DNA from: a virus
DNA: 64,000 bases
Reading direction: 5' to 3' (one strand)
Virus record (IMG/VR): IMGVR_UViG_3300014205_000232
Span: 675-64,674 of that record
In this document: positions 1-64,000 of the stretch, one piece after another
How positions within the stretch are numbered: position 1 is the first letter of the stretch
Layout of the letters: every line of letters begins with the position of its first letter
Notes under the pieces: generated by a model
What the model was told of the DNA's origin: nothing
Databases searched by the model: none
The model's input: the letters and a program-made list of their open reading frames with translations, nothing else
Made by a program: the position numbers and the translations under genes

Positions 1-672
1 TTCTCCCCGCAGCAGCTTCGGGCCCAGATTAGTCGCCTTGCCAAGCTCAGGCAGGACATGACCATCCTAGCCAAGCAGAATGAGGCTATGCTGGCTCAGA
101 TGGCTGGTTTGGAGAAAGAGGAGAAGAAGGGCCTGGACCTCTTGAAGAAGGCCGCCGTAGAGATGAACACCAAGGGTAAGTTTGTGGCTGAGGCCGAGGA
201 TGCTCTGCTTGAGTTCACCGCTTTTTCTCAGGAGAAGACTCCTGGGATTGCGCAGATGATTGCCACGGACACCAAGGGCGAGGAAAAAGCGGGAGATCTT
301 TTCGGACGCATTTCAGCCAAGTTGGGTGCTGAGATTGCTGCTGCCGTGCAGGTCATCTACACTCAGTGCAGTGAGGATCTTACGCATACGGCAATGGCCA
401 TTAGGGGCCTGAAGGTCGTAGCCAAGACCAGCAGCCTGCATCCCCTCCTGGTCAAGAATGCAGGCTTGGCTGATACGGTAGTGGGCATCAAAACTTGGTT
501 GAGTGGTAAGGCCGATGCCGCCGCCGCCAAAATCCTTGGGTTTGTGGGCGACGTCACTCGGTGGTTCAAGGGGTTCCTGGAGCGCACCAAGATGGTCAAC
601 ACGGCGACGAAGGATCTGAAAGGCGCCCTGAAGGACGCCATGAGTCAGACCAACGCAATGCTCAAGGGCTAA
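1..672 (+). CDS. hypothetical protein, 5'-partial (open reading frame continues upstream of window); Ala/Lys-rich, coiled-coil-like
   Basis: ORF track 58..672 and the in-frame codons 1..57 contain no stop; the stop of this ORF overlaps the end of the convergent exonuclease gene. Confidence 0.45.
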   Translation, partial: FSPQQLRAQISRLAKLRQDMTILAKQNEAMLAQMAGLEKEEKKGLDLLKKAAVEMNTKGKFVAEAEDALLEFTAFSQEKTPGIAQMIATDTKGEEKAGDLFGRISAKLGAEIAAAVQVIYTQCSEDLTHTAMAIRGLKVVAKTSSLHPLLVKNAGLADTVVGIKTWLSGKADAAAAKILGFVGDVTRWFKGFLERTKMVNTATKDLKGALKDAMSQTNAMLKG

Positions 673-1241
673 CGGTTACGTAGTCTCCAGTAGAGACGCC
701 GCAACCATCCCGCCCGACGTAGTTTACGGTACACTGCCCTGCATGCGAGAGCCCCATTAAGGGCCTCATGCTGGGCAGGTTCCGGTGGCACTCGGAGAAA
801 ATGGCACACGTTTTTGAGACTCAAGCTGGTTAGTCCTAACCCCATGAGATGCTCATAAGCCAGGGCCACTACATCCACCTTGTGGTAGTCCAGTTTGACT
901 TTGACATCGTGACGAGCCAGGGTCGCATTGATGAAATCTAGGTCAAAAGAGACATTGTATCCGGCAAGAACACAGTCCCGCAAGGAAGCAGCAATCACTT
1001 CTGCCCCTTGCTTTTGAGTCAAAGTCTGGTACCCAGACCAGCGTTCTGGACTGTAGCCATTGACTTCCAAGGCTTTGGGGTCAGCGGTCTCAATGTGTTC
1101 GGGGTGCATTTTGAAAGACACACGGCCCTCGTGGGGAAAGACACAGGCAAACTCGATGATCTCATGTCGAGTCGGATCGAGCCCGGTGGTTTCCACGTCG
1201 AGGAAGACCAGCGTCTTGTTTTGGACAGAGGTGGGTTTCAT
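669..1241 (-). CDS. DEDDh 3'-5' exonuclease (DnaQ/epsilon-like)
   Basis: Motifs VFLDVETTGLDP (Exo I), YNVSFDLDFI (Exo II), HEALNGALACRAVY (Exo III with His). Start placed at internal Met (MKPTSV) preceded by AAGGAGA RBS. Upstream of that Met the ORF-track N-terminus looks non-coding. Confidence 0.8.
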   Translation of the reverse strand: MKPTSVQNKTLVFLDVETTGLDPTRHEIIEFACVFPHEGRVSFKMHPEHIETADPKALEVNGYSPERWSGYQTLTQKQGAEVIAASLRDCVLAGYNVSFDLDFINATLARHDVKVKLDYHKVDVVALAYEHLMGLGLTSLSLKNVCHFLRVPPEPAQHEALNGALACRAVYRKLRRAGWLRRLYWRLRNR

Positions 1242-1326
1242 TGTTCGATTCTCCTTCACGGACACTACCCTAAAAATACCCCGACGGATCCTTTTTTGAG
1301 TAGAGGTTTGCAACAGGAGACGAACC

Positions 1327-2031
1327 TTGAAGGTTAGCATTTACCCCGTCCCACGACCCTGGACTGATGCCCTGCTGAGCACCCCTGACGTGAATGGCTA
1401 TTCCCTAGCCGTCAAGTTGGAGAAGGCGCGTGTGGCCCTTGCCAGGGTGATTTCAGAGGCACAAACAGCACTGGCAGCCAACCCCCTAGCTCCGGTTGTG
1501 GCTCATCGGTTGGCACGGGAGAGATTGCTGGGCGGCGAAGCTCATCTGTCTTTTACACCCCTGGGTCACCTGGAGTTGCAAGTTCAGACAGAGGATCGCA
1601 AGTGGGGCAGTAACCTACTGCCCCTGGAGGAGTTGAGAGCAGAGGCTCGTCTGAGGGGATTAGATCCTGATGCCTATGGTCGATCCCGCCGAGCGTTGCA
1701 GAAAGCACTTCAAGAAGTTAGTGTTGAGAAAACTGAGACCCCAGAGGAGACCCAACCCATGTTTTACAAAACCGCCATCTCTGTAACCCCCGCTGAAGAG
1801 ATCCTTGTGGAAGTCGCCACGGAGGGTTCTCCCGTTCAGGAGGTTCTCGTTCCTGAGGCTCCCCCAGTGGAACCGACCACTATGGAGCTGTTGCCCGTCG
1901 CGGCGATGGGGGTGACCGCACCCCCAGAGCTGGTTCCGGCTCCTGTCCCGGTGAAGAAGAGTCGTCTACAGCAGTTGGCTGAAGAGGCAGAGACTCTGGA
2001 CCTGACCGACTTTTTGGGGTCCTTGAGCTGA
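1327..2031 (+). CDS. hypothetical protein, Pro/Glu/Val-rich C-terminus
   Basis: ORF track; apparent TTG start 6 nt after AGGAGA; divergent from exonuclease gene. Confidence 0.4.
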   Translation: MKVSIYPVPRPWTDALLSTPDVNGYSLAVKLEKARVALARVISEAQTALAANPLAPVVAHRLARERLLGGEAHLSFTPLGHLELQVQTEDRKWGSNLLPLEELRAEARLRGLDPDAYGRSRRALQKALQEVSVEKTETPEETQPMFYKTAISVTPAEEILVEVATEGSPVQEVLVPEAPPVEPTTMELLPVAAMGVTAPPELVPAPVPVKKSRLQQLAEEAETLDLTDFLGSLS

Positions 2032-2077
2032 TCGTTTGGGAGCCTATACCGTCACCCTCATGAGGGAGGGTGACGCA

Positions 2078-2392
2078 ATGGACCCCGAGTTCTGGGTGAC
2101 GACTGACGGTCAAAACATGTTGGCAGGGGTTGACGGCAATTTTGCCAATCCAATCCGTCTGACCGACGATTTCATCGTCGATTTTCTGCTTCACATCCCT
2201 AATGCAAGGGCCTCCCTAGAGCGTCTACTTCCCACCCTGTTGCCCGAGGAACAGGACCGGATCTCAGCTCTTTGGGAGTCAGTGCGATCTGGCTTTTTTG
2301 TTGACGCGGTCCAAGCATCGGACTGGTTTCAGACCTCGTTGACAACCAGTGGCATTTTTCGTGGGGGGGAATGGATCCCTCCCCGAACGTAG
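2078..2392 (+). CDS. hypothetical protein
   Basis: Internal ATG (MDPEFW) preceded by GGGAGGG RBS; the RBS lies in the 3' arm of a hairpin (gtcaccctc...gagggtgac). Confidence 0.4.
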   Translation: MDPEFWVTTDGQNMLAGVDGNFANPIRLTDDFIVDFLLHIPNARASLERLLPTLLPEEQDRISALWESVRSGFFVDAVQASDWFQTSLTTSGIFRGGEWIPPRT

Positions 2393-2404
2393 GGGGAGGG
2401 GGCA

Positions 2405-2707
2405 ATGTCTGAGAAACCTACCACGTCCAAGAAATTTGTTGCCTACCTGGTGGCGGAACTGACCTGGAAAATCCTGGCGGGTCTGGTTCTCTTCTGGGGT
2501 AAGGACTCCATCCCTTTTCAGGTGTGGGGTATCCTGTTGGCTATCATCCTTGTGGCCGGTTTTGTCGAGGTGGGCTACATTGTAGGTCAGTCCGCTTTGG
2601 ACAAGTATGTGCGTGTGGCTAAGATTGCCGCCGACGCTGGGCAGAAGGTGACCATGAAGGGGGTGACCATGGAACCTCCCCCCGTACAAAAGGAGACCCC
2701 TAAATGA
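2405..2707 (+). CDS. small membrane protein (2 predicted TM helices)
   Basis: Hydrophobic stretches WKILAGLVLFWG and WGILLAIILVAGFVEVGYIVG; stop overlaps next start (ATGA). Confidence 0.5.
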   Translation: MSEKPTTSKKFVAYLVAELTWKILAGLVLFWGKDSIPFQVWGILLAIILVAGFVEVGYIVGQSALDKYVRVAKIAADAGQKVTMKGVTMEPPPVQKETPK

Positions 2708-3108
2708 CAGCGTTTTTTCTGTCCCTGTGGACCAAAATCAAACCCTCGCTGATTTGGATTGCTCTGCTGGCCTTGGTTGGGAGTCTCCTTCTGTTCTATC
2801 GGGCCAAGGCCGACAGGTTGGAAACGGAACTGGTACAGGTTGAGGCCACTTTGACACGGGTGAAAGAATCGGCCACCCGTGACCTCATTGTGCTACAAGG
2901 CAAAAAGGACGCCGATGCCAAAGTCGCCTCGGCCGAGATCGAGTCTTTGAAAGCCACTGCCATTGCCGATGCAACTCGGATGCGTCTGATCCTTGCTCGT
3001 GATCAAATGCTCGCTCAGGTGCAGGCAGAGAGAAAAGACATTGAGAATGCCTCTGATCAGGAGTTGATTGATATGATCAACAAATGGATTGAGGACGGTG
3101 TCCTATGA
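2704..3108 (+). CDS. membrane-anchored coiled-coil protein (N-terminal TM helix)
   Basis: N-terminal TM LIWIALLALVGSLLLFY followed by charged coiled-coil; ATGA overlaps with both neighbours. Confidence 0.5.
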   Translation: MTAFFLSLWTKIKPSLIWIALLALVGSLLLFYRAKADRLETELVQVEATLTRVKESATRDLIVLQGKKDADAKVASAEIESLKATAIADATRMRLILARDQMLAQVQAERKDIENASDQELIDMINKWIEDGVL

Positions 3109-3587
3109 AGGTTCTAGCACTCGTCCTGTTATTGCTTGTCCCCTCGATTTCAAGGGGTGCGGAACCTGTTCCCGTAGTTGAGGTGACAGCTCCCGTGATT
3201 CCCCCCAAGGTCTACGTTACGATCTTGAACACTGGGGACCCGGCGCCTCACTATGGGGCTTTAACCACGATGACCAATATCCGCAAGTTGATGGATGCCT
3301 ATGCAGCTATCAATGGTGTTCGGTTTGAGCTGGAGACAGAGCAAAATATGAGAGCAGCTGACAAGGTGGAGGCCGCCTCCAAGCTAAAAAGCAAAGAGGA
3401 CCAGTTTGTAGCAAGCGAGGAAAAAGCTGCCCTCATCGAGGTTGCTCGTCAGGAGTGTGAGATCCGGGCTAAGACCCCTGTTGTAATTGAAAAACAACTG
3501 GACTTTTTTGAGACCCCTGCCTTCTTGATCCCCACATCTTTTGTACTTGGTACAGTGCTGGGTGTCATTTTGGCAAAGAACCTTTGA
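3105..3587 (+). CDS. exported protein with signal peptide and C-terminal TM anchor
   Basis: MKVLALVLLLLVPSISRGA signal-like N-terminus; C-terminal hydrophobic AFLIPTSFVLGTVLGVILA. Confidence 0.5.
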   Translation: MKVLALVLLLLVPSISRGAEPVPVVEVTAPVIPPKVYVTILNTGDPAPHYGALTTMTNIRKLMDAYAAINGVRFELETEQNMRAADKVEAASKLKSKEDQFVASEEKAALIEVARQECEIRAKTPVVIEKQLDFFETPAFLIPTSFVLGTVLGVILAKNL

Positions 3588-3601
3588 TCTGAGGAGTTCC
3601 T

Positions 3602-3970
3602 ATGAACCATTACTTGAATATGAGGGGCCTCGAGGCATCTGCTAGAGCAGACCTTGAGGCTGATGCTCTCTATCATGAGGAGTTGGCACGCAAGGAGGAG
3701 GATGCCGCCAAGGCGCTAGCGGAGTCTTTGGTTGTGGCCCTTGTTCCTGCGGAAACTCCCCCCGAGATCCTGAACGACGTTGCCGCAATAGAAGAGGTTG
3801 CTCCTATTGCAGAGGTTGTCACAGAGGTGGAGCTGCCCGAAGCTACTGTCCCTGAGATTCAGGCCGTAATCCTGGATGCTCCTGAGGAAGATGAGTTGCT
3901 GGTAGAGGAACTGCTGGCGGCCCCTCCTGAGGAGAAAAAGAAGACCCCTCGAAAGAACAAAAAGTCCTAG
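3602..3970 (+). CDS. acidic hypothetical protein with basic C-terminal tail
   Basis: ORF track; GAGG RBS region upstream; Glu/Ala/Val-rich composition. Confidence 0.4.
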   Translation: MNHYLNMRGLEASARADLEADALYHEELARKEEDAAKALAESLVVALVPAETPPEILNDVAAIEEVAPIAEVVTEVELPEATVPEIQAVILDAPEEDELLVEELLAAPPEEKKKTPRKNKKS

Positions 3971-3971
3971 G

Positions 3972-4469
3972 ATGGAACCTCCCGTTTTAGAGACCATGCA
4001 GGTGATCAAGTACATTCCAGAGAAGATGTACGGATTCCTTTTGGATCAAGAAAGCAGGGAGGTTTTTTTTCATCTTCGTATTTTTCATCCCCGGGGTGGT
4101 TGGATGACTCGACCCGAGCAATGTGCCGCGTGTCCCCCTGGGACATGCCCATGGCCAGAGTCCCAACCACCTCCCATTCTCGGTGAAAAAGTTTCTGTGG
4201 AGAAGACACGGGATACGGATCGATTACGAGCACGCAACGTGTACCGTTTAACGGCACCCATAGCGGTGCTGGGTGTGGTAGAGACTTTTGACCCCGTTCG
4301 GGGTTATGGTTTCATTTGTGGCAATGACGGTAACTCGTACCACTTACACCGCAGTGAAGTGTTGGAGGGGCGAATGCCTCTTCCAGGACATCAGGTCTTT
4401 TTCCATGCTGGGATGAGACAACAGAAACCTCGAGCTTGCAACGTCAAAATCTGTAAGGATCACACATGA
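3972..4469 (+). CDS. protein with two cold-shock-domain-like (OB-fold) modules
   Basis: VIKYIPEKMYGFLLDQESREVFFHL and GVVETFDPVRGYGFICGNDGNSYHLHRSEV resemble the CSD core (KGxVKWFN..GFGFI...VFvH). Confidence 0.5.
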   Translation: MEPPVLETMQVIKYIPEKMYGFLLDQESREVFFHLRIFHPRGGWMTRPEQCAACPPGTCPWPESQPPPILGEKVSVEKTRDTDRLRARNVYRLTAPIAVLGVVETFDPVRGYGFICGNDGNSYHLHRSEVLEGRMPLPGHQVFFHAGMRQQKPRACNVKICKDHT

Positions 4470-5053
4470 GTCGCAAAAACAAGTTGGGGGGTGGGAATCC
4501 CAATAGCTTGTACGTCCCAATCACTGAGGATGAGCAGGAAGTTCTTCAGCGAATTGTGGACTCCCAAACGCTACGCATCACAGTTTACCCCTGGAAAATC
4601 ATGGTCATCCCTACCTGGGTTGGTGTAGGGGACAAGAGGTTGGCTCTCAAGTTCGAGATCCCTTTCACTGAAGTGACGAAACCCACTGTAGTACGGAGTA
4701 TGGACCTTGAGTTGACGGCTTATACTGGGGTCAAACTGATTCGCAAGCCCTACCCCACTTTTCTATCCGATGGGACACCACTGGTGGTTGACTCGGATCT
4801 GATTTTGAGTCTGCAGTGGGATGTGGCAATCGATCACTTGGACCCGGCTCTGGTGAAGATGGTGAAGCCTGGGACCCTTGGTTTGACCTCCCGGAGACTT
4901 GATCCCGTGACCGGGGCCCGAACCCTGATGGGAAACATGCGGTACAAGGACGGAGAACGTCGGGGCCTCCTTCGTTTTCTCGAGGAGGGGGAGAGAAAAG
5001 TGCAAGAACTCTCCCTTCAGGACTTGAAGAAAGCAGAGTCAAGGAAGGACTGA
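4466..5053 (+). CDS. hypothetical protein
   Basis: ORF track; ATGA overlap with upstream gene. Confidence 0.45.
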   Translation: MSRKNKLGGGNPNSLYVPITEDEQEVLQRIVDSQTLRITVYPWKIMVIPTWVGVGDKRLALKFEIPFTEVTKPTVVRSMDLELTAYTGVKLIRKPYPTFLSDGTPLVVDSDLILSLQWDVAIDHLDPALVKMVKPGTLGLTSRRLDPVTGARTLMGNMRYKDGERRGLLRFLEEGERKVQELSLQDLKKAESRKD

Positions 5054-5054
5054 C

Positions 5055-5462
5055 ATGAATCGAATTGCCAACAGACGATATGCGGCTCTCCTCAAAGGCT
5101 TGGCTATGAGGCACACGGCACGTTTGTCTCTGTTGGACCCGCTATTCAATATCAGGGAGATCCTCAAGCAAATGGTTTTGCTTGAGGATCACTTAACACA
5201 TGCGTACAAGTTTTGTCCTGATTGCATCCGAAAACATCTTTTGACGATCGAAGCTTTCGGGGATGAGGGCGTGACTTTAGACACCCCCCAGGGTCACTAT
5301 CGGAAAATGCTGACGGCGTTGGCGGAGAAGGCTCGAGTGTGGATGGAGTCTTTTCACGACCAAGTGGACCCAGCACAAATTGCTCTGGATGTCAGGAAGA
5401 TTCGCAAGATGTTAGCCCCGGCGGCTTCCGACCCGAGGGCTCCTTCCGAACGCTCCCGTTAA
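5055..5462 (+). CDS. hypothetical protein
   Basis: ORF track; tightly packed after previous stop. Confidence 0.45.
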   Translation: MNRIANRRYAALLKGLAMRHTARLSLLDPLFNIREILKQMVLLEDHLTHAYKFCPDCIRKHLLTIEAFGDEGVTLDTPQGHYRKMLTALAEKARVWMESFHDQVDPAQIALDVRKIRKMLAPAASDPRAPSERSR

Positions 5463-5522
5463 TCGATTGTGCCCCGGGTCTTTTTGGGTAGTATGGCAGG
5501 GTCCATACTGGAGGAGACGACT

Positions 5523-6083
5523 ATGAGTTTTGATCTGACCGGGGGTCAGTTGGAAGTGATTGTGGGCTGCATGTACAGCGGGAAGAGCGAAGAGTTGATT
5601 CGACGCCTTCGCCGAGCACGTATTGCGAAACGCAATGTCTTCGTGGTGAGGCCTGAAATCGACACTCGTTCTAAGGGAGTCTTGGCCTCCCATGCTAAGA
5701 GTGAGTTTCCAGCTCTTGAACTAAAAACGGCCTCTGAGATTCTAACCTCTCTGCCTGTAGATGCCGAGGTGGTCGGGATCGATGAGGCTCAGTTTTTTGG
5801 CTCCGAGTTGATTGATGTTTGTTACCACCTGCTATCTCAAAACGTTCGAGTGATCGTTGCCGGATTGGAGTTGGACTACAAGGCTCGTGCTTTTGGGCCT
5901 ATGCCTTTCCTCATGGCCTTGTCCGACCGGGTGGATAAGTTGACGGCCATCTGCACCGTTTGTGGGGGTACCGCAACACGTTCTTGCCGGTTGACCCCAT
6001 CACACGACCTGATTCAGATCGGGGCACAGGGGGCCTATGAAGCCCGGTGTCACGAGCATTTTTCCATCCCTGAGGAGGGCTGA
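5523..6083 (+). CDS. tdk: thymidine kinase (TK1 family)
   Basis: P-loop GCMYSGKSEEL, DEAQFF, C-terminal zinc ribbon CTVCG...C; start moved to Met19 preceded by GGAGGAG. Confidence 0.85.
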   Translation: MSFDLTGGQLEVIVGCMYSGKSEELIRRLRRARIAKRNVFVVRPEIDTRSKGVLASHAKSEFPALELKTASEILTSLPVDAEVVGIDEAQFFGSELIDVCYHLLSQNVRVIVAGLELDYKARAFGPMPFLMALSDRVDKLTAICTVCGGTATRSCRLTPSHDLIQIGAQGAYEARCHEHFSIPEEG

Positions 6084-6085
6084 AA

Positions 6086-6277
6086 ATGCCCATGTATGAA
6101 TTCAAGTGCAAAAAGTGCGGTCACGTTTTTGAGCGTCTTCAAGCCATGGTCGACCCATGCCCCAAGTGTCCGCAAGCAACACCGGACCCCTGTGAGGGGG
6201 AGACGGTGAAATTGTTGAGCCTTGGTTCCTTCCAATTGCGTGGTGGTGGTTGGGCTGCTGATGGGTACTCAAAATAG
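6086..6277 (+). CDS. FmdB-family zinc-ribbon protein
   Basis: MPMYEFKCKKCGHVFE...CPKCP, typical FmdB N-terminus and two CxxC pairs. Confidence 0.7.
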   Translation: MPMYEFKCKKCGHVFERLQAMVDPCPKCPQATPDPCEGETVKLLSLGSFQLRGGGWAADGYSK

Positions 6278-6281
6278 GAAG

Positions 6282-6310
6282 GATCATGCGTCCCCTGGCA
6301 CGAGTAGTGG
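6282..6310 (+). promoter_or_regulatory. conserved bipartite promoter-like motif (gatcatgcg N11 gagtagtgg)
   Basis: Box A and box B spacing and position upstream of RBS and ATG match the family consensus. Confidence 0.5.
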
Positions 6311-6328
6311 TAGGAGACGGAGGTCCTT

Positions 6329-7747
6329 ATGGACGTACTCATCGCGGGCGGAGCAAAGTCCCTAGTGTATGGGAACTTTGCTCGCAAGCTCGCAAAACAT
6401 GACATCAAGGTGGGATGGTACGTCTCACGCCAGGACGGGGCTTCGTTTAAGGGCATCCCCTCAGGGTGTGAGGGGGTGATCATCATCCGAGATCTGATCA
6501 GTCATTCCTTGTTTCACAAGATTTATCTTGGAGCCAAGGACGCCAACGTTCCTTTTGCTGCCGTCCCACGGAAATGGAGCCAAGCGTTTCCAGTTCTGAA
6601 ACTCCAGAACTTCATTGCTACCGCTCCCCCCATCAAAAACCCCCCCACAGCAGTGTCCTCCTCGGACGACGCTGTTTTTCAGTGTGCCCTCAAAGCTGAG
6701 CAAGAGAATAGGACCCCCTCGTTGGGGGAGGTGTATTCTTACGTTCGCTCCGTGACGGGTTCCATTGAAGGTGTAACTCAGTCCGCCATCCAAATGGCTT
6801 TGTCTAAAGTACGGGCTTTGCTGCCCTCCGACTCGACCTCATCCCTAGACACTTTGGAAGTAAGTGACGACATGCCGACACCAGATTACATGACGCTCAT
6901 GGAGAAACTGGCCATTGAGAACCCCGAGATCTTGAACAATCCCGATCTCTTGACCAAGAAACTCACACGGGACACGGTTATGAGCCCCGTCGCGGTGAGG
7001 GTCATGACCCCCAAACTGACAGCCCAGTTCTTGCAGCTTCTACGGAAGAACCCCAATGTTCGGGACCGCGTCATGCGTCCGTACTACATTCGTTGGTTCA
7101 AGACTCTGTCCCTGGACATGAAGCCCAAGGAGTGGGCTTCATTGACGACGATGTCATCCCAAGGGAAGAAGGTTTTCAAGGTCTCTCCTCTCCATGAGAC
7201 TCTGGCAAATGCCCGAGCTGAGGTCTTCGGGGAGTGGGCTCGGAAGTTGGATCGCAGGACGGAGTCGCACCAATATCTCAGGAGCGTCCGTCCTGATCTG
7301 AGCTTGGATCAGCTTCTGAAGGAGGGCAAGGTCAAGGGCTTCCCCGCTGGAAGGCGGAAGTTGACCTCCCCGGTTGCGGTGAGAGAGTACCTGGAGACCC
7401 TCGCTATGGAACAGAGTCCCCCCGCTGTCATCCCAAGCATTCCCACCACCCCCGCAGAACCTGTTGTTGTCAAGGTGACACCGACCGTAGAACCCGTTGT
7501 TGTCAAGGTGGTCCCGACAACCTCCGCCGATGACATGATCGCCATGGCGAGTATGATTGTTGACCAGGTACGGGAATTGGTGCTTCCCCTTAAGGCCCAA
7601 CTGGTTAAGATGCAGGCGGACCTGGATCGGATCTCTTGGGATCTGGAAAGGTTGAACAACCAACCTACCCCGACAGTCCCGACAACCTCCAACGATCTCA
7701 ACGGCTTCACCGTTACCGTGAGCATGAATCCGAAACAGGGGTCGTAA
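6329..7747 (+). CDS. hypothetical protein with N-terminal Rossmann-like region and internal tandem peptide repeat
   Basis: ORF track; promoter motif plus GGAGACGGAGG RBS upstream; coding 33-bp-like repeat EPVVVKVTPTV/EPVVVKVVPTT near 7455-7520; terminator follows. Confidence 0.55.
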   Translation: MDVLIAGGAKSLVYGNFARKLAKHDIKVGWYVSRQDGASFKGIPSGCEGVIIIRDLISHSLFHKIYLGAKDANVPFAAVPRKWSQAFPVLKLQNFIATAPPIKNPPTAVSSSDDAVFQCALKAEQENRTPSLGEVYSYVRSVTGSIEGVTQSAIQMALSKVRALLPSDSTSSLDTLEVSDDMPTPDYMTLMEKLAIENPEILNNPDLLTKKLTRDTVMSPVAVRVMTPKLTAQFLQLLRKNPNVRDRVMRPYYIRWFKTLSLDMKPKEWASLTTMSSQGKKVFKVSPLHETLANARAEVFGEWARKLDRRTESHQYLRSVRPDLSLDQLLKEGKVKGFPAGRRKLTSPVAVREYLETLAMEQSPPAVIPSIPTTPAEPVVVKVTPTVEPVVVKVVPTTSADDMIAMASMIVDQVRELVLPLKAQLVKMQADLDRISWDLERLNNQPTPTVPTTSNDLNGFTVTVSMNPKQGS

Positions 7748-7778
7748 CCCCCGGTTGAAAAAGAAACCCCCAAAGAAA

Positions 7779-7806
7779 AAGGCAGCCATGAGAGCTGCCT
7801 TTTTCT
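7779..7806 (+). terminator. rho-independent terminator
   Basis: aggcagcc-atgaga-gctgcct followed by ttttc. Confidence 0.6.
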
Positions 7807-8022
7807 TTGGTTAAGAGGGGCCTAGTTCCGTGCCAAAGACGCTCTGCGTTAGGAGTCTGGCCCCGGGATTAACGCGGGCTGGTTTTAGATGCTTGTTAGA
7901 TCCCTGTGCGCGGAGGACCCGGCGGTCTTTTTTGACGTTCTCTTTTTGCTCCCCCGCGAGAGCCAAAAGACGCGAGAAAAAGGGTTCCTCCAGCAGATGT
8001 CGATCCCCCCGATTGGATCGGG

Positions 8023-8724
8023 TTAAAGGGTCCTCCTGTGCATGTCCAAGAACAGGTCCGGCGGACTCAGATTCTGGATGCGTGCTGCAATAGCTTCGAT
8101 GGAAGAAGCCCGTGCCTCTGGGGTGTCCCGATCCTCATCCCAGGGCATGTCATAGACTACGACCCCCTGTTGCTTGAGTACCCCGACCATGTGATCGATC
8201 TCTCCGTCCAGTCCCCTCAGGTAGTCAAGGGACACGGCGGTCTCACACGTTCTACCGGTCTCTTTTTCCATTCTCTTCATGATACGACGCTGGGCCACCT
8301 CGGGTGAAACCAAAACCCGGAGGCAAACTGTGGGTAGAAGGACCGATGCGGTCATGGCATGATACAGAGTCTGGTAGGTATCAAACTCACGTTGGGACAT
8401 GAGCCCGTTTTTTAGTTGTAAACGGGCAAAAGCTGTGTCACCAAAGTAACTGCGATCCAAGACAGCATGCCCCTCACCCTGCAAAGCATGCCATTGGGCA
8501 TGTAAGTGCATGCGATAACGCATGGATAGCAAATGGGCTTGCATCGTGAAGGACCATCGTGAAGGATCCCGATAGTACTCTCCTAGGTAGGGATTGGCAT
8601 CATTTTTCTCATCCGGTTCTACCAGGACAAGGGTGCTGGCACCCAAAGCGGCCCCAAGTTCTCGGGTCAATGTGGTTTTTCCGCCCGAGATCAGACCTTC
8701 CACGATGACAACTTTTTTCTTCAC
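8023..8724 (-). CDS. deoxynucleoside kinase (dCK/dGK/dNK family)
   Basis: VVIVEGLISGGKTTL P-loop, LDRSYFGD (ERS-like) motif, RxxxR region; a + strand ORF covers the same span (7830..8093, 8038..8307), rejected as antisense. Confidence 0.8.
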   Translation of the reverse strand: MKKKVVIVEGLISGGKTTLTRELGAALGASTLVLVEPDEKNDANPYLGEYYRDPSRWSFTMQAHLLSMRYRMHLHAQWHALQGEGHAVLDRSYFGDTAFARLQLKNGLMSQREFDTYQTLYHAMTASVLLPTVCLRVLVSPEVAQRRIMKRMEKETGRTCETAVSLDYLRGLDGEIDHMVGVLKQQGVVVYDMPWDEDRDTPEARASSIEAIAARIQNLSPPDLFLDMHRRTL

Positions 8725-8833
8725 AAGGACTCCTGAGGAGAGGGATTTTGAACGTTACCCCATAACCCGACCCCGGTGTTGAAAATAGGGTCGGCCCCGG
8801 TCGAAAAGTTGAGTAGTTCAAGCCGGAGGTTTC

Positions 8834-9844
8834 ATGTTCTACAGCCGTGCTCTTCTTCCCCTTGTCGTCAATCCCGTGACGTACACGCACCTACGAGTTG
8901 TTCGAGACTTGGTTCCTAATTGTGGGTCCCTTTTCATCCTCGTACATGAGGACACCACCGAGGTGAGTCTGATCCCTTTTCCGGTTCGGGTCACCATGTT
9001 GGAACGGGCCATTGCTCAAGATACTACCTTGGACCCCTATCGAGCACGGATTCAAGTGCTCTCAAGTGCAGAACTGATTCCTGATGTGGCTCTGAGACTC
9101 GGTTGCGATGTGGTGTGGGGAGGTGATCGGCCTGCCTTGGAGGAGCGCCATCTGAGTGGTGGCGCTTACCACATGTTCAAACGGGAGAACCTGTACAAGT
9201 GGGAGGACAAGTCACAGACCGTGCTTCTTTTTGCCAAGAGGCACATGGGGACTTCCGCACTGACCCCCATGTTTGTGCAATCCTACCTGGGACGGCTATT
9301 ACATCAGCAGATGCTCATGGGCGTTTTCTTTCCCCCGGGTGGGTCTGCCTCAGTTGTGGAGGCAAAGAAGAAGCTCACGTCAGCCCTCGCCTTGGCATTC
9401 AAGACAGCAAAGAGAGGGAAGCACAAGTTTTCGGCCCCACCTTTTCATTTTCTGGACATGGCGGATTACCCTCATCGTTTGATGCATGAGAACTGCCACG
9501 GGTATGAGGCCTTCGTTGCTCAGCTGGAAAAGAAGGAGGCTCAGTACGCTGGGAAGACTTTCCTTTGGTGGAGGGCTCAGAAAGACCGCCTCCTCCGTCA
9601 AGACCTTGACGGAAAAATGGGACTCATCCTGGTTGGGTTGGACGATGTGGACTTCGCTCCCGTTGTGAATAACAACCTGTTGGTTCTGGACGTAGAGGGT
9701 GAAACACCCTTTTCCCAGCTGGGGCTGTTAGAACAATCGGTCAAGTTTCACCAGTACGGCAAAATCCTACACGAGGTGTTGACCTCTGGGACTGATTACA
9801 AGGCGGTAGCTCAGCGCATTCTAACGGAGATGTCTCAAGGGTGA
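8834..9844 (+). CDS. hypothetical protein
   Basis: ORF track; box-B promoter element and GGAGG RBS upstream. Confidence 0.5.
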   Translation: MFYSRALLPLVVNPVTYTHLRVVRDLVPNCGSLFILVHEDTTEVSLIPFPVRVTMLERAIAQDTTLDPYRARIQVLSSAELIPDVALRLGCDVVWGGDRPALEERHLSGGAYHMFKRENLYKWEDKSQTVLLFAKRHMGTSALTPMFVQSYLGRLLHQQMLMGVFFPPGGSASVVEAKKKLTSALALAFKTAKRGKHKFSAPPFHFLDMADYPHRLMHENCHGYEAFVAQLEKKEAQYAGKTFLWWRAQKDRLLRQDLDGKMGLILVGLDDVDFAPVVNNNLLVLDVEGETPFSQLGLLEQSVKFHQYGKILHEVLTSGTDYKAVAQRILTEMSQG

Positions 9845-9845
9845 T

Positions 9846-9875
9846 GGATCATCCGGTGGTGTTTTTGAGTAGCTG
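9846..9875 (+). promoter_or_regulatory. promoter-like motif (ggatcatcc N12 gagtagctg)
   Basis: Directly after the upstream TGA; followed by GGAGG and ATG. Confidence 0.5.
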
Positions 9876-9889
9876 CCTTGGAGGTAACC

Positions 9890-27536: not shown

Positions 27537-27578
27537 GGAGAGCCTGGAGGACAAAGCCTCCAGGCTCTCCCTTTTTTC
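27537..27578 (+). terminator. rho-independent terminator after the PARP-like gene
   Basis: ggagagcctggagg-acaaag-cctccaggctctcc followed by cttttttc. Confidence 0.7.
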
Positions 27579-27588
27579 GGAGATCAAA

Positions 27589-28032
27589 ATGGCTGAGTGG
27601 ATTGATTGTGGCCTTCCCTTTTCCAGGCATGATCTGAAATACCCGGAGGAACCAGATTTCACTGAGGAGATCAAGTCACTGTTTGGTGTTGACTGGTGGC
27701 CTCTTCGGCATGCCCAAGGTTACCTGTCGCCGACAGACTTTGTCTTGCGACAGCTGGTCATGGACTGGTACGAGAAGCAGCCCCTTGTGCAAGAAATGAG
27801 AAATCAGTCCGCGGCACTCTACTCTGAGTCCTTCGAAAACACGTTTTGCTCCCAGGGACTGAATCGAGTGGGGGTCCTGGTGGAAACAGAGAAGGGGCAT
27901 CGTTTCCTGATCGGGGATATGGACTGTGATGGCTGTTGGGGTGAGTCCAACACGGTACATGACGTGATTGTCCAGTCCGAGACCATCATCACACGTTACA
28001 TGCTTTTGGATCTTCCCCAGCCTGGAGCCTGA
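27589..28032 (+). CDS. hypothetical protein
   Basis: ORF track; N-terminus MAEWIDCGLPFS resembles that of 60368..60937. Confidence 0.45.
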   Translation: MAEWIDCGLPFSRHDLKYPEEPDFTEEIKSLFGVDWWPLRHAQGYLSPTDFVLRQLVMDWYEKQPLVQEMRNQSAALYSESFENTFCSQGLNRVGVLVETEKGHRFLIGDMDCDGCWGESNTVHDVIVQSETIITRYMLLDLPQPGA

Positions 28033-28035
28033 GTC

Positions 28036-28608
28036 ATGCGTCCTTGGATTGGAGCTATTGCTTTTCTGTTGGTCCTTCTAGGTTCCTCCGTCTCCGTTGA
28101 GGCCCAACAGAGGGGTACCGCAAGCCAGAGTCTTCATGGTCCCGTTCCCATGACGGGGTTCGACGGCTTTGATTGGGGTACCCCAATCAGGCGGATGCAT
28201 CGGGTGGGTGAAATCTATTTGCCCGGATCACCATGGTCTCAAACCATCGGGTGGGGTCCTTGTCCTCTGGGGGTGGAACCCATCTGTGCAATCCACTACC
28301 TGTTCTATGACCAGAAATTAGTACAGGGGATCTACAGGTCCGTTGGCTTTGGTATGGACATTGAAGCTGCCATGCTGCAACTTGCAACCGTGCAGCATCA
28401 AATTTCTGTTGCCTACGGTCAGCCAACAACCAATATCGTAGGTTCTCTGAACTATGGCTACTGGGCAACAGACCTTAGTTGGTCTAATCGTCGGACAAAG
28501 GTAGAGCAATACACATCTGTGATCATCCCCCCAGTCAATGGATTTACGACACCCCAGATCGTATATGCATTGACTTTCACATCTCAGCAACATCTTAGAC
28601 GGCAGTAG
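28036..28608 (+). CDS. secreted protein (signal peptide)
   Basis: MRPWIGAIAFLLVLLGSSVSVEAQQ. Confidence 0.5.
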   Translation: MRPWIGAIAFLLVLLGSSVSVEAQQRGTASQSLHGPVPMTGFDGFDWGTPIRRMHRVGEIYLPGSPWSQTIGWGPCPLGVEPICAIHYLFYDQKLVQGIYRSVGFGMDIEAAMLQLATVQHQISVAYGQPTTNIVGSLNYGYWATDLSWSNRRTKVEQYTSVIIPPVNGFTTPQIVYALTFTSQQHLRRQ

Positions 28609-28617
28609 GATCAAACG

Positions 28618-29544
28618 ATGGCCAAGGTTTTAGTCCTCCGATCTTGTGGGGTGGACCTCACCTCGTTCAACGAGTTTCAATGGCCCGCCTCAGGACCTGT
28701 AGAGGCCCCAGACTGGGACCCGACACCCTTCTGTGGTCATGGTTTACATGGGCTGCTCTGGGGGGAGGGGGACCACGGTCATTTGGTGAGTGTCTTCCCT
28801 CAGAAATACCTCGTAGTCGAGGTAGAGGAGTCTGAGGTTGTAGCTATACCCCGATGGCAGCAAAACCGCATGGTCAAGTTTCCAAGAGGGAACGTTGTCT
28901 ACTGTGGTTCCAGGTCTGGGGCAGCCCAGTTCATTCAGCAGGCTCGACCTGAGGCCCAAGTCGCTGGACTGGTCCAGGTGGGGGAGGAGGCCAAGTCTTT
29001 CAACCTTGGTCTTTCGGTGGCCCTCGAGGGTTCTGCTGAGTCCGGTTTTGATGGGGTGGCGGTGGCTCTGAGGGGCTCGGCTACGGTCAAAACGGGCATG
29101 GCTCTGGCTGGCCACAACTGTCAAGCGGAGGCAGGATTCCAAGGGATCGCAGTTTCGGGAGAACATGGAAAGTCTCTCACAGGAGCTGAGGGTTTATCCG
29201 TATCCTCCTATCAGGGCCATGCAGCCTCAGGAACTTCGGGGGTCGCCGTTGGTGGCTCGGGGGCACAAACTAGTGCCGGGAGCTGGGGACTGGCGGTCAC
29301 GAGTGGTGTGCGTGGGCTTGCCAAGGTAGGGTACGGAGGGTTCGCCGTGGTAGGGCCTTACGGTTGGGCCTCAGCGGGGATGCATGGCACCATCCTGATT
29401 GGCGCGACGGAACAGGGGAGTCCACCTGTGATGTACAGGATGGGCCGCATAGGTGAGAACGGTTTGGAGCCTGATACCTACTACTCCCTGGACCATGAGA
29501 ACAATTTCATCTCCCAGGGATCATCTTTACCCACTCCTGAGTAG
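28618..29544 (+). CDS. Gly/Ala/Ser-rich repeat protein
   Basis: Degenerate GxAxxG repeats through the central region; ORF track. Confidence 0.5.
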   Translation: MAKVLVLRSCGVDLTSFNEFQWPASGPVEAPDWDPTPFCGHGLHGLLWGEGDHGHLVSVFPQKYLVVEVEESEVVAIPRWQQNRMVKFPRGNVVYCGSRSGAAQFIQQARPEAQVAGLVQVGEEAKSFNLGLSVALEGSAESGFDGVAVALRGSATVKTGMALAGHNCQAEAGFQGIAVSGEHGKSLTGAEGLSVSSYQGHAASGTSGVAVGGSGAQTSAGSWGLAVTSGVRGLAKVGYGGFAVVGPYGWASAGMHGTILIGATEQGSPPVMYRMGRIGENGLEPDTYYSLDHENNFISQGSSLPTPE

Positions 29545-29548
29545 TTTC
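29519..29548 (+). promoter_or_regulatory. promoter-like motif overlapping the upstream stop codon
   Basis: gatcatctt N11 gagtagtttc; TAG of the upstream gene lies inside box B. Confidence 0.5.
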
Positions 29549-29566
29549 AGCAATGGAGATTTCTGC

Positions 29567-29812
29567 ATGAAGGACGAGACCATGACGAGTGAGGCCCTTG
29601 TTGAGGTGAACCCGAAGCCGATCCCGGAGCGGGATCCGTGGGTTACGCTTCAGTCCGCGTCCACCAAGGACAAGACCCAGCGGAAGCGTTTGGAGTCCAA
29701 CATCGTGACGGGGGGCTGGCGTGTTCGTCGGGCCTACCCAGGAGAAGCCTGGACCCCTGTGTTGGAGGACTCCGAGGCGGAGTGCACCAGGGTGTACGAG
29801 GGGATGAGCTGA
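29567..29812 (+). CDS. small hypothetical protein (81 aa)
   Basis: Met39 of the ORF-track frame, downstream of a full promoter motif that overlaps the previous stop. Confidence 0.45.
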   Translation: MKDETMTSEALVEVNPKPIPERDPWVTLQSASTKDKTQRKRLESNIVTGGWRVRRAYPGEAWTPVLEDSEAECTRVYEGMS

Positions 29813-29827
29813 GGGCTAACCACCCGA

Positions 29828-29868
29828 AACAAAAAAGGCTACCTGCGCAGGTAGCCTTTTTTGTTTCA
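29828..29868. terminator. bidirectional rho-independent terminator
   Basis: aaacaaaaaa-ggctacctg-cgc-caggtagcc-ttttttgttt. Confidence 0.65.
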
Positions 29869-29873
29869 GTCCA

Positions 29874-29902
29874 GATCATCTGGGGCTGCTGTAGAGTAGC
29901 TC
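29874..29902 (+). promoter_or_regulatory. promoter-like motif (tandem unit 1)
   Basis: gatcatctggggctgctgtagagtagctc. Confidence 0.55.
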
Positions 29903-29933
29903 TAATGTAAGGAAACCGGAGCGGAGAACAACG

Positions 29934-30332
29934 ATGAGTGTCACTACGCAAACCATTGTGCACGTCGACCACGAGCCCGGCAAACTCGCCACCCGCGAGG
30001 ACGATGTTGCGATGGAAATCCTGGACGTAATGTTCAAGGTCCTTCTCGATCAGGGTCAGGTGATTCTTTGTGACCCGAAGGAGGCTCTCAACTCGAGGGT
30101 CCGGTTTCCAGGCGACAACTTGACGGACCGCCTCACGAGGTGGGTGGTGGGTCGCCGTCCCATGGGTGTCTCCTACAATCAGGTCCTGAGCTGGTTTGCT
30201 CTCAAGAGTTGCCGTTGCGTCCGGGTTGGCGTGCTTGCGGGCAGCTCGCCAACCCAGGTGCTGTGGGCGTCCCCAACGGGAGACGACCTGCTGCACCAGT
30301 TGCAAAAGGATCATCATCTGGGGCTGCTGTAG
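29934..30332 (+). CDS. hypothetical protein, tandem paralog 1
   Basis: Own promoter motif; N-terminal 75 residues alignable with the next gene (MSV..PG.LA.RED.VA..IL..MF..LL..G.V...DP.EAL.SRV..PG.NLTDRL..W). Confidence 0.55.
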   Translation: MSVTTQTIVHVDHEPGKLATREDDVAMEILDVMFKVLLDQGQVILCDPKEALNSRVRFPGDNLTDRLTRWVVGRRPMGVSYNQVLSWFALKSCRCVRVGVLAGSSPTQVLWASPTGDDLLHQLQKDHHLGLL

Positions 30333-30349
30333 AGTAGCTGTAAGGTAGA
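30309..30349 (+). promoter_or_regulatory. promoter-like motif (tandem unit 2; box A carries a 3-nt insertion)
   Basis: gatcatcatctggggctgctgtagagtagctgtaaggtag. Confidence 0.55.
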
Positions 30350-30374
30350 CGAGGAACCCTACAGGAGAACGACG

Positions 30375-30803
30375 ATGAGTGTCCTTGAGATTCCCACCGT
30401 GATTGTGATGGAGAAGCCCGGGAACCTTGCCAATCGCGAGGATGCAGTGGCCACGAGTATCCTCAACAAGATGTTCGACCAGCTTCTCGAACATGGTGTG
30501 GTCCTCGTGTTGGACCCGAATGAGGCTCTCCAGTCGAGGGTCAAGCACCCGGGATACAACTTGACGGATCGCCTCAAGGGTTGGATGGTCTCTCACGTTG
30601 GTGAGAAGACCCCCCGCCACGAGGTCTTCTCCTGGATGGAAGCCCAGGGGTTCTTCTGCAGTGTGTCCCCCATGTACAGCGCCCCCATGGAGGCTGGCCC
30701 CCAGATCACGGACTCCCTGACTCACACCCAGGTGCTGTGGCAGTCCCCGTCGAAACATGTCCTGAGCGCCATGTGGAAACTCGACCACCCCGAGACCCTT
30801 TAA
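30375..30803 (+). CDS. hypothetical protein, tandem paralog 2
   Basis: Duplicated promoter-plus-gene unit; the antisense ORF 29643..30818 is rejected. Confidence 0.55.
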   Translation: MSVLEIPTVIVMEKPGNLANREDAVATSILNKMFDQLLEHGVVLVLDPNEALQSRVKHPGYNLTDRLKGWMVSHVGEKTPRHEVFSWMEAQGFFCSVSPMYSAPMEAGPQITDSLTHTQVLWQSPSKHVLSAMWKLDHPETL

Positions 30804-30853
30804 CCCGATCATCGGCACCGAGTGAACCTACAACCAGAGAAGAGGGCCAGAAA

Positions 30854-31054
30854 ATGCTACTTGCCTACCAGATCGCGTGGGACGGGGTGAACCAGTACAA
30901 GTTCCGTTACAACGTCCGCACCGATGACTATGCGGTCGAACACAAGTTGTATCGGGCTTCGTCTCTCACGGGAACTCCGATCTTCAAGTCGGCCAACCGG
31001 GCGGAGGCTCTCGCCGTGTTCAACCAGAAGGTCTCTGGCCTCAACCCTGAATAA
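30854..31054 (+). CDS. small hypothetical protein (66 aa)
   Basis: Met40 of the ORF-track frame after AGAAGAGGG RBS. Confidence 0.4.
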   Translation: MLLAYQIAWDGVNQYKFRYNVRTDDYAVEHKLYRASSLTGTPIFKSANRAEALAVFNQKVSGLNPE

Positions 31055-31063
31055 GGAACCACC

Positions 31064-31546
31064 ATGAACCTGTTCAAGTCCATAAAGATCAAGTTGGGGT
31101 TTGGAACCAATGCCGAGAGAATCATGGCGTGGTCCTGTTCCGATGACCTGAAGGTCTACGAGCTGATCGGCCTTCTGAGTCCCTCGGCACAGCGCCAGTT
31201 CGCATGCGATGAGGCTGACCGAGCCCTACTCCACGTCACCAACCCGGACCCCCAGGCCCTGAATGCCATTAAGGTGGCTCGTGCCTACCTGACGGGCAAT
31301 GCCACCGCTGATGAGATGCTCATAGCGCAGATGGTGGCCAACCAGGCATATCTGGAGGCTTACTATGGGGAGTCCTATTACGACGAGAGGCTCACCTCCC
31401 CCTACTACGAATCCGCTGTCATGGCAGCCAACCAGGACCCCAGGATGGCTGCCATTAGGGCGGCTACGGGCTCGGCCTACTGGAGTCCCAAGGGTGAGAG
31501 GGCTCGGCAGGTCAAGACCCTGTTTGAGATGGCCAATCAACGTTAA
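31064..31546 (+). CDS. hypothetical protein
   Basis: ORF track. Confidence 0.45.
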   Translation: MNLFKSIKIKLGFGTNAERIMAWSCSDDLKVYELIGLLSPSAQRQFACDEADRALLHVTNPDPQALNAIKVARAYLTGNATADEMLIAQMVANQAYLEAYYGESYYDERLTSPYYESAVMAANQDPRMAAIRAATGSAYWSPKGERARQVKTLFEMANQR

Positions 31547-31563
31547 GACCTGAGAGGACGCAA

Positions 31564-32019
31564 ATGAACTATGAAGAGTTTTGCCACGTCGCTTATTCCT
31601 ATGATGACTGGGTCTCCTTGGCCCCCGATGAGGCGAAGAAGGAAGCCTGTGCAAGGCGCCGGAAGATCCTCACCCTTTGGGCCCTGAGCCATATCAGGGA
31701 GATCTGGGATCGAAAAGGGGACAACTCCTCCATCGTTCGTGAGTCTCTCCAGAACTACGTGGAATGTGCCGAAAAGAGCACCGTCCAAGATTTCATTTCC
31801 CCAGACAAGGAGCTTCAGCTTCGTTTCTACGAGGAGCAGGTTCCAATGTCACCAGACCTGGGTCGGCATCCCCGCAACACACCCGCTGAATTGGCGTACT
31901 GGGCGTCCATGTCCTTTGGGGCAACGCTGGCTTGTTGCACGGCTTTTTACATGGTTGCTCATGAAGGGGTCACTTTCCAGAGTCTTGCGGACGAACTGAG
32001 TGCCCTGGATTGGCCTTAG
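31564..32019 (+). CDS. hypothetical protein
   Basis: ORF track; stop immediately precedes a promoter box. Confidence 0.45.
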   Translation: MNYEEFCHVAYSYDDWVSLAPDEAKKEACARRRKILTLWALSHIREIWDRKGDNSSIVRESLQNYVECAEKSTVQDFISPDKELQLRFYEEQVPMSPDLGRHPRNTPAELAYWASMSFGATLACCTAFYMVAHEGVTFQSLADELSALDWP

Positions 32020-32023
32020 TGCA

Positions 32024-32060
32024 GATCATCTGGGGCCAACACAGAGTAGCTGTAAGGTAG
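32024..32060 (+). promoter_or_regulatory. promoter-like motif
   Basis: gatcatctggggccaacacagagtagctgtaaggtag. Confidence 0.55.
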
Positions 32061-32075
32061 CAAGAGAGGCCCACG

Positions 32076-32360
32076 ATGAGTATGAACCTGTACTGCCGAG
32101 AGTTTGAGGTCCGTCAGATCGGCACCAATGACACCAACGACATCCTGAGCCTCAAGAAGGGCCAGCCCGAGGGTGGGTGGCAGGGGGTCGCGAAGCGGCT
32201 CCGGGCCTACTGGGAGCAGGCAGCCCAGGAGATGCTCAAGGACGCCAAAGGCAATCGGGAGGAGCAAAACTTCATCCGTGAGGACCTTGCCGAGTTGAAC
32301 GAGCGACTGGATGAGGCCATCCGAAAGAATCCCAATGGCCTCCACTTCGGACGCAGCTAG
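32076..32360 (+). CDS. small hypothetical protein
   Basis: Promoter motif plus AGAGAGG RBS. Confidence 0.45.
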   Translation: MSMNLYCREFEVRQIGTNDTNDILSLKKGQPEGGWQGVAKRLRAYWEQAAQEMLKDAKGNREEQNFIREDLAELNERLDEAIRKNPNGLHFGRS

Positions 32361-32393
32361 CAGCAGAATCCGCTGAGCAAAGCTCCAACTGAG

Positions 32394-32422
32394 ATCATCT
32401 GATCACGCCCCAGAGTAGTCTC
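32394..32422 (+). promoter_or_regulatory. promoter-like motif
   Basis: gatcatctgatcacgccccagagtagtctc. Confidence 0.5.
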
Positions 32423-32441
32423 TATGTCAAAGGGAGGGACT

Positions 32442-32744
32442 ATGAAGGCCAAGAAACTCAAAGTCGGAGACCGCGTCCAGAGCCACTACAATGCCGCTTG
32501 GACGGGTGTGGTTGTGGCATCTGGCCACGACCACACTTTTCAGAACTTGGGAACCCGTTATGGTGGACCCTTCTACCAGACGGTCACGGTGGGTCGAGAC
32601 AATCAGCTGACCAAGAACAGCCCCTGCTACGAGTTGGTTCAGCCCACCAACGTGGTTGTCAAGATCACGCATGACCGCAACGGTCATGCTCTCCGCAAGG
32701 CCATCTGGAAGGTGATCGACTCCGGGTGGTTGACGCTCCTCTGA
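32442..32744 (+). CDS. small hypothetical protein
   Basis: Second ATG (MKAKK) 6 nt after GGGAGGG; promoter motif upstream. Confidence 0.45.
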   Translation: MKAKKLKVGDRVQSHYNAAWTGVVVASGHDHTFQNLGTRYGGPFYQTVTVGRDNQLTKNSPCYELVQPTNVVVKITHDRNGHALRKAIWKVIDSGWLTLL

Positions 32745-32767
32745 TGCCCCCCGAGTTGAGTTTTCTT

Positions 32768-32805
32768 TAATCATCGGGTCACGCCCCAGAGTAGCTGTGG
32801 TGTAG
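32768..32805 (+). promoter_or_regulatory. promoter-like motif (degenerate box A aatcatcgg)
   Basis: aatcatcgggtcacgccccagagtagctgtggtgtag. Confidence 0.45.
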
Positions 32806-32825
32806 ACCACCACAGGAGAACGACC

Positions 32826-33149
32826 ATGAAGAACGTGACCGAGCATAAGATGTGGGAGTTGGCGTTCAAGGCCCTGGGCAAGTGGGGGCTGTTGCTCTCG
32901 GCTTGTTCGGGGGCGGAGTTTGAGGACGTGCAGGCGGCAGCCCCCTGGGTCCCCCTCCTCGATCTCCCCCAGCTCTACGCCGGGAGCCACCTCTTCTACA
33001 CGTTCGAGACGGAGGAAGAGTGTGTTCAGCACTACCTCCGAGTCGTTGGGGAGGACGGCCCTACGGCGAGCAACCCCTACAACGGGCCTGGGCGTGTCTA
33101 CGCTCTGATGTTCAACGACCAGGGTCAGCCGGTCACGGAGAACACCTGA
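32826..33149 (+). CDS. small hypothetical protein
   Basis: Promoter motif plus CAGGAGAA RBS. Confidence 0.45.
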   Translation: MKNVTEHKMWELAFKALGKWGLLLSACSGAEFEDVQAAAPWVPLLDLPQLYAGSHLFYTFETEEECVQHYLRVVGEDGPTASNPYNGPGRVYALMFNDQGQPVTENT

Positions 33150-33150
33150 A

Positions 33151-33486
33151 ATGAACGTCTACCTGGACGACGTCAAGGGCCTTCCCTTTGGGAACCCCCT
33201 CGGGAATGGATCCTGGGATGACACTGAGGGGTCCACGGGGAAGAAGTGGGAGGTCGTTCGCACGGTGTCGACTTGCGTCGACTTGCTTGCTGCCCATAAG
33301 GGCGATGTTCAGGTCCTGTCCCTGGACTACAGCCTTGAGCACACGGACTGTGGAACGGGTCTGGATGTGTTGGAGTGGCTCGCGGATCACAGGGATTGCC
33401 TTCCCGATTTCATCCGTATTCACAGTGATCACTGGCTTGCCCCCACCCTGCGGCGGAAAAGTCAGGCCCTGATGGCCTCTCGTTAA
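33151..33486 (+). CDS. small receiver-fold protein, paralog of 22004..22372
   Basis: MNVYLDDVKG...SLDYSLEH...TGLDVLEWLADH mirrors MINLYLDDVRG...SLDHDLAD...TGYHVLTWMAEQ. Confidence 0.55.
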   Translation: MNVYLDDVKGLPFGNPLGNGSWDDTEGSTGKKWEVVRTVSTCVDLLAAHKGDVQVLSLDYSLEHTDCGTGLDVLEWLADHRDCLPDFIRIHSDHWLAPTLRRKSQALMASR

Positions 33487-33505
33487 CCACACACTGGAAA
33501 ACACA

Positions 33506-34066
33506 ATGACACGTAAGAGTTCAGACCTGGAAAACTGTCGTCGCCACAGCCTCTTCGATGCCGAGGACAGTCTCACGCAAGCTCTGCGAATGGGCCTGCC
33601 CATGCTCAACATCGATGGATGGCTCGACTCAGACCTGAGTGAGACTTTTAGGTCTGAGGTCAAAGAGGCGCTGACCATTGTTTTCCAACAAGGTTTCGAT
33701 GCGCCCCATCCTCTGCCCGATGTGAACACCCGTTCGCCCGGTGACATTCGTGAAGGGGATGCCTTTTACAAGGCGTATGAGAGTTACGGTGCCCTTCACG
33801 TTGACACCTACAAGGTGATCGCGTCCAGCCCCGTCGCGCTGATCCTTCGCAAGGACGACCCCAATCAGCAGGAGTTGATTGACAATCACAACTGCATTGT
33901 GGTCCATCCGACACATTTGAGCAACCATGCTCTGCATGCCTCAAAGGAGTCCGCTCTTCGGGAAGTTCGAGAGGAGCTTCAAAAGCGCCTCCTTGCGCTG
34001 GACAACAACAGGATGAATGAGAGGAGCAAGCTCGAGCGTTTGCTCAATCAGATCAAGATCATCTGA
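33506..34066 (+). CDS. hypothetical protein
   Basis: ORF track; stop embedded in the next promoter box. Confidence 0.45.
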   Translation: MTRKSSDLENCRRHSLFDAEDSLTQALRMGLPMLNIDGWLDSDLSETFRSEVKEALTIVFQQGFDAPHPLPDVNTRSPGDIREGDAFYKAYESYGALHVDTYKVIASSPVALILRKDDPNQQELIDNHNCIVVHPTHLSNHALHASKESALREVREELQKRLLALDNNRMNERSKLERLLNQIKII

Positions 34067-34087
34067 GACTCGGGCAGAGTAGATGTC
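34057..34087 (+). promoter_or_regulatory. promoter-like motif
   Basis: gatcatctgagactcgggcagagtagatgt; upstream stop TGA inside box A. Confidence 0.5.
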
Positions 34088-34105
34088 TCGCCTAAGGAGG
34101 GACCA

Positions 34106-34366
34106 ATGAAGATCCACATCAACAAGTTTGTAACTCGTCAGACCCCCGAGTCGAAGTTCTCCTCCATCAACCCGAACTGCCTTGCCCCGTTTCAAGATCC
34201 ATGGATGCTCCTCCGCTTCCTGGTCTATGAGAACTGGAACGAGCGTAAGCCTGGGTACCGAGATGGAGTGGTTCTCGTTCCCTTGCCGGGTGTGTTTTTC
34301 CTGTCCCCCGTGACCACCCTGGTTGCCGGCATGAACCTCTCCGCAACATACCAGCCTCGTAGATAG
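34106..34366 (+). CDS. small hypothetical protein
   Basis: Promoter motif plus AAGGAGGG RBS. Confidence 0.45.
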   Translation: MKIHINKFVTRQTPESKFSSINPNCLAPFQDPWMLLRFLVYENWNERKPGYRDGVVLVPLPGVFFLSPVTTLVAGMNLSATYQPRR

Positions 34367-34381
34367 GGTGAGGCGCCGCGC

Positions 34382-34708
34382 ATGTCCGTGGGCTATGTGC
34401 CCCTGAATGGGGACTACCTCAAGGCCAAGACCCCGGCGGTTGCCGCGGACATCGTCCTGTACGCCTCCACGGTCCTTGCGGAGGACAACAGCAACGAACT
34501 TCCGGCGGTGGAGGGCAACTGGGAGATCATCTCCATCAATGCTCGCCTTTCCCTGGAGGAGGAGCCCATGCACCCAGGGACCCTCATGGCCAACCACTTC
34601 CAGGATAGTGGGGGGACAGCGACCCACATGACGGATTCCGAGTTTGTGGAGGCCCTGCGTGTGAGTAGGGCCTACTGGGCAAACAAGATCATGCCGGCGG
34701 GGATGTGA
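34382..34708 (+). CDS. small hypothetical protein
   Basis: ORF track. Confidence 0.4.
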   Translation: MSVGYVPLNGDYLKAKTPAVAADIVLYASTVLAEDNSNELPAVEGNWEIISINARLSLEEEPMHPGTLMANHFQDSGGTATHMTDSEFVEALRVSRAYWANKIMPAGM

Positions 34709-34847
34709 TGCGTCAAAAGCTGGTTCTTGCCAATGTGGCGGTGGCCACATTCTGGATGATTGGTAATCACCAGGATGTGGTGAGTCTGCTGTTCCATCTC
34801 CTCATGCATTTGGCCATCATTGAGGTTCTTCCTAAGGCCAAGGCCTC

Positions 34848-35177
34848 GTGAGGCCAATCTGGCTCGCCCAGATCAACGAGGACTACGTCCTGACGGTCCA
34901 TGAACTGTCGGTGCAACTGGTGGAGGGGGAGTGTGACCTCTTCCGCCTTGATCACCCCCAAACTTCGGGCAAGTATCTAGGTACTCCTTGGGTTCATCTT
35001 CTTGCTGGGGAACTTCCTTTCCCCTACGGGTGGACTCAGGAAGCCGCCATTCAAATCTTGCAGGACCACCTCCTACGTCAGTTGGTAGAGCATGAGGATC
35101 GCCTAAAAAGTCTGCGACGAGACCTTGCAGCCCTGGAGGCGGGTTTTCACAGCCCCACAAAGGAGCCGAGACCATGA
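34848..35177 (+). CDS. hypothetical protein, tandem paralog a
   Basis: Shares W.AQI.E...L.V.E and PYGWT...A...L..H with the following gene. Confidence 0.45.
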   Translation: MRPIWLAQINEDYVLTVHELSVQLVEGECDLFRLDHPQTSGKYLGTPWVHLLAGELPFPYGWTQEAAIQILQDHLLRQLVEHEDRLKSLRRDLAALEAGFHSPTKEPRP

Positions 35178-35515
35178 AGAGGGTGCTTTGGAGGGCCCAG
35201 ATCACGGAAAACGGGGACCTTCGGGTTCAGGAATTTCCGATTGTGCAGTGCGATGACAATGTTCCATACCCATGGGTTCGACTCCGAACCCTGGAAGTCC
35301 GTTGGGTACGATGCCCAAACGGCAAACCCGAGTACCCCTACGGATGGACCCGAGACTCCGCCCTTGGGGCTCTGCGTGAACATATCCAGTGCGAAATCCG
35401 GGACCTTGAGGACCGCAAGGCCAACTTTCTGAGAAATCTTGAGATCGGCCAGGCCCATTTGCTGAAGCAACTGGCAATCCTGAACGAAGGATCATGTCTC
35501 CCGAACCCCGAGTAG
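35174..35515 (+). CDS. hypothetical protein, tandem paralog b
   Basis: ATGA overlap with the previous gene; paralogous sequence. Confidence 0.45.
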   Translation: MKRVLWRAQITENGDLRVQEFPIVQCDDNVPYPWVRLRTLEVRWVRCPNGKPEYPYGWTRDSALGALREHIQCEIRDLEDRKANFLRNLEIGQAHLLKQLAILNEGSCLPNPE

Positions 35516-35544
35516 GGTTCCCGAATACGGGACCCAGGAACGTC

Positions 35545-35775
35545 ATGAGTAAAGAGACCCTTTTCGTTGTGGGTGACATCGTTTGCCATAAAACGGCATT
35601 CCTTCGCAGCCTGCAGTGGTTCACTGACGTGCCCAAGAATGGTGTGGTGCAGGCAGTGGACCAGGACCGTACCAGTCCCATTCTGACGGTGCTCTGGCAG
35701 GGCAGGGATCAACCCACCAGGATTCTGGCCGTCAACGTGTGCCTGTACGCAAACCGACACCTTCAGCCCGCCTAA
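35545..35775 (+). CDS. small hypothetical protein
   Basis: Met18 of the ORF-track frame after AGGAAC. Confidence 0.35.
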   Translation: MSKETLFVVGDIVCHKTAFLRSLQWFTDVPKNGVVQAVDQDRTSPILTVLWQGRDQPTRILAVNVCLYANRHLQPA

Positions 35776-35787
35776 CGGGGTCCCTTC

Positions 35788-36009
35788 ATGATGTTGATCA
35801 TGTTGTCCTCTCACAAGAAGGACATCAAGAGCCAGGTGCAATCCATTCGATCTTTTCGTGCCTGCACGGGGTGCAATGCTCTCACCGCTGTTCGGGCGAT
35901 CAAAGAGGGCATCTTCACAGTGAAGACCGCCGAGGAGGCGGCTAACATTCTTCTGACTGTGGGCCCCTTTGTGGCCTCAGCCACCGCTTTTGATATGGGG
36001 GAGGCATGA
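35788..36009 (+). CDS. small hypothetical protein
   Basis: ORF track. Confidence 0.4.
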   Translation: MMLIMLSSHKKDIKSQVQSIRSFRACTGCNALTAVRAIKEGIFTVKTAEEAANILLTVGPFVASATAFDMGEA

Positions 36010-36203
36010 ATACGATCCTGCTCGTCATTGGTTCCCTGCTCACCATTTCGGCTCTGGTCCTGTGGGGCGGGGATCTAAGCAAGGACCCCCTACGGGACCG
36101 CTCAGAGGACTTGGGTTCCCGTCCATCTGGGGGCCTGGGACTGGTTTTCTTTTTGGTGGGTGTGGCTTGTTTGATGACCTTCTTTGTGAACGGTCCATCA
36201 TGA
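36006..36203 (+). CDS. small membrane protein
   Basis: Two hydrophobic helices in 65 aa; ATGA overlap. Confidence 0.4.
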   Translation: MNTILLVIGSLLTISALVLWGGDLSKDPLRDRSEDLGSRPSGGLGLVFFLVGVACLMTFFVNGPS

Positions 36204-36211
36204 GTTTTACA

Positions 36212-36250
36212 GATCATGTTGGTCAGTGAGAGAGTAGCTGTGGGGTACGG
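36212..36250 (+). promoter_or_regulatory. promoter-like motif
   Basis: gatcatgttggtcagtgagagagtagctgtggggtac. Confidence 0.5.
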
Positions 36251-36273
36251 ACCCCTGAGCACTAAGGACTAAA

Positions 36274-36696
36274 ATGAATCTCTTTGACCTGAACGAAGAC
36301 CAGCAAGGGCACATGTTTTTCCTGTTGAACAAGCACACGGGGAATGCCATGGGCTTCAATCGCAGCCTCTGCACTGGGAAGCAGGGTGACATGACCCTCG
36401 AGGATGCTTTTCAGGGTGGTGGTAGCATGGGACCCCGCAAGGCCATGCGTTTGGCGGCCGAGGTGGCCTCCTTCAAGATGGACCCCACGGTCAAGCTCCA
36501 CGCCCAGATCCGTCTTGCCACTTATCAGCGGATCTCCCTTCACTTGCTTGAGGAAATCAAAGGTCTGCCCGATGAGTTGGTTCAACTCATCCTGAAGGAT
36601 GCTCGGAGGTTGCTTGACCTTCTGAGCACCAATCGGAAGCCCAAGAAGACCAAGACGGACCCGGAAAACGAGTTTGATCCAAGGGTTGTTCTGTGA
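36274..36696 (+). CDS. hypothetical protein
   Basis: Promoter motif plus TAAGGACTAAA RBS. Confidence 0.45.
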   Translation: MNLFDLNEDQQGHMFFLLNKHTGNAMGFNRSLCTGKQGDMTLEDAFQGGGSMGPRKAMRLAAEVASFKMDPTVKLHAQIRLATYQRISLHLLEEIKGLPDELVQLILKDARRLLDLLSTNRKPKKTKTDPENEFDPRVVL

Positions 36697-37268
36697 GACC
36701 CCTGGTCATGCTGGACATTGACGGGGTGCTCAATCACCAAGGGTGGTATGAGCGCAATGGCAGTCCGCATGGCATCAAAGACCGTGAGAAATATCTTCTG
36801 GCACACTTGGACCCAGAGATCTGTGGTCTGTTGCAGGCTGTGCTAGCCCCTTTGAGGGCCGAGATCGTCATCTCGTCCACTTGGAGACTGGGGTCCACCT
36901 TGCCCCAACTCGGGGGCCTTCTGCGCCGTAAGGGGCTCTCTATCCCCTTGGTGGGTTGCACCCCTCTACTGGGCAGCAACCCACCAAGGGTTGACGTTGG
37001 GCACCTGTGGCGCACTATCGGCCGAGGGATGGAGATCCAATGGTGGTTACGCAAAAACACCAAGGTGGAAGAGGTCTGCCTCGCCATTTTGGACGACGAC
37101 TCCGATATGGGTGACCTGAAACCTCGACTGATCCATTGTGGGCTAAGAGGTTTTGAGGCAAAACAAGTCCCAGACCTTGAAGCAATGTTACGAATCCCGT
37201 TAGGCCCTCACGTATGGGCCTATGACGCTTTGGCTTGTACCCAATACGTAGAGGAGGACTCGGAATGA
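36693..37268 (+). CDS. HAD-superfamily phosphatase (polynucleotide-3'-phosphatase-like)
   Basis: Motif I MLDIDGVLN (DxDG), motif II ISSTWR, later Lys/Asp region. Confidence 0.6.
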   Translation: MRPLVMLDIDGVLNHQGWYERNGSPHGIKDREKYLLAHLDPEICGLLQAVLAPLRAEIVISSTWRLGSTLPQLGGLLRRKGLSIPLVGCTPLLGSNPPRVDVGHLWRTIGRGMEIQWWLRKNTKVEEVCLAILDDDSDMGDLKPRLIHCGLRGFEAKQVPDLEAMLRIPLGPHVWAYDALACTQYVEEDSE

Positions 37269-37753
37269 GACTCAAAGTACCCATGCCTGAGAAGACGTCC
37301 AGAGTCACACTGGAGACCATTCTGAGGGCTGAAATCGACAATCAGACGCTGCAGAACAAGGAATCCGCTGCTCACAGCAACTACAAGGTTATGCTGGAGA
37401 GGTTGCAGCATGTGGTGGAGGACAAAGAGAATGACCCCCTTCCCTGGACACTAAGCCATGTTTGTGTGGAGTATGATCGTTACGTAGAGGCAAAGAAGGC
37501 CTCTTCTAGGGCATACTTGCGGCTGAACACTCTCATGGCTCGTGCTCGACTGGAAAGCGGCATTGTTCACCCCTGGATTGAGGACTATTATCGGGCTGCA
37601 AGTCCAATCCCAGAGGACTCCCCCGAGGAAAGTCGGTACTGGGATCTTCTTCAGGATAGCTTCGAGGAAGCTCGTCAGTGTGAATGGGACCGGCAGAATG
37701 CCGAGGATGAAGAAGATCAGGACTTCGCCCCCCCGGAAAACGACCCGACTTGA
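37235..37753 (+). CDS. hypothetical protein with acidic C-terminus
   Basis: ORF track. Confidence 0.45.
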   Translation: MYPIRRGGLGMRLKVPMPEKTSRVTLETILRAEIDNQTLQNKESAAHSNYKVMLERLQHVVEDKENDPLPWTLSHVCVEYDRYVEAKKASSRAYLRLNTLMARARLESGIVHPWIEDYYRAASPIPEDSPEESRYWDLLQDSFEEARQCEWDRQNAEDEEDQDFAPPENDPT

Positions 37754-37777
37754 TTTTCCGCGCCCCTCAAAAAATCA

Positions 37778-37807
37778 GATCATGTTGCCCCCTGGTAGAG
37801 TAGTTAG
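37778..37807 (+). promoter_or_regulatory. promoter-like motif with ~55-nt leader
   Basis: gatcatgttgccccctggtagagtagttag. Confidence 0.5.
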
Positions 37808-37859
37808 TGCACAAGACCCCTAAGGTAGAGGGTCAGACTTCCCACATGAGGATCAAGAC

Positions 37860-38759
37860 ATGCGCGACATCACCGACCCGGCCAATCGTCAGGCCATTGC
37901 CCTGAGCCCGAACTTTACCGCAGCCCTGGACGACCTCCTGACGTTCTGGGCCTACGAGAACCGCCCCTACAGCAGCGGAGAGCTGGCGGCAGCTATCCGG
38001 GAGCACCGGCCCGACCTCAGCTTCTCCGTCCCGACTCTCGGTGGCATCCTGCGGGAGCGGTTCTACCAGAACACGCTCCCGTCCTACTCGGACGACGGGG
38101 ATGGGAACGGACCCTGCCAGCCCCTCCAGCGGGGGCGTTTCACCACGGGCAAGTACCGCACCCGGGCGGGGGTCGAGGTCTTCGTCTACGGGCCCAATGC
38201 GGATGCGTGCGACGCCCACGAGTTCGAGGTGTGGATCCCGCAGTGGAACGCTACCCTCGGGCGCATGATGACCATGGCCGACGCTCCCGTCCCCACGGTC
38301 ACCGCCCCCAGCGCGGACAGCGCCCCGGGAACGGCGCATCACACCCAGGCGCAGGCGCAGTTCCAGCAGGTCGTGGCGAACAACATCGCCAAGGATACGG
38401 CCACCGTCAAGGCTCGTACCTTGGTCTCGGGTGCGAAGCCGGCGGGGGTGGACTTCGTTGCCAGTGTCTGGCCCGACCGCCGCATGGCGGTCGGCCGGGG
38501 AGCGTTCGAGGCGCTCTGTCACCTGAGCGGCAAGAGCATCAGGGCGGGCGACCAGGTCCATGTCACGGTCAAGCTCGGCGATGAGGTCACGGTGACCCTC
38601 GAGCCGACTCCCGATTCCCGGCCGCTCAGCCTGGTTGCCACCAAGGGCAATGTGGCCTTCGCCTCGGGTGACCGCAGCCACCCGTTCGTGCCCGGCACCT
38701 TCTACCCGATCACGATCACCCCGGATGCGATCACGGTGAACCTGACCAAGGCCCTGTAA
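37860..38759 (+). CDS. hypothetical protein (markedly GC-rich gene)
   Basis: Promoter motif with a long leader; rho-independent terminator downstream; local GC clearly above neighbours. Confidence 0.5.
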   Translation: MRDITDPANRQAIALSPNFTAALDDLLTFWAYENRPYSSGELAAAIREHRPDLSFSVPTLGGILRERFYQNTLPSYSDDGDGNGPCQPLQRGRFTTGKYRTRAGVEVFVYGPNADACDAHEFEVWIPQWNATLGRMMTMADAPVPTVTAPSADSAPGTAHHTQAQAQFQQVVANNIAKDTATVKARTLVSGAKPAGVDFVASVWPDRRMAVGRGAFEALCHLSGKSIRAGDQVHVTVKLGDEVTVTLEPTPDSRPLSLVATKGNVAFASGDRSHPFVPGTFYPITITPDAITVNLTKAL

Positions 38760-38773
38760 GGGAACCCCTGCGA

Positions 38774-38810
38774 TAGAGAAGGCAGCCTTTGATGGCTGCC
38801 TTCTCTATTC
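38774..38810 (+). terminator. hairpin terminator
   Basis: agagaaggcagcc-tttgat-ggctgccttctct followed by attc. Confidence 0.55.
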
Positions 38811-38812
38811 TG

Positions 38813-38850
38813 GATCATGGTGTGCCGGAACAGAGTAGCTGTACTGTAGC
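38813..38850 (+). promoter_or_regulatory. promoter-like motif
   Basis: gatcatggtgtgccggaacagagtagctgtactgtag. Confidence 0.5.
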
Positions 38851-38872
38851 AGGTACACCACGGGAGCAAGTC

Positions 38873-39127
38873 ATGAACCTCAGGAAGCGAGAGGGTATCA
38901 AAATGGCCATGGAGGTCCGGCAGGCCGAGTTGGACGCTTGCTTGGACGGTAGCTGGCCTCAGGACATCAATGACGCGATGCGCTGGCTCAATTGTCCTCC
39001 TGGGGTTACGGAGAAGGACTATGCAGCCCACATGTGCCGGTTTGAAATCGAGGCACTTGTGACCCTTGACAAGCGCCTCCAGCTCCTGGAGGAGGGGCAG
39101 GTCGACTCAGAGTCCATCATCGAGTAA
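38873..39127 (+). CDS. small hypothetical protein
   Basis: Met29 of the ORF-track frame after promoter motif and GGGAG RBS; terminator follows. Confidence 0.4.
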   Translation: MNLRKREGIKMAMEVRQAELDACLDGSWPQDINDAMRWLNCPPGVTEKDYAAHMCRFEIEALVTLDKRLQLLEEGQVDSESIIE

Positions 39128-39149
39128 CCATAAAGGTCCTCTTGCGGTG

Positions 39150-39187
39150 TAGAGGAGCCTCGTGCACAATGGGGCTCCTCTTTTTTC
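39150..39187 (+). terminator. rho-independent terminator
   Basis: gaggagcc...ggctcctc followed by tttttt. Confidence 0.55.
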
Positions 39188-39575
39188 AGGTCGTCCGTGT
39201 ATGCTCCCTTTGACCGTTGAGGACATAAGGCGAATCTGCTTGGACGTCTTCCCTGGGGTGACGGTTCATACCACTGAAACCTCCACGATGGGAACCTGCA
39301 CCTTTTCGATCTGGCGTTTTCAAGTGACCTTGACATTGACCATCAAACCTCTTCTCCTTGTTGAAAAAGAGGGCATGGTCCATGCCGTTCTCAGTTTTCG
39401 GTATGACGCCACGACTCCAATCATCCCCTTGAAGAAAGAGTCTCTAGAGAGTGATCCTCAAGTGCGTGGGTTCCTATACCAACTGCACAAGTATGTGAAT
39501 GGGGTGGCTTGCGCTATTGTCATGGCGGACGAGCCACCCCTTTACTTCTGGGGGGAGGGAGCGGACAGGAACTGA
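39162..39575 (+). CDS. hypothetical protein
   Basis: ORF track. Confidence 0.4.
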   Translation: MHNGAPLFSGRPCMLPLTVEDIRRICLDVFPGVTVHTTETSTMGTCTFSIWRFQVTLTLTIKPLLLVEKEGMVHAVLSFRYDATTPIIPLKKESLESDPQVRGFLYQLHKYVNGVACAIVMADEPPLYFWGEGADRN

Positions 39576-40210
39576 AAAGAGAACTTGTCCCCTAGAGCTA
39601 CAGCCTCATCTACTGAGGTTTCAAAAAGAAACTCTTCCTCCTCCGCATAGAAGTAAGCCCGGGGCCCCTCGACCTGGCAGAAGCGGGCCATGCTGTAGGG
39701 GTTTCCTATTGCTCGTCGTTGCACCCGGTGTAACCACTCTGGGAACGAGATCACATCGGCTCCGTCGACAGCGGGTGGCAAGGTCCAACTCATCTCGGGG
39801 TAGTAACGAAGGTGCAGCGTGTGGTATGCCATTTTCACGACCCATATCGTGACCCCGTCTCTCCCTTTCTTTTTTGAGGACTTGGAGTGACGAACAACAT
39901 TTCCGTACACCCTGTGTGTATTTTCCGTCACATGAGCTATCAGGTCTTCTGCTGTTTTGCAGTCCCCCTGGGACATGAACAAGAACACGTCCTTGAACTG
40001 CAACTCAATCGCCAGACGAACAGTCAACCATGTGAAACCACCAAGATGCCGAAAGGGGTCTTGACCGGCTGCCCGATTGGCTTGGTACTGAGCTTGAATG
40101 TACTCGTCCAAAGGGGTGAGACGGAGAATCTTGTACGCTTTGGCCAGGGAGTCCCATCGGGGTTGGCTAAATCCAGGCCCCCGTGTTTTGGGGTCTAACG
40201 GGAGGGACAC
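39542..40210 (-). CDS. hypothetical protein
   Basis: ORF track; last gene of a 4-gene minus-strand block. Confidence 0.45.
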   Translation of the reverse strand: MSLPLDPKTRGPGFSQPRWDSLAKAYKILRLTPLDEYIQAQYQANRAAGQDPFRHLGGFTWLTVRLAIELQFKDVFLFMSQGDCKTAEDLIAHVTENTHRVYGNVVRHSKSSKKKGRDGVTIWVVKMAYHTLHLRYYPEMSWTLPPAVDGADVISFPEWLHRVQRRAIGNPYSMARFCQVEGPRAYFYAEEEEFLFETSVDEAVALGDKFSFQFLSAPSPQK

Positions 40211-40764
40211 AAACGGGGCTCCTGGAAGAGGGGAAAACCATGGGCTACGTCATCAAGGAACGAGTTGGCAGCCCCTAGTAAGGCCACCCGGGTCAAGACT
40301 GAGGAGGTGCTGAAGGTTGTACCATAGTACGCCCAGCCAACAGGAATGACTCCCCACACTCTGTCCCCTAAAAATCCCCGTGCACGTTGAGCAACTCTCC
40401 AGGTGAGATCCAAGACCTTACCCTCCAAGAGGACCCATCCATGCAATGTGGGAAGGCCCGTTAAACCCATGGCCCAACCCTCACAGTATTGGAGGGTGTT
40501 ACTTTTGTCCGAGGCCACGACGATTTGGGCATTGTGGAAGCAGTGCCCAAGTGGAAATCTTTTCAGTGGGCAGTGACGGAGGACATTCAACAGGAATGTT
40601 TTTTCTTCGTTCGAGAAAGCCTCGGAACGAAAACGGGACCCCCGGTCAAGGACGTAGTCCTCCCCTCCGAGGTAAGAGAATCCTTTGGGCAAAGTCAAAC
40701 CCAAACGGGTTTTGAACCGCACGGACTCTTTCAGATAGCGGTGCAGCAAGGTGTCAGCGTCCAT
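40195..40764 (-). CDS. hypothetical protein, possible papain-like/transglutaminase-like Cys-His-Asp fold
   Basis: Ordered QYCEGWA ... LHGWVLLEG ... VLDLT suggests a C-H-D triad; weak. Confidence 0.35.
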   Translation of the reverse strand: MDADTLLHRYLKESVRFKTRLGLTLPKGFSYLGGEDYVLDRGSRFRSEAFSNEEKTFLLNVLRHCPLKRFPLGHCFHNAQIVVASDKSNTLQYCEGWAMGLTGLPTLHGWVLLEGKVLDLTWRVAQRARGFLGDRVWGVIPVGWAYYGTTFSTSSVLTRVALLGAANSFLDDVAHGFPLFQEPRLCPSR

Positions 40765-40777
40765 AGGACGGACTACT

Positions 40778-41023
40778 CTAAAAAGGAAATAGGGACGACC
40801 AGTCTTGGTCGCTTTCCTCTAGCTCCTCTGCCGTGTAGGGCGCTAACCTTCCCTCGGGGTCTTCTACCCACCAATGTCCCGGTGGGTAACCCTCAATGGG
40901 TGTAAGCACTCGTCCCGTGCCCTCTTTTCTGTTCAACAAGAAAGAGGGCACAGCAAGAATGCTACACGTCTCACCAGGACTGGTGAGAACTACTTTGTAA
41001 CGTCGAATGTCCTCAACCCGCAT
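40778..41023 (-). CDS. small hypothetical protein
   Basis: ORF track; 13-nt gap to the downstream gene. Confidence 0.4.
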   Translation of the reverse strand: MRVEDIRRYKVVLTSPGETCSILAVPSFLLNRKEGTGRVLTPIEGYPPGHWWVEDPEGRLAPYTAEELEESDQDWSSLFPF

Positions 41024-41032
41024 CTTTTTCCG

Positions 41033-41260
41033 TTAGGGGCGCCAGTTTGGGCTCACCTGCACAACCTCGTGTGTGGTTCCCAGGATTTTCTGGCAGGAGG
41101 TGTCAGAAATGGGCAGCGGATCACTGCCGTCAAACTGACAGCCAACGGCTGTTCCTTCCTCCTGGAAAACAACAGGTGTGCTGCTCCAAATTTGGAGTAG
41201 CAACATCGTCACGAGCGCCATGAGGCTAAAAGCAACAAGGGACTTCATTGGGGACTTCAT
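41033..41260 (-). CDS. small secreted protein
   Basis: MKSPMKSLVAFSLMALVTMLLLQIWS signal-like; duplicated MKSP codons; minus-strand promoter motif upstream. Confidence 0.45.
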   Translation of the reverse strand: MKSPMKSLVAFSLMALVTMLLLQIWSSTPVVFQEEGTAVGCQFDGSDPLPISDTSCQKILGTTHEVVQVSPNWRP

Positions 41261-41280
41261 TGGGGCACCTCTTGGACATA

Positions 41281-41306
41281 CTACTCTACGCTATACCCAG
41301 ATGATC
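41281..41306 (-). promoter_or_regulatory. promoter-like motif driving the 41260 to 39542 minus-strand block
   Basis: Reverse complement gatcatctgggtatagcgtagagtag. Confidence 0.5.
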
Positions 41307-41329
41307 GAGTAATCAACAAGGTTAGGGAC

Positions 41330-41959
41330 ATGGGGCGAAATCTTTACATTTGTGTAGAGGGGCTGGATGGGTCGGGTAAAGACTCCCAGTTGGACATGCT
41401 TTGTCAATGGATGACGGAGGAGGGCCTGGGTCTTGTTCGTGTGGCGGAGCCCGATGAACAATTACCCACAGGAAGGCTGCTCCGTCAATTATTGCGCACA
41501 GGTGAGCACCCCGAAACCTATGCCGCACTGTTTTTGGCCGACCGCATAGCGTTACAAACCCACAAGGTGAAGCCTGCCCTACAAGCAGGCAAGTCCGTGG
41601 TAAGCAGTCGGTCTTTTGTGTCCACGCTAGTGTATCAGCAGGACAATTGGCCCCTCGACTGGCTGCAGCAACTCCACGCCTACCTACCGGCAAAGCCCGA
41701 CGTGATCTTGTACGTGATGACTCCCCCTGATATCTGTTTTCAACGTATGAGCCAGAGGGACCGGGAGTTAGAGGTCTTTGAAACCCCTCCTGCAATGGAG
41801 AAGGCCGCGGAACGTTATCTGTGGGTGCTGCAACAGTTGCCCCCTTGGTTACTTGCCCCTGGGGGTCAAGTTGTGATTGTGGATGGTACGGGTACAATGG
41901 AAGAGGTGCATGCCTTGGTTAAGGCATCGCTCACCCCACTGATCAAAGGAACCGAGTAA
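41330..41959 (+). CDS. tmk: thymidylate kinase
   Basis: ICVEGLDGSGKDSQ P-loop, DRIA (DRY-like) motif, lid region. Confidence 0.85.
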   Translation: MGRNLYICVEGLDGSGKDSQLDMLCQWMTEEGLGLVRVAEPDEQLPTGRLLRQLLRTGEHPETYAALFLADRIALQTHKVKPALQAGKSVVSSRSFVSTLVYQQDNWPLDWLQQLHAYLPAKPDVILYVMTPPDICFQRMSQRDRELEVFETPPAMEKAAERYLWVLQQLPPWLLAPGGQVVIVDGTGTMEEVHALVKASLTPLIKGTE

Positions 41960-42483
41960 TGGGTGGGAAGAACAAGGACAAGAATGCCTCAAAAAGGCGA
42001 CAGCGAGACAGCATGAAAAAGATCGCTCGGAGCAAAGAAATCGCTCGGCGCCCTCCCATGCCTCCTCCGAGACATGGTGTGCACCAAATCTCCTCGGAAC
42101 TGTTTCCAGATGAGGACTATTGGTTTTGGCTCGCTCATGGTGTGAACTGTGTCGTTTCCGACTACGACCAGGGCATTTGGAGTCCCCTGGTGGAGGACCT
42201 CTACACCGAGGGGTACAAGCTGGGCCAAGACGACCTGCTCGCCCGAATCAGTGATCGGTATGGGGCCAAGGATTGGCCTGTAGAGGGCAAGGCGGCCCTT
42301 GCTTGGGCCGTCTCTGAACGAACCGTGGTCTACATCTACATGATGGAAGCCATGCGTAGGATGCAGACGGCTTACCCCGACGATGACTTTCCTCAGTTGA
42401 GTATCAGAAAGCCGCACAACCCGGTAGTCTGGGAACTGTTCAATTTCATGAAGGGCAAACTGCTCTCTCGAGGTGCCAAGTGA
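41959..42483 (+). CDS. hypothetical protein with basic N-terminus
   Basis: ORF track; coupled to tmk and thyX. Confidence 0.45.
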   Translation: MGGKNKDKNASKRRQRDSMKKIARSKEIARRPPMPPPRHGVHQISSELFPDEDYWFWLAHGVNCVVSDYDQGIWSPLVEDLYTEGYKLGQDDLLARISDRYGAKDWPVEGKAALAWAVSERTVVYIYMMEAMRRMQTAYPDDDFPQLSIRKPHNPVVWELFNFMKGKLLSRGAK

Positions 42484-43172
42484 TTTTTCTACGTCCCCGG
42501 TACACTATTGAGGCTGGCACCTTTGGGATGGATGCTCTCAACCTGATTGAGAGTGCCGCTCGAACTTGCTACAAGAGTGAGGGCAACCCGGAACAAACGG
42601 CCTCCTTTGTCAAGCGTGTCCTTGACAGTCAGCATGAGTCCGTGATTGAGCATGTGGGTATGACCGTGCGGTTCATCATTGATCGTGGTGTTTCCCATGA
42701 GCTTGTACGGCATCGAGTAGCTTCCTTCAGCCAGGAGTCGACCCGCTACATCGACTACATGAAGAAAGCTAAGGGAGGGAACCTGCAGTTTATCATCCCA
42801 CCTTGGGTGACGGAGGAGTTTCCTGTTGGGGAGCAGGTGAACTTCAGTGAACTGCAAGCCTTTTGGGTGCAACACGAAATCAAGCCCTCCCTCGCAACCC
42901 AACAATGGGTGTCCTCAATGTCTTTGGCGGAGGTGGGCTACCGGGAGGTTCGCCAACAAGGGTGGTCGGCTCAGCAAGCAAGATCGATCCTTCCTCACAG
43001 TGCCAAGACCGAGGTTGTGATGACGGCCAACTACCGTGAGATGCGTCACATCTTGAAGTTGCGGACATCCAAGGCTGCTCATCCTCAGATCAGGGAGGTG
43101 ATGATCCCTCTCTTGGAGGAGTTGAAGGGGAGGACCCCGGTCCTGTTTGACGACATCGTCGTCCCCCTTTGA
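42480..43172 (+). CDS. thyX: FAD-dependent thymidylate synthase ThyX
   Basis: ThyX signature ELVRHRVASFSQESTRY (RHRx7-8S). Confidence 0.85.
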   Translation: MIFLRPRYTIEAGTFGMDALNLIESAARTCYKSEGNPEQTASFVKRVLDSQHESVIEHVGMTVRFIIDRGVSHELVRHRVASFSQESTRYIDYMKKAKGGNLQFIIPPWVTEEFPVGEQVNFSELQAFWVQHEIKPSLATQQWVSSMSLAEVGYREVRQQGWSAQQARSILPHSAKTEVVMTANYREMRHILKLRTSKAAHPQIREVMIPLLEELKGRTPVLFDDIVVPL

Positions 43173-43193
43173 TCTCGGTTTCTGCTTGATAGT

Positions 43194-43231
43194 CCCTGAG
43201 GGGGTGAGGGGATCCTCCCCACCCCTCAGGG
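43194..43231 (+). promoter_or_regulatory. 17-bp-stem hairpin overlapping the endolysin RBS
   Basis: ccctgagggggtgagggga-tcc-tccccacccctcaggg; the 3' arm runs into GGGAG 6 nt before the endolysin ATG; no U-tract. Confidence 0.45.
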
Positions 43232-43238
43232 AGTCAAA

Positions 43239-44189
43239 ATGACGTCAGCAGCAGTCTTGTCCGCGATCAAGTTCAATGTCAGCGCTTTGGGCCGGGTGTG
43301 GCGACTTGAGGATCTACCTTGGGCCTTCAGCACAGCCGACGTGGGTAGTGCCGAGTTTGTACGCGTGGTGGCCGTTTTTCAATCTAGCCATGGGTTGAAA
43401 GAGGACGGCAAGCTGGGCCCCAACACATTGGCCACGATGCGTGAAACGATGCGTGAGACCAAGCCGGTCAGCGACAGTCAAAAATTGACGGGACCTCAAA
43501 GTCTTGAGGTCGTACCCCCCGCCCGTCTGGGGGTGTCCAACTGCATCGTAGTGGGTGGTCTGAAGGTGACCCTCCCGCAGAATCTCCTGGACTCAGGCGT
43601 CTCAGCATCGAATTGGATGGACGACGGTGAAACTCGGTTCAAGGTCTACTCCCGAAAGGGAACCAAGGTTACACATCTAGTGATCCATGAATCGGTGACT
43701 CGGGACGCAGCCACAACGGTTCGTGTTCTCAAGCAACAGGACTTCGGGGTCCACTTGATGGTTGCCCCGGATGGTCATGTGTCCTGTCACAATGACCTGT
43801 TGCTGGACAATGTCGTTCATGGGAACCAGTTGAACGCTTCGTCCATCGGTGTGGAGGTGGTCAATCCCTACACAGGAAAGAATCTCAAGGCACCGTACAC
43901 GAGCACCATTCCCGCAACGTGGTGGACTTGGGTCCCCGACGGGGCTCCCGCCTTGTACACACTTCCCACCGAGAGTCAGCTTCGCACCTTGAGGGTGTTG
44001 GTTCCCTGGTTGTGCGAGATTCTTTCTGATTTGCCCTATGCCTTCCCAACGAAGGACCTGAACGAAAAGAATCCTCGGATTGAGGGTTATGCCAAGAAGG
44101 CAGCCCCGGCTGCGGGTGTGGTAGCTCATCGTGACTATGCAAGTCATGCGGATGGGCGTTACATCCTAGAGGCCCTGATCAACGGTTAA
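43239..44189 (+). CDS. endolysin: peptidoglycan-binding domain plus N-acetylmuramoyl-L-alanine amidase (Amidase_2/PGRP)
   Basis: PG_binding_1-like FVRVVAVFQSSHGLKEDGKLGPNTLATM; amidase_2-like THLVIHESVT...HLMVAPDGHV...NASSIGVEVVNPY. Confidence 0.8.
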   Translation: MTSAAVLSAIKFNVSALGRVWRLEDLPWAFSTADVGSAEFVRVVAVFQSSHGLKEDGKLGPNTLATMRETMRETKPVSDSQKLTGPQSLEVVPPARLGVSNCIVVGGLKVTLPQNLLDSGVSASNWMDDGETRFKVYSRKGTKVTHLVIHESVTRDAATTVRVLKQQDFGVHLMVAPDGHVSCHNDLLLDNVVHGNQLNASSIGVEVVNPYTGKNLKAPYTSTIPATWWTWVPDGAPALYTLPTESQLRTLRVLVPWLCEILSDLPYAFPTKDLNEKNPRIEGYAKKAAPAAGVVAHRDYASHADGRYILEALING

Positions 44190-44320
44190 GCCATTTCGAT
44201 CACAATAACCCGGGGAGTGTACTCATCCTCCTCGGGTTTTTCTTCTTCTCGAGGAGGCTCCCAACCAAACGGGGGCTCAGGGATCGGGATTTGAAGTTGT
44301 TGGTACTCAGATTCCCACAT
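44186..44320 (-). CDS. candidate 44-aa acidic Pro-rich peptide
   Basis: Minus-strand promoter motif, then GAGGAG, 6 nt, ATG; ORF MWESEYQQLQIPIPEPPFGWEPPREEEKPEEDEYTPRVIVIEMA; below the ORF-track size cutoff; coordinates ±2. Confidence 0.3.
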   Translation of the reverse strand: MWESEYQQLQIPIPEPPFGWEPPREEEKPEEDEYTPRVIVIEMA

Positions 44321-44343
44321 GATCAGCTCCTCGTCTTCCTTGT

Positions 44344-44369
44344 CTACTCAGATCCTCATCCTCATGATC
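44344..44369 (-). promoter_or_regulatory. promoter-like motif (minus strand) downstream of the endolysin
   Basis: Reverse complement gatcatgaggatgaggatctgagtagaca. Confidence 0.4.
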
Positions 44370-44442
44370 CACGGTGGACTCCGTTTTCTTTTTGATAGCT
44401 CCTTCTTGATGACGTGGAACCACTTCCGAGAATGAGGACATC

Positions 44443-45498
44443 ATGAATCCCAGTAGCATTGGCAAAAAAACGGCACCTAGGCAGGTGGATCCCAACTCCC
44501 CTTACCTCAAGAATGTCAATCAGAGGAACTTTTCAGAGTTGTCCTCCTTGATGCGGACTGGGGCTGAAGAATTGGTGCTGGCTCGACGGATGGCCCACCT
44601 GATTAAGACCACCCCGTCACTGGCTCCCGTTTTGACTCCCATGCTCAAAGAAGCAGCCCTGAATTGGCGGGAGGAGTTGGACGCTTTTCATGCCGCCTCC
44701 CATCGGTTTCCGAGCCTAACGGCCGAGACCTGGTCCAACCTCAGTAACTTCAAGAAGTACGCCCTGAGCGTCAAGACCGCTCACGTGGCCCTGTTGCGGT
44801 CCATGGGTTTGACGAAGGAGGCCGTTCGTGACGGTAAAGCCTTCATGGTTTACCACATTGAGGCCGAGGCCAACAAGTCCAAGTTCTACGAGGCTGTGAT
44901 CGTTGAGGAGGAGTTGGGCTACCGCCTTATCCGGCGTTGGGGTGCCCTTACCGACTCCATGGGCACTGGCCGTGTAGACGGGGCTCAGAATGACACACAG
45001 CCTCGCTTCCTCTTCCCGACCCTTATGTCAGCCAAGAAGGCTCTTGAGGAGGTGTACAAAACCCGCATGGCCCATGGCTACATTGACGCCTTTGGACCAA
45101 AGCATAAGACTCCTGATGGCAAGACCCTCCCCATGGGTCAGTACCCCGTAGGTCTCACTCGGACTGTGGGTTTCGGATGGGGTACGCAATCTGTGACCAA
45201 GTGCATCCCTGGTTTGCGGCAGCTTGAGCAGTCCATTGCCTATGCCCGTGAGGAAATCGTCCGCACGGGTAAGAGTGATGAGGTTTTGAACTATCTGTTG
45301 GAGGCTCAAAAGCAGATTTCGGCAGTGGTACATGCAGACAGCTCTATGTCGAACAAGATCCTCTCCGCGGTTGGGTCCGCCATTCGCCGGTTGACTGGGT
45401 CCCCTCGTTTTCTCCCCGACCCTGAGGGTGAAGCCTTGGGCAAGAGTTTACAGACCGTTCAAAAGTACATCCAGAAGCAGCTTTCCCTCTGTTCCTAA
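44443..45498 (+). CDS. hypothetical protein
   Basis: ORF track. Confidence 0.5.
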   Translation: MNPSSIGKKTAPRQVDPNSPYLKNVNQRNFSELSSLMRTGAEELVLARRMAHLIKTTPSLAPVLTPMLKEAALNWREELDAFHAASHRFPSLTAETWSNLSNFKKYALSVKTAHVALLRSMGLTKEAVRDGKAFMVYHIEAEANKSKFYEAVIVEEELGYRLIRRWGALTDSMGTGRVDGAQNDTQPRFLFPTLMSAKKALEEVYKTRMAHGYIDAFGPKHKTPDGKTLPMGQYPVGLTRTVGFGWGTQSVTKCIPGLRQLEQSIAYAREEIVRTGKSDEVLNYLLEAQKQISAVVHADSSMSNKILSAVGSAIRRLTGSPRFLPDPEGEALGKSLQTVQKYIQKQLSLCS

Positions 45499-45510
45499 GT
45501 CGAGGTTCTT

Positions 45511-46335
45511 GTGACCCTGAGAGCCACCATAAAAGTACTCCTCATTGAGGATGACCAGGATGATGCTCGTCTCTTGATCGACCTGATGGGCGATTCAGAG
45601 CGGGCAACATTCATCGTGGACGTCACATACACGGCTCAAGGGGGTTTAGACTCCCTCTCTAAGGGACGATTTGACATTGTTCTTTTGGACTATAAGCTCC
45701 CAGACATGGATGGTCTGCAGGTGCTTCGGGAAATCGAACGCTTGCACTTTCAAATTCCAGTTATCATTGTCACCAGTTACGGGGACCGAAACATCCAAGC
45801 TCGGGCTCTTGAGGCTGGAGCTACCGAGTATCTGGAGAAAGGAACCATCACGTCAGACCTCTTGGAAAGGACTTGCCTGTACACCATCGGTCTAAATGAG
45901 AGGAAACGACCCAATGACTCGGGAGCTGACGTGGGGTCGTTGATCAGTCAACTAGTTGACTTGACACGAGAGTCAGTGAAATCTCAGACCCACAGTACTC
46001 AGGAAATCCGAGAGTTGAGGCGGGAACTAGCGGAGGGTCTTGGATCTTTCAAACAAGAGTTGAAGGAGAGTCAGATCAAAGCAGAACAGCGCAACAATAT
46101 AGTTGTTGGAGAGGTTAAAAACCTCTCCAAGTTCCGGTGGCTGCTTCAATGGATTACGGAGCACCCTACAGCCTCTGTTGTAATGTTTCTCTGCCTGATT
46201 CTGGCTGTTCTCTTCATGATCTTAGCACTTCAGATTCTGGACACCGAGAAGATCAAGCAGGTCAAGGACATCCTTGATGCCCCCGTTACTTTCCTGGTTC
46301 CTAACGAGGTGTCTTGGTGGATTGGACGCCCCTAA
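45511..46335 (+). CDS. response regulator: receiver domain plus coiled-coil plus C-terminal TM helix
   Basis: KVLLIEDDQDD, phospho-acceptor context IVLLDYKLPDMDGL, ...IIVTSYGD..., EAGATEYLEK; C-terminal hydrophobic VVMFLCLILAVLFMILAL. Confidence 0.75.
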   Translation: MTLRATIKVLLIEDDQDDARLLIDLMGDSERATFIVDVTYTAQGGLDSLSKGRFDIVLLDYKLPDMDGLQVLREIERLHFQIPVIIVTSYGDRNIQARALEAGATEYLEKGTITSDLLERTCLYTIGLNERKRPNDSGADVGSLISQLVDLTRESVKSQTHSTQEIRELRRELAEGLGSFKQELKESQIKAEQRNNIVVGEVKNLSKFRWLLQWITEHPTASVVMFLCLILAVLFMILALQILDTEKIKQVKDILDAPVTFLVPNEVSWWIGRP

Positions 46336-48122
46336 AGGACCTGGGCTGTGGGGCCCTAGTTTTTGACACCGCAGGAGACCTTCGTGTGTCCCGTGTGATC
46401 TGGCTTAATGATGTAGCCACACACATGTTTGGTGCCGTCAAAGGGAAAACGTTCATTGAGGTGCTGCCCATCGACGCTTTGTTGCGTATGGCCCGACGAG
46501 TCATGCAGAACGGACCCCCAGAGTGTCTTAAAGGGTGTGCCTACCGAGGACCACAAGGGGTTCGCGGAAACGTTAATTTTGCTCGAGTGGGTAAGAATCT
46601 TGTTCTTACCATTTTTGATGTTGAGCAACTAGCCTCGGAAAGAGATCTGTTTGCGGATCGTTACCGGGCAATAGTCAACTCCCTACCCGACACCGTGCAC
46701 CTGTTGGACCAGAATGGTCTTTTTCTGGATACGCACATTGGTGTGACCAGATTTGACAATGCCACCCCCGAGTTTTACAAAGGGAACACAATCTATGATG
46801 TGTTCCCTGTCCCCGTAGCTCATGGTCTACTCGCTCGTATCCACCTTGCTATTGAGACCGGAGCGACTCAGGAATGGGAGTACACACTTCCCGAGTGGGG
46901 AGACCGTTACATTGAGGCCCGTGTTTTCAAAGTGCACCTCAGTCAAGTAGGACTGGCCGAGGTCATGTTGATTCTACGGGACATCACAGGGAGAAGGCAC
47001 GCTGAGGAGGATCTGAAAGAGACCGCCGAAAACTTCAGAGCCGCTTTTGAGGACAGCCTTGCGGGACAATTTCAACTCAATCCTGATGGCACTTTTCGAC
47101 GTGTCAATGATGCTTTAGTCCAGATGCTGGGGGTCTCCTCTTGTGGAACCCTCCTGGGACAACAGCTGCTGGACTGGGTATACCCAGAAGACTACAGCAA
47201 AGTAGCGGAAGTGATCACTCAAACTTTTGCTCTGTCCCTGGATCAAGGGGGCACGACTAGGCTGGTAACACCTACCAATAAGGTTATCTGGTGTGACTTC
47301 AGCATCAGACCCGTTGAGGTGGACGGGCATGTTCGTTACTCCACGTCCACTATCCTGGACGTGACTGAGAAGCACGACATGCATCAACGATTAGAGCAAC
47401 AAGTGGAGGCTCGAACCGCAGAGTTGCTCAATGCGAATGAAACCATCCAGCAATTTGCCTACACTGCATCTCACGATCTCCGGGAGCCGTTGAACAAGAT
47501 TATTTCCTTTGGCGATCGTCTCTCGCTTAAGTATGAGAGCAAACTGGATGAAACCGGGCTTCAGTATCTGGGCATCATGAAGTCAGCCGCTTTCAGGATG
47601 CGGGCTCTGGTGGACGACATCCTGATCTATGCCAGATCCAATAAAGAAGAGTCAGCCCCGTCTTTGTGCTCCCTCAACGTCATTGTACAGGGTGCACTCT
47701 CCGACTTGGAGGTTCCGATTTCCGAGGCGGATGCCCACATCACGGTGGGAGAACTTCCCAGTGTCATGGGCTACCCTCATCGGCTAGGTCAACTGGTTCA
47801 GAACTTGATCTCCAATGCCGTCAAGTTTCGGCATAAAGATGTTCCTTGCCATGTTTCTATCACAGGAAGTGAACTAGGGGGGATTGCTGAGCTTAGGGTA
47901 CAAGACAATGGCATCGGTTTTGACCCTCAATATGCGGACAAGATTTTTCAAGCCTTCACGCGCCTGCACACTCGGTTTGAGTACCCAGGAACGGGGATCG
48001 GACTAGCTCTCTGTCGTAAAATTGTCGCAATGCACGGGGGTACTATTGAGGCAGTAGGTGTTCCCGGTGCCGGGGCCACTTTTGTGACCAGAATCCCTGT
48101 TCAGGGAGGAACAGCAACATGA
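46314..48122 (+). CDS. sensor histidine kinase with PAS domains (HisKA plus HATPase_c)
   Basis: H-box ASHDLREPLNKI; N/G boxes LISNAVKF, DNGIGF, GTGIGLALCRKIVAMHGG; apparent TTG/GTG start overlapping the upstream stop (start uncertain). Confidence 0.85.
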   Translation: MVDWTPLKDLGCGALVFDTAGDLRVSRVIWLNDVATHMFGAVKGKTFIEVLPIDALLRMARRVMQNGPPECLKGCAYRGPQGVRGNVNFARVGKNLVLTIFDVEQLASERDLFADRYRAIVNSLPDTVHLLDQNGLFLDTHIGVTRFDNATPEFYKGNTIYDVFPVPVAHGLLARIHLAIETGATQEWEYTLPEWGDRYIEARVFKVHLSQVGLAEVMLILRDITGRRHAEEDLKETAENFRAAFEDSLAGQFQLNPDGTFRRVNDALVQMLGVSSCGTLLGQQLLDWVYPEDYSKVAEVITQTFALSLDQGGTTRLVTPTNKVIWCDFSIRPVEVDGHVRYSTSTILDVTEKHDMHQRLEQQVEARTAELLNANETIQQFAYTASHDLREPLNKIISFGDRLSLKYESKLDETGLQYLGIMKSAAFRMRALVDDILIYARSNKEESAPSLCSLNVIVQGALSDLEVPISEADAHITVGELPSVMGYPHRLGQLVQNLISNAVKFRHKDVPCHVSITGSELGGIAELRVQDNGIGFDPQYADKIFQAFTRLHTRFEYPGTGIGLALCRKIVAMHGGTIEAVGVPGAGATFVTRIPVQGGTAT

Positions 48123-48577
48123 CACGACCTCTGAGTGTGATTTTTGCAGAGGACGACGATGAGGACTGGATCCTCATCGCTGACGTCATTGACTCCTGCC
48201 CCCTTAGGGACAAACTCACGTTGGAACGTGTCCGTGACGGCCAACAACTGTTGGACCGCCTACGGGACACGGACCTGCCCCATCCTGACGTTGTCCTCCT
48301 GGACATTCAAATGCCTCGGAAGAACGGCCTTGAGACTCTACTGGAAATGAGAGCAGAGGAGGCCCTCCGTTCAATCCCAGTGATCATACTGACCACATCA
48401 GAGGCTGAATCGGATGTCTTCCGATCCTATCAGAGTGGGGCCAACTCCTACGTGGTGAAACCCGGGAGTTCTGTTGAGGCCCTTCTGCATGCTCTCAAAA
48501 ACTACTGGGTGGGGGTATGTCGGATCCCAACCCCACGCCCTGCCCTGACACATCAGGTGAAACATGAAGAGCCTTGA
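48119..48577 (+). CDS. single-domain response regulator (CheY-like)
   Basis: SVIFAEDDDED, VVLLDIQMPRKNGL, IPVIILTTSEAE, GANSYVVKP; ATGA-coupled to the kinase. Confidence 0.8.
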   Translation: MTRPLSVIFAEDDDEDWILIADVIDSCPLRDKLTLERVRDGQQLLDRLRDTDLPHPDVVLLDIQMPRKNGLETLLEMRAEEALRSIPVIILTTSEAESDVFRSYQSGANSYVVKPGSSVEALLHALKNYWVGVCRIPTPRPALTHQVKHEEP

Positions 48578-48983
48578 GGCACTCCTTAAAATAGCGGCAC
48601 CTGGAGCTGAGGCCCTACGCCTGTTGTCCAAGGTGGAAGAGCTAATCAAGGAAAACACTTATCAGCAGGAACTGATGGACCTGCTGATAAGTAAAGGTGA
48701 GGCTCGTCGTCTGGGACGGCTCACTGACGTCAAGGTGACCACCTTTGCCCTGCAGGGCAACAAGATCCAAGCCCTGGTACAAGGAACATCTGGAGTGTAT
48801 CAGACGTCCATCACTTTGTCCCCTCGAGGGCATCGGTGTAGTTGCCCCGATTGGCTTCAAAATGGCCCCAAGGTGGGACCCTGCAAGCATGTTTTAGCCC
48901 TGGCCGTAGCTTGGCAAGAGGAACGACTAGGGCCCCAAATGGAGGCCCTAGTCGAAAATCTTTTGGTCACTCTGGGTTCTTAG
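48564..48983 (+). CDS. SWIM zinc-finger protein
   Basis: CSCPDWLQNGPKVGPCKHVLAL is a CxC...CxH SWIM signature; overlaps the upstream stop. Confidence 0.6.
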   Translation: MKSLEALLKIAAPGAEALRLLSKVEELIKENTYQQELMDLLISKGEARRLGRLTDVKVTTFALQGNKIQALVQGTSGVYQTSITLSPRGHRCSCPDWLQNGPKVGPCKHVLALAVAWQEERLGPQMEALVENLLVTLGS

Positions 48984-51165
48984 CTAGCTGACTATCCCTA
49001 ACCTCTTTCTTATAGCGATAGCCGCCGTTACTCAAACCCCTCTTGTGAGCCTCAATCTCTTGTTTGGCCTCCGCTTCCCAGTACTCTTGTTGCTGAAGAA
49101 GCCCCGCCATCAAAGCCTTGTAGTCGAAGGGACCTGTGCCAACAGGTTGCAAGATCCCGGGCCCCATTCTCCAAACATCTGAAAGGATCCGATCCGCATC
49201 GAATCCCTCCGCCAGTCCTTTGGCGACCAAGAATTCCTTGACCGTGTTGCGATGCTTTTGGAAAAGGGACGGCATCTTTCGATGCATCTCCACATAGTCC
49301 CGCACTACTTGGAGAGCCTCTTGACAGGCGGCCTTGATCAGGAGGAACTGGTTTTCCCCCTCCACAATCTTGGCCTCAGCAAGTTTCCGTTGCCACCAAG
49401 CGGCGTACTTCCGACCCTGGTCTTCAAACTCGGAGGCTTGGGCCAATTTTTGACCCGCAAGGGTCAAAAACAATGCTCCATCGGAGGGGCGCAGGTTCTC
49501 AAGATCCGTGTTGCTTTGGCCGGACTTGCTGGCAAAAAGGATCTCCACGGTGGCCCTCATCTGCTCAAAAGCAGCCTCAAGTCTCTTCTCCAGGATTTTC
49601 TGTGTGTCGCCCCCCGCTTGGTAGATGTCATGCATTTGCTTGAACTGGTTTTCCAGTTTGACACAACTTGCCTGAAGATTGTCCGCCTCGGCCAAGAGGC
49701 TCTTGGTCTGCAGGGACAGAGGAGGAGTCCTCGCCACCGTGAGCATGACACTCCAGTGACCTTGCACGGCGACCCAAGTGATCTCAGGGTTGTGCTCTGG
49801 CGGGAGATCTGAGGGTGCTACAAATTGAGTCATTCTCTGTTGGGCCTCAGCAAAATGCCGGGCCCCGGCTGCCATGATAGCCACCAGCTCAAAAACCCTC
49901 GCCCGGATCTTCTCCTCTTGCTCCCGATCCTTGTGGACCATGTCAGCAAACCCCACGGGGTCCAGCCTCAACACGTCCTCCTTTTCCTGCATGGCCTTCA
50001 CGGGGTCAGGATAGAGAAAATGGTCACTGATCCATTCATGGGACAACTGAGCGTGATCAAGTCGCGCCTCCAGCTCCATATAGCGTCCCGGGGGCAAGTA
50101 AGAGATTGCAGGCTTGCTCTTTCTCTCGATAGCAACTTCAAGACGAACCACCAGGGTGAGAAACTGCTGAATCTGGGCCCTTGTACCCCGGTCCTCACCC
50201 CGGAGGTTGTTCCAGACTTGACCCATCCGATGACGGTTGTTGTTTTTCAAGGTGCTGCTCAGACTTTGGTACCTCTCCGAGATTGAAAGCTCAAGCTGGG
50301 TCAGCAGGTCCGAGGCTTCCTTGAACAGGTTGTATGTGTTCCCCTTGGAGGCTACCAGAGTCTGCACCCCCTCCCACCGTGTGGTCAACTCGGGCAACTC
50401 AGTGAGGTACCAAGTGCTATACATCTGGTACAGTTCCGACAACTGCCGCCGACGGGACCTTTTATCCGCCACCATGGTGGAAATCATCATGATCAGCCAT
50501 CCAAAAAGGACCAACACGGCTACAGGACCCATTATGTAGATCAAGATCATAGGGTCGGCCTCATCCTTCTTGGGGTAGCTCTCAAAGAGGAGATCCGGGC
50601 TAGACTGTTTGGCCTTGATGGTCTCAGGGTCCGTGTGCTCAAAGAGGTACTTGTCCAGATCCTTCATCACACTGAGAATGGCCCTCGTGGGATCCTTGGG
50701 GGTGCCCGTCAAAACGGACCGGAAGGACCCCAAGAAATCAACCATGCGATCCTGGGTGAGGCTCAACTCCTTCTGCCAGCGTGACCCGGTCATCAGTCGG
50801 ATGTACCGGGGCTGATAGGAGAGCACAAAGAGCGACGATGTTTCCGGGTTGAAGAGCATGGGGTTCTTTTCCGCCCATGTGTTCCACACCCTCTCGGTGG
50901 CCTCAGTGATTTGGGCTAGGCCACTCTTTTGTTCCTCTTCTGGGGTCTCGATCTTGTCAAAGATCACCACGTAGAAGGGATGACGGGACTGAGATGCGAG
51001 TGCCTGTAGGGCAAGGATCCCGTCGTACTCAATCCCAGGGGGATGGAAACCTTCGGGTACGGTGTACACGAAAATGCCACCATGCAACGTGGGAACCTGG
51101 CTCTCGGCGAGAGCCGGACCAGCCCCCAGAAATAACATGGCAAAGCAAAGGGATAGAAACCGCAT
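48967..51165 (-). CDS. large membrane protein with signal peptide and TPM-like domain
   Basis: Start at MRFLSLCFAMLFLGAGPALA after minus-strand promoter motif and AGAGGAG RBS; TPM-like GIFVYTVPEG...FYVVIFDKIE; central TM LVLFGWLIMMI. Confidence 0.55.
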   Translation of the reverse strand: MRFLSLCFAMLFLGAGPALAESQVPTLHGGIFVYTVPEGFHPPGIEYDGILALQALASQSRHPFYVVIFDKIETPEEEQKSGLAQITEATERVWNTWAEKNPMLFNPETSSLFVLSYQPRYIRLMTGSRWQKELSLTQDRMVDFLGSFRSVLTGTPKDPTRAILSVMKDLDKYLFEHTDPETIKAKQSSPDLLFESYPKKDEADPMILIYIMGPVAVLVLFGWLIMMISTMVADKRSRRRQLSELYQMYSTWYLTELPELTTRWEGVQTLVASKGNTYNLFKEASDLLTQLELSISERYQSLSSTLKNNNRHRMGQVWNNLRGEDRGTRAQIQQFLTLVVRLEVAIERKSKPAISYLPPGRYMELEARLDHAQLSHEWISDHFLYPDPVKAMQEKEDVLRLDPVGFADMVHKDREQEEKIRARVFELVAIMAAGARHFAEAQQRMTQFVAPSDLPPEHNPEITWVAVQGHWSVMLTVARTPPLSLQTKSLLAEADNLQASCVKLENQFKQMHDIYQAGGDTQKILEKRLEAAFEQMRATVEILFASKSGQSNTDLENLRPSDGALFLTLAGQKLAQASEFEDQGRKYAAWWQRKLAEAKIVEGENQFLLIKAACQEALQVVRDYVEMHRKMPSLFQKHRNTVKEFLVAKGLAEGFDADRILSDVWRMGPGILQPVGTGPFDYKALMAGLLQQQEYWEAEAKQEIEAHKRGLSNGGYRYKKEVRDSQLAKNPE

Positions 51166-51191
51166 GGGAAACTCCTCTGGTGTCTGCACTA

Positions 51192-51241
51192 CCTACTCGG
51201 AAAAGAAAAACATGATCATGGTTGTGGGCTTGGAGTAGTTT
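51192..51241. promoter_or_regulatory. overlapping divergent promoter-like motifs sharing a palindromic CATGATCATG core
   Basis: +: gatcatggttgtgggcttggagtagtttcc; -: gatcatgtttttcttttccgagtagg. Confidence 0.45.
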
Positions 51242-51266
51242 CCTTGCCCAAAGAAAAAGAGGACCC

Positions 51267-51683
51267 ATGTCCATGCTACACGATATCAAGACCCGAGACG
51301 ATCTTACCGAATCCCTTCATGCGAGGGCCATGGACTATGCCCAGAGACGTGCAGTTCTGGAGAAGAATTGGGCCCTCCTTCTGAGAGAGGGCAATCTAAG
51401 ATCCGTGACCCTGGAGGAGGGTCGTGACGATCTCGTGGTTCTCCTATTCGAGTGCGCCTTCATGGGTGACGTCTGGGACGATAGTCGAAGTGTTCCCCTA
51501 CGGCACTTTGAAGTCGAGCCCTCTGTTTGGACAGCAGAACTCAAAGCGCAAATGTTGGAGCAAGAACGACTGATGGCCGAACGGGAGAAGAAGGCCGTCA
51601 CTGAGAGGGAGGCCCGTATGAAGAGGGACTTGATTGCCAAGGCCAAGGCTCTAGGGCTCACTGCCGAGGATCTCAAAGAATGA
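51267..51683 (+). CDS. hypothetical protein
   Basis: Promoter motif and AAAGAGGA RBS; start could instead be Met18 (51273). Confidence 0.4.
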   Translation: MSMLHDIKTRDDLTESLHARAMDYAQRRAVLEKNWALLLREGNLRSVTLEEGRDDLVVLLFECAFMGDVWDDSRSVPLRHFEVEPSVWTAELKAQMLEQERLMAEREKKAVTEREARMKRDLIAKAKALGLTAEDLKE

Positions 51684-52816
51684 CAGATTTCTCTTTTTCG
51701 GGCATGACTCCGGCCCTCGAACACTATTTTTCGGAGCTGGAAAAGTTCAACGACCAGGTCAGGTCTTCCCTCGAGCCGATTGAGCTTGCCAAAATCGCTT
51801 GGCTTGAGGCGTCACCGGAAAAGGACACATCGCACCCCCTTTGGCTGTCCCTGCAGAAGTGCTCTCAGGAGCACGATGCCGAGCAAGACCGATGGAGACA
51901 GCACTTACGAGAACTCAAGGAGTCTCTCCCTGCGGGTCTGACTGACCAATATCGTAAGGAGTTGGTGGTCTGGGCTTGTAGGGATGAGACCACTCAGGGA
52001 GACCCCTTGTTTGAAACAAGCCCTTCTGGGAGGTACGTGCTGCAGGTAACAAGGCACGCTCAGAAAGGGGGTTGGGACTACTCCAAGGGGGTCGTCTTTG
52101 AGGGCCCGGAGTTGAGGCCCATCCAAACCGTGTGCCGAAACCATGGGTCCTTTCCAGCGACTTTTGTCGAGGATCATCCCAATGGCCATGACTATCTGGT
52201 CTGCGGGTATGACTACCAAGGGCAAACGGTCTTGGAGTTGGACACCGGGGTGCGTAAGGACTCCTTGCCTGCCTCAGCCGAGGCAGGATTCGGGTTCTGT
52301 TGGGATCATGCCGAGGCCTCACCCTCTAAGAACACCCTGCTAGTCGAGGGGTGCTATTGGGCGGGCCCGTTTGAGATTTGGTTCGTGGACTTCACCTATC
52401 CTTTGGCCTCCCCACTCCCGGTTTTGCACCGCGAGTCGGATGCCCACCTCTTCCAAGCTTGGGTAGGCCCTGACGCAGCCACCATGGAACGTTCCTACGA
52501 ATTCTACATTCCTCTTGGAAAGAGGGCGGATGAGGTGACGGAGGAGGAGGAAGACGCCATGACCCTCCTGATCAACAAGAGAACACCGAACGTCGCGAAG
52601 ACAATGATCGAGACTTTCACCTGGACCCGTCCCAGCCTTGAACAGGCGGCCAAGGACTACGTGGATTATCTCTATCATGGGTGGGTTCGCCATGGGGTGC
52701 CTTTGGCTCAAGACTTCATTGACAATGCTCGGGTCCTTCTACAAAACGTCCCCAACAAGGAAGAGAGACAATCTTTGTTGGACTCGCTTCTTGTTAATGG
52801 AGTGCGAATCCTTTGA
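51680..52816 (+). CDS. hypothetical protein
   Basis: ORF track; ATGA overlap. Confidence 0.5.
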   Translation: MTDFSFSGMTPALEHYFSELEKFNDQVRSSLEPIELAKIAWLEASPEKDTSHPLWLSLQKCSQEHDAEQDRWRQHLRELKESLPAGLTDQYRKELVVWACRDETTQGDPLFETSPSGRYVLQVTRHAQKGGWDYSKGVVFEGPELRPIQTVCRNHGSFPATFVEDHPNGHDYLVCGYDYQGQTVLELDTGVRKDSLPASAEAGFGFCWDHAEASPSKNTLLVEGCYWAGPFEIWFVDFTYPLASPLPVLHRESDAHLFQAWVGPDAATMERSYEFYIPLGKRADEVTEEEEDAMTLLINKRTPNVAKTMIETFTWTRPSLEQAAKDYVDYLYHGWVRHGVPLAQDFIDNARVLLQNVPNKEERQSLLDSLLVNGVRIL

Positions 52817-52823
52817 TCTTCGA

Positions 52824-52850
52824 GATCATCTCGACCTTTCTAGAGTAGTG
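52824..52850 (+). promoter_or_regulatory. promoter-like motif upstream of ligA
   Basis: gatcatctcgacctttctagagtagtg, then AAAGGAGA and ATG. Confidence 0.5.
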
Positions 52851-52870
52851 TAAGGGTAAAGGAGATCCCT

Positions 52871-54946
52871 ATGTTGGACCTTGTGGCACGCCTGGAAAAG
52901 GCTCGAAACGACTACTACAACGGCAACCCGACTATGTCGGATGCCCAGTACGACGCCCTCGAAGACGAGTTGCGCAAGCAGAACCCCAACCATCCTTTCC
53001 TGGCCAAGGTGGGATCTCCGGTCCCCCAGAATGGCGCTTGGGCCAAGACCAAGCATGCCATTCCCATGGGGAGCCTGAACAAGGCTCAGGTGGACACCGA
53101 GATCTCTGACTGGCTGAAGGGTTGTTCCTACAAGGCGGGTGAGGCACTCACGATCACTGACAAGTGCGACGGCATTAGTCTTGCCCTGCACTATCGGGAC
53201 CGCAAAATGGTCCAGGCAGTCACCCGTGGGGACGGTCTCGTAGGTGAGGACATCACCCGTAACGTCCTGCTGATGAAGGGGTTCCCCAAGGTACTCCCCC
53301 CGACCCTGTTCGCCGAGAGTGGTCCCTTCCAGACCCCGAATGACGTGTACATTCGGGGTGAGATCATCGTGACCCACACGGACTTCGACACCTTTTTCAA
53401 GGGTGAGTCGAATCCCCGAAACACCGCCTCGGGAACGGCCAAGCGTCAGTCGGATGCGGCCAAGTGCGCGCACCTCACGGTCCTCTGCTACCAGCTCCTG
53501 CCCAACGGGGTCACCTATGGCAAGAAGCAAGAGGAGCTGAAGGCTCTTCAGACGGCCGGCTTCCAGACCCCACAGGTCAAGGTGTGCCACTCGGTGGCTG
53601 AGGTTTTCGATCGGTACGAGAACTACGTAGCCAAGGACCGCAAGGCTCTTGACTATGACATTGACGGGCTGGTCATTGATATCGACAGCACCCCCGAGCG
53701 AGATCGGCTTGGGGATCTCAACGGGCGGCCCAAGGGCAGCATCGCTTTCAAGTTCCCTCATGAGTCGAAGGCTACGGTGCTCCGGGCAATCCGGTGGCAG
53801 GTCGGAAACAGCGGACGAATCACTCCGGTGGCCGAGTTTGACACCGTGTCCCTGGCGGGAGCCAACGTGTCCCAGGCCAGCCTGCACAACATCTCGAACA
53901 TCGACGCCCTTGTGGCCATGATCGGACAGCAGTTTTTTGCAAGTGGCGACAAGATCCGGGTCAGCCGCCGAAATGACGTGATCCCCTACGTGGAAGAGGC
54001 CCTTGAGGCTTACCAGGGGGCCGACGTAGACAGCAAGGTCCTCAAGACTCCGACCAACTGTCCCGCATGTGCCGGCAAGTTGGAGCGAGACGGTGAGTAC
54101 CTCGTTTGTCGCAATGAGGAATGCAGCGCCCAGGCCACGGGGGCACTTCGCCGGTGGGTCAAGAAGATCGGGGTCCTTCACGTTGGCGACAGCCTGTTGG
54201 AGGCAATGGCGGCAGCTTTCCCTTTCATCCTGACGGAGGCTGAGTTTGAGTCCCGCTTCGGTGTGAAGCAGAAGGACTTCACCACGCTCCCCGCCGACCG
54301 ACAGGAAGTGATTGCCGCCTCGGTTATGGATCCGGCGGACCTCTACTGCCTGGACGTGGACGCTGTGGCAGCCCTGGATACGGGCGGACGCCGTGTGGGT
54401 GGCACGGCCGACAAGGCGATCGGCAACCTCATGGCGAAAATGACCATGCCCCTTCAGGTGGTTGTGGGGTCCATTGGGATCCCGCTCATCGGGCGGGATA
54501 TGACCAAGACGATCATTGACGCCGGATACAACAGCCTGAGCCTCATGCTTAAGGCAAGGGTCACCTCCCCCCTGCACCTTCCTGACCGGATTCTCCCGGG
54601 TCTGGCCTCTATCCCCGGAGTGGGTGACACCAAGGCCAAGGCTTTTGTGGAAGGCTTTGAAGCCAAGGTCGGGCTGCTGGCCAAGCTGAACGCAGTTGGT
54701 GTGCGGGTGCAGACAGTCAAGGGCCCCCTGGTGGGTAAGAGCTTCTGCCTGACGGGTTTCCGTGACGCGGCCCTTACGGACGCTCTGGAGCTTGCTGGTG
54801 GTACGGTCAAGAGCAGTGTGTCCAAGGGTTTGGATTTCCTGATTGCCGCAGACCCCAACAGCAACACGGGGAAGGCCCAGACTGCCCGAAAGCTGGGGAC
54901 CAAGGTGATCGGGGTTGACGAGGCTCGCACCATGGCGGGGCTGTGA
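52871..54946 (+). CDS. ligA: NAD-dependent DNA ligase
   Basis: Adenylation motif TDKCDGISL (KxDG), OB and Zn-finger CPACAGKL...CRNEEC, HhH region, C-terminal BRCT FCLTGF...; the antisense 583-aa ORF is rejected. Confidence 0.9.
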   Translation: MLDLVARLEKARNDYYNGNPTMSDAQYDALEDELRKQNPNHPFLAKVGSPVPQNGAWAKTKHAIPMGSLNKAQVDTEISDWLKGCSYKAGEALTITDKCDGISLALHYRDRKMVQAVTRGDGLVGEDITRNVLLMKGFPKVLPPTLFAESGPFQTPNDVYIRGEIIVTHTDFDTFFKGESNPRNTASGTAKRQSDAAKCAHLTVLCYQLLPNGVTYGKKQEELKALQTAGFQTPQVKVCHSVAEVFDRYENYVAKDRKALDYDIDGLVIDIDSTPERDRLGDLNGRPKGSIAFKFPHESKATVLRAIRWQVGNSGRITPVAEFDTVSLAGANVSQASLHNISNIDALVAMIGQQFFASGDKIRVSRRNDVIPYVEEALEAYQGADVDSKVLKTPTNCPACAGKLERDGEYLVCRNEECSAQATGALRRWVKKIGVLHVGDSLLEAMAAAFPFILTEAEFESRFGVKQKDFTTLPADRQEVIAASVMDPADLYCLDVDAVAALDTGGRRVGGTADKAIGNLMAKMTMPLQVVVGSIGIPLIGRDMTKTIIDAGYNSLSLMLKARVTSPLHLPDRILPGLASIPGVGDTKAKAFVEGFEAKVGLLAKLNAVGVRVQTVKGPLVGKSFCLTGFRDAALTDALELAGGTVKSSVSKGLDFLIAADPNSNTGKAQTARKLGTKVIGVDEARTMAGL

Positions 54947-55263
54947 AGTTCAAAACGGAGAAGACAACACTGGGTGGTTTGACCTACTGGGTCGAGTATG
55001 ACCTCCCAGTGTTGGAGCCCTCGAGGGACTGGAAAATAGTCGCTCGGGGTTGTGTCGGCTACAAGCATGACACAGGGCAAGGTTACACCTTGGAAACGGA
55101 GACCAAGGTGACTTTTGGTCGGGATGAGAAACAAGTGCTGGAAGTTGCGAAAAAGCGGGTGACCAAGGACTTGTTTCGAGTAGTAGCTTTCATCGAGAAA
55201 GCTACTGACCCGGAGCAGAATGACCATGCCGACTTTCGAGTACCCCCCCTTGATCTCAGTTGA
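54943..55263 (+). CDS. hypothetical protein (apparent GTG start overlapping the ligA stop)
   Basis: ORF track; non-ATG start, so weaker. Confidence 0.35.
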   Translation: MKFKTEKTTLGGLTYWVEYDLPVLEPSRDWKIVARGCVGYKHDTGQGYTLETETKVTFGRDEKQVLEVAKKRVTKDLFRVVAFIEKATDPEQNDHADFRVPPLDLS

Positions 55264-55414
55264 GCAACAGAACTGCTCACACCGTTGGGACGGTCCGATT
55301 CTCACCTCCGAGGATGGTTTGCTGGAAACGGCCACCTGTTCCTTGTGTCATGTGATGGATCTGGATGAAACTCTGACGGCTTTAGATCATGCTGAGGACT
55401 CTTTGAGTAGCTAA
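55220..55414 (+). CDS. small hypothetical protein
   Basis: ORF track; stop inside promoter box B. Confidence 0.3.
   Translation: MTMPTFEYPPLISVEQQNCSHRWDGPILTSEDGLLETATCSLCHVMDLDETLTALDHAEDSLSS
55384..55412 (+). promoter_or_regulatory. promoter-like motif with no downstream ORF (drives the candidate ncRNA)
   Basis: gatcatgctgaggactctttgagtagcta. Confidence 0.5.
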
Positions 55415-55600
55415 GGGGAGACGGTTAGGGGTTCAGCGGGCTAATGGCTTAAGGCGCGACCTGATCCGAGGGATGACTACCCACGGGGAGGGGACAAGCC
55501 ACCACACCAGAGACACCTAGTCAGTGTTTACCGGGTGGGAGAGTACCCCGATAAGAGGGAGGTCCAGGTGGAAATCCTGGGTGGCCCGCTGAGCCCCTAA
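55413..55600 (+). ncRNA. candidate structured non-coding RNA
   Basis: ~280-nt ORF-free gap. Transcription would start at the 55384 motif. 14-bp closing helix ggggttcagcgggc (55427-55440) pairs with gcccgctgagcccc (55583-55596) with one G-U. Internal hairpin ccaggtggaaatcctgg. Confidence 0.35.
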
Positions 55601-55616
55601 CCAATCCCAACTTAGT

Positions 55617-55650
55617 TGATCATCTCGGCCTCGTTCAGAGTAGTAGTCAT
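55617..55650 (+). promoter_or_regulatory. promoter-like motif
   Basis: gatcatctcggcctcgttcagagtagtagtcatgtag. Confidence 0.5.
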
Positions 55651-55694
55651 GTAGGGGGAACAACCCCCAGGGCAAATGACCCAAGGAAACGAAC

Positions 55695-56153
55695 ATGGAC
55701 ACTCAGATTTTTCGAGACCTGGAGTCGGGACTGTGGAACGAGATCAATCCCGACAAGTGCCCGTGCCAGGGGAACGGCTGGATCCTGAGTGACTGGGATA
55801 CTTGGCATCGGTGCCAGAGGCACGGTGTCAACGTGCCTCACCCGGAGGAAGAGGCCGAATTCAACGTTAAGGCCCACCGCCTGAACCTCTACCGCGATGC
55901 CTTCCGCCAGTACAAGGTCGCGGCTGAGCGCCTGGGTCTGAGGGGGACTTTCAAGGACGCCTGCCTTGCCCACCTGAAGGGGCCGGGCCCCTCAGCTGGT
56001 CCCTCGGCCTGGGTTGCAGCGGCCGAGAAGGTCTTTGTGGAGCTGGGGCAGGCCCGTGCGGACGAAGAGGCAACCCGCCAGGGTTTCAGCTGCGCCCTGG
56101 AGGCCAGCTGGGCTGACGAGGCTGAAAACGACCGGCGGGAAGCCGGTCTCTAA
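55695..56153 (+). CDS. hypothetical protein with Cys/His cluster
   Basis: Promoter motif with a long leader; CPCQGNGW...WHRCQRHG. Confidence 0.45.
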   Translation: MDTQIFRDLESGLWNEINPDKCPCQGNGWILSDWDTWHRCQRHGVNVPHPEEEAEFNVKAHRLNLYRDAFRQYKVAAERLGLRGTFKDACLAHLKGPGPSAGPSAWVAAAEKVFVELGQARADEEATRQGFSCALEASWADEAENDRREAGL

Positions 56154-56160
56154 GGGAAAC

Positions 56161-57489
56161 ATGGATAATCATTGTGGATTCACGGGAACTCGTGAAACCC
56201 TGACGGAGGCTCAAAGAACCACCCTGAAAGTGGTTCTTTTGGCACTCAAAGGTCGGGGATTTACACACCTCCATCATGGGGACTGCAAAGGCGCTGATGC
56301 GTCGGCAGACGCTCTTGCCTTAGAGTTGGGTCTTTTGCGGGTCTCTCACCCCCCAGATATCAACACCCTGCGGGCCTACTGTAAAGCGGAGGAGGTCCGT
56401 ACCCCAAAGGCTTACCTGACACGCAACGCAGATATTGTGGCTGAGTCCGCTGTCATGGTGGCTTGCCCCCGTGACATGACGGAGACTCAAAGGTCAGGCA
56501 CTTGGTCCACCATCCGCTTAGCTAGGAAGAAGGGGGTCAAGTTGTTGATCATCCTGCCTAGCGGGCAAGTCAAGGGGGGTGATCATGTCAGCCCCCCTCC
56601 GAGTAGTACTCCAGTACCAGAAACACTTCCCCCTCAGGTTTTTCAGATGGCAAAAAAGATCCAGATGACACCACGGCACACGGACAAGTACGTCGTGATG
56701 TTCCTATCCTATGGGGCCAATCGTCCGGCATACGGAAATGCTCGGGACGTGGCCATTGGGGACGTCCTCACCTATTTTGAGGAGAGCCGTTTCACGACCC
56801 AGGTCGTGTCCTCAGTGAACGCCGTCGGGTGCAAGGTGGCCCCCATGGTGGTAGGTGACTTCGTTGTGGCTGACGCCGCTACCGTCACCTACGACTCGTT
56901 CTACGAGATCTTGCGGCCCAGGACTTCGATCAGTGGAGACCTGACACCACCTGCCCCTCTCGAAATCGAGGAGGAGGAAGAGGTCACCGAGGATGAAACG
57001 GAGGACGATGAGATCGTAGTGGTGGAGCCAACCCCGGTGGTCGAGAGCACCGAGCCCGAAGAAGACATGCCGGTCGAGACCCCCGTTGAGGAAGAAGACC
57101 CCTCAGTCGAGACCCCCGTTGAGGAGGAGACCCCCATTGAACCTGAGGTAGCGGAGATTGAGGTCCCCGTTGTGCCCCAGGTGGCGGCACCGCCGAGTCC
57201 CGTTGAGGCACCAAAAGTCAAGGCTCCCAAGGCTGACCCGAAGCCCAAGGGGACGGAGGAAAGGGACCCCCGACTCCCCCCCGCGGGCCACTTTTTGGTG
57301 GTCCCCCAGAAGGGTTCGGCTCGGCCCTCGGCGACCCTCGATATGGTCACGGTCCTTGAACAGGGCTTCGAGTATCAGGGAATCTTCTACAAGTCCCTCT
57401 CGGGTCTGGCCAAGACTATCACGGGGAAGGGGGTCAATGGTTTTGCCCACTTCAACCTGACGGAGCCCTGGGTAGACAAGGAGAACTGA
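56161..57489 (+). CDS. protein with N-terminal SLOG/DUF2493-like Rossmann domain and acidic Pro/Glu/Val repeat C-terminus
   Basis: Start at Met50 of the ORF-track frame (MDNHCGFTGTRE...HHGDCKGADA); 33-bp coding tandem repeats PVETPVEEE; an internal promoter motif lies at the domain boundary. Confidence 0.5.
   Translation: MDNHCGFTGTRETLTEAQRTTLKVVLLALKGRGFTHLHHGDCKGADASADALALELGLLRVSHPPDINTLRAYCKAEEVRTPKAYLTRNADIVAESAVMVACPRDMTETQRSGTWSTIRLARKKGVKLLIILPSGQVKGGDHVSPPPSSTPVPETLPPQVFQMAKKIQMTPRHTDKYVVMFLSYGANRPAYGNARDVAIGDVLTYFEESRFTTQVVSSVNAVGCKVAPMVVGDFVVADAATVTYDSFYEILRPRTSISGDLTPPAPLEIEEEEEVTEDETEDDEIVVVEPTPVVESTEPEEDMPVETPVEEEDPSVETPVEEETPIEPEVAEIEVPVVPQVAAPPSPVEAPKVKAPKADPKPKGTEERDPRLPPAGHFLVVPQKGSARPSATLDMVTVLEQGFEYQGIFYKSLSGLAKTITGKGVNGFAHFNLTEPWVDKEN
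56581..56609 (+). promoter_or_regulatory. intragenic promoter-like motif
   Basis: gatcatgtcagcccccctccgagtagtac inside the 56161..57489 reading frame. Confidence 0.35.
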
Positions 57490-57491
57490 TC

Positions 57492-57839
57492 ATGCTTACC
57501 AGCCAAGAAAAGAAGACTAGTCAGGATCTACATGCCTGGGCCCGTGATGCACGGACAGCCGTAGTGGTGTCCACCGCCCTGTTTGTCTCTCTGACGGTGA
57601 CCTCATGGATCCTTCTCCTGTCGGGGCTCTGGATCGGTTTAACCCTGAGCGTATCCTGTTCTTTCTATGCCGCTATTCTCGCCCGGATATTCCGACGGGA
57701 GGAGGCCCTTGTGCTCCACAAGTTGGACACCTTCCTGAGTATCACTGAGGACACCTGGGACCGAGACCTGGGGGCTGACCGAGACCCACTGCTGAACCAG
57801 ACGCTACAGGAGTTGGCCAATGACGCCGCTAATCGTTAG
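57492..57839 (+). CDS. small membrane protein
   Basis: Two TM helices; ORF track. Confidence 0.4.
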   Translation: MLTSQEKKTSQDLHAWARDARTAVVVSTALFVSLTVTSWILLLSGLWIGLTLSVSCSFYAAILARIFRREEALVLHKLDTFLSITEDTWDRDLGADRDPLLNQTLQELANDAANR

Positions 57840-58218
57840 TATCTCCCTTGTGATCCTGATTTTCACGAGCATCATCACAGTCGCTTCCCTGTGGTACTTG
57901 TTTGCTCTTCACAAGGGCAAGAACATCTGGCACATCGCAACCCTCATGGTCCTTTGTTCCTTGGCTTTGTTGGTCACCGTCATTGAGGCGACCGAGGTTC
58001 GAAGCCCCATTTTGCCCGAGCAACCCAATGTCGGTGCCGTGGAACCTGTCAAGGCCCGGCCCGACTTTGCGCAGCAGTACCGTACACAGGAGCAGTTCCA
58101 GTCTAAGACTCTGGAGCAGATCAAGAAAGAGAAGCCAGTGCCCCCTACGATCGAAGAGCGAATCCGAACTGAAGCTGACAATTACAAGTTGTTTCTAGAG
58201 GAACTGAAGGAAAAGTAG
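57820..58218 (+). CDS. NfeD-like membrane protein
   Basis: Two N-terminal TM helices plus a soluble tail, immediately upstream of the SPFH gene (typical NfeD/SPFH operon). Confidence 0.5.
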   Translation: MTPLIVSISLVILIFTSIITVASLWYLFALHKGKNIWHIATLMVLCSLALLVTVIEATEVRSPILPEQPNVGAVEPVKARPDFAQQYRTQEQFQSKTLEQIKKEKPVPPTIEERIRTEADNYKLFLEELKEK

Positions 58219-58219
58219 C

Positions 58220-59248
58220 ATGACAAGCAACGTAGCCCGTATGGTCCTTTTGCTCCTGGCTATGACCATGCCAGGTTGTCCCGCCTGTGAGGAACGTGTC
58301 CCAGCAGGCCACATCGGCCGGACTTGGGAACCATCTGGTTCCTCGGCTGAACTGTTGGCCCCTGGAACCCACACCTGTTGGGGCAGGTGTGAGATGCTCC
58401 TGATGGAGGTGGGAGACGCAAACTTCAAGATCCCCATGAATGTGCTTTGTGCCGATGACTTGAACTTCAAGTTCGAGATCAACATCCTTGCCTCCGTGGA
58501 CCAGTCATCAAAGGATGCCATTCTTTGGGCCTTTGAGAATCTCAATCCAACGGTGCCTGGGTTGATCACCACGGATCAGCTTTTTCAGACCTACATCCAG
58601 CCCCTGGCCGTGGAAAAGTCCAGCAAGGCGATTTTTAGGTATGCCACGACAGAGATCGCGAAGAACCGAGCACAGGTGACGGAAGAGGTTCGCACTGCGG
58701 TCCTGGAGGCCACTAAGGGCTTGATCATCCAGGTCAAGCAGGTCTCTGTCAGCAACCTTGAGTTTCCACCCCTCATTATGGCGGCTCAAGAGGCCCGAGC
58801 ACAGCGCCAGATTGAGATCGAGACCGCAAAGGCTGAGGGTGAGAAGAAGGCCGCCACTGCTCAGGCCCGTGTGACCCTTGCTCGTATTGAGGCGAATGAA
58901 CGTTTGCTCAGGGCCCAGTCACAAGCCGACTCCAACCGTATCCTGGCCTCCTCCGTTTCCCCCCAGCTGCTTGCTTGGCGTCAGTACGAGGTGATGGAAG
59001 CAGCCGCTGGTGGTGCAAACAACATGTTCCTGATCCCCTACACGGACACAGCCAACAAGGGACTCGACACCACCCGTTGGATGGACAGTCAGGGAATCTT
59101 GGATGCTCAGCTGCTGCGGCGTATGCAAGAGGCCCAGGAGTCAGCTGAAGAAGTCTCCCGGCCTACCGTACCTCTCAGTTTCCCCGCCCTGTTGGAGCAA
59201 GCCAAGAAGGTTCCGGCGGTAGAGGTTGAGACTCCCGCCCTTCCGTAA
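58220..59248 (+). CDS. SPFH/Band-7 (stomatin/prohibitin/HflKC-like) protein
   Basis: SPFH core with ...RVTLARIEANERLLRAQSQADS coiled-coil tail; terminator follows. Confidence 0.75.
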   Translation: MTSNVARMVLLLLAMTMPGCPACEERVPAGHIGRTWEPSGSSAELLAPGTHTCWGRCEMLLMEVGDANFKIPMNVLCADDLNFKFEINILASVDQSSKDAILWAFENLNPTVPGLITTDQLFQTYIQPLAVEKSSKAIFRYATTEIAKNRAQVTEEVRTAVLEATKGLIIQVKQVSVSNLEFPPLIMAAQEARAQRQIEIETAKAEGEKKAATAQARVTLARIEANERLLRAQSQADSNRILASSVSPQLLAWRQYEVMEAAAGGANNMFLIPYTDTANKGLDTTRWMDSQGILDAQLLRRMQEAQESAEEVSRPTVPLSFPALLEQAKKVPAVEVETPALP

Positions 59249-59265
59249 CCCAGTCTGAATGGAGA

Positions 59266-59302
59266 GAGGGGTGGCTTGTCTAGGACGAGTCACCCCTTTT
59301 TT
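59266..59302 (+). terminator. rho-independent terminator after the SPFH gene
   Basis: ggggtg...cacccc followed by tttttt. Confidence 0.5.
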
Positions 59303-59310
59303 GTGATACA

Positions 59311-59553
59311 ATGACTTTTGAGATTCAGCCCTCTAAACCTTTGGTCAATCGTCGCATAACCCTTTCCTTTGACCTAGGGCCGCCACGACGCCCTCAAAGC
59401 TGGTGGCGTCGTCTGTGGTTGTGGGTGCGTCGACTGTTTTCTAAGTCCCCACCACTAGCCCCTGAGGACAAAGCGGCAAAGGCGATGGCTCAGGACATTG
59501 CTCGTATGGAGGACGAGAGGATCCTCACGGAGTTGAGTCAGAGGTGCCCATGA
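59311..59553 (+). CDS. small cationic Trp-rich protein (candidate toxin partner)
   Basis: RPQSWWRRLWLWVRRLF amphipathic segment; 10-nt overlap with the downstream Panacea-domain gene. Confidence 0.4.
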   Translation: MTFEIQPSKPLVNRRITLSFDLGPPRRPQSWWRRLWLWVRRLFSKSPPLAPEDKAAKAMAQDIARMEDERILTELSQRCP

Positions 59554-59990
59554 TCCGCGTACAAGATGTAGCCTTCTACCTGTACAACAAGGTGCCGATC
59601 ACGCATTTGAAGATGCATCGGATCTTGTATTATGCCCAGGCGTGGTCCCTTGTTTGGGACAAGCAACCCTTGTTTGGGGACGAGATCCAAGCATGGCCCG
59701 GTGGCCCCATGATCCCAACCCTCTATGAGACGCTCAAGGGCCAGTTCATGGTGGACGTGTGGCCTGCGGGGGACTGGACGCCCTTGACGGAGGAGCAGTT
59801 GGACACTGTGGATTCGGTGCTTGACTTTTATTTCAAGTACTCGGCCCAACAACTGAGTGAGTTGTCACGTCGAGAAGACCCTTGGATGGACGCAAGGCAT
59901 GGTTTTCGTCATGGGGATCCATGCAACGTGGTCATCAGCCATGAGTCCATGCAAAAGTACTACTCCAGTTTGCTGATCTCGCCGGCATAG
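59544..59990 (+). CDS. Panacea/DUF4065 (SocA-like antitoxin domain) protein
   Basis: HLKMHRILYYAQAWSLVWDKQPLFGDEIQAWPGGPMIPTLY matches the DUF4065 N-terminal signature (KLqKLLYyAqgw.L...g.pLF.e.i.AW..GPV). Confidence 0.65.
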   Translation: MPMIRVQDVAFYLYNKVPITHLKMHRILYYAQAWSLVWDKQPLFGDEIQAWPGGPMIPTLYETLKGQFMVDVWPAGDWTPLTEEQLDTVDSVLDFYFKYSAQQLSELSRREDPWMDARHGFRHGDPCNVVISHESMQKYYSSLLISPA

Positions 59991-60310
59991 CACCAGACTA
60001 GGTGAGGTAGGAGTTCTTCCGGCCCCAGGAAGTCAATCTCCTGCATCTCTAAGCTGTTTCCGGCCTTGAATGAGCGGAGTCCAAAGACTCCGTCCTCACC
60101 TACAAAAAGGTCGAGACGTCTTCCCAATAGGATGCTGGAACACCACATCATCTCCACATCCCCGTCTGATCCCACTGAAATAGTGAGCGGGGGCATGATT
60201 CTGGCATAAAGGCGGGCTGTTTCCACCCACTCTTTTTTCGGAGCCAAAGCCCCGTTTCCATCCCAGTTTTCGGGTAGGGTCAACAAGGCGTCAAGAGTCA
60301 TAGATCCCAT
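59960..60310 (-). CDS. hypothetical protein
   Basis: GGAGGA RBS 3 nt upstream of ATG; convergent with the Panacea gene. Confidence 0.4.
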   Translation of the reverse strand: MGSMTLDALLTLPENWDGNGALAPKKEWVETARLYARIMPPLTISVGSDGDVEMMWCSSILLGRRLDLFVGEDGVFGLRSFKAGNSLEMQEIDFLGPEELLPHLVWCYAGEISKLE

Positions 60311-60367
60311 CTATCCTCCAAGGTCTCCTGTTAGTGTACCTCGAAACTTTTCAAAGGAATCAACAAA

Positions 60368-60937
60368 ATGAGTGACTGGATTGAGTGCAATCTTCCTTGG
60401 TCGACCGTACCTTTCGAAGCTCCCCCCATCCCTGATACCTCCGATTTCGAACGGAGTTTGGTTGGCGTCTCAAGGGCTGAGTTGCAAGCCATGCCAGACC
60501 CTTTTCAAGACCTGGAACTGTTGGGCTCAGCCCTTTTTGGTGGGGCTCAAGGATCAACGAAGTCAAATCTGACTTGGGCGCAAGAGGCACAGATTTTTCT
60601 GCACGAGCAAAGGCGTGAGTTGATTCGTTTTTTGAATCGAGCAGTAGAAATGAGTCCTCAAATCCTGGCATGGAGGGCAGAGAAAGCTCGATTGCGAGAG
60701 GAGGCCCAAAGAGACAGTTTCTGTGGTCGAGGTCTGGATATTCCCGGGACCATTGTAGAGACAAGACTCAGTGGGACTTATCTACTGGGATCTTTTCCTG
60801 AGAGCCTCTTAGATGATGACACGGTAATTCGTTACCGTGTGCTGGAGGGTCTCGAGGGCATTGCTAACAAGGACGTGAGCTTGCACTCTCTGTTTAGGGG
60901 TGAGCTTTTGAAAGCGTTTGCGGATTGTAATCTGTAA
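60368..60937 (+). CDS. hypothetical protein
   Basis: ORF track; N-terminus MSDWIECNLPWS resembles 27589..28032. Confidence 0.45.
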   Translation: MSDWIECNLPWSTVPFEAPPIPDTSDFERSLVGVSRAELQAMPDPFQDLELLGSALFGGAQGSTKSNLTWAQEAQIFLHEQRRELIRFLNRAVEMSPQILAWRAEKARLREEAQRDSFCGRGLDIPGTIVETRLSGTYLLGSFPESLLDDDTVIRYRVLEGLEGIANKDVSLHSLFRGELLKAFADCNL

Positions 60938-61041
60938 CTTTTGTGCTCCTCAAGGGCCTGGGTTCCACTAGGTGGCTTATCAAGCTCGTAGGTAGGTACG
61001 AGCGAGGTCTTAGGCGACGTAGTCCAGAATCCATGTAACCC

Positions 61042-62046
61042 TTGAGGTTCCCTTTGGAGACATTCAGACAAACGCTTAAGTTTCCCGATGCCGCAATTCT
61101 GAAGAAGGCCGTTGGTCCAGAGCAGTGCAACCTACATGCTCTGGCTGAATCTGCTTGTGTCAAGATTCACCACCAATCGCGTCGTCTTGTGATTGAGGCT
61201 GAACATGAGTTGGATCTCGCGAAGGCCATAGGCTTGGTGGATCAGTTGATCCGGCGGGCAAAGGAAGGAAAGGAGACTCTACCTAGGGCGGTTAAACACA
61301 TGGCAAATCTGAAAAGGACCTCGGAGTCGGACACCTCAGTAGTCAAGCCCAAGACCGAAGGCCAGCGTGAATACCTGGACGTCATTCGCAGGCACGACAT
61401 GGTGTTTGGACTGGGACCGGCGGGCACAGGAAAAACGTTTCTGGCCGTAGCTGAGGCCGTCAAGGCTCTGCAGCAAAATAAGGTCAGTCAGTTGATCCTC
61501 ACTCGTCCCGCGGTTGAGGCGGGTGAGCGGCTCGGGTTCCTACCTGGAACGGCACAGGAGAAGGTGGACCCTTACCTCCAGCCGCTCTTTGACTCTCTCA
61601 TCAAGTTGTTGGGCAAGAGTCAGGTCGAGGCCATGCGTAAGAAGGGCACCATTGAGTTGGCCCCTATCGCCTTCATGAGAGGCCGGACCCTCGAGAATGC
61701 CTTTGTGCTCTTGGACGAGGCTCAGAACTGCACGTTCGAGCAGTTGATGATGTTGATCACCCGGTTGGGTGAGGGTTCCAAGTGTGTTGTGACGGGTGAC
61801 GCATCCCAGGTAGACTTGGATCGGACTCGCAGCGGGTTGGTTGAAATGGTCCATGTCCTTCAGGACGTGGAGGGCATTGGGACCTGTTTCCTCACGGCAG
61901 ATGACGTTGTGCGTCACCCCCTGGTGACTCGTATCGTGACCGCCGTTGAGAAGTACCAGGCAGAGAAGCCCGGTGCCCGTGAGAACCCCAACCTCAAGAG
62001 GGAGTACCCCAAGAGCAAGAAGCGGGATGACTATCCTCCCTACTGA
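61042..62046 (+). CDS. phoH: PhoH-like ATPase
   Basis: Walker A GPAGTGKT, LTRPAVEAGERLGFLPG, LLDEAQN, VVTGDASQVDL; apparent TTG start; terminator follows. Confidence 0.85.
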   Translation: MRFPLETFRQTLKFPDAAILKKAVGPEQCNLHALAESACVKIHHQSRRLVIEAEHELDLAKAIGLVDQLIRRAKEGKETLPRAVKHMANLKRTSESDTSVVKPKTEGQREYLDVIRRHDMVFGLGPAGTGKTFLAVAEAVKALQQNKVSQLILTRPAVEAGERLGFLPGTAQEKVDPYLQPLFDSLIKLLGKSQVEAMRKKGTIELAPIAFMRGRTLENAFVLLDEAQNCTFEQLMMLITRLGEGSKCVVTGDASQVDLDRTRSGLVEMVHVLQDVEGIGTCFLTADDVVRHPLVTRIVTAVEKYQAEKPGARENPNLKREYPKSKKRDDYPPY

Positions 62047-62069
62047 AACTTGAGGGTCTGAGAATGTAA

Positions 62070-62098
62070 AAAGGGCTTCCGAGAGGAGGCCCTTTTTA
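62070..62098 (+). terminator. rho-independent terminator after phoH
   Basis: gggcttcc-gaga-ggaggccc followed by tttttatt. Confidence 0.6.
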
Positions 62099-62101
62099 TT
62101 C

Positions 62102-62130
62102 GATCATCTGGTGCTATGTTGGAGTAGTAC
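62102..62130 (+). promoter_or_regulatory. promoter-like motif
   Basis: gatcatctggtgctatgttggagtagtac, then AGGAG and ATG. Confidence 0.5.
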
Positions 62131-62156
62131 CCTTGTACAGGAGTAGGAGTACTACC

Positions 62157-62354
62157 ATGCTGACCCCCGCCGAACGTTTTGACAAGTACCGAGAACTGCT
62201 TCGTCAGATCGATCTCCTGATGGCAAACCATTTGAGGTGGATTGAGGATCAGTCCCCGTCACTGAGTCTCTCGGCAAAGGAGGCCGGCGCCTTTGCCTTC
62301 GAAAAGGAACTCGACCGCATCCGAGCTGAGATGCGCGCCATCGACATCATGTGA
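62157..62354 (+). CDS. small hypothetical protein
   Basis: Met9 of the ORF-track frame after promoter motif and AGGAG RBS. Confidence 0.4.
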   Translation: MLTPAERFDKYRELLRQIDLLMANHLRWIEDQSPSLSLSAKEAGAFAFEKELDRIRAEMRAIDIM

Positions 62355-62366
62355 CGAGGGGTCCTC

Positions 62367-62717
62367 ATGAGAACGTTGCCCCATCAAACTCGGACTTCCA
62401 AAATGAAAAACATCCGTCAGTGGGTGCTCATCACTCTCGGTACCCTTGCCCTTGTTGCTGTCATTTTTCTCGTGCCTTATTACGGCTGTTCCAGGCCGGG
62501 GAAGACCCGAGAATTCCTGACCCCCCAAGGCTACACGAATATTCAGACCGGAGGGTACAGCTTCTTCTCCTGTGCCACCACCTCAGGTCCGAAGGGTCAG
62601 TCAGACGACTCCGGGACTTTCCGCACGAATTTCGAGGCCACCTCACCCGCAGGCTACCCCGTGTCAGGCACCTACTGCTGCGGAGTGATCCGGGGGTGCT
62701 ACATTGAGTGGGACTGA
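62367..62717 (+). CDS. small membrane-anchored/exported protein
   Basis: N-terminal hydrophobic WVLITLGTLALVAVIFLV; start may be the internal MKNIRQ. Confidence 0.4.
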   Translation: MRTLPHQTRTSKMKNIRQWVLITLGTLALVAVIFLVPYYGCSRPGKTREFLTPQGYTNIQTGGYSFFSCATTSGPKGQSDDSGTFRTNFEATSPAGYPVSGTYCCGVIRGCYIEWD

Positions 62718-62904
62718 ACCCAAGTACCCCTGCCATGACTGTGGGACCACCCGGAGTAGGTCTAGAATGGTGCCGCGACGGATTTTCCGGGGCAAGGGAC
62801 CATTGGTCTGGTTTTGCCAGGAGCAAGGGATCTGTCAAGCTCAGGTTAAGCGTACCCGCTTGGAGTTACTGCTACGAGCCCGACGGAAAATCACTCAGCT
62901 TTGA
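62704..62904 (+). CDS. small basic hypothetical protein
   Basis: ORF track; overlaps neighbours, weak. Confidence 0.3.
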   Translation: MSGTEPKYPCHDCGTTRSRSRMVPRRIFRGKGPLVWFCQEQGICQAQVKRTRLELLLRARRKITQL

Positions 62905-63480
62905 GAGTGTCAACGTTGCCCGGCCACACTGTGGATCATAGAAGCCTTGCACCGTGAGGAGCCTTTGTTCCTTGGGCCAGTCCCGAGCTAACATGTTGGC
63001 TAAACGATCAGCCTCCTGTAAGACCCTGTGGCTAGGGATGGCCAGAATCAGAACCTCTGCCTCAATCTCGAAGGGGTGAAAACCCCTGTCCCAAAGCCAT
63101 TGCAGAAAAGCCCCCTTTTGGGGATACTCCTGCTTGAGCACCAGGACCCCTTTCATCACGGGTCGAAAAGATTGGGCAGGCCCTCCGAAAGAGGAGTCGG
63201 GTATCAGGACCATTGGCCCCAACCCCTTGGTCCATTCACCCCACGCCGGGTTTACTAGCACCTCTCGTGTGGCCCCTCGGTGGCCCCATAGGGCGGTCAA
63301 CTCGGTTTGGGCTAGGGCTTGAGCCGTTGGGTCGAGCATGTTCCACAGGACGCGCTCCTCGGCGATCAAACGTTGATCGTCAAGCAAAGTCCACGGGACC
63401 CCTTTTGGCAAAGACCGGCCAACAAGTAACTGTAAAGCCAGATCATGATGGAGGTCGAAAACTGTTTTTCCTGTGCTCAT
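62872..63480 (-). CDS. hypothetical protein
   Basis: ORF track; AAGGTAG RBS-like region upstream. Confidence 0.45.
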   Translation of the reverse strand: MSTGKTVFDLHHDLALQLLVGRSLPKGVPWTLLDDQRLIAEERVLWNMLDPTAQALAQTELTALWGHRGATREVLVNPAWGEWTKGLGPMVLIPDSSFGGPAQSFRPVMKGVLVLKQEYPQKGAFLQWLWDRGFHPFEIEAEVLILAIPSHRVLQEADRLANMLARDWPKEQRLLTVQGFYDPQCGRATLTLSKLSDFPSGS

Positions 63481-63571
63481 GTCTTCTACCTTACCGCTTT
63501 TGGTCTCGCGAGAGGTTCTATAACACTTCAGTGGTGGTATCTTTCATCTAGGACCCTTAGCAGGACGTGAT

Positions 63572-64000
63572 CCATGAAGCACCGCCGGTCAAAAAGGACT
63601 CTCTCGACTGAAGACATTGAGGAACTGATGGCGTCTTTGGGCAAGGACGACGGTCCCGATTTTGACGACGATGGGAAGGACATCGCAGTCGTAGGGAATC
63701 GGGTCTTTTTCTATCAGGATGTGAATTCGTCCAGTGCCGCAAACTTGGCCACTACCCTAAGGGCTGTTGCCATGGATCTCCAGATTGAACAGGTGCATTT
63801 GGATCTGCCCTCCTGCCGTCCTATTCATCTACACATCAACAGTCAGGGTGGAGACCTGTTTGCCGGCTTTGCCCTTGTGGACACGCTTCGTGGGTTGAAG
63901 GTACCCGTGCATACGCATGTGGAGGGTGGTGCTGCAAGTGCAGCGACACTTTTCTCGGTGGTAGGGAAACACCGCACCATTGGCAAGCACAGTTTCATTC
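63572..64000 (+). CDS. ClpP-family serine protease (possible prohead protease), 3'-partial
   Basis: IHLHINSQGGDLFAGFALVDTLRGLKVPVHTHVEGGAASAATLF matches the ClpP core (INSPGG...G.AI.DT...PV.T...G.AAS.A); runs off the window; start ±2. Confidence 0.6.

Follow-up and report, generated by a model that had tools for sequence, protein, structure and literature searches.

A two-box sequence of an uncultivated giant phage is most likely a promoter and is probably read by a previously unannotated sigma factor of its relatives

The two-box sequence GATCAT-N14-GAGTAG, repeated through a 64,000-nucleotide (nt) window (the whole stretch of DNA analysed here, part of a huge-phage-like metagenomic contig), is most likely a promoter of an uncultivated giant phage. 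We consider it likely to be the main promoter of an uncultivated huge-phage clade, read by the host core RNA polymerase (RNAP) with a phage-encoded, two-domain sigma factor of the ECF type. Phage-specific promoters read by phage sigmas are already known; the candidate sigma family described here is previously unannotated. Almost no regulation has been mapped in huge phages known only from metagenomes, and the motif allows transcription units to be mapped directly across the whole clade, predicts starts to within a few bases and exposes non-coding genes, such as a structured RNA at 55418-55603.

Exact copies of GATCAT-N14-GAGTAG number 23 in the window (approximately 0.006 expected from base composition). 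With up to one mismatch in box A (GATCAT) and N13 spacing also admitted, the total was 28 sites (21 on the plus strand, 7 on the minus strand, spanning 6282 to 62138), 3 of them with N13 and the remainder with N14. ATCAT-N14-GAGTA came first (25 copies) when all gapped 5-mer pairs were counted without bias, and a weight-matrix scan gave 25 sites above 20 bits, while 20 Markov shuffles of the window gave 0 to 3 matches each, even at a low 8-bit threshold. The consensus was GATCAT(c/g)Tgg-N-GAGTAG(ctgt)-N3-(R)TA, with GATCAT and GAGTAG (box B) essentially invariant and the bases of the 14-nt spacer unconserved. A sequence-only reading had described a conserved bipartite element of about 30 copies on both strands; the 28 sites bear this out, and the same consensus was recovered. 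The long exact pattern GATCATCTG-N11-GAGTAGCTGT gave single chance matches only in viral and genome collections. Avoidance of GATC was ruled out (the tetramer is over-represented in the window, 400 versus 244 expected), as was an RNA-level explanation of the boxes (no complementary arms, no Rfam match and no tRNA in the window). The sites were as follows.

6282-6318, plus: predicted promoter, GATCAT-N14-GAGTAG, 25.3 bits; upstream of 472-aa open reading frame (ORF) 6329-7747
9847-9883, plus: predicted promoter, T-run before box B, 33.8 bits; upstream of 9890-10090 and an ADP-ribosylglycohydrolase gene
22400-22436, minus: predicted promoter, 43.7 bits; box B TAG is the stop of 22411-23001; upstream of cREC_REC and macro-domain genes
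23706-23742, minus: predicted promoter, 38.5 bits; upstream of 23011-23679; L218 ortholog also has the motif
23986-24022, minus: predicted promoter, 41.5 bits; upstream of 23748-23963
25172-25208, minus: predicted promoter, left half of divergent pair, 32.1 bits; upstream of 24893-25150
25234-25270, plus: predicted promoter, right half of divergent pair, 41.1 bits; upstream of 25287-25469
25837-25873, plus: predicted promoter, 35.4 bits; TGA of upstream gene overlaps box A; upstream of PARP/WGR gene 25886-27529
29519-29555, plus: predicted promoter, 30.8 bits; box B TAG is the stop of 28783-29544
29874-29910, plus: predicted promoter, 44.0 bits; upstream of 29934-30332
30312-30348, plus: predicted promoter, box A CATCAT, 39.6 bits; upstream of paralog 30375-30803
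32024-32060, plus: predicted promoter, 42.5 bits; upstream of 32082-32360
32393-32429, plus: predicted promoter, 33.3 bits; upstream of 32442-32744
32769-32805, plus: predicted promoter, box A AATCAT, 34.4 bits; upstream of 32826-33149
34057-34093, plus: predicted promoter, 33.4 bits; upstream of 34106-34366
35490-35526, plus: predicted promoter, 20.4 bits; box B TAG is the stop of 35174-35515
36212-36248, plus: predicted promoter, 36.6 bits; upstream of 36274-36696
37778-37814, plus: predicted promoter, 33.4 bits; upstream of 37860-38759; L199 ortholog also has the motif
38813-38849, plus: predicted promoter, 38.0 bits; upstream of 38873-39127
41270-41306, minus: predicted promoter at divergent junction, 24.3 bits; upstream of 41033-41260
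44333-44369, minus: predicted promoter at divergent junction, 20.3 bits; upstream of 44186-44320
51182-51217, minus: predicted promoter, N13; upstream of 732-aa gene 48967-51165; box A common to the 51214-51249 copy via palindrome CATGATCATG
51214-51249, plus: predicted promoter, N13; upstream of 51267-51683
52824-52859, plus: predicted promoter, N13; upstream of NAD-dependent DNA ligase gene 52871-54946; L158 ligase ortholog also has the motif
55385-55421, plus: predicted promoter, no ORF downstream, 26.9 bits; heads structured non-coding stretch
55618-55654, plus: predicted promoter, 43.8 bits; upstream of 152-aa ORF 55695-56153; two leader hairpins
56581-56617, plus: motif inside ORF 56161-57489, 32.2 bits; in proline-rich linker between two domains
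62102-62138, plus: predicted promoter, 35.4 bits; upstream of 62157-62354

All 28 copies are oriented along the local gene direction, and those on the minus strand all face minus-strand genes. At 26 sites a start codon follows 23 to 62 nt after the G of GAGTAG (measured to the ATG at 55695 for site 55618); one of the other two heads the structured non-coding RNA, and the ORF-internal copy is possibly an internal promoter. Back-to-back pairs occupy the divergent junctions 25172-25270 and 51182-51249, the second being the overlapping pair that had been reported as sharing CATGATCATG. Stop codons were also said to be embedded frequently in the boxes: such a codon falls within or next to the motif at 8 of the 28 sites, and the TAG of box B is itself the upstream stop at 3, so that "frequently" is fair but overstated. 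A general 5'-leader hairpin was ruled out for the window (mean z, +0.38).

Copies consisting of a T-run and box B only, also described in the sequence-only reading, are real: TTTT(N)G(A/G)GTAG gave 11 overlapping pattern matches (0.32 expected) at 8 distinct places, of which 7 precede a start codon by 14 to 36 nt and 6 are without an exact box A. Five are listed here.

1254-1290, minus: variant, degenerate box A GATCCG, T-run, GGGTAG, 9.1 bits; upstream of RNase T-like gene 669-1241
1292-1303, plus: variant, T-run and GAGTAG, without box A; upstream of 1327-2031
5481-5491, plus: variant, T-run and GGGTAG, without box A; upstream of thymidine kinase gene 5523-6083
20657-20671, plus: variant, T-run and GAGTAGCTGT, without box A; upstream of 20687-21421
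40773-40783, minus: variant, T-run and GAGTAG, without box A; upstream of 40195-40764

The same boxes occur in related IMG/VR contigs whose proteins are 40 to 57% identical to those of the window. Across the relatives' loci examined, 256 distinct motif sites were found, 249 with a 14-nt spacer; 12 motif positions are essentially invariant over more than 100 sites, and a purine-T-A is conserved at +14 to +16 counted from GAGTAG. In relatives the motif stands at the head of tRNA clusters, with tRNA 5' ends 21 and 27 nt downstream of it, and because some sites sit this close to tRNA genes, the signal acts on transcription and not on translation. The tRNA of L172 begins 21 nt from the first G of GAGTAG, which places the start within 21 nt as an upper bound only. 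A distant 418-kb phage carries GCTTAC-N14-GCGTAG instead (9 copies per 20 kb), with the window's motif absent there and this variant absent from the window. Megablast of the window against deposited phages gave no match, and the sole weak protein match, LR745208.1, shared no common dyad in 41 kb.

Cluster A mycobacteriophage stoperators (L5 gp71 sites), single 13- to 14-bp sites that block elongation inside operons, offer another reading, in which the boxes would be repressor or activator sites merely overlapping the true promoters. Both systems have oriented copies by the tens in short gaps between genes, some of them over upstream stop codons, and boxes A and B, two helical turns apart, resemble each other (GAnnAnCTG). 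Instead of single asymmetric sites inside operons, however, we found bipartite sites at divergent junctions, with pairs that face outward at the very places where divergent genes require promoters, and copies ahead of tRNA genes and clusters in relatives. No other promoter-like signal was seen in these gaps, and two hexamers with a rigid N14 match sigma recognition; we regard this reading as very improbable.

The sequence-only reading was mistaken in holding the geometry to be unlike that of sigma-70: a distance of 17 bp between GATCAT and the TAG of GAGTAG fits the sigma-70 family, although this distance is all that agrees with the housekeeping consensus, whose hexamers the motif does not match. 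Alternative and ECF sigma promoters typically consist of two hexamers around a non-conserved spacer of constant length, as with the 14 bp here, and the motif, like promoters of the sigma-70 family, opens transcription units of both coding and non-coding genes and follows their orientation. Scans of two 20-kb stretches for TTGACA/TATAAT gave 4 and 3 sites (5.5 and 6.5 expected), at or below chance, and so showed no competing promoter type; the site overlapping a motif copy was a 9-of-12 match whose second hexamer is box A at 44369.

Promoters of bacterial ECF (group 4) sigmas include GGAACTT-N16-TCAAA for Escherichia coli sigma-E and TGAAAC-N16-CGTA for Bacillus subtilis sigma-W. The system proposed here shares with them a two-domain sigma, two short boxes, a rigid spacer and a sigma gene behind its own promoter. 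It differs in that the ECF hallmarks AAC (-35) and CGT (-10) are absent from the window's motif (CGTA is present only in the distant GCGTAG variant), no anti-sigma partner was seen and the candidate sigma scores below Pfam thresholds.

Related phages bearing the same boxes encode ECF-type sigma candidates of approximately 200 aa (P0001 to P0007). The family falls below the threshold of every Pfam model; its PDB profile matches are mostly sigma factors, the top three included, and hhalign against E. coli RpoE gave 90.7% probability across regions 2 and 4, with the region 4 helix-turn-helix confident. An AlphaFold model from a 7-row alignment was usable (pLDDT, 71.7; a single-sequence model was discarded at 38.5), and its best 50 Foldseek matches are all sigma factors, ECF sigmas first. 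The gene adjoins the NAD ligase gene in four lineages. GATCAT-N14-GAGTAG lies directly 5' of it in L232, and in L158/L237 and L230 it is downstream of the nearest motif in the same orientation with only ORFs between, which implies an operon; the sigma gene thus stands behind its own promoter type in relatives only. The 418-kb phage encodes a diverged homologue (24% identical), and a 20-kb stretch of the lineage with homologue P0006 yielded no dyad that recurs. Shared ancestry could by itself account for the co-variation of sigma and motif.

The earlier attribution to a phage-specific factor holds in part: the promoter is well supported and same-motif relatives encode an ECF-type sigma, but the window yielded no sigma gene, and the early or middle gene class put forward in the same reading is a tentative assignment. 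Searches of the window and flanks by local phmmer with RpoD, SigF and RpoE, and with the candidate-sigma profile, had no match; the slot next to the window's ligase gene, where synteny would place the sigma, is occupied by other genes. Word-indexed homology searches recovered little beyond their own queries, and single-protein searches yielded nothing new. Neither a sigma nor an RNA polymerase gene turned up in the approximately 82 kb of the source phage that is readable (window plus flanks); we therefore infer the link between sigma and motif, and the source phage would itself encode such a sigma.

In the proposed mechanism, domain 4 of the sigma would contact GATCAT as the -35 element and domain 2 GAGTAG as the -10 element. 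The predicted start is the conserved purine-T-A, approximately 13 to 16 nt beyond the first G of GAGTAG, and the transcript would begin with a short leader carrying a Shine-Dalgarno site. In the second class, T-run plus G(A/G)GTAG without an exact box A, the -10 contact is probably the same. With the sigma gene downstream of the same promoter type, the system would be self-reinforcing once started; the same arrangement leaves the start of the program unexplained. A cascade fits equally well, with the motif recognised by another factor and a later class read by the sigma.

Such a factor might be a host sigma, either alternative or primary with an unusual phylum consensus, the phage sigma then serving later genes. 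This would suit the phage sigma gene lying downstream of the motif in three lineages and the lack of a sigma in the window; in the sigma cascade of Bacillus phage SPO1, too, a sigma gene is wired downstream of an earlier-class promoter. We think a host sigma unlikely, as the motif is unlike the near-universal TTGACA/TATAAT consensus, the switch to GCTTAC/GCGTAG in a related phage parallels the divergence of the phage sigma, and near-invariance of 12 positions over more than 100 sites is typical of a phage-specific factor.

Recognition by a phage sigma has precedents. Salmonella phage 7-11 gp47, a highly diverged phage sigma, directs the host core polymerase to late promoters GTAAtg-N16-aCTA, with starts 6 to 9 bp downstream and eight copies in the whole genome, and as such sigmas diverge, related phages come to differ in this consensus (PMC8948821). 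The present motif is likewise bipartite and phage specific and varies with sigma divergence, here known from sequence alone; it differs in its box sequences, in N14 versus N16 and in having 28 copies in 64 kb versus eight genome-wide, and the candidate sigma had no detectable sequence match to the gp47 family in GenBank phages. The phiEco32 sigma gp36 reads middle and late promoters (tAATGTAtA), is without region 4 and needs no -35 element (PMC8948821). It too is a phage sigma with its own consensus, and its single-element layout resembles the T-run plus GRGTAG class of the window, whereas the candidate sigma has region 4 and most window sites have a -35 box.

Beyond recognition by a phage sigma, a broader proposal seems to us evenly balanced: that an unrecognised phage ECF-like sigma family, absent from deposited phages and below Pfam thresholds, runs a self-reinforcing GNTNAN-N14-GNGTAG program whose sigma-promoter pairs (GATCAT/GAGTAG, GCTTAG/GAGTAG and GCTTAC/GCGTAG) are mutually exclusive and have co-diversified. 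If the pairing is true, the lineage variants would be natural orthogonal sigma-promoter sets, ready-made as expression parts, and a case study of joint drift in sigma and promoter specificity. Expression and assay of the small candidate protein would be feasible with no need to culture the phage.

A phage RNA polymerase, single-subunit or split multisubunit like that of phiKZ and possibly delivered in the virion, is a decidedly unlikely reader of the motif. It would solve how the program starts if injected, the genome is readable only in part, and a phiKZ virion protein was matched weakly, yet no polymerase gene was seen in the approximately 82 kb of the source phage or among the ten largest ORFs tested from a 188-kb relative. 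Known single-subunit promoters are, to our knowledge, contiguous, and those of phiKZ and AR9 are short single elements, unlike two hexamers with a free spacer. A T7-type promoter is a contiguous block of approximately 20 bp spanning the start, accompanied by a polymerase gene; the window has a 14-bp unconserved spacer and no polymerase gene was seen in it. The motif DFDGD was rejected as a sign of a polymerase, since four of the five ORFs with it are one 263-aa HNH endonuclease. The fifth is an ORF of 4316 aa in L044, a contig with a single motif match only.

The repeated element of the window, a GATCAT box (box A) and a GAGTAG box (box B) held 14 nt apart, is very probably a promoter and is likely to be one read by a phage ECF-type sigma factor. 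The strong signal is the pair of boxes and not the single boxes: box B (GAGTAGCTGT, one mismatch allowed) was observed in 14 copies versus 2.5 expected and box A (GATCATCTG) in 32 versus 17, and exact GATCAT-N14-GAGTAG occurred 23 times in the window versus approximately 0.006 predicted from base composition. When box A could carry one mismatch and the spacer could also be N13, 28 sites were found from 6282 to 62138 (21 on the plus strand, 7 on the minus strand), 25 of which scored >20 bits in a weight-matrix scan; the Markov-shuffled window gave 0 to 3 matches per shuffle, even at 8 bits. An unbiased dyad count (all 5-mer pairs, every gap of 10 to 19 nt) ranked ATCAT-N14-GAGTA first (25 copies in the window), so the motif was recovered without prior knowledge. 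The aligned window consensus was GATCAT(c/g)Tgg..c.......GAGTAG(ctgt)...(R)TA, and, counting from the first G of GAGTAG, position +14 was a purine in all 25 aligned sites and position +16 an A in 20 of them.

All motif copies in the window agreed with local gene direction, and for 26 of them the distance from the first G of GAGTAG to a start codon with a preceding GGAG-type ribosome site was 23 to 62 nt. The stop codon of the upstream gene fell inside or beside the motif at 8 of the 28 sites and was the TAG of GAGTAG itself at three. Diverging genes in the window had outward-facing motif pairs between them:

25172-25270, both strands: outward-facing pair, copies 20 bp apart
51182-51249, both strands: outward-facing pair, a single box A common to both copies via CATGATCATG

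Canonical TTGACA/TATAAT showed no excess, being at or below chance in two 20-kb stretches (20-60 kb), and the motif-bearing gaps thus hold no other recognisable promoter signal. A second class, TTTT(N)G(A/G)GTAG, was present at 8 distinct places in the window (11 overlapping pattern matches versus 0.32 expected), five of them within the first 21 kb; it lay 14 to 36 nt upstream of a start codon in seven and was without an exact box A in six.

Several viral contigs (28 to 217 kb) with many motif copies each were retrieved by scanning IMG/VR for both boxes, and their proteins were 40 to 57% identical to those of the window (ligase, 57%; release factor, 56%; ThyX, 52%). Over all fetched loci there were 256 distinct sites, 249 with a 14-nt spacer, a count biased by fetching loci with the N14 pattern, although most sites were not seeds. 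The consensus in relatives was gGGATCATCt-N12-GAGTAG-N5-GTG, and three genes, that for the ligase among them, kept the motif at the orthologous position. It also headed tRNA clusters in relatives, with the mature tRNA 5' end lying 21 nt (locus L172, tRNA-Ser) or 27 nt (locus L059, tRNA-Arg) downstream, which bounds the start site to ≤21 nt from GAGTAG. Because the motif precedes protein genes and tRNA genes alike, the signal acts on transcription.

The sequence-only reading held that the box spacing is unlike sigma-70 geometry, but sigma-70-type recognition is compatible with it: with the T of GAGTAG as -12, GATCAT falls at -35 to -30, the spacer is 17 bp, and the conserved A at +16 falls near +1. 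Read instead as hexamer-N14-hexamer, the window motif has the layout of alternative sigma promoters (e.g., Bacillus subtilis sigma-B, GTTTAA-N14-GGGTAT). Two rigidly spaced boxes around a free spacer argue for a reader with two domains.

Pfam and PHROG scans found no sigma or RNA polymerase gene in the window. The fetched loci, approximately 2 Mb in total, included a 216-aa open reading frame (ORF), present in two motif-bearing contigs, with weak matches to sigma region 4; in an exhaustive HMMER search (1.84 billion representatives), it had only six relatives with E values under 1e-7. None of the seven proteins (P0001 to P0007) reached a Pfam threshold, and the two members tested, P0001 and P0007, had no match in deposited phages. 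The seven-protein profile matched mostly sigma factors in the PDB, the three best matches among them, with the best alignment covering regions 2 and 4; hhalign against Escherichia coli RpoE gave 90.7% probability. AlphaFold modelling with the 7-row alignment (pLDDT, 71.7) gave two confident helical domains, and the top 50 Foldseek matches of this model were all sigma factors, ECF sigmas first (probabilities up to 0.99). No member of the family was detected in the window or in either flank, and here the slot beside the ligase gene is filled by other genes.

In four lineages the genes for the sigma and the NAD ligase are neighbours. GATCAT-N14-GAGTAG stands directly 5' of the sigma gene in one relative (L232), and in L158/L237 and L230 this gene lies downstream of the nearest motif copy, in the same orientation and with only ORFs between. 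With the sigma gene placed after a promoter of its own type, there is either positive feedback, which needs some further trigger, or a cascade in which a different factor recognises the motif and the sigma acts on a later gene class. A distantly related 418-kb phage, whose homologue is the most diverged (24% identity), carries GCTTAC-N14-GCGTAG at nine copies per 20 kb and has zero of the window motif; this variant has zero copies in the window. Locus L233 carries an intermediate, GCTTAG-N14-GAGTAG, and together these variants indicate a GNTNAN-N14-GNGTAG architecture that is kept while specificity bases change with the sigma. Shared descent alone could produce this co-variation, and no dyad was detected in 20 kb of the P0006 lineage. 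Among tested systems, that of phage 7-11 comes closest; its own sigma reads GTAAtg-N16-aCTA with starts 6 to 9 bp downstream (PMC8948821); its relative phiEco32 has a different, single-element consensus (PMC8948821). The present case is of the same kind as 7-11 in an unstudied clade, and the promoter consensus and sigma family are new here.

In reverse orientation, the window corresponds to the first 64,000 bases (1-64000) of contig k141_1446628 of the ENA metagenome assembly ERZ27247358, which is 97.7 kb long, with a sister strain in an NCBI MAG and no nucleotide match in deposited phage genomes. Pfam and PHROG identified a thymidine kinase, deoxynucleoside kinase, thymidylate kinase, ThyX, PhoH, and NAD-dependent ligase; PARP/WGR, macro, ADP-ribosylglycohydrolase, and RF-1 domains; an amidase; and a histidine kinase accompanied by three receiver proteins. 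The right flank (10 kb, sister-strain sequence) contained seven further motif copies and the left flank (7.6 kb), with a primase and PolA, zero. This left-flank family A DNA polymerase (L010 1840-6090; 1416 aa) is split by a LAGLIDADG domain that is probably an intein. Other features were as follows:

Window 10090-11019, 21405-22001, 25886-27529, 44443-45498; loci L007 1101-1571 and L010 1-706: ADP-ribose genes, cREC_REC receivers and HAD domain, listed jointly
45511-48577: two-component set, PAS histidine kinase (46314-48122) between two receiver-domain proteins
19835-20494, minus strand: class I peptide release factor homologue (PCRF and RF-1 domains)

ADP-ribose genes are dense in the window (PARP with WGR, a second WGR protein, macro domain, ADP-ribosylglycohydrolase, and NADAR), and a further PARP lies in the left flank; the window also encodes two cREC_REC receivers and a HAD domain of the type in "Swiss army knife" RNA repair proteins. 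One receiver protein of the two-component set has a C-terminal membrane segment. The release factor homologue also occurs in relatives and the 418-kb phage, and the 192-nt gap between this divergent gene and 20687-21421 holds a tandem direct repeat (~20548-20601; ~26-nt unit, TTCCCTCCTATCGAGGGAACCTTGGTG; terminator scan and upstream listing).

Downstream of the promoter copy at 55385 there is no ORF. The segment 55418-55603 (plus strand, ~185 nt) folds into a multibranched structure with a 21-bp closing stem (MFE, -92.3 kcal/mol; z, -4.6 versus shuffles) and is a candidate phage noncoding RNA; the sister strain carries the identical sequence, and there was no Rfam match and no homologue among more distant relatives. 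A hairpin, GGGG-CAAATGA-CCCC, stands at the predicted 5' end after ~15% of relatives' promoters (e.g., L237 1390-1460, L133, and L152), and GGGC-ACGGACGAT-GCCC occupies the same place in leaders of the 418-kb phage (L230). In the window it follows only the 55618 promoter (55659-55682); it may be a leader stabiliser or regulator target.

One full-scoring motif copy (56581-56617) lies in frame inside ORF 56161-57489, at the proline-rich linker that joins the N-terminal domain to a C-terminal part with DUF2924 at its end. The DUF2924 part is a separate small ORF in relatives, and this copy may be an internal promoter remaining from gene fusion. Two paralogous gene pairs (29934-30332 and 30375-30803; 20687-21421 and 23011-23679) have a promoter copy for each gene, with near-identical spacers (e.g., ctggggctgctgta twice), and appear to have been duplicated with gene and promoter as one unit. 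Across the whole window, the 4-mers GATC (400; 244 predicted from mononucleotide composition) and CATG (403) were overrepresented, and CTAG (76), GCGC (88), and CGCG (74) were rare.

Follow-up and report, generated by a model that had tools for sequence, protein, structure and literature searches.

A conserved WGR-led sensor-kinase cassette with a predicted membrane-anchored receiver in a probable uncultivated huge phage

Phages are known to sense the state of their hosts either by way of host regulators or by small peptide and quorum signals. The presence, on a viral contig, of a histidine kinase gene flanked by two receiver genes raises the question of whether a phage lineage encodes a complete sensory circuit of its own and, if so, what that circuit acts upon. 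We analysed a 64,000-nt stretch of the IMG/VR record IMGVR_UViG_3300014205_000232 (hereafter, the window) and conclude, with a probability of roughly 60%, that five genes on the + strand from 44443 to 48983 form an operon in an uncultivated huge phage, and that its core, namely a WGR-domain protein, a membrane-anchored receiver (RR1), a histidine kinase and a stand-alone receiver (RR2), constitutes a self-contained phosphorelay.

The four ORFs between 45511 and 48983 are real and intact, with all catalytic residues in place (Table 1). The junctions from RR1 through the kinase and RR2 to the SWIM gene are tight or overlapping, and a Shine-Dalgarno-like motif precedes each ORF, consistent with the overlapping or coupled genes described in the initial annotation. 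The four-gene content read there (a TM-anchored receiver, a PAS kinase, a stand-alone receiver and a SWIM protein) is likewise borne out by the ORFs and by Pfam matches above gathering scores. The four-gene boundary, however, was drawn too narrowly: a gene encoding 351 aa with a probable WGR domain had been missed. Because only 12 bp separate this gene from RR1 and it accompanies the cassette across loci, it is part of the unit, which thus spans 44443-48983. Upstream, a terminator-like hairpin likely sets the 5' limit of the transcription unit, a function that we infer.

Table 1 Features of the WGR-RR1-kinase-RR2-SWIM region, in window positions.
Feature	Position	Strand	Basis or remark
Terminator-like hairpin followed by a U-run	44207..44238	+	just past the amidase gene; 11-bp stem, dG -21.5 kcal/mol, z -3.2, then UUUUUCUUCUUCU
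WGR-domain protein (351 aa), first cassette gene	44443..45498	+	Pfam WGR and conserved position
RR1 (274 aa): receiver (residues 9-119), conserved helical module, coiled coil, C-terminal TM anchor	45511..46335	+	Pfam Response_reg
Codon of the predicted phospho-acceptor Asp60 of RR1	45688..45690	+	invariant alignment column
RR1 hydrophobic segment (residues 215-248), predicted single TM helix, N-in topology	46153..46254	+	Kyte-Doolittle peak 3.11
Soluble PAS-PAS HisKA kinase (601 aa; alternative TTG start at 46314)	46317..48122	+	Pfam domains
Codon of the phospho-accepting His386 (601-aa numbering), H-box SHDLREPL	47472..47474	+	invariant in 8 orthologues
RR2 (152 aa), stand-alone receiver, Rcp1/RcpA (phytochrome-associated) type	48119..48577	+	Response_reg, 8.3e-18
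SWIM zinc-finger protein (139 aa)	48564..48983	+	Pfam SWIM, 1e-6
GC-rich hairpin, 13 bp	48924..48954		within the 3' end of SWIM, directly after the stop codon of the 740-aa gene
Convergent neighbour (740 aa)	48967..51189	-	outside the cassette

The order WGR-domain protein, RR1, kinase and RR2 recurs at at least eight independent loci (the window and L012, L014, L020, L021, L028, L029 and L032), with 38-57% identity and a GC content ranging from 45% to 62%. The WGR gene stands directly 5' of RR1 in 11 loci; the truncated contigs L038, L039 and L043 show this junction. The WGR match of the window protein itself (E 5.9e-4, 20.3 bits) falls just under the Pfam gathering score of 22; many of its homologues have precomputed PF05406 matches, and the family profile matches the WGR domain of PARP3 with an E-value of 0.018. 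An AF2 model (pLDDT 81.5) places a β-sheet and a helix ahead of a C-terminal four-helix bundle. This bundle was considered as an HPt domain and rejected, as it has no conserved solvent-exposed His.

All domains of the kinase score above their gathering thresholds: PAS_4 (residues 121-228 in 602-aa numbering, E 5e-15), PAS (240-352, 3.5e-11), HisKA (379-443, 2.5e-10; 40.7 bits against a cut-off of 26.9) and HATPase_c (488-597, 3.7e-25; 88.9 bits). The phospho-accepting His, whose possible absence had been raised as a doubt, is invariant in the alignment of eight orthologues, as are N496/N500, D530-G532-G534, F544/F547 and G558-G560-G562 of the N, G1, F and G2 boxes, confirming a kinase with intact H, N and G boxes. 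Hydrophobicity analysis revealed no TM segment in the kinase, RR2 or the SWIM protein. The sensor region varies among the orthologues, with GAF+PAS, single-PAS, PAS-rich and hybrid forms; at the sequence level, sensor domains are swapped among lineages, and the kinase core and both receivers stay constant. Among solved structures, the kinase core lies nearest to 8f71 (1e-43) and to the bacteriophytochrome kinase modules 8sgk and 8avv, and the closest kinase over the full length is an orthologue in another cassette (42% identity). No NCBIfam equivalog cut-off is reached: the best kinase score is 140 bits against 1200 (LvrA), PhoR gives 101 against 334, and the receivers lie far under their cut-offs. 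Assignment to a named cellular two-component system (PhoR/PhoB, NtrB/C and the like) was accordingly rejected.

RR1 matches Response_reg with an E-value of 8.3e-22, above the gathering score, and its D14, D15, D60, T88 and K110 (the acidic pair, the acceptor Asp, the Thr and the Lys) are invariant in nine orthologues. Its hydrophobic segment, the sole one of its kind among the five operon proteins, is flanked by K/R residues on the N-terminal side. Together with the receiver match, this single segment agrees with the earlier description of a receiver joined to a coiled coil and a C-terminal TM helix. The C-terminal module of RR1 is very rare, with 30 matches in 1.84 billion protein representatives, about 23 of which have the RR1 architecture. 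Versions of 120-153 aa that lack the REC domain also exist (P0265, P0266 and P0268), and no characterised relative of the module was found. In PHROGs, RR1 shows no similarity to the lysis families, and its matches are receiver families of no assigned function.

In RR2, D12, D13, D62, T92 and K114 are invariant across the orthologues, which, with the Response_reg match, upholds its identification as a stand-alone CheY-like receiver. Its best solved relatives are 6xvu, the response regulator of 8avv, RcpA (1k68), Rcp1 (1i3c) and RcpB (1k66), a likeness to the Rcp proteins that is one of primary structure only. An Rcp1/RcpA-type system with a PAS-GAF-PHY bilin module was also considered and rejected, as the window kinase has only PAS families and no GAF or PHY domain in Pfam. 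GAF-like N-termini occur in two of the kinase orthologues.

The 3' end of the operon is less conserved. The SWIM gene is translationally coupled to RR2 in the window phage, and its product carries the expected motif, CxCx14CxH at residues 92-109 (CSCPDWLQNGPKVGPCKH; PF04434, 28.6 bits against a cut-off of 19.6). Thus, the SWIM zinc-finger gene named in the initial annotation is present, whereas membership of the conserved unit does not hold, the gene being absent from the seven other complete cassettes and from an IMG/VR pattern scan. The only homologue found (37-39% identity), at the more distant locus L047, directly follows the WGR gene and conserves the CSCPDWLQNGPKVGPCKH motif. The hairpin inside the SWIM 3' end, which is strong on both strands (dG -28 to -29 kcal/mol, z about -7.4), probably terminates the 740-aa gene. 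This neighbour, initially annotated as divergent and as a TPM-domain protein, is convergent with the operon, the 3' ends overlapping by 17 bp, and has no match, TPM or other, in Pfam (E<=1), NCBIfam, PHROGs or PDB sequences (E<=10). Hydrophobicity points to a signal-like N-terminus, an external domain of ~180 aa, a TM segment at 210-243 and a helical cytoplasmic part of ~500 aa; a single-sequence model (pLDDT 46) was too poor for use. At L046, a locus without two-component genes, the gene convergent to WGR encodes a 903-aa homologue with 34% identity across the N-terminus.

These observations bear on the view, taken in the initial annotation, that a four-gene operon with the SWIM protein as an integral output serves lysis timing or a lysogeny-like decision. 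The translational coupling of SWIM to RR2 fits such a role, an endolysin-like amidase is encoded 250 bp upstream of the unit, and a phospho-controlled, tail-anchored membrane protein might in theory behave as a holin or antiholin. The absence of SWIM from the other complete cassettes argues against this view, as do the amidase gene, which adjoins only in the window phage, lies 5 kb away at L032 and is absent from the other flanks, and the terminator-like hairpin that separates it from the unit. Moreover, the window showed neither an integrase nor a repressor close to the cassette, and RR1 resembles no PHROG lysis family. We regard a lysis or lysogeny function as quite improbable.

The window most probably derives from an uncultivated huge phage, of which it covers a fragment. 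Cassette orthologues are located on IMG/VR contigs of 381,280 and 435,804 bp, and WGR homologues on contigs of up to 536 kb; the contigs of the window itself extend to 97.7 kb plus about 15 kb of overlap, relative to a huge-phage criterion of >200 kb. The window PolA is 48.6% identical to that of its nearest GenBank relative, the 485-kb phage LR745208.1, which matches 10 of the 70 window ORFs. Neighbours of a kind typical for jumbo phages, namely genes for ThyX, dNK, TK, NAD-ligase, PhoH, PARP, Macro, cREC and an intein-containing PolA, surround the cassette, and a ClpP-like gene matches the PHROG 'head maturation protease' (2.7e-41). Because about 120 kb of contiguous sequence (the window and ~55 kb of flanks in all) revealed no gene for a capsid, portal or terminase, viral identity rests on these relatives, the gene content, the head-protease match and IMG/VR membership. 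It might be argued that the window comes from a bacterial chromosome, plasmid or other large extrachromosomal element that was mis-binned or mis-classified, and that its two-component system is an ordinary cellular one: tail genes are likewise missing from the window and flanks, and two contigs are filed in MAG GCA_043955735.1. We consider this very improbable given the phage relatives and orthologous cassettes on long viral contigs, the lack of tRNA, rRNA and Rfam matches and of housekeeping genes, and ORFs that are mostly small orphans. In addition, a pattern-limited search of 185,579 species genomes returned no relative of the WGR protein. The initial concern that the window might be host chromosome is thus allayed by the phage relatives, the gene content and the IMG/VR cassettes. 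The cassette also appears not to be a recent host capture, since the nearest full-length kinase, at 42% identity, belongs to another cassette, no equivalog cut-off is reached, the pattern-limited search gave no cellular WGR relative and the GC content spans 45-62%.

Sensor kinases were initially described as rare in viral genomes, and this is supported by the deposited phage records, of which 131 of 50,697 contain any match, all at <=30% identity and many evidently in bacterial contigs. Nevertheless, phage kinases are not absent, because the window proteins match HK-like and REC-like PHROGs families of unassigned function (phrog_857 and phrog_731), and phoR/phoB and other two-component genes have been published. 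The phage kinase and receivers could equally exchange phosphate with host partners. Under such a scheme there would be no closed circuit: the kinase would phosphorylate host regulators, or the receivers would be decoys draining phosphate from host kinases. Single-domain receivers commonly act as sinks, and neither phage receiver has an output domain to explain a transcriptional response. An action of phage PhoR on host PhoB has been proposed (PMC10987575). However, the kinase and both receivers have been kept as a coupled operon in phages of 45-62% GC with presumably different hosts, no close cellular homologue or equivalog match was found, and phage phoR/phoB genes in the literature group with bacterial reference proteins, whereas the cassette genes do not. 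On balance, hijacking of a host network seems unlikely.

Returning to the self-contained phosphorelay, we propose a plausible mechanism. First, the kinase would read a cytoplasmic cue via its PAS (or GAF) domains and autophosphorylate at His386. As suggested by gene adjacency, the phosphoryl group would then pass to Asp60 of RR1 and Asp62 of RR2 in a branched pathway. Phosphorylation of RR1 might alter how its coiled-coil and TM module oligomerises or binds partners, which would amount to a protein-level event at the inner membrane and not to classical transcriptional control. Since the receiver is fused to a stand-alone tail-anchored helical module, a cue from interchangeable PAS/GAF sensors would become a membrane event. 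Pfam revealed no DNA-binding domain on RR1 or RR2; the output is therefore probably non-transcriptional and at the membrane. RR2 may be a diffusible adaptor, or else a phosphate sink by which the response time is set. The WGR protein and, in the window phage, the SWIM protein are candidate nucleic-acid-binding partners, linked to the relay by conserved adjacency only. Taken at its fullest, this mechanism would make the cassette a huge-phage sensory phosphorelay targeting a phage membrane protein, with a WGR nucleic-acid-binding partner: the first two-component system of a virus to have a non-transcriptional membrane output, and a dedicated cell-state sensor of lytic giant phages. We put this forward tentatively, as a rather doubtful proposal.

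The WGR link to the cassette may also be mere synteny, and the WGR gene occurs without two-component genes at L046 (49% identity) and L048. L046, which nests among the loci with two-component genes in a rough NJ tree, encodes a WGR protein, a 154-aa coiled-coil protein with a C-terminal TM segment and a 2H-like protein. L047 has the order WGR, SWIM, a 180-aa coiled-coil and TM protein, REC and a PAS kinase; L042 has WGR, an 81-aa protein, a 168-aa coiled-coil and TM protein, REC, a kinase and a 2H-like protein; and L037 has WGR, a TM and coiled-coil protein and a REC-like protein. These loci raise the possibility that an ancestral system of WGR and a membrane coiled-coil protein, accompanied or not by SWIM, 2H phosphoesterase and VWA and perhaps linked to NAD/ADP-ribose or nucleic-acid-status machinery, came first, that the kinase only tunes it and that the receiver was later fused to the membrane partner in this clade. 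The joint occurrence of WGR, VWA and SWIM genes in the E. coli yeh cluster and the richness of the window in PARP, Macro, ADP-ribosyl-GH and cREC genes are in line with such a history. Comparison of the coiled-coil and TM proteins of L042, L046 and L047 with the RR1 module, however, gave an HMM E-value of 7.6 or no match and an hhalign probability of 0.5%, so that their likeness is only positional and architectural. Furthermore, the WGR match of the window protein is below threshold, and no direct link to ADP-ribose enzymes was found. A two-component add-on to a WGR-centred system is thus a possible reading that we hold to be rather doubtful.

The self-contained phosphorelay suggests that a giant-phage lineage with its own complete sensor-kinase circuit monitors the conditions of the infected cell itself and does not depend on host sensors only. 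If so, a long-kept phage kinase sensor with inputs swapped between relatives would represent an investment of giant phages in intracellular sensing. The fusion of RR1 to a rare membrane module provides a concrete and cheap handle, as three soluble proteins and one tail-anchored protein can be expressed free of the host. The WGR-centred gene neighbourhood of huge phages has apparently been described by nobody so far.

Several known systems share parts of this design. In branched two-component systems, a single-domain receiver can act as a phosphate sink, as in Sinorhizobium, where CheA operates with two CheY proteins. The cassette similarly encodes one kinase with two receivers, one of them stand-alone; in contrast, it has no chemotaxis components, its second receiver is membrane-anchored and a sink role for RR2 is presumptive. 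The kinase core and RR2 are closest by sequence to the families of Cph1-Rcp1-type systems, in which a small receiver gene likewise lies directly 3' of the kinase gene, whereas the cassette lacks a phytochrome photosensory module, has a second, membrane-anchored receiver upstream and is phage-encoded. The E. coli yeh cluster (YehF/YehH WGR, YehI DUF4132, YehL MoxR ATPase, YehP VWA and YehQ SWIM) resembles the phage loci in combining WGR and SWIM, with SWIM right after WGR at L047 and VWA adjacent at L046. It differs in its MoxR ATPase and DUF4132 genes, which were not seen in the phage loci, and the phage WGR protein is further set apart by an N-terminal helical region and a C-terminal four-helix bundle of its own. 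Among jumbo phages, cREC proteins share the receiver fold and are encoded by two genes elsewhere in the window, but they are described as never associated with histidine kinases and as linked to NAD/ADP-ribose enzymes (Iyer et al. 2021, PMC7824862). Both RR1 and RR2, in turn, belong to the classical receivers (PF00072) and are encoded beside a kinase. Finally, phage-borne histidine-kinase and receiver genes have been reported as phoR/phoB-type auxiliary genes in soil viral contigs, clustering with bacterial reference proteins (PMC10987575), and as two-component proteins in the annotation tables of ammonia-oxidiser phages (bioRxiv 10.64898/2026.05.02.722434). Whereas those genes are single, host-like or merely tabulated, the cassette described here has no close cellular counterpart, contains a receiver architecture (RR1) that is near-absent elsewhere and joins a kinase with two receivers in an operon conserved within its lineage.

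All four reading frames of the two-component operon described in the initial annotation were recovered on the plus strand where it had placed them, and their domain content was confirmed by Pfam matches that all exceed the gathering score: receivers in RR1 (E = 8.3e-22) and in RR2 (8.3e-18), PAS_4, PAS, HisKA (2.5e-10) and HATPase_c (3.7e-25) in the kinase, and a SWIM zinc finger (1e-6) in the small protein that follows. A hydrophobicity scan also supported the predicted membrane tethering of RR1, detecting a single transmembrane (TM)-length segment (residues 215-248) in this protein and none in the kinase, RR2, the SWIM protein or the upstream WGR-like protein. Gene junctions in the operon are overlaps except for one 12-bp gap, and a Shine-Dalgarno-like GAGG/GGAGG motif lies 5' of every start codon. 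The unit begins further upstream than originally drawn: the 351-aa WGR-like gene belongs to it, because it lies 12 bp from RR1 and is conserved with the cassette. Two hairpins bracket this enlarged unit, a terminator-like one (44207-44238) after an amidase gene, in a 253-bp gap before the WGR gene (44190-44442), and a strong one (48924-48954) behind the convergent 740-aa gene. On the plus strand the gap has no recognizable sigma-70-like promoter; the scan returned a single weak site, which faces the wrong way, whereas shuffled sequences gave more, and it is uninformative for this phage. Gene callers annotated a 44-aa ORF on the opposite strand within the same gap.

The gene following the operon had been described as a divergent neighbor encoding a TPM-domain membrane protein. 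It is in fact convergent, its 3' end overlapping that of the operon by 17 bp, and a TPM domain is unsupported: the 740-aa product has no match in Pfam (E ≤ 1) or NCBIfam, nor in PHROGs or PDB sequences (E ≤ 10). A single-sequence model (pLDDT 46) was not good enough to search for related folds. The gene is missing from all other cassette loci mapped.

Coordinates of the features discussed (window positions unless a locus is named; L0xx, fetched metagenomic loci or contigs, of which L010 and L017 supply sequence past the two window ends)
Feature	Position	Strand	Description
WGR-like protein	44443-45498	+	351 aa, upstream of RR1
RR1	45511-46335	+	274 aa
Kinase	46314/46317-48122	+	602/601 aa
RR2	48119-48577	+	152 aa
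SWIM protein	48564-48983	+	139 aa
740-aa gene	48967-51189	-	convergent with operon
ClpP-like gene	63574-64000, cut by window end; whole gene L017 9269-9907	+	PHROG head-maturation-protease families, 2.7e-41
Family-A DNA polymerase	L010 1-2166, same contig, just upstream of window position 1		1416 aa, LAGLIDADG intein
RF2-like release factor	19835-20524, site near 20411	-	CTT TGA C programmed +1 frameshift site, GGQ motif
NAD/ADP-ribose toolkit loci	10090-11019, 21405-22001, 22004-22372, 25886-27529, 33151-33486	+, -, -, +, +
Genes in a row 3' of ligase	56014-57489, 58220-59248, 59544-59990, 61042-62046		DUF2924/GTP-binding-like, Band_7, SocA_Panacea (antitoxin-type), PhoH
Hybrid cassette kinases	L014 10001-11893; L028 10831-12723		extra C-terminal receiver
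L046 (536-kb contig)			WGR (49% identical), 154-aa coiled-coil protein with C-terminal TM, 2H-like, convergent 740-aa homologue; no two-component genes
L047 (326 kb)			WGR, SWIM homologue, 180-aa coiled-coil+TM protein, receiver, PAS kinase
L042			WGR, 81 aa, 168-aa coiled-coil+TM protein, receiver, membrane PAS kinase, 2H-like
L048			WGR homologue locus; no two-component genes

Among full-length relatives of the kinase, even the nearest shares just 42% identity. On its contig and on that of a second relative, the kinase gene is preceded by one for a receiver protein of 275-281 aa and followed by one for a receiver of 145-163 aa. When every protein of the window was mapped to the fetched loci, the gene order WGR-like, RR1, kinase, RR2 emerged at eight loci that are independent of one another: the window itself, L012, L014, L020, L021, L028, L029 and L032. 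Identities to the window proteins are 40-53% for WGR, 39-57% for RR1, 38-50% for the kinase and 45-55% for RR2; GC content ranges from 45% to 62%. Three truncated contigs (L038, L039 and L043) keep WGR followed by RR1 up to the contig end. The SWIM gene, originally counted as a member of the unit, is missing from every other cassette locus mapped and was dropped from the conserved set. The endolysin-like amidase was likewise discarded as a consistent partner. This gene bears on the earlier idea that the operon times lysis or makes a lysogeny-like decision: it adjoins the cassette here, but in this phage alone, and the proposal has no specific support.

A single kinase sequence used as a query against IMG/VR returned no relatives, and the IMG/VR relatives were recovered only with alignments of the WGR protein and RR1. 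By tblastn, neither of these two proteins has a counterpart in deposited phage genomes; only generic receiver matches appeared, many of them in plainly bacterial contigs. A pattern-limited scan of 185,579 species-representative genomes, in which absence is not proof, detected neither the cassette nor the WGR-like protein. Two paralogous genes without a family match (~240-260 aa; 20636-21421, plus strand, and 23011-23736, minus strand) have homologues that, in almost all related loci, lie 1-5 kb 5' of the WGR gene; in the window the distance is ~21 kb, and this phage has therefore undergone a rearrangement of the region.

The residues expected for phosphotransfer are retained throughout. In RR1, Asp14, Asp15, Asp60, Thr88 and Lys110 are invariant among nine sequences, as are Asp12, Asp13, Asp62, Thr92 and Lys114 of RR2 among eight. 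The kinase boxes were correctly described as intact: His386, within SHDLREPL, shows no variation, nor do the N, G1, F and G2 boxes. The region 5' of the kinase core varies in architecture among loci, comprising a GAF-like domain and one PAS in two loci, a single PAS in one, an extra N-terminal region with two PAS domains in three (the window included), and a different PAS pair in two whose kinases are hybrids. These last two cassettes (L014 and L028) have three receivers and no recognizable HPt protein. The combination of a fixed transmitter and fixed receivers with exchangeable inputs is the pattern expected of a working signaling module under re-tuning, not of a decaying passenger gene.

In RR1 the receiver is followed by a Gly-rich linker and a conserved helix with the consensus LIEQLVxLTRxSVxAQ; a variable coiled coil and a W-x-L-x-W motif lead into the single TM helix, after which comes a tail of 25-35 residues. 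An exhaustive HMMER search of 1.84 billion representatives with residues 120-274 returned only 30 proteins at E ≤ 0.001, ~23 of which share the size and register of RR1, while three short proteins (120-153 aa) have the module without a receiver. Given the rarity of the module and the existence of these receiver-less versions, RR1 is a fusion of a receiver to an independent module with a predicted tail anchor.

The WGR domain of the window protein falls slightly under the Pfam threshold, many of its homologues carry PF05406, and the family profile matches the WGR domain of PARP3 with an E value of 0.018. A confident structural model of it (pLDDT 81.5) comprises an N-terminal helical region, a WGR sheet with a helix and a C-terminal four-helix bundle; an HPt role for the bundle was rejected, as it has no conserved His. 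The family comprises ~150 clusters, all metagenomic, and extends beyond loci bearing two-component genes. One recurrent gene neighbor is a membrane-anchored coiled-coil protein, a position filled by RR1 in the window's clade. The parallel is only architectural, because the coiled-coil+TM proteins of L042, L046 and L047 have no detectable homology to the C-terminal module of RR1 (HMM E value of 7.6 or no match; hhalign probability 0.5%). This wider distribution bears on a WGR-centered system in which the two-component proteins are an accessory regulator, a minority possibility that is compatible with the main reading set out below. The E. coli yeh cluster likewise brings WGR, VWA and SWIM genes together.

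Two further features of these loci were noted. The 81-aa ORF right after the WGR gene of L042 (6940-7185) repeats the N-terminal motif FDPxxIG...DQRxFxE of the WGR protein, which the locus's own WGR protein lacks, and looks like a gene fission or permutation. After the WGR/membrane-protein module, L042 (9796-10272) and L046 (9473-9946) encode homologous ~158-aa proteins with two HxT motifs, judged by eye to be 2H phosphoesterase-like; the L046 protein has no Pfam match at E ≤ 1.

The window is the reverse complement of approximately positions 1-64000 of a 97.7-kb metagenomic contig. Three further datasets contain its sequence, and the four copies of the cassette do not differ at all (100% identity), so selection cannot be read from strain variation. 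Small orphan genes predominate in the ~120 kb of contiguous sequence around it, which includes no housekeeping genes; Rfam and tRNA scans of the window returned no match. Recognizable genes encode ThyX, thymidine kinase, deoxynucleoside kinase, NAD-dependent ligase, PhoH, RNase T, the endolysin-like amidase, a PARP catalytic domain, Macro, ADP-ribosylglycohydrolase, NADAR, two cREC proteins, an RF2-like factor and a family-A polymerase with a LAGLIDADG intein. The ClpP-like head-maturation-protease match is the sole virion-related gene found; genes 3' of it have no PHROG structural matches, and the next one (313 aa) is unmatched. Two IMG/VR viral contigs, of 381,280 and 435,804 bp, carry orthologous cassettes, and WGR homologues are found on contigs reaching 536 kb. 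The closest deposited relative of the polymerase fragment, at 48.6% identity, is LR745208.1, a 485-kb "uncultured phage"; everything else is far less similar, and that phage encodes homologues of 10 of the 70 window ORFs. Deposited phages contain no near-identical DNA. The viral identity of the window is strongly supported by these comparisons and unproven from its own contig, since capsid, portal and terminase genes were not seen in the available ~120 kb.

Several other genes merit mention. The RF2-like protein, ~230-240 aa in total and far shorter than cellular RF2, has a 49% identical homologue in LR745208.1. The NAD/ADP-ribose toolkit is dense, comprising ADP-ribosylglycohydrolase, Macro adjoining cREC, a 547-aa PARP-catalytic protein and a second cREC, with NADAR just past the window end (L017); these genes, cREC included, are separate from the cassette's classical receivers. 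In the row 3' of the ligase a MAG copy differs slightly, with a Band_7 protein of 358 aa versus 342 aa; the cassette is identical nonetheless.

As read from these comparisons, a huge-phage lineage is shown to keep a WGR protein together with a soluble kinase and two classical receivers as a coupled operon, with the sensors exchanged and the chemistry apparently intact. Both receivers lack a DNA-binding domain, and RR1 is membrane-anchored. We propose that the kinase reads a cytoplasmic cue and phosphorylates both receivers. At the inner membrane, phosphorylation would shift how the coiled-coil and TM module of RR1 associates, and RR2 would act as a sink or adaptor. Nucleic-acid binding may be supplied by the WGR protein, joined in this phage by SWIM, as suggested by their adjacency. 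We assign a probability of about 0.6 to this whole reading. Cross-talk of the cassette with host systems is an unlikely alternative account of the same kinase and receivers.

The rarity of sensor kinases in viral genomes was borne out, although they are documented. A kinase-like match occurs in 131 of 50,697 deposited phage records, all at ≤~30% identity, and many of the 131 are clearly bacterial contigs. Many of the "phage" records that match the kinase or the receivers, such as OR844989.1, OR846587.1, AGRM01000002.1 and CAKLQH020000002.1, are large unannotated contigs or contain genes usual in bacteria (qseB, kdpE, arylsulfatase). Such entries look like bacterial sequence deposited as phage and inflate the apparent number of phage-borne two-component genes. 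Soil viral contigs with phoR and phoB that cluster with bacterial references have been reported (PMC10987575), and two-component proteins are listed for ammonia-oxidizer phages in a 2026 preprint (bioRxiv 10.64898/2026.05.02.722434). The jumbo- and huge-phage surveys consulted describe no such cassette, and one stresses that the cREC domain is never associated with kinases (PMC7824862). The cassette proteins match HK-like and REC-like PHROGs families lacking an assigned function and approach no NCBIfam equivalog cut-off; thus, they are not orthologues of any named system such as PhoR/PhoB. The kinase core is most similar to the solved kinase 8f71 (1e-43) and to bacteriophytochrome kinase modules, and RR2 to phytochrome-associated single-domain regulators (6xvu, the 8avv response regulator, RcpA, Rcp1 and RcpB); unlike phytochromes, the kinase has no photosensory module detectable by Pfam. 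What is new relative to these systems is a complete, lineage-conserved cassette with a receiver fused to a rare membrane module, sensor swapping and WGR linkage, which offers a clear, testable case of predicted phage-encoded intracellular sensing.

What the first reader, a model, noticed from the sequence alone, without database searches (positions are those of the whole stretch)
55384..55694. Promoter-driven, ORF-free, highly structured region: candidate novel ncRNA
This is the longest non-coding gap in the window, about 280 nt. It starts with a full promoter motif whose box B overlaps the upstream stop codon, yet no protein-coding frame follows. The predicted transcript is closed by a 14-bp helix, GGGGUUCAGCGGGC at 55427-55440 pairing with GCCCGCUGAGCCCC at 55583-55596 with a single G-U. 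It contains at least one clean internal hairpin (CCAGG-UGGAAAU-CCUGG) and G/A-rich internal loops. A second promoter motif follows immediately and serves the next gene. This architecture is typical of a stable sRNA or ribozyme-like element, not a leader.
Basis: seen in the sequence. Interest (0 to 1): 0.7.

Follow-up and report, generated by a model that had tools for sequence, protein, structure and literature searches.

The report
New tRNA-shaped phage noncoding RNA
Behind its own phage promoter lies a gene for a tightly folded, about 180-nt non-coding RNA: a tRNA-like cloverleaf with an added pair of mutually complementary hairpin loops, conserved in one related large phage-like genome, matching no described RNA family, and of unknown function.

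Summary
Window 55423-55602 (+) has no ORF. It lies 12 nt after an exact copy of the genome's promoter-like motif (GATCAT-N14-GAGTAG, 23 exact copies) and is closed by a 21-bp helix.

A related contig (L007, ligase 65% identical) carries two tandem homologues behind the same motif. Their helices differ in sequence but still pair: 94% of cells are paired and 22 pairs changed on both sides, against 1-6 in slid controls.

The fold is a four-way junction laid out like a tRNA. It has an acceptor-like P1, U8/R9, a D stem GCUY/GAGY flanked by A14, A15 and A21, A26, a variable anticodon-like hairpin, and a T arm with loop UGGAAAU. An insert of about 88 nt sits where the D loop would be. It forms two hairpins whose loops are 6-nt complementary (UGACUA/UAGUCA), and one copy shows a compensatory change (UGACCA/UGGUCA).

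Rfam 15 and ARAGORN find nothing in the native sequence. No further members turned up in IMG/VR, JGI metagenomes, GTDB genomes or GenBank phages.

Best reading: a stable, trans-acting, tRNA-derived structured RNA of a new family. What it does is inference only. Only three copies in two genomes are known.

The parts
55385..55410 (+). Promoter-like motif GATCAT-N14-GAGTAG that drives the RNA gene. The RNA's closing helix starts 12 nt downstream.
   Evidence: One of 23 exact copies in the window. The same motif lies 18 nt before the L007 homologue and 11 nt before a tRNA gene in L007.
55423..55602 (+). Structured RNA, 180 nt from the first to the last base of the closing helix. The true 5' and 3' ends are unknown.
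   Evidence: Fold z = -5.7. Model R1 built from it finds L007:17001-17189 at 58 bits, E = 4e-12. Model R2 finds L007:17199-17449 at 32 bits, E = 7e-7.
55423..55443 (+). P1 5' strand. It pairs with 55582-55602 (21 bp). The inner 7 bp take the place of a tRNA acceptor stem.
   Evidence: In the three-sequence alignment, 11 of 21 pairs changed on both sides.
55444..55446 (+). Linker A-U-G. The U and the purine take the places of tRNA U8 and R9.
   Evidence: xUR in all three copies (AUG, CUA, GUA).
55447..55450 (+). P2 5' strand GCUU, in the place of the D stem (positions 10-13). It pairs with 55541-55544 (GAGU) and is followed by AA (the A14 and R15 places).
   Evidence: GCUY/GAGY pairs in all three copies, with two one-sided changes to G-U.
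55453..55500 (+). Hairpin H1 with a tandem GA/GA internal loop. Its 7-nt loop AUGACUA is at 55473-55479 (L1).
   Evidence: The distance from GCUNAA to UGAC is 27 nt in all three copies.
55502..55538 (+). Hairpin H2. Its 7-nt loop CUAGUCA is at 55517-55523 (L2).
   Evidence: All 6 loop-proximal pairs changed on both sides across the copies. The distance from L1 to L2 is 44-46 nt in all copies.
55474..55479 (+). L1 core UGACUA, exactly complementary to the L2 core UAGUCA (55518-55523). This is a kissing-loop contact, within one molecule or between molecules.
   Evidence: 6 of 6 Watson-Crick pairs in all three copies. Copy b has UGACCA/UGGUCA, a U-A to C-G compensatory change (helix 4).
55541..55544 (+). 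P2 3' strand GAGU (D stem positions 22-25). It is preceded by A (the A21 place) and followed by A (the A26 place).
   Evidence: AGAGYA is conserved in all three copies.
55546..55559 (+). Hairpin H3 (CCC/GGG, loop CGAUAAGA), in the place of the anticodon arm. This is the least conserved part.
   Evidence: In L007a the stem is 4 bp with loop CUCUACC. In L007b it is a hairpin of about 45 nt.
55563..55581 (+). T-arm-like hairpin UCCAGG-UGGAAAU-CCUGGG. It is joined directly to the P1 3' strand. The 7-nt loop fits the T-loop pattern (U at position 1, A at position 5).
   Evidence: This is the best-conserved block (GGUGGAA in all copies). The form, five T-loop nucleotides plus two more, is that of cobalamin/FMN riboswitch T-loops (paper 10.1101/2022.12.26.521914).
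55582..55602 (+). P1 3' strand.
55618..55643 (+). Second promoter-like motif. It serves the next gene (ATG at 55695), not the RNA.
   Evidence: The usual distance to the start codon is kept (51 nt).

Best explanation
Window 55423-55602 (+) is a gene for a stable, non-coding, highly structured RNA of a large phage-like genome. It is transcribed on its own from a clade-specific promoter.

Its core is a four-way junction with the layout of a tRNA cloverleaf:
- acceptor-like P1;
- U8 and R9;
- D stem GCUY/GAGY, flanked by A14, A15 and A21;
- A26;
- an anticodon-like hairpin;
- a pyrimidine in the place of position 48;
- a T arm with a U1...A5 T-loop.

Three tRNA features have been rebuilt.
1. D-loop positions 16-20 are replaced by an 88-nt module of two hairpins. 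Their loops pair with each other over 6 nt.
2. The T-loop reads UGGAAAU instead of T-psi-C.
3. The acceptor helix continues to 21 bp, so there is no free CCA end.

Shown: the gene is real, conserved, non-coding and on the + strand; the helices and the loop-loop contact covary; the junction is tRNA-like.

Inferred:
- The RNA descends from a tRNA and folds into an L shape.
- The new two-hairpin module, locked by the kissing loops and probably docked on the T-loop, forms a remodelled 'elbow'. That elbow would be the functional surface for a protein or RNA partner acting in trans.
- The long P1 protects the ends, or serves as an RNase III-type processing stem that frees the RNA from read-through or polycistronic transcripts.
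For: Independent gene
- An exact promoter motif lies 12 nt upstream.
- In L007 the same motif lies 18 nt before the homologue and 11 nt before a tRNA gene.
- A second motif serves the next ORF.

Not coding
-.

Conservation with covariation
- nhmmer gives E = 7e-6.
- R1 scores L007a at 58 bits.
- R2 finds L007b, which was not in that model, at 32 bits, E = 7e-7.
- W against L007a: 97% of cells paired and 21 pairs changed on both sides, against 1-5 when partners are slid.
- Curated three-sequence alignment: 94% paired and 22 such pairs, against 1-6 when slid.

Strand
- G-U pairs in P1, P2, H1, H2 and the T arm would be A-C mismatches on the other strand.
- The + strand folds better.

Kissing loops
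- 6-nt complementarity in all copies, with one compensatory change.

tRNA layout
- Read directly from the aligned sequences.
- I replaced the insert with a standard D loop and cut P1 to 7 bp. ARAGORN then calls the L007a core a tRNA at its default threshold, and the window copy at -ps80. None of 300 shuffles of either construct is called at either threshold.
- On the native sequences with introns allowed, ARAGORN places the acceptor ends where I do.

Stable-RNA context
- In L007 the two copies are followed by a tRNA-like gene in one gene-free stretch of 850 nt.
Against: - Only three copies in two related genomes are known, and two of them are a tandem duplicate. The covariation therefore rests on few independent events, and no R-scape-type statistic is possible.
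- There are no expression data. The 5' and 3' ends are unknown. No terminator follows the RNA, so read-through into the next gene cannot be excluded.
- The ARAGORN test used edited sequences, with a D loop and ACCA supplied by me. It fails for copy b and is sub-threshold for the window copy.
- The anticodon-like arm is not conserved. tRNA ancestry is plausible, but convergence on a four-way junction is not excluded.
- Nothing identifies a partner, and no neighbouring gene is an obvious RNA-binding protein.
- Three other fragments from genomes with the same promoter motif lack the RNA. These are L008-11, L150 and L152/153, each about 5-22 kb.
Confidence: 0.6

Rival explanations
1. Self-assembling RNA. 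The same RNA as above, but the two complementary loops pair between molecules, not within one. The assembly would be the functional form.
For: - L1 and L2 are perfectly complementary over 6 nt and covary. Covariation cannot tell an intramolecular contact from an intermolecular one. A ROOL kissing loop predicted from covariation as a tertiary contact proved to be quaternary (paper 10.1101/2024.12.08.627333).
- pRNA has a long 5'/3' closing helix and a three-way junction bearing two mutually complementary loops (PMC4201828).
- The strand path from L1 to L2 is held at 44-46 nt in all copies. That would fit a fixed spacing of the two loops.
- ROOL and GOLLD are phage RNAs often found near tRNAs, as in L007.
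Against: - H1 and H2 are neighbouring hairpins of similar length on one three-way junction. That arrangement usually gives an intramolecular loop-loop contact, as in purine and lysine riboswitches (general knowledge).
- No physical data exist.
- Rfam models for pRNA, ROOL and GOLLD do not match.
Confidence: 0.2
2. Cis-acting leader or riboswitch-like element that controls the downstream 152-aa gene (55695-56153) through read-through from the first promoter.
For: - It is on the same strand, and no intrinsic terminator lies between the RNA and the gene.
- The T-arm block resembles the P3-P4/L4 region of cobalamin riboswitches (GGGA..CCNGGUGGAAAUCCNGG..CCCGC). About a dozen of the pattern hits in metagenomes had the typical cobalamin-riboswitch flanks, by eye.
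- Features of large riboswitch aptamers are present: a multi-way junction, a T-loop and a kissing loop.
Against: - A full promoter motif lies between the RNA and the gene.
- In L007, a second RNA copy, a tRNA-like gene and a 249-aa gene separate the RNA from the homologous 152-aa gene.
- Other homologues of that gene have no such element upstream.
- No cobalamin, lysine or other riboswitch model scores, even at E up to 10.
- Copy b lacks the GGG that would form the cobalamin-type P3.
Confidence: 0.07
3. A working tRNA precursor, possibly a suppressor. The 88-nt insert would be an intervening sequence in the D loop. The outer part of P1 would be leader-trailer pairing that is removed during maturation.
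For: - ARAGORN calls the edited L007a core a tRNA with anticodon CUA at its default threshold.
- L007 also encodes a suppressor tRNA with anticodon UUA behind the same promoter motif.
- Equivalents of U8, A14, R15, A21, A26, U54 and A58 are kept.
Against: - The anticodon-like arm is the least conserved part. The window copy has a 3-bp stem and an 8-nt loop without U33, and copy b has a hairpin of about 45 nt.
- The insert is the most constrained part. Its spacing is fixed, its stems covary and its loops are complementary. That is the opposite of what is expected for an intron.
- The T-loop lacks the equivalents of T-psi-C positions 55 and 56.
- There is no CCA, and the acceptor continues as a perfect helix.
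- Bacterial tRNA introns are group I introns in the anticodon loop (general knowledge).
- ARAGORN and the Rfam tRNA model do not call the native sequence.
Confidence: 0.07
4. A DNA-level element: a miniature inverted-repeat transposable element, a recombination or origin site with 21-bp inverted arms, or simply an RNase III site with no function for the enclosed sequence.
For: - A 19-21-nt inverted repeat bounds the element.
- It is present in only some genomes of the promoter clade.
- It is tandemly duplicated in L007.
Against: - It is single-copy in the window, with no other copy by blastn, nhmmer or the covariance models.
- The arms pair through G-U, which would be mismatches in DNA on the other strand.
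- Five internal helices and a loop-loop contact covary. An inverted-repeat element does not need these.
- The interior blocks (T arm, loops, junction) are better conserved than the arms.
- No flanking direct repeat stood out in the repeat scan. This was not specifically examined.
Confidence: 0.03

Closest known systems
Transfer RNA (cloverleaf, L-shaped fold)
   Same: - Four-way junction in the same strand order and with the same linkers: closing helix, 2-3 nt (xUR), 4-bp stem GCUY/GAGY, one A, hairpin, short linker ending in a pyrimidine, then a 5-6-bp stem with a 7-nt loop stacked on the closing helix.
- Equivalents of U8, A14, R15, A21, A26, U54 and A58 are present in all three copies.
- ARAGORN accepts the edited L007a core as a tRNA.
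   Different: - The D loop is replaced by an 88-nt two-hairpin module.
- The T-loop reads UGGAAAU, not T-psi-C-R-A.
- The acceptor helix runs to 21 bp, with no single-stranded CCA end.
- The anticodon arm is not conserved.
- ARAGORN at its default threshold and the Rfam tRNA model do not call the native sequence.
YrlA-type bacterial and phage Y RNAs (tRNA-like domain plus a long 5'/3' stem that binds Ro60/Rsr; PMC4201824)
   Same: - A non-coding RNA, also found in phages, that combines a tRNA-like module with a long helix formed by the two ends.
- Probably tRNA-derived and not used for decoding.
- Some are processed from a precursor that holds two RNAs.
   Different: - In YrlA the 5'/3' stem takes the place of the anticodon stem, and the acceptor is a closed stem-loop. 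Here the 5'/3' stem is the acceptor side.
- YrlA keeps canonical D and T loops, which DusA and TruB modify, and is encoded next to a Ro60 (TROVE) gene. Here both loops are changed.
- No TROVE gene is next to the RNA.
- There is no Rfam hit.
phi29-family packaging RNA (pRNA; PMC4201828)
   Same: - A phage-encoded RNA of about 120-170 nt.
- A long helix made by the 5' and 3' ends.
- A three-way junction carrying two hairpin loops that are complementary to each other and covary between relatives.
   Different: - pRNA has 4-nt loop complementarity and no tRNA-like four-way junction or T arm.
- It is known only in small phi29-like phages, where it sits on the portal. Here the genome appears to be a large phage, related to contigs of up to 528 kb.
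- No sequence or Rfam similarity.
- Intermolecular pairing has not been shown here.
ROOL and GOLLD ornate phage RNAs (10.1101/2024.12.08.627333)
   Same: - Phage-encoded RNAs with complex folds and unknown function.
- Often found beside tRNA genes.
- Kissing loops are central to the architecture. In L007 the new RNA lies in one gene-free block with a tRNA-like gene.
   Different: - Those RNAs are 3-5 times larger and have different, well-defined consensus structures.
- No Rfam match.
Cobalamin riboswitch (P3-P4/L4 T-loop region and L5-L13 kissing loop)
   Same: - Local similarity of about 35 nt around a 5-bp hairpin with the 7-nt T-loop UGGAAAU.
- L4 of all Cbl riboswitches is a 7-nt T-loop next to a four-way junction.
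- Overall size is similar, and a kissing loop is present.
   Different: - The order of elements differs: the T-loop hairpin is at the 3' end here.
- I saw no B12 box on reading the sequence.
- The CCC after the hairpin pairs with the 5' end (P1), not with an upstream GGG. Copy b lacks that GGG.
- No Cbl model scores at E up to 10.
- It is not placed as a leader.

Membership tests
tRNA | Recognised by tRNA detectors in its native form | tested here: not met
   ARAGORN at default settings finds nothing in the window or at the L007 copies. The Rfam tRNA model gives no hit at E up to 10 (window) or up to 1 (L007). Calls come only at lowered thresholds with 'introns' allowed.
tRNA | Cloverleaf junction with U8, a 4-bp D stem, A14/R15/A21, A26, and a 5-bp T stem with a 7-nt loop stacked on the acceptor | tested here: met
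   Read from the aligned copies. An edited core, with the insert swapped for a standard D loop, is called a tRNA for L007a at the default threshold and for the window copy at -ps80. None of 300 shuffles is called. It fails for copy b.
tRNA | 7-bp acceptor with a free 3' end (CCA encoded or addable), G18G19 in the D loop, T-psi-C in the T loop, and a 7-nt anticodon loop with U33 | tested here: not met
   P1 continues to 21 bp and no CCA follows. The D loop is replaced. The T loop is UGGAAAU. Only L007a has a CU-CUA-CC loop.
tmRNA | tRNA-like domain with an alanine-type acceptor and CCA, plus a tag reading frame and pseudoknots | tested here: not met
   ARAGORN's tmRNA search finds none. Rfam tmRNA models give no hit.
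YrlA / bacterial Y RNA | Encoded next to a Ro60 (TROVE) gene | tested here: not met
   The neighbours are a ligase, proteins of 106, 62 and 152 aa, a DUF2924 protein and a Band_7 protein. None has a TROVE hit. The other ORFs I scanned with Pfam had none either. Not every ORF of the window was scanned.
YrlA / bacterial Y RNA | Canonical T and D loops; the 5'/3' stem in the place of the anticodon stem | tested here: not met
   The T loop is UGGAAAU, the D loop is replaced, and the 5'/3' stem is joined to the T arm, i.e. on the acceptor side. Family features taken from PMC4201824.
phi29 pRNA | Match to the family model; two loops complementary to each other on a three-way junction closed by a 5'/3' helix | tested here: inconclusive
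   No Rfam match. The complementary loops and closing helix are present, but within a larger tRNA-like fold.
phi29 pRNA | Forms a ring by intermolecular loop pairing on the portal of a phi29-like phage | not testable with these tools
   This needs native gels, cryo-EM or packaging assays. The genome context is not phi29-like.
Cobalamin riboswitch | Match to the Rfam Cobalamin, AdoCbl or AdoCbl-variant models | tested here: not met
   No hit at E up to 10 in window 55300-55800, or at E up to 1 in L007 16900-17850. Only the T-loop hairpin block is similar. I also saw no B12 box and the element order differs, but neither was tested formally.
ROOL / GOLLD / other Rfam 15 families | Score at or near the family's gathering threshold | tested here: not met
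   No match at gathering thresholds in the whole window. Only three chance-level hits of 10-14 bits at E about 5-6 in the region. None in L007.
Retron msr-msd RNA | Flanking inverted repeats, with a reverse transcriptase gene directly downstream | tested here: not met
   Inverted arms are present, but the downstream genes are a 152-aa Cys-rich protein and a DUF2924 protein. No RT domain was found.

The most novel reading that the evidence does not exclude
A large phage has converted a tRNA into a building block. The cloverleaf core would serve only as a rigid L-shaped scaffold. The two complementary loops grafted into the D loop would pair between molecules, giving a defined RNA-only ring or cage, or an RNP with a phage protein. 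That would be analogous to pRNA, ROOL and GOLLD but evolved independently from a tRNA. It would be a tRNA-derived quaternary RNA assembly, and a new family of ornate phage RNAs.
Probability: 0.15. Interest if true: 0.85.

Novelty: new variant of a known kind. Interest (0 to 1): 0.62.

Why it matters
Structured phage RNAs of unknown function, such as ROOL and GOLLD, have recently proved to form unexpected architectures. tRNA mimics such as YrlA, tmRNA and viral tRNA-like structures show how the tRNA fold gets reused.

This RNA combines both themes in about 180 nt. It has a recognisable tRNA junction whose D-loop/T-loop 'elbow' has been replaced by a covarying kissing-loop module.

It is small enough for direct structural and biochemical work, including cryo-EM with a scaffold, crystallography and mutate-and-rescue of the loops. 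It has its own strong promoter. It comes from a poorly sampled clade of large phages that shares a distinctive promoter.

If the function is found, whether a decoy for a tRNA-binding host factor, an assembly scaffold or something else, it would add a new way in which phages use tRNA-derived RNAs. The clade-wide promoter motif is also a useful annotation tool in its own right.

Tried and rejected
Searches for more members (all negative)
- blastn against GenBank phages with the window region and with the L007 region. The only hits were to the tRNA-like 3' end of L007.
- tblastn of the neighbouring proteins against GenBank phages. Only ligases at about 30% identity came back.
- IMG/VR pattern scans for P1, the T arm, the D-side motif, and the loops plus T loop together: 0 hits each.
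- IMG/VR scan for the promoter motif: 9 isolated chance hits.
- JGI metagenome scan for the T-arm pattern: 118 loci. By eye these were coding sequences or cobalamin riboswitches. None had a P1 partner or the loop pair. The covariance models matched none of them.
- GTDB genome scan for promoter plus T loop: 7 hits, as many as expected by chance (8.5 by my own estimate). Model R1 matched none of them as a member.
- Protein-guided retrieval. Homologues of the 152-aa gene, the DUF2924 gene and nine ligase relatives gave L004-L011, L130-L133 and L150-L153. Only L007 carries the RNA.
- Near-identical contigs L001-L003 are 100% identical over the RNA, so they add nothing.

Readings rejected
- Protein-coding.
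- tmRNA.
- Cobalamin or lysine riboswitch.
- Retron (no RT).
- Paralogous repeat or MITE within the window.
- Reverse-strand RNA.

Technical note
- MAFFT misaligned hairpin H2 and copy b. I therefore used Infernal alignments (A5, A6) and a hand-curated, N-padded alignment of the helices (A7).
Full report
**1. The observation**

The stretch between the stop codon at 55412-55414 and the ATG at 55695 has no + strand ORF of 30 aa or more. Both 'promoter motifs' are exact copies of GATCAT-N14-GAGTAG. That pattern occurs 23 times exactly in the window, and 29 times with up to 2 mismatches against 3.7 expected; no shuffle reached this number. It almost always lies 25-50 nt upstream of a Shine-Dalgarno sequence and start codon, on the gene's strand. 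The copies here are at 55385-55410 and 55618-55643.

Its coordinates are one base low (true positions 55428-55441 and 55584-55597). It is also longer than reported: 21 bp, 55423-55443 with 55582-55602. The hairpin CCAGG-UGGAAAU-CCUGG and a tandem GA/GA internal loop are present.

The + strand folds to -99 kcal/mol (z = -5.7), and the reverse strand to -91.6 (z = -4.9). Only one other inverted repeat in the 64 kb is comparably long, near-perfect and long-range. No sigma-70-type promoter or intrinsic terminator is predicted in 55200-55900.

**2. Not a known RNA**

- Rfam 15 gives no match at gathering thresholds in the whole window.
- At E up to 10 the region gives only three chance-level hits of 10-14 bits.
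- ARAGORN finds no tRNA or tmRNA.
- The window holds no second copy by blastn, nhmmer or covariance model.

**3. Context**

The window matches nothing in GenBank phages at the DNA level. Its genes include:
- a NAD-dependent ligase;
- PARP/WGR proteins;
- an ADP-ribosylglycohydrolase-like protein;
- a PAS histidine kinase;
- PhoH;
- thymidylate kinase;
- an endolysin-like protein;
- a P-loop kinase.

The same promoter motif is frequent in several metagenomic contigs whose ligases are 57-65% identical, one of them 528 kb long. I therefore read the source as a large phage of a poorly sampled clade. This is an inference. No capsid or terminase gene was identified in the ORFs I scanned.

Three near-identical contigs (L001-L003) are 100% identical across the RNA and add no information.

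**4. Homologues**

nhmmer with the window RNA hits L007:17004-17182 (E = 7e-6). L007 is a 102-kb Logan contig whose ligase is 65% identical to the window's. The hit lies in a gene-free gap of 850 nt and begins 18 nt after a promoter-motif copy at 16957.

A covariance model built from the window copy alone (R1) scores this copy, L007a (17001-17189), at 58 bits, E = 4e-12. A model built from the two (R2) then finds a third copy directly downstream, L007b (17199-17449), at 32 bits, E = 7e-7.

Gene order around the RNA is rearranged between the two genomes. In both, the RNA stays within about 1.5 kb of the 152-aa gene and of the DUF2924-type gene. Open frames across the RNA are not conserved, except where the 25-nt T-arm block is translated.

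All other searches found no member. They covered IMG/VR, JGI metagenomes, GTDB genomes, GenBank phages and twelve further protein-guided loci. This includes three fragments from genomes with the same promoter.

**5. Structure**

The three copies fold independently into the same architecture.

On the Infernal alignment of the window copy and L007a:
- 97% of cells are paired;
- 21 of 60 pairs changed on both sides, against 1-5 when the 3' partners are slid by 1-3 columns.

That alignment was fitted to the model's structure, which favours it. The slid controls show that the signal is much larger than this bias.

A hand-curated alignment of the helices of all three copies (A7) was kept unchanged by MAFFT. 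It gives:
- 94% paired cells;
- 22 of 49 pairs changed on both sides, against 1-6 in the slid controls;
- 11 of 21 such pairs in P1;
- 6 of 6 in the loop-proximal part of H2.

Several pairs are G-U on the + strand, so the RNA is read from the + strand.

Order of elements (window coordinates):

| Element | Coordinates | Notes |
|---|---|---|
| P1 | 55423-55443 / 55582-55602 | 21-bp closing helix |
| Linker | 55444-55446 | xUR |
| P2 | 55447-55450 / 55541-55544 | GCUY/GAGY |
| H1 | 55453-55500 | inside P2; loop AUGACUA |
| H2 | 55502-55538 | inside P2; loop CUAGUCA |
| A | 55545 | single nucleotide after P2 |
| H3 | 55546-55559 | variable hairpin |
| T arm | 55563-55581 | loop UGGAAAU; joined directly to the P1 3' strand |

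**6.

(a) *Complementary loops.* The H1 and H2 loops are exactly complementary over 6 nt: UGACUA/UAGUCA in the window copy and L007a, and UGACCA/UGGUCA in L007b. The difference is a U-A to C-G compensatory change. Spacing is also fixed. P2 to L1 is 27 nt in all three copies, and L1 to L2 is 44-46 nt. This is a kissing-loop contact. Covariation cannot say whether it forms within one molecule or between molecules. A ROOL kissing loop first predicted as a tertiary contact turned out to be quaternary.

(b) *A tRNA-like junction.* The four-way junction follows the tRNA plan nucleotide for nucleotide:
- closing helix;
- U and a purine (the U8 and R9 places);
- GCUY (positions 10-13);
- AA (A14, R15);
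- the insert;
- A (A21);
- GAGY (positions 22-25);
- A (A26);
- a hairpin;
- a short linker ending in U or C (the place of position 48);
- a 5-6-bp stem;
- a 7-nt loop with U at position 1 and A at position 5 (U54, A58);
- the closing helix again.

As a test, I replaced the insert with a standard D loop, cut P1 to 7 bp and added ACCA. ARAGORN then calls the L007a core a tRNA (anticodon CUA) at its default threshold. It calls the window copy at -ps80 and does not call L007b. None of 300 shuffles of either construct is called.

The same promoter motif drives a genuine tRNA gene in L007. The two L007 copies are also followed, in the same gene-free block, by a tRNA-like gene with a canonical T loop.

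What is not tRNA-like:
- the D loop is replaced by 88 nt;
- the T loop lacks the equivalents of positions 55 and 56;
- there is no free 3' end;
- the anticodon-like arm is the least conserved element.

**7. Most likely mechanism**

I conclude with high confidence (about 0.9) that this is a real, independently transcribed, structured non-coding RNA gene of a new family. With moderate confidence (about 0.6) I conclude that it is a tRNA-derived scaffold acting in trans.

Selection acts on the junction, the T loop and the two-hairpin module, not on the anticodon arm or an acceptor end. The functional surface is therefore probably the remodelled 'elbow'. The 7-nt T loop is of the type that docks onto a receptor loop in cobalamin and FMN riboswitches. 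A contact between the T loop and the new module is a reasonable, untested, guess.

The long perfect P1 either protects the ends or acts as an RNase III-type processing stem. L007a and L007b share one promoter, and the window copy has no terminator, so some processing is likely. These steps are inference.

**8. Rivals**

- Self-assembly through intermolecular loop pairing, like pRNA or ROOL: about 0.2.
- Leader or riboswitch for the 55695 gene: about 0.07. Against it are the intervening promoter, the L007 gene order and the negative Rfam result.
- A true tRNA precursor with an intervening sequence: about 0.07. Against it are the constrained insert and the unconstrained anticodon arm.
- A DNA-level inverted-repeat element: about 0.03. 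Against it are the G-U pairs and the internal covariation.

**9. Comparison and novelty**

The closest known things are:
- tRNA itself;
- YrlA-type Y RNAs, which have a tRNA-like domain plus an end-to-end stem but in a different topology, with canonical loops and linkage to Ro60;
- phi29 pRNA, which has a closing helix plus mutually complementary loops;
- ROOL and GOLLD, ornate phage RNAs near tRNAs;
- the L4 T-loop region of cobalamin riboswitches, a local resemblance only.

It fails the membership tests for all of them. Four literature searches found no description of such an RNA. I rate it a new variant of a known kind, namely tRNA-derived or ornate phage ncRNAs.

The main weakness is sampling. 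Only three copies in two genomes are known, there are no expression data and no partner is known.

Noticed in passing
window, 23 sites (e.g. 6282, 25234, 32024, 55385, 55618, 62102); also L007, L008-L011, L150, L152, L153: A clade-wide promoter-like motif GATCAT-N14-GAGTAG. Before protein genes it usually continues as cTGTnnnGTAg. It is shared by contigs of up to 528 kb. A stricter form of it (GATCATNTG-N11-GAGTAGNTGT) gave only 9 isolated chance hits in the IMG/VR copy. The 14-nt spacing is unlike sigma-70 promoters, so a phage-specific sigma factor or RNA polymerase is possible.
   Followed up: partly
window 56581-56606, inside the ORF 56161-57489: An exact promoter-motif copy lies inside the 442-aa DUF2924 ORF and is followed by an ATG about 45 nt downstream. 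In L007 the homologous region is two separate genes (142 and 307 aa). The window ORF may therefore also be expressed as a separate C-terminal product.
   Followed up: partly
L007:4290-4370: A suppressor tRNA (anticodon UUA, reading UAA) lies 11 nt after a promoter-motif copy. This hints at stop-codon read-through or recoding in this phage clade. ORFs in the window and in L007 look intact under the standard code.
   Followed up: partly
L007:17450-17779: The rest of the gene-free block after the two RNA copies folds stably. It ends in a tRNA-like gene (acceptor GGAUAGG/CCUGUCC plus ACCA, canonical T loop UUCAAUC) with an over-long anticodon arm. ARAGORN calls it only at lowered thresholds. Its 3' acceptor strand could also pair with the 5' strand GGACAG of RNA copy b.
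   Followed up: partly
window 20542-20561, 20571-20588 and 20739-20758: An 18-20-nt sequence (GGAACACCAAGGTTCCCT) occurs twice in direct orientation. Its reverse complement lies 150-177 nt downstream, around the divergent intergenic region 20525-20635. It may be an operator set or another long-range helix.
   Followed up: no
window 10039-11019, 25886-27529, 44443-45498, 52871-54946: A cluster of NAD-related functions: an ADP-ribosylglycohydrolase-like protein, a PARP catalytic domain with WGR, a second WGR protein and a NAD-dependent ligase. Related contigs carry PARP, CinA and NUDIX genes (L132, L004).
   Followed up: no
window 29826-29867; also 7770-7810, 38773-38808 and 27536-27571: Perfect 15-21-bp hairpins, some flanked by A or T runs (e.g. 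GAAACAAAAAAGGCTACCTGC/GCAGGTAGCCTTTTTTGTTTC). They look like bidirectional terminators. The RNA gene itself has none.
   Followed up: no
window 55695-56153: The 152-aa protein downstream of the RNA has a CPCxGxGW...WHRCxxH motif that resembles a DnaJ-type zinc finger. It has only a handful of homologues in 5.8 billion proteins, and a 53% identical homologue in L007 (found by tblastn).
   Followed up: partly

Follow-up and report, generated by a model that had tools for sequence, protein, structure and literature searches.

PanAT loci are type II toxin–antitoxin (TA) systems in which a stand-alone Panacea protein is the antitoxin (Kurata et al., 2022, PMC8832971; Ernits et al., 2023, PMC10440598). 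The described Panacea fold is compact, with helices α1–α7 and strands β1–β2; a stand-alone Panacea protein neutralises its toxin directly, and a toxin-first order is common in NetFlax (PMC10440598). In Bartonella, PanA holds the pre-transmembrane region of PanT, namely an unstructured N-terminal region and a short helix, and mutation of PanA residues H120, at the end of α5, and Y56, just N-terminal of β2, abolishes neutralisation (PMC10440598). The in silico criteria for PanATs include no more than 100 nt between the genes and an operon of no more than three genes (Kurata et al., 2022, PMC8832971). According to the literature, Panacea partners are often swapped, the PanAT of the Burkholderia prophage phi52237 has been validated experimentally, and in a published screen 8 of 25 predicted PanTs showed no toxicity in E. 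coli. When we examined the phi52237 locus and that of an E. coli Stx-type phage, both were antitoxin-first and carried by temperate phages, and the partner gene in the E. coli phage carried two transmembrane helices. SocAB is a type VI TA system, in which SocA is the ClpXP adaptor that delivers SocB.

Here, we analysed a window of 64,000 nucleotides of viral DNA (positions 675 to 64,674 of IMG/VR record IMGVR_UViG_3300014205_000232), in which a preliminary description had proposed a PanAT-like module made of a small cationic peptide and a DUF4065/Panacea protein. Both ORFs exist (59311..59553 and 59544..59990, + strand), and the peptides quoted from them were found in their translations. The features of the locus are as follows, L001 being a 50.9-kb NCBI metagenomic contig related to the window:

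59262..59302, + strand: terminator-like hairpin and T-run directly 3' of the SPFH/Band_7 gene; upstream boundary of the unit.
59311..59553, + strand: ORF80, 80 aa from an ATG start; a basic ORFan and candidate partner (possible toxin) of the Panacea protein.
59540..59546, + strand: Shine–Dalgarno sequence AGAGGTG of the Panacea gene, within the 3' end of ORF80; kept in L001.
59550..59990, + strand: panA-like gene for a stand-alone Panacea/DUF4065 protein of 146 aa; the panA start codon and the ORF80 stop codon share the sequence ATGA.
59960..60310, − strand: ORF116, an ORFan gene convergent with panA, the two sharing 31 nt at their 3' ends; downstream boundary.

The proposed DUF4065/Panacea identity of the downstream product was borne out by a profile search, in which residues 26–114 aligned to positions 3–112 of the 113 positions of Pfam PF13274 (SocA_Panacea) with E = 7.1e-17 and 62.8 bits, versus a gathering cut-off of 25.7. 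The protein also matched phrog_1281 and phrog_10390, both PHROGs of unknown function. Read from a GTG at 59544, this ORF encodes 148 aa, which had led to the description of a 10-nt overlap with ORF80. This start was rejected since it reads GTA in L001, while the ATG at 59550 and the AGAGGTG are conserved there and the ATG is used by gene callers (P0002, 146 aa); the product is therefore likely 146 aa long, and the overlap with ORF80 is the 4-nt ATGA. An AF2 model of PanA (ten sequences) reached a pLDDT of 93.8 and a pTM of 0.89, and its seven helices (residues 4–14, 19–37, 56–62, 81–94, 99–107, 110–115 and 131–143) and two strands (residues 47–49 and 52–54) agree with the described α1–α7/β1–β2 Panacea fold. 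Fold matches in BFVD reached a TM of 0.82 and were predicted viral proteins, one of them named Panacea; no solved structure resembling PanA was found. No HTH, PAD1, ZBD or Phd-C extension was detected, which argues for a stand-alone protein. As judged from its profile match and predicted fold, the downstream gene encodes a bona fide, complete stand-alone Panacea protein.

The hairpin upstream of ORF80 has a 19-bp stem and a 3-nt loop followed by TTTTTT, and is also present in L001. Folding of 59249–59330 gave an MFE of −32.9 kcal/mol (z = −4.3; 0 of 200 shuffles were as stable); the hairpin was not listed by a consensus scanner. The ORF80 ATG starts 8 nt past the T-run. With the hairpin upstream and the convergent ORF116 downstream, the operon holds no more than three genes, and the 4-nt overlap lies within the spacing of 100 nt used by Kurata et al. 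The ATGA couples the two genes translationally. As a sign of pairing this overlap is weak evidence, because the same overlap was found at 9 of the 20 same-strand junctions checked in the window. The gene order on L001 and on the Logan contig L002 (Band_7, ORF80, Panacea, convergent 116-aa gene, 189-aa gene, PhoH) matches that of the window, and a further contig, L003, is identical to the window. The pair was thus present in two close lineages, window/L003 and L001/L002, which are ~91% identical at the nucleotide level across the region. Synonymous divergence from L001 was similar for the two genes (dS 0.29 for ORF80 and 0.40 for PanA), with omega values of 0.18 for ORF80, 0.09 for the Panacea gene and 0.07 for ORF116. 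Both genes of the pair are under purifying selection, and a second phage lineage has kept the unit. No near-identical DNA was found in the phage collection, single-sequence scans of viral contigs with ORF80 or the Panacea protein gave no match, and Rfam and repeat scans of 58800–60800 returned nothing relevant. ORF116 was also considered as the true partner of the Panacea protein and found no support: it is convergent and an ORFan (sole homologue P0014, 97% identity), with no Pfam, PHROG, PADLOC or NCBIfam match and no tblastn match among phages.

The remainder of the window carries genes for nucleotide metabolism (a thymidine kinase, two thymidylate kinase-like genes and a thymidylate synthase) and replication (a DNA polymerase exonuclease-like gene and an NAD-dependent DNA ligase), together with PhoH, ClpP, an Amidase_2 lysin-like gene, PARP/WGR proteins, an ADP-ribosylglycohydrolase, a histidine kinase and response regulator, and many ORFans. 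No structural genes and no integrase were present among the window ORFs scanned, and no tRNA was found in the window. By its gene content, the window appears to belong to a large phage and to cover its replication and accessory region. PADLOC gave no match for any of the neighbouring proteins, and PhoH and the DNA ligase were uninformative for host assignment.

To assess ORF80 as a gene, we compared it with its L001 homologue, from which it differs by 13 synonymous and 9 non-synonymous changes (omega 0.18; Fisher p = 1.3e-4). The N-terminal half (codons 1–40) accounts for 10 synonymous and 2 non-synonymous changes (omega 0.05; Fisher p = 5e-6), the C-terminal half has an omega of 0.64, and the other five frames across the region gave values of 0.43–2.9. 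By a codon-usage score trained on the long genes of the window, the ORF80 frame was the best of six, yet low (0.063 versus a gene mean of 0.31), and fell within the top 3.5% of off-frame windows. No Shine–Dalgarno sequence was found for ORF80, versus such a site in 33 of the 38 window genes checked. A possible extended −10 promoter over the ORF80 ATG, TGATACAAT, was rejected; it reads TGACACCAT in L001, and the scanner reported no promoter on the + strand. The substitution pattern indicates that ORF80 is a real gene under purifying selection. Taken with the codon score, the lack of a Shine–Dalgarno sequence and the position of the ATG near the terminator, it points to translation of ORF80, at what is probably a low level.

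The sole relative of ORF80 in a search of 5.8 billion proteins was its homologue P0001 (89% identity), which is encoded on L001 and L002, and an HMM run against 1.84 billion cluster representatives gave P0001 and two marginal matches only. In one of these, P0013 (208 aa), residues 126–208 align across the whole of ORF80, with 48% identity over 48 aa (pairwise E = 9e-12) and the shared motifs W..LW.W..RL and AMAQDIA..EDERIL; on inspection, this similarity looks real. The ORF80-like module is here the C-terminal tail of a larger protein, encoded on an unrelated contig (L005, 44% GC) with DUF3307, RtcB and HNH neighbours and no adjoining Panacea gene. A second weak P0013 match, at 29633–29764, was rejected on inspection as an ORF80 paralogue. 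Alignment-based scans of viral and metagenome contigs confirmed no ORF80 relatives, tblastn against phages gave no match, and no Pfam, PHROG, PADLOC or NCBIfam family matched; ORF80 belongs to no known toxin or defence family. Its description as cationic agrees with a net charge of +5.5, compared with −6 for the Panacea protein. A low-confidence AF2 model (pLDDT 63) predicts a disordered segment at residues 1–29, a helix at 30–44 (59398–59442) and an acidic helix at 51–78. The helix at 30–44 is amphipathic (muH 0.63–0.68), with four Arg on one face and Trp, Leu, Val and Phe on the other. Of the amphipathic, membrane-active centre that had been proposed, the Arg/Trp helix was thus recovered, while no transmembrane-grade segment was found in ORF80 (maximum 19-residue Kyte–Doolittle mean −0.1). 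Within ORF80, constraint is strongest in the predicted-disordered segment 1–29 (omega 0.05), which would fit a region that folds onto a partner. These features mark ORF80 as a lineage-specific, small and very basic protein.

To place the Panacea protein among its relatives, we examined the loci around its nearest homologues, which share 39–53% identity with it. In 71 of 85 genomic and metagenomic loci, the panA gene is followed at −4 to +20 nt by a member of a ~150-aa family, and a partner HMM detected this partner or its remnants in at least 78 of the 85. The partner was likewise present in 75 of the 79 informative loci among 80 IMG/VR loci. The family has the consensus ...RVWGIL....WWDPEH..., no Pfam or PDB match and a sub-threshold NCBIfam similarity to MAG6450 only, and it occurs in many bacterial phyla and on many proviral contigs. 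These counts indicate that the clade has one dominant, uncharacterised ~150-aa partner. One PanA relative is followed by a RelA_SpoT toxSAS instead. In the window, the best hit of the partner HMM in a six-frame translation had an E-value of 1.3, leaving no trace of the ~150-aa partner; the idea that ORF80 is a diverged copy of it was rejected (hhalign probability 0.1%). Panacea copies with no partner were found on the viral contigs L098, L100, L107 and L132 and in a few genomes, and a more distant solo copy in Cylindrospermopsis phage Cr-LKS4.

We then defined a clade-conserved set from 121 unique partnered PanAs, taking the 52 alignment columns with a conservation of at least 85%. Partnered copies match 43–52 of these positions (mean 50) and the other solo copies 47–51, whereas the window and L001 copies match 40 and that of the phage-like contig L006 matches 39; the window PanA has thus lost 12 of the 52, and no partnered copy has lost as many. 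The window, L001 and L006 copies share Q23H, K24R, T106S, H107R and a change at N51, so that a family-wide QK in α2 and T/S-H at the end of α5 read HR and SR only in these three. This motif pair is an observation from our own alignment rather than a published criterion; it is kept in the distant PanAs that were aligned, from the E. coli Stx-type phage, Burkholderia phi52237, Cr-LKS4 and a Mycobacterium prophage. Position 107 lies at the C-terminal end of α5 and position 51 just N-terminal of β2, and by structural description, rather than by sequence alignment, they may be equivalent to Bartonella H120 and Y56. In L006, a 117-aa gene upstream overlaps panA by 4 nt (ATGA) and a 103-aa gene lies 8 nt downstream; neither is related to ORF80 or ORF116. 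An NJ tree weakly grouped the window with L006 (45 of 100 bootstraps) and weakly nested the window inside the partnered clade (59 of 100), and the shared rare substitutions are the stronger argument for the grouping. The replaced motifs and the lowest number of clade-conserved matches favour a partner swap in the window and L006 copies. Since QK and T/S-H are kept irrespective of the partner, a changed function may instead lie behind their loss.

Compared with the described systems, the locus resembles PanATs in its stand-alone Panacea protein with seven helices and two strands, in its bicistronic arrangement with less than 100 nt between the genes, in an acidic antitoxin-type protein next to a small basic partner with no known domain, in its location on a phage-like element and in apparent partner swapping within a Panacea clade. 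It differs from them in that its candidate partner is an ORFan found in just two closely related lineages and in that its Panacea protein reads HR and SR for the otherwise family-wide motifs. The two phage PanAT-type loci that we examined lie in temperate phages and are antitoxin-first, whereas the window has no integrase among the ORFs scanned. Like the membrane PanTs of E. coli STEC O31 (cluster T3), Bartonella (cluster T12/D11) and Helicobacter, ORF80 is small and has a charged, partly unstructured N-terminus; these PanTs carry predicted transmembrane helices, whereas ORF80 has none and offers only an in-plane-type cationic amphipathic helix, and no sequence similarity was found between ORF80 and membrane-disrupting PanTs. 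The pairs of PanA with the ~150-aa partner contain the nearest relatives of the window PanA (42–53% identity), but they are antitoxin-first; in the window the order is reversed, the partner is absent and 12 of 52 conserved positions differ. SocAB resembles the locus in its Panacea-fold protein and in the ClpP gene nearby on the same element in the window, and differs in that PanA scores far below the cut-off of the SocA equivalog model NF047745 (47.1 versus 190 bits; local similarity E = 2e-12) and has no SocB-like partner.

On balance, we tentatively put forward ORF80 and the Panacea gene as a candidate two-gene, toxin-first, PanAT-like unit on a large phage-like genome. The complete stand-alone Panacea protein and the coupled, co-diverging and isolated nature of the unit favour this reading, as do a small and basic partner that combines a helix with an N-terminus both disordered and constrained (the type of element that Panacea reportedly grips), the weak start signal of ORF80 versus the good Shine–Dalgarno sequence of panA, and a Panacea surface unlike that of every copy that still has the usual partner. 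We also counted in its favour the charge complementarity (+5.5 versus −6) and the upstream ATGA-overlapping gene of L006, which has the same HR/SR change. Counting against it are the lack of a transmembrane helix in ORF80, unlike validated membrane PanTs; the restriction of this ORFan, which matches no toxin family, to two close lineages; the absence of a Panacea neighbour from its only distant relative, P0013; the generic nature of ATGA overlaps in this genome; the unrelatedness of the upstream genes of the window and L006; and the contrast between a window with no integrase among its scanned genes and the two temperate, antitoxin-first phage loci. The missing ~150-aa partner and the solo Panacea genes of other phages weaken it further. 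The earlier proposal of a PanAT-like module is thus partly supported: the real Panacea protein, the real basic ORF80 and the isolated, conserved unit speak for it, and the toxin half is putative.

If ORF80 and PanA do form such a pair, the Panacea domain would bind the N-terminal region and helix of ORF80 directly and keep it inactive, by analogy with Bartonella. Free ORF80 would slow or arrest the cell by way of its amphipathic helix, whose anionic target would most likely be the inner membrane surface or, failing that, nucleic acid. Its weak start signal and its position after the terminator may keep its amount below that of PanA. This Panacea lineage would probably have lost its ancestral downstream partner and taken a new upstream one, remodelling otherwise invariant positions on the way. 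A more specific version of this proposal, which we regard as doubtful, is that a phage-specific Panacea subclade (window/L001 and L006) replaced QK and T/S-H, abandoned the usual downstream partner and pairs with lineage-specific small upstream proteins. In this version ORF80 would be a PanT of a new type, namely a cationic Trp/Arg amphipathic peptide that lacks a transmembrane segment, and a large phage with no integrase among its scanned genes would use it in infection, for example to shut off the host or to exclude superinfecting phages. Whether its role is abortive infection or anti-defence, both of which the preliminary description had named, is a matter of speculation. A PanA-controlled toxin of this kind would add a transmembrane-less, Trp/Arg-rich effector to the Panacea repertoire, and a large phage whose scanned genes include no integrase would then be a carrier of a PanAT-like unit. 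The understanding of TA systems is unchanged by this candidate, and the pair is a reasonable entry for a screening list. The comparative by-products are more useful: a dominant partner, solo phage copies and a subclade with altered, otherwise invariant residues, at what appear to be the structural positions where Bartonella PanA mutations abolish neutralisation. They give a direct way to ask what the conserved Panacea core does.

The phage may alternatively have kept only the antitoxin-type gene of an ancestral PanA–partner pair, as a decoy that neutralises a host PanT-type toxin or as a sensor or binder of another target, with ORF80 a mere small neighbour that plays no part as a toxin; we consider this quite possible, though not probable. 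It would account for the pairing of the closest relatives (42–53% identity) with a downstream ~150-aa partner (at least 78 of 85 and 75 of 79 loci) of which the window bears no trace by partner HMM (E-value 1.3) or by hhalign against ORF80 (0.1%), and it agrees with the partner-less copies on L098, L100, L107 and L132 and in Cr-LKS4, with the generic ATGA overlaps in the window genome and with the ORF80-like module on L005, away from any Panacea gene. A decoy, however, should keep the clade-conserved residues, and the anti-defence form of this explanation is weakened because the window copy, unlike the other solo copies, which keep 47–51 of the 52 positions, has lost 12. Moreover, PanAs are reported to be specific for their cognate toxins, and no phage Panacea anti-defence protein is reported in the literature searched.

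It is unlikely that the two genes form a functional pair of another kind than a TA system, in which PanA would be a chaperone or adaptor, for example one that delivers ORF80 to a protease in the way SocA hands SocB to ClpXP, or ORF80 a regulator or localisation factor of PanA. Such a pair would suit the coupled, co-diverging genes and their charge complementarity, and the occurrence of an ORF80-like module as the tail of the larger P0013 fits an interaction or localisation module. A phage-encoded ClpP gene ~3.6 kb downstream of panA (start 63574) and the weak local similarity to SocA (E = 2e-12) point the same way, but the SocA equivalog score is far under its cut-off (47 versus 190 bits), no SocB-like partner is present, and the only basis of the adaptor idea is a single precedent together with gene proximity. 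Finally, it is very improbable that ORF80 is an accidental, untranslated ORF within a 5' leader of the panA mRNA (59311–59549): the lack of a Shine–Dalgarno sequence found in 33 of 38 genes checked, an ATG 8 nt past the terminator, the lack of a gene call there on L003, the absence of the exact protein from the 5.8-billion-protein collection and a codon score low for a gene would agree with this, against which stand the coding-frame substitutions (p = 1.3e-4 overall and 5e-6 in the N-terminal half) in the best of six frames, a distant relative at the protein level (48% identity over 48 aa; E = 9e-12) and the lack of an Rfam match. The GC content of the ORF80/panA unit was not anomalous. The alignment of the window with L001 around the unit was mosaic, with 81% identity left of ~59222, ~91% identity over 59222–60170 and identical sequence over 60171–62100.

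Directly downstream of panA, the gene for the stand-alone Panacea (DUF4065) protein, loci L004, L008, L010-L089 and L092-L171 encode a conserved, uncharacterised family of ~150 aa with a Lys-rich N-terminus and the motif RVWGIL...WWDPEH. Within this Panacea clade, the partner follows panA in at least 78 of 85 genomic loci and in 75 of 79 viral loci, across many phyla. The family had no match in Pfam or the PDB, and its sole NCBIfam match, to MAG6450, was weak; presumably, it is a widespread PanT, the toxin of the PanAT pair. A Panacea gene without any partner was observed in a cyanophage, Cylindrospermopsis phage Cr-LKS4 (L090; OQ625504.1, 87526-89093), where it is flanked by two annotated CRISPR arrays.

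The features surrounding or related to the ORF80-panA unit are as follows (window coordinates unless a contig is named):

57492-59248, an SPFH/Band_7 protein preceded by two small proteins of 115 and 132 aa, both predicted to be membrane proteins
59262-59302, strong terminator-like hairpin with a 19-bp stem, a 3-nt loop and a T-run
59960-60310 (-), ORF116, an ORFan of 116 aa in convergent orientation, with a 31-nt overlap between its 3' end and that of panA
PanA residues 23-24, 51 and 106-107, altered in the window, in the sister-phage contig L001 and in the phage-like contig L006 (4001-4477)
L005:57-683, P0013, a protein of 208 aa with an ORF80-like module as its last 83 residues

Every other Panacea protein aligned kept QK in alpha2 and T/S-H at the end of alpha5; HR and SR replaced these only in the window, the sister phage and L006. 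The ORF80-like module of P0013 starts at an internal Met that aligned to Met1 of ORF80, the 80-aa candidate partner, and is preceded by an N-terminal domain of ~125 aa that had no Pfam match. Judged by eye, this domain resembled nucleoside 2-deoxyribosyltransferase-like proteins. The genes adjoining P0013 encode DUF3307, RtcB and HNH proteins.

At its upstream edge, the unit is bordered by the hairpin, which lies immediately 3' of the SPFH gene, with the ORF80 ATG 8 nt further on. The hairpin is conserved in L001 and was not reported by a consensus terminator scanner; no promoter was found for the ORF80-panA unit. The SPFH/Band_7 protein belongs to phrog_200 and has a lipoprotein-like N-terminus, and its block is syntenic with L001 at a nucleotide identity of just 81%. 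This was the identity throughout the region left of ~59222, as in a mosaic of two related phages; it rose to ~91% over 59222-60170, a block that spans ORF80, panA and the 3' portion of ORF116, and reached 100% at 60171, staying there up to position 62100 at least. These steps in identity suggest recombination breakpoints at both edges of the ~91% block. ORF116 has its only homologue in the sister phage and evolves under strong purifying selection (omega 0.07); antisense interplay through its 3' overlap with panA is conceivable.

No structural genes were found among the window ORFs scanned, and no tRNA in the 64-kb window. Its other genes include:

5469-6083, 8023-8724 (-), 41330-43172, 19835-20524 (-) and 43239-44189, thymidine kinase, two thymidylate kinase-like genes, thymidylate synthase, RF-1-domain protein and an Amidase_2 + PG_binding_1 lysin-like gene
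25886-27529, 44443-45498 and 10039-11019, PARP catalytic + WGR protein, second WGR-domain protein and ADP-ribosylglycohydrolase, respectively
45511-48122, response regulator gene, then PAS-domain histidine kinase
63574-64000, ClpP protease gene, incomplete, cut by the window end

The ClpP gene starts ~3.6 kb downstream of panA and is identical in sequence in L001. The PARP/WGR, WGR and ADP-ribosylglycohydrolase genes make up a set related to ADP-ribosylation, and the response regulator and histidine kinase form a two-component pair carried by this phage-like genome.
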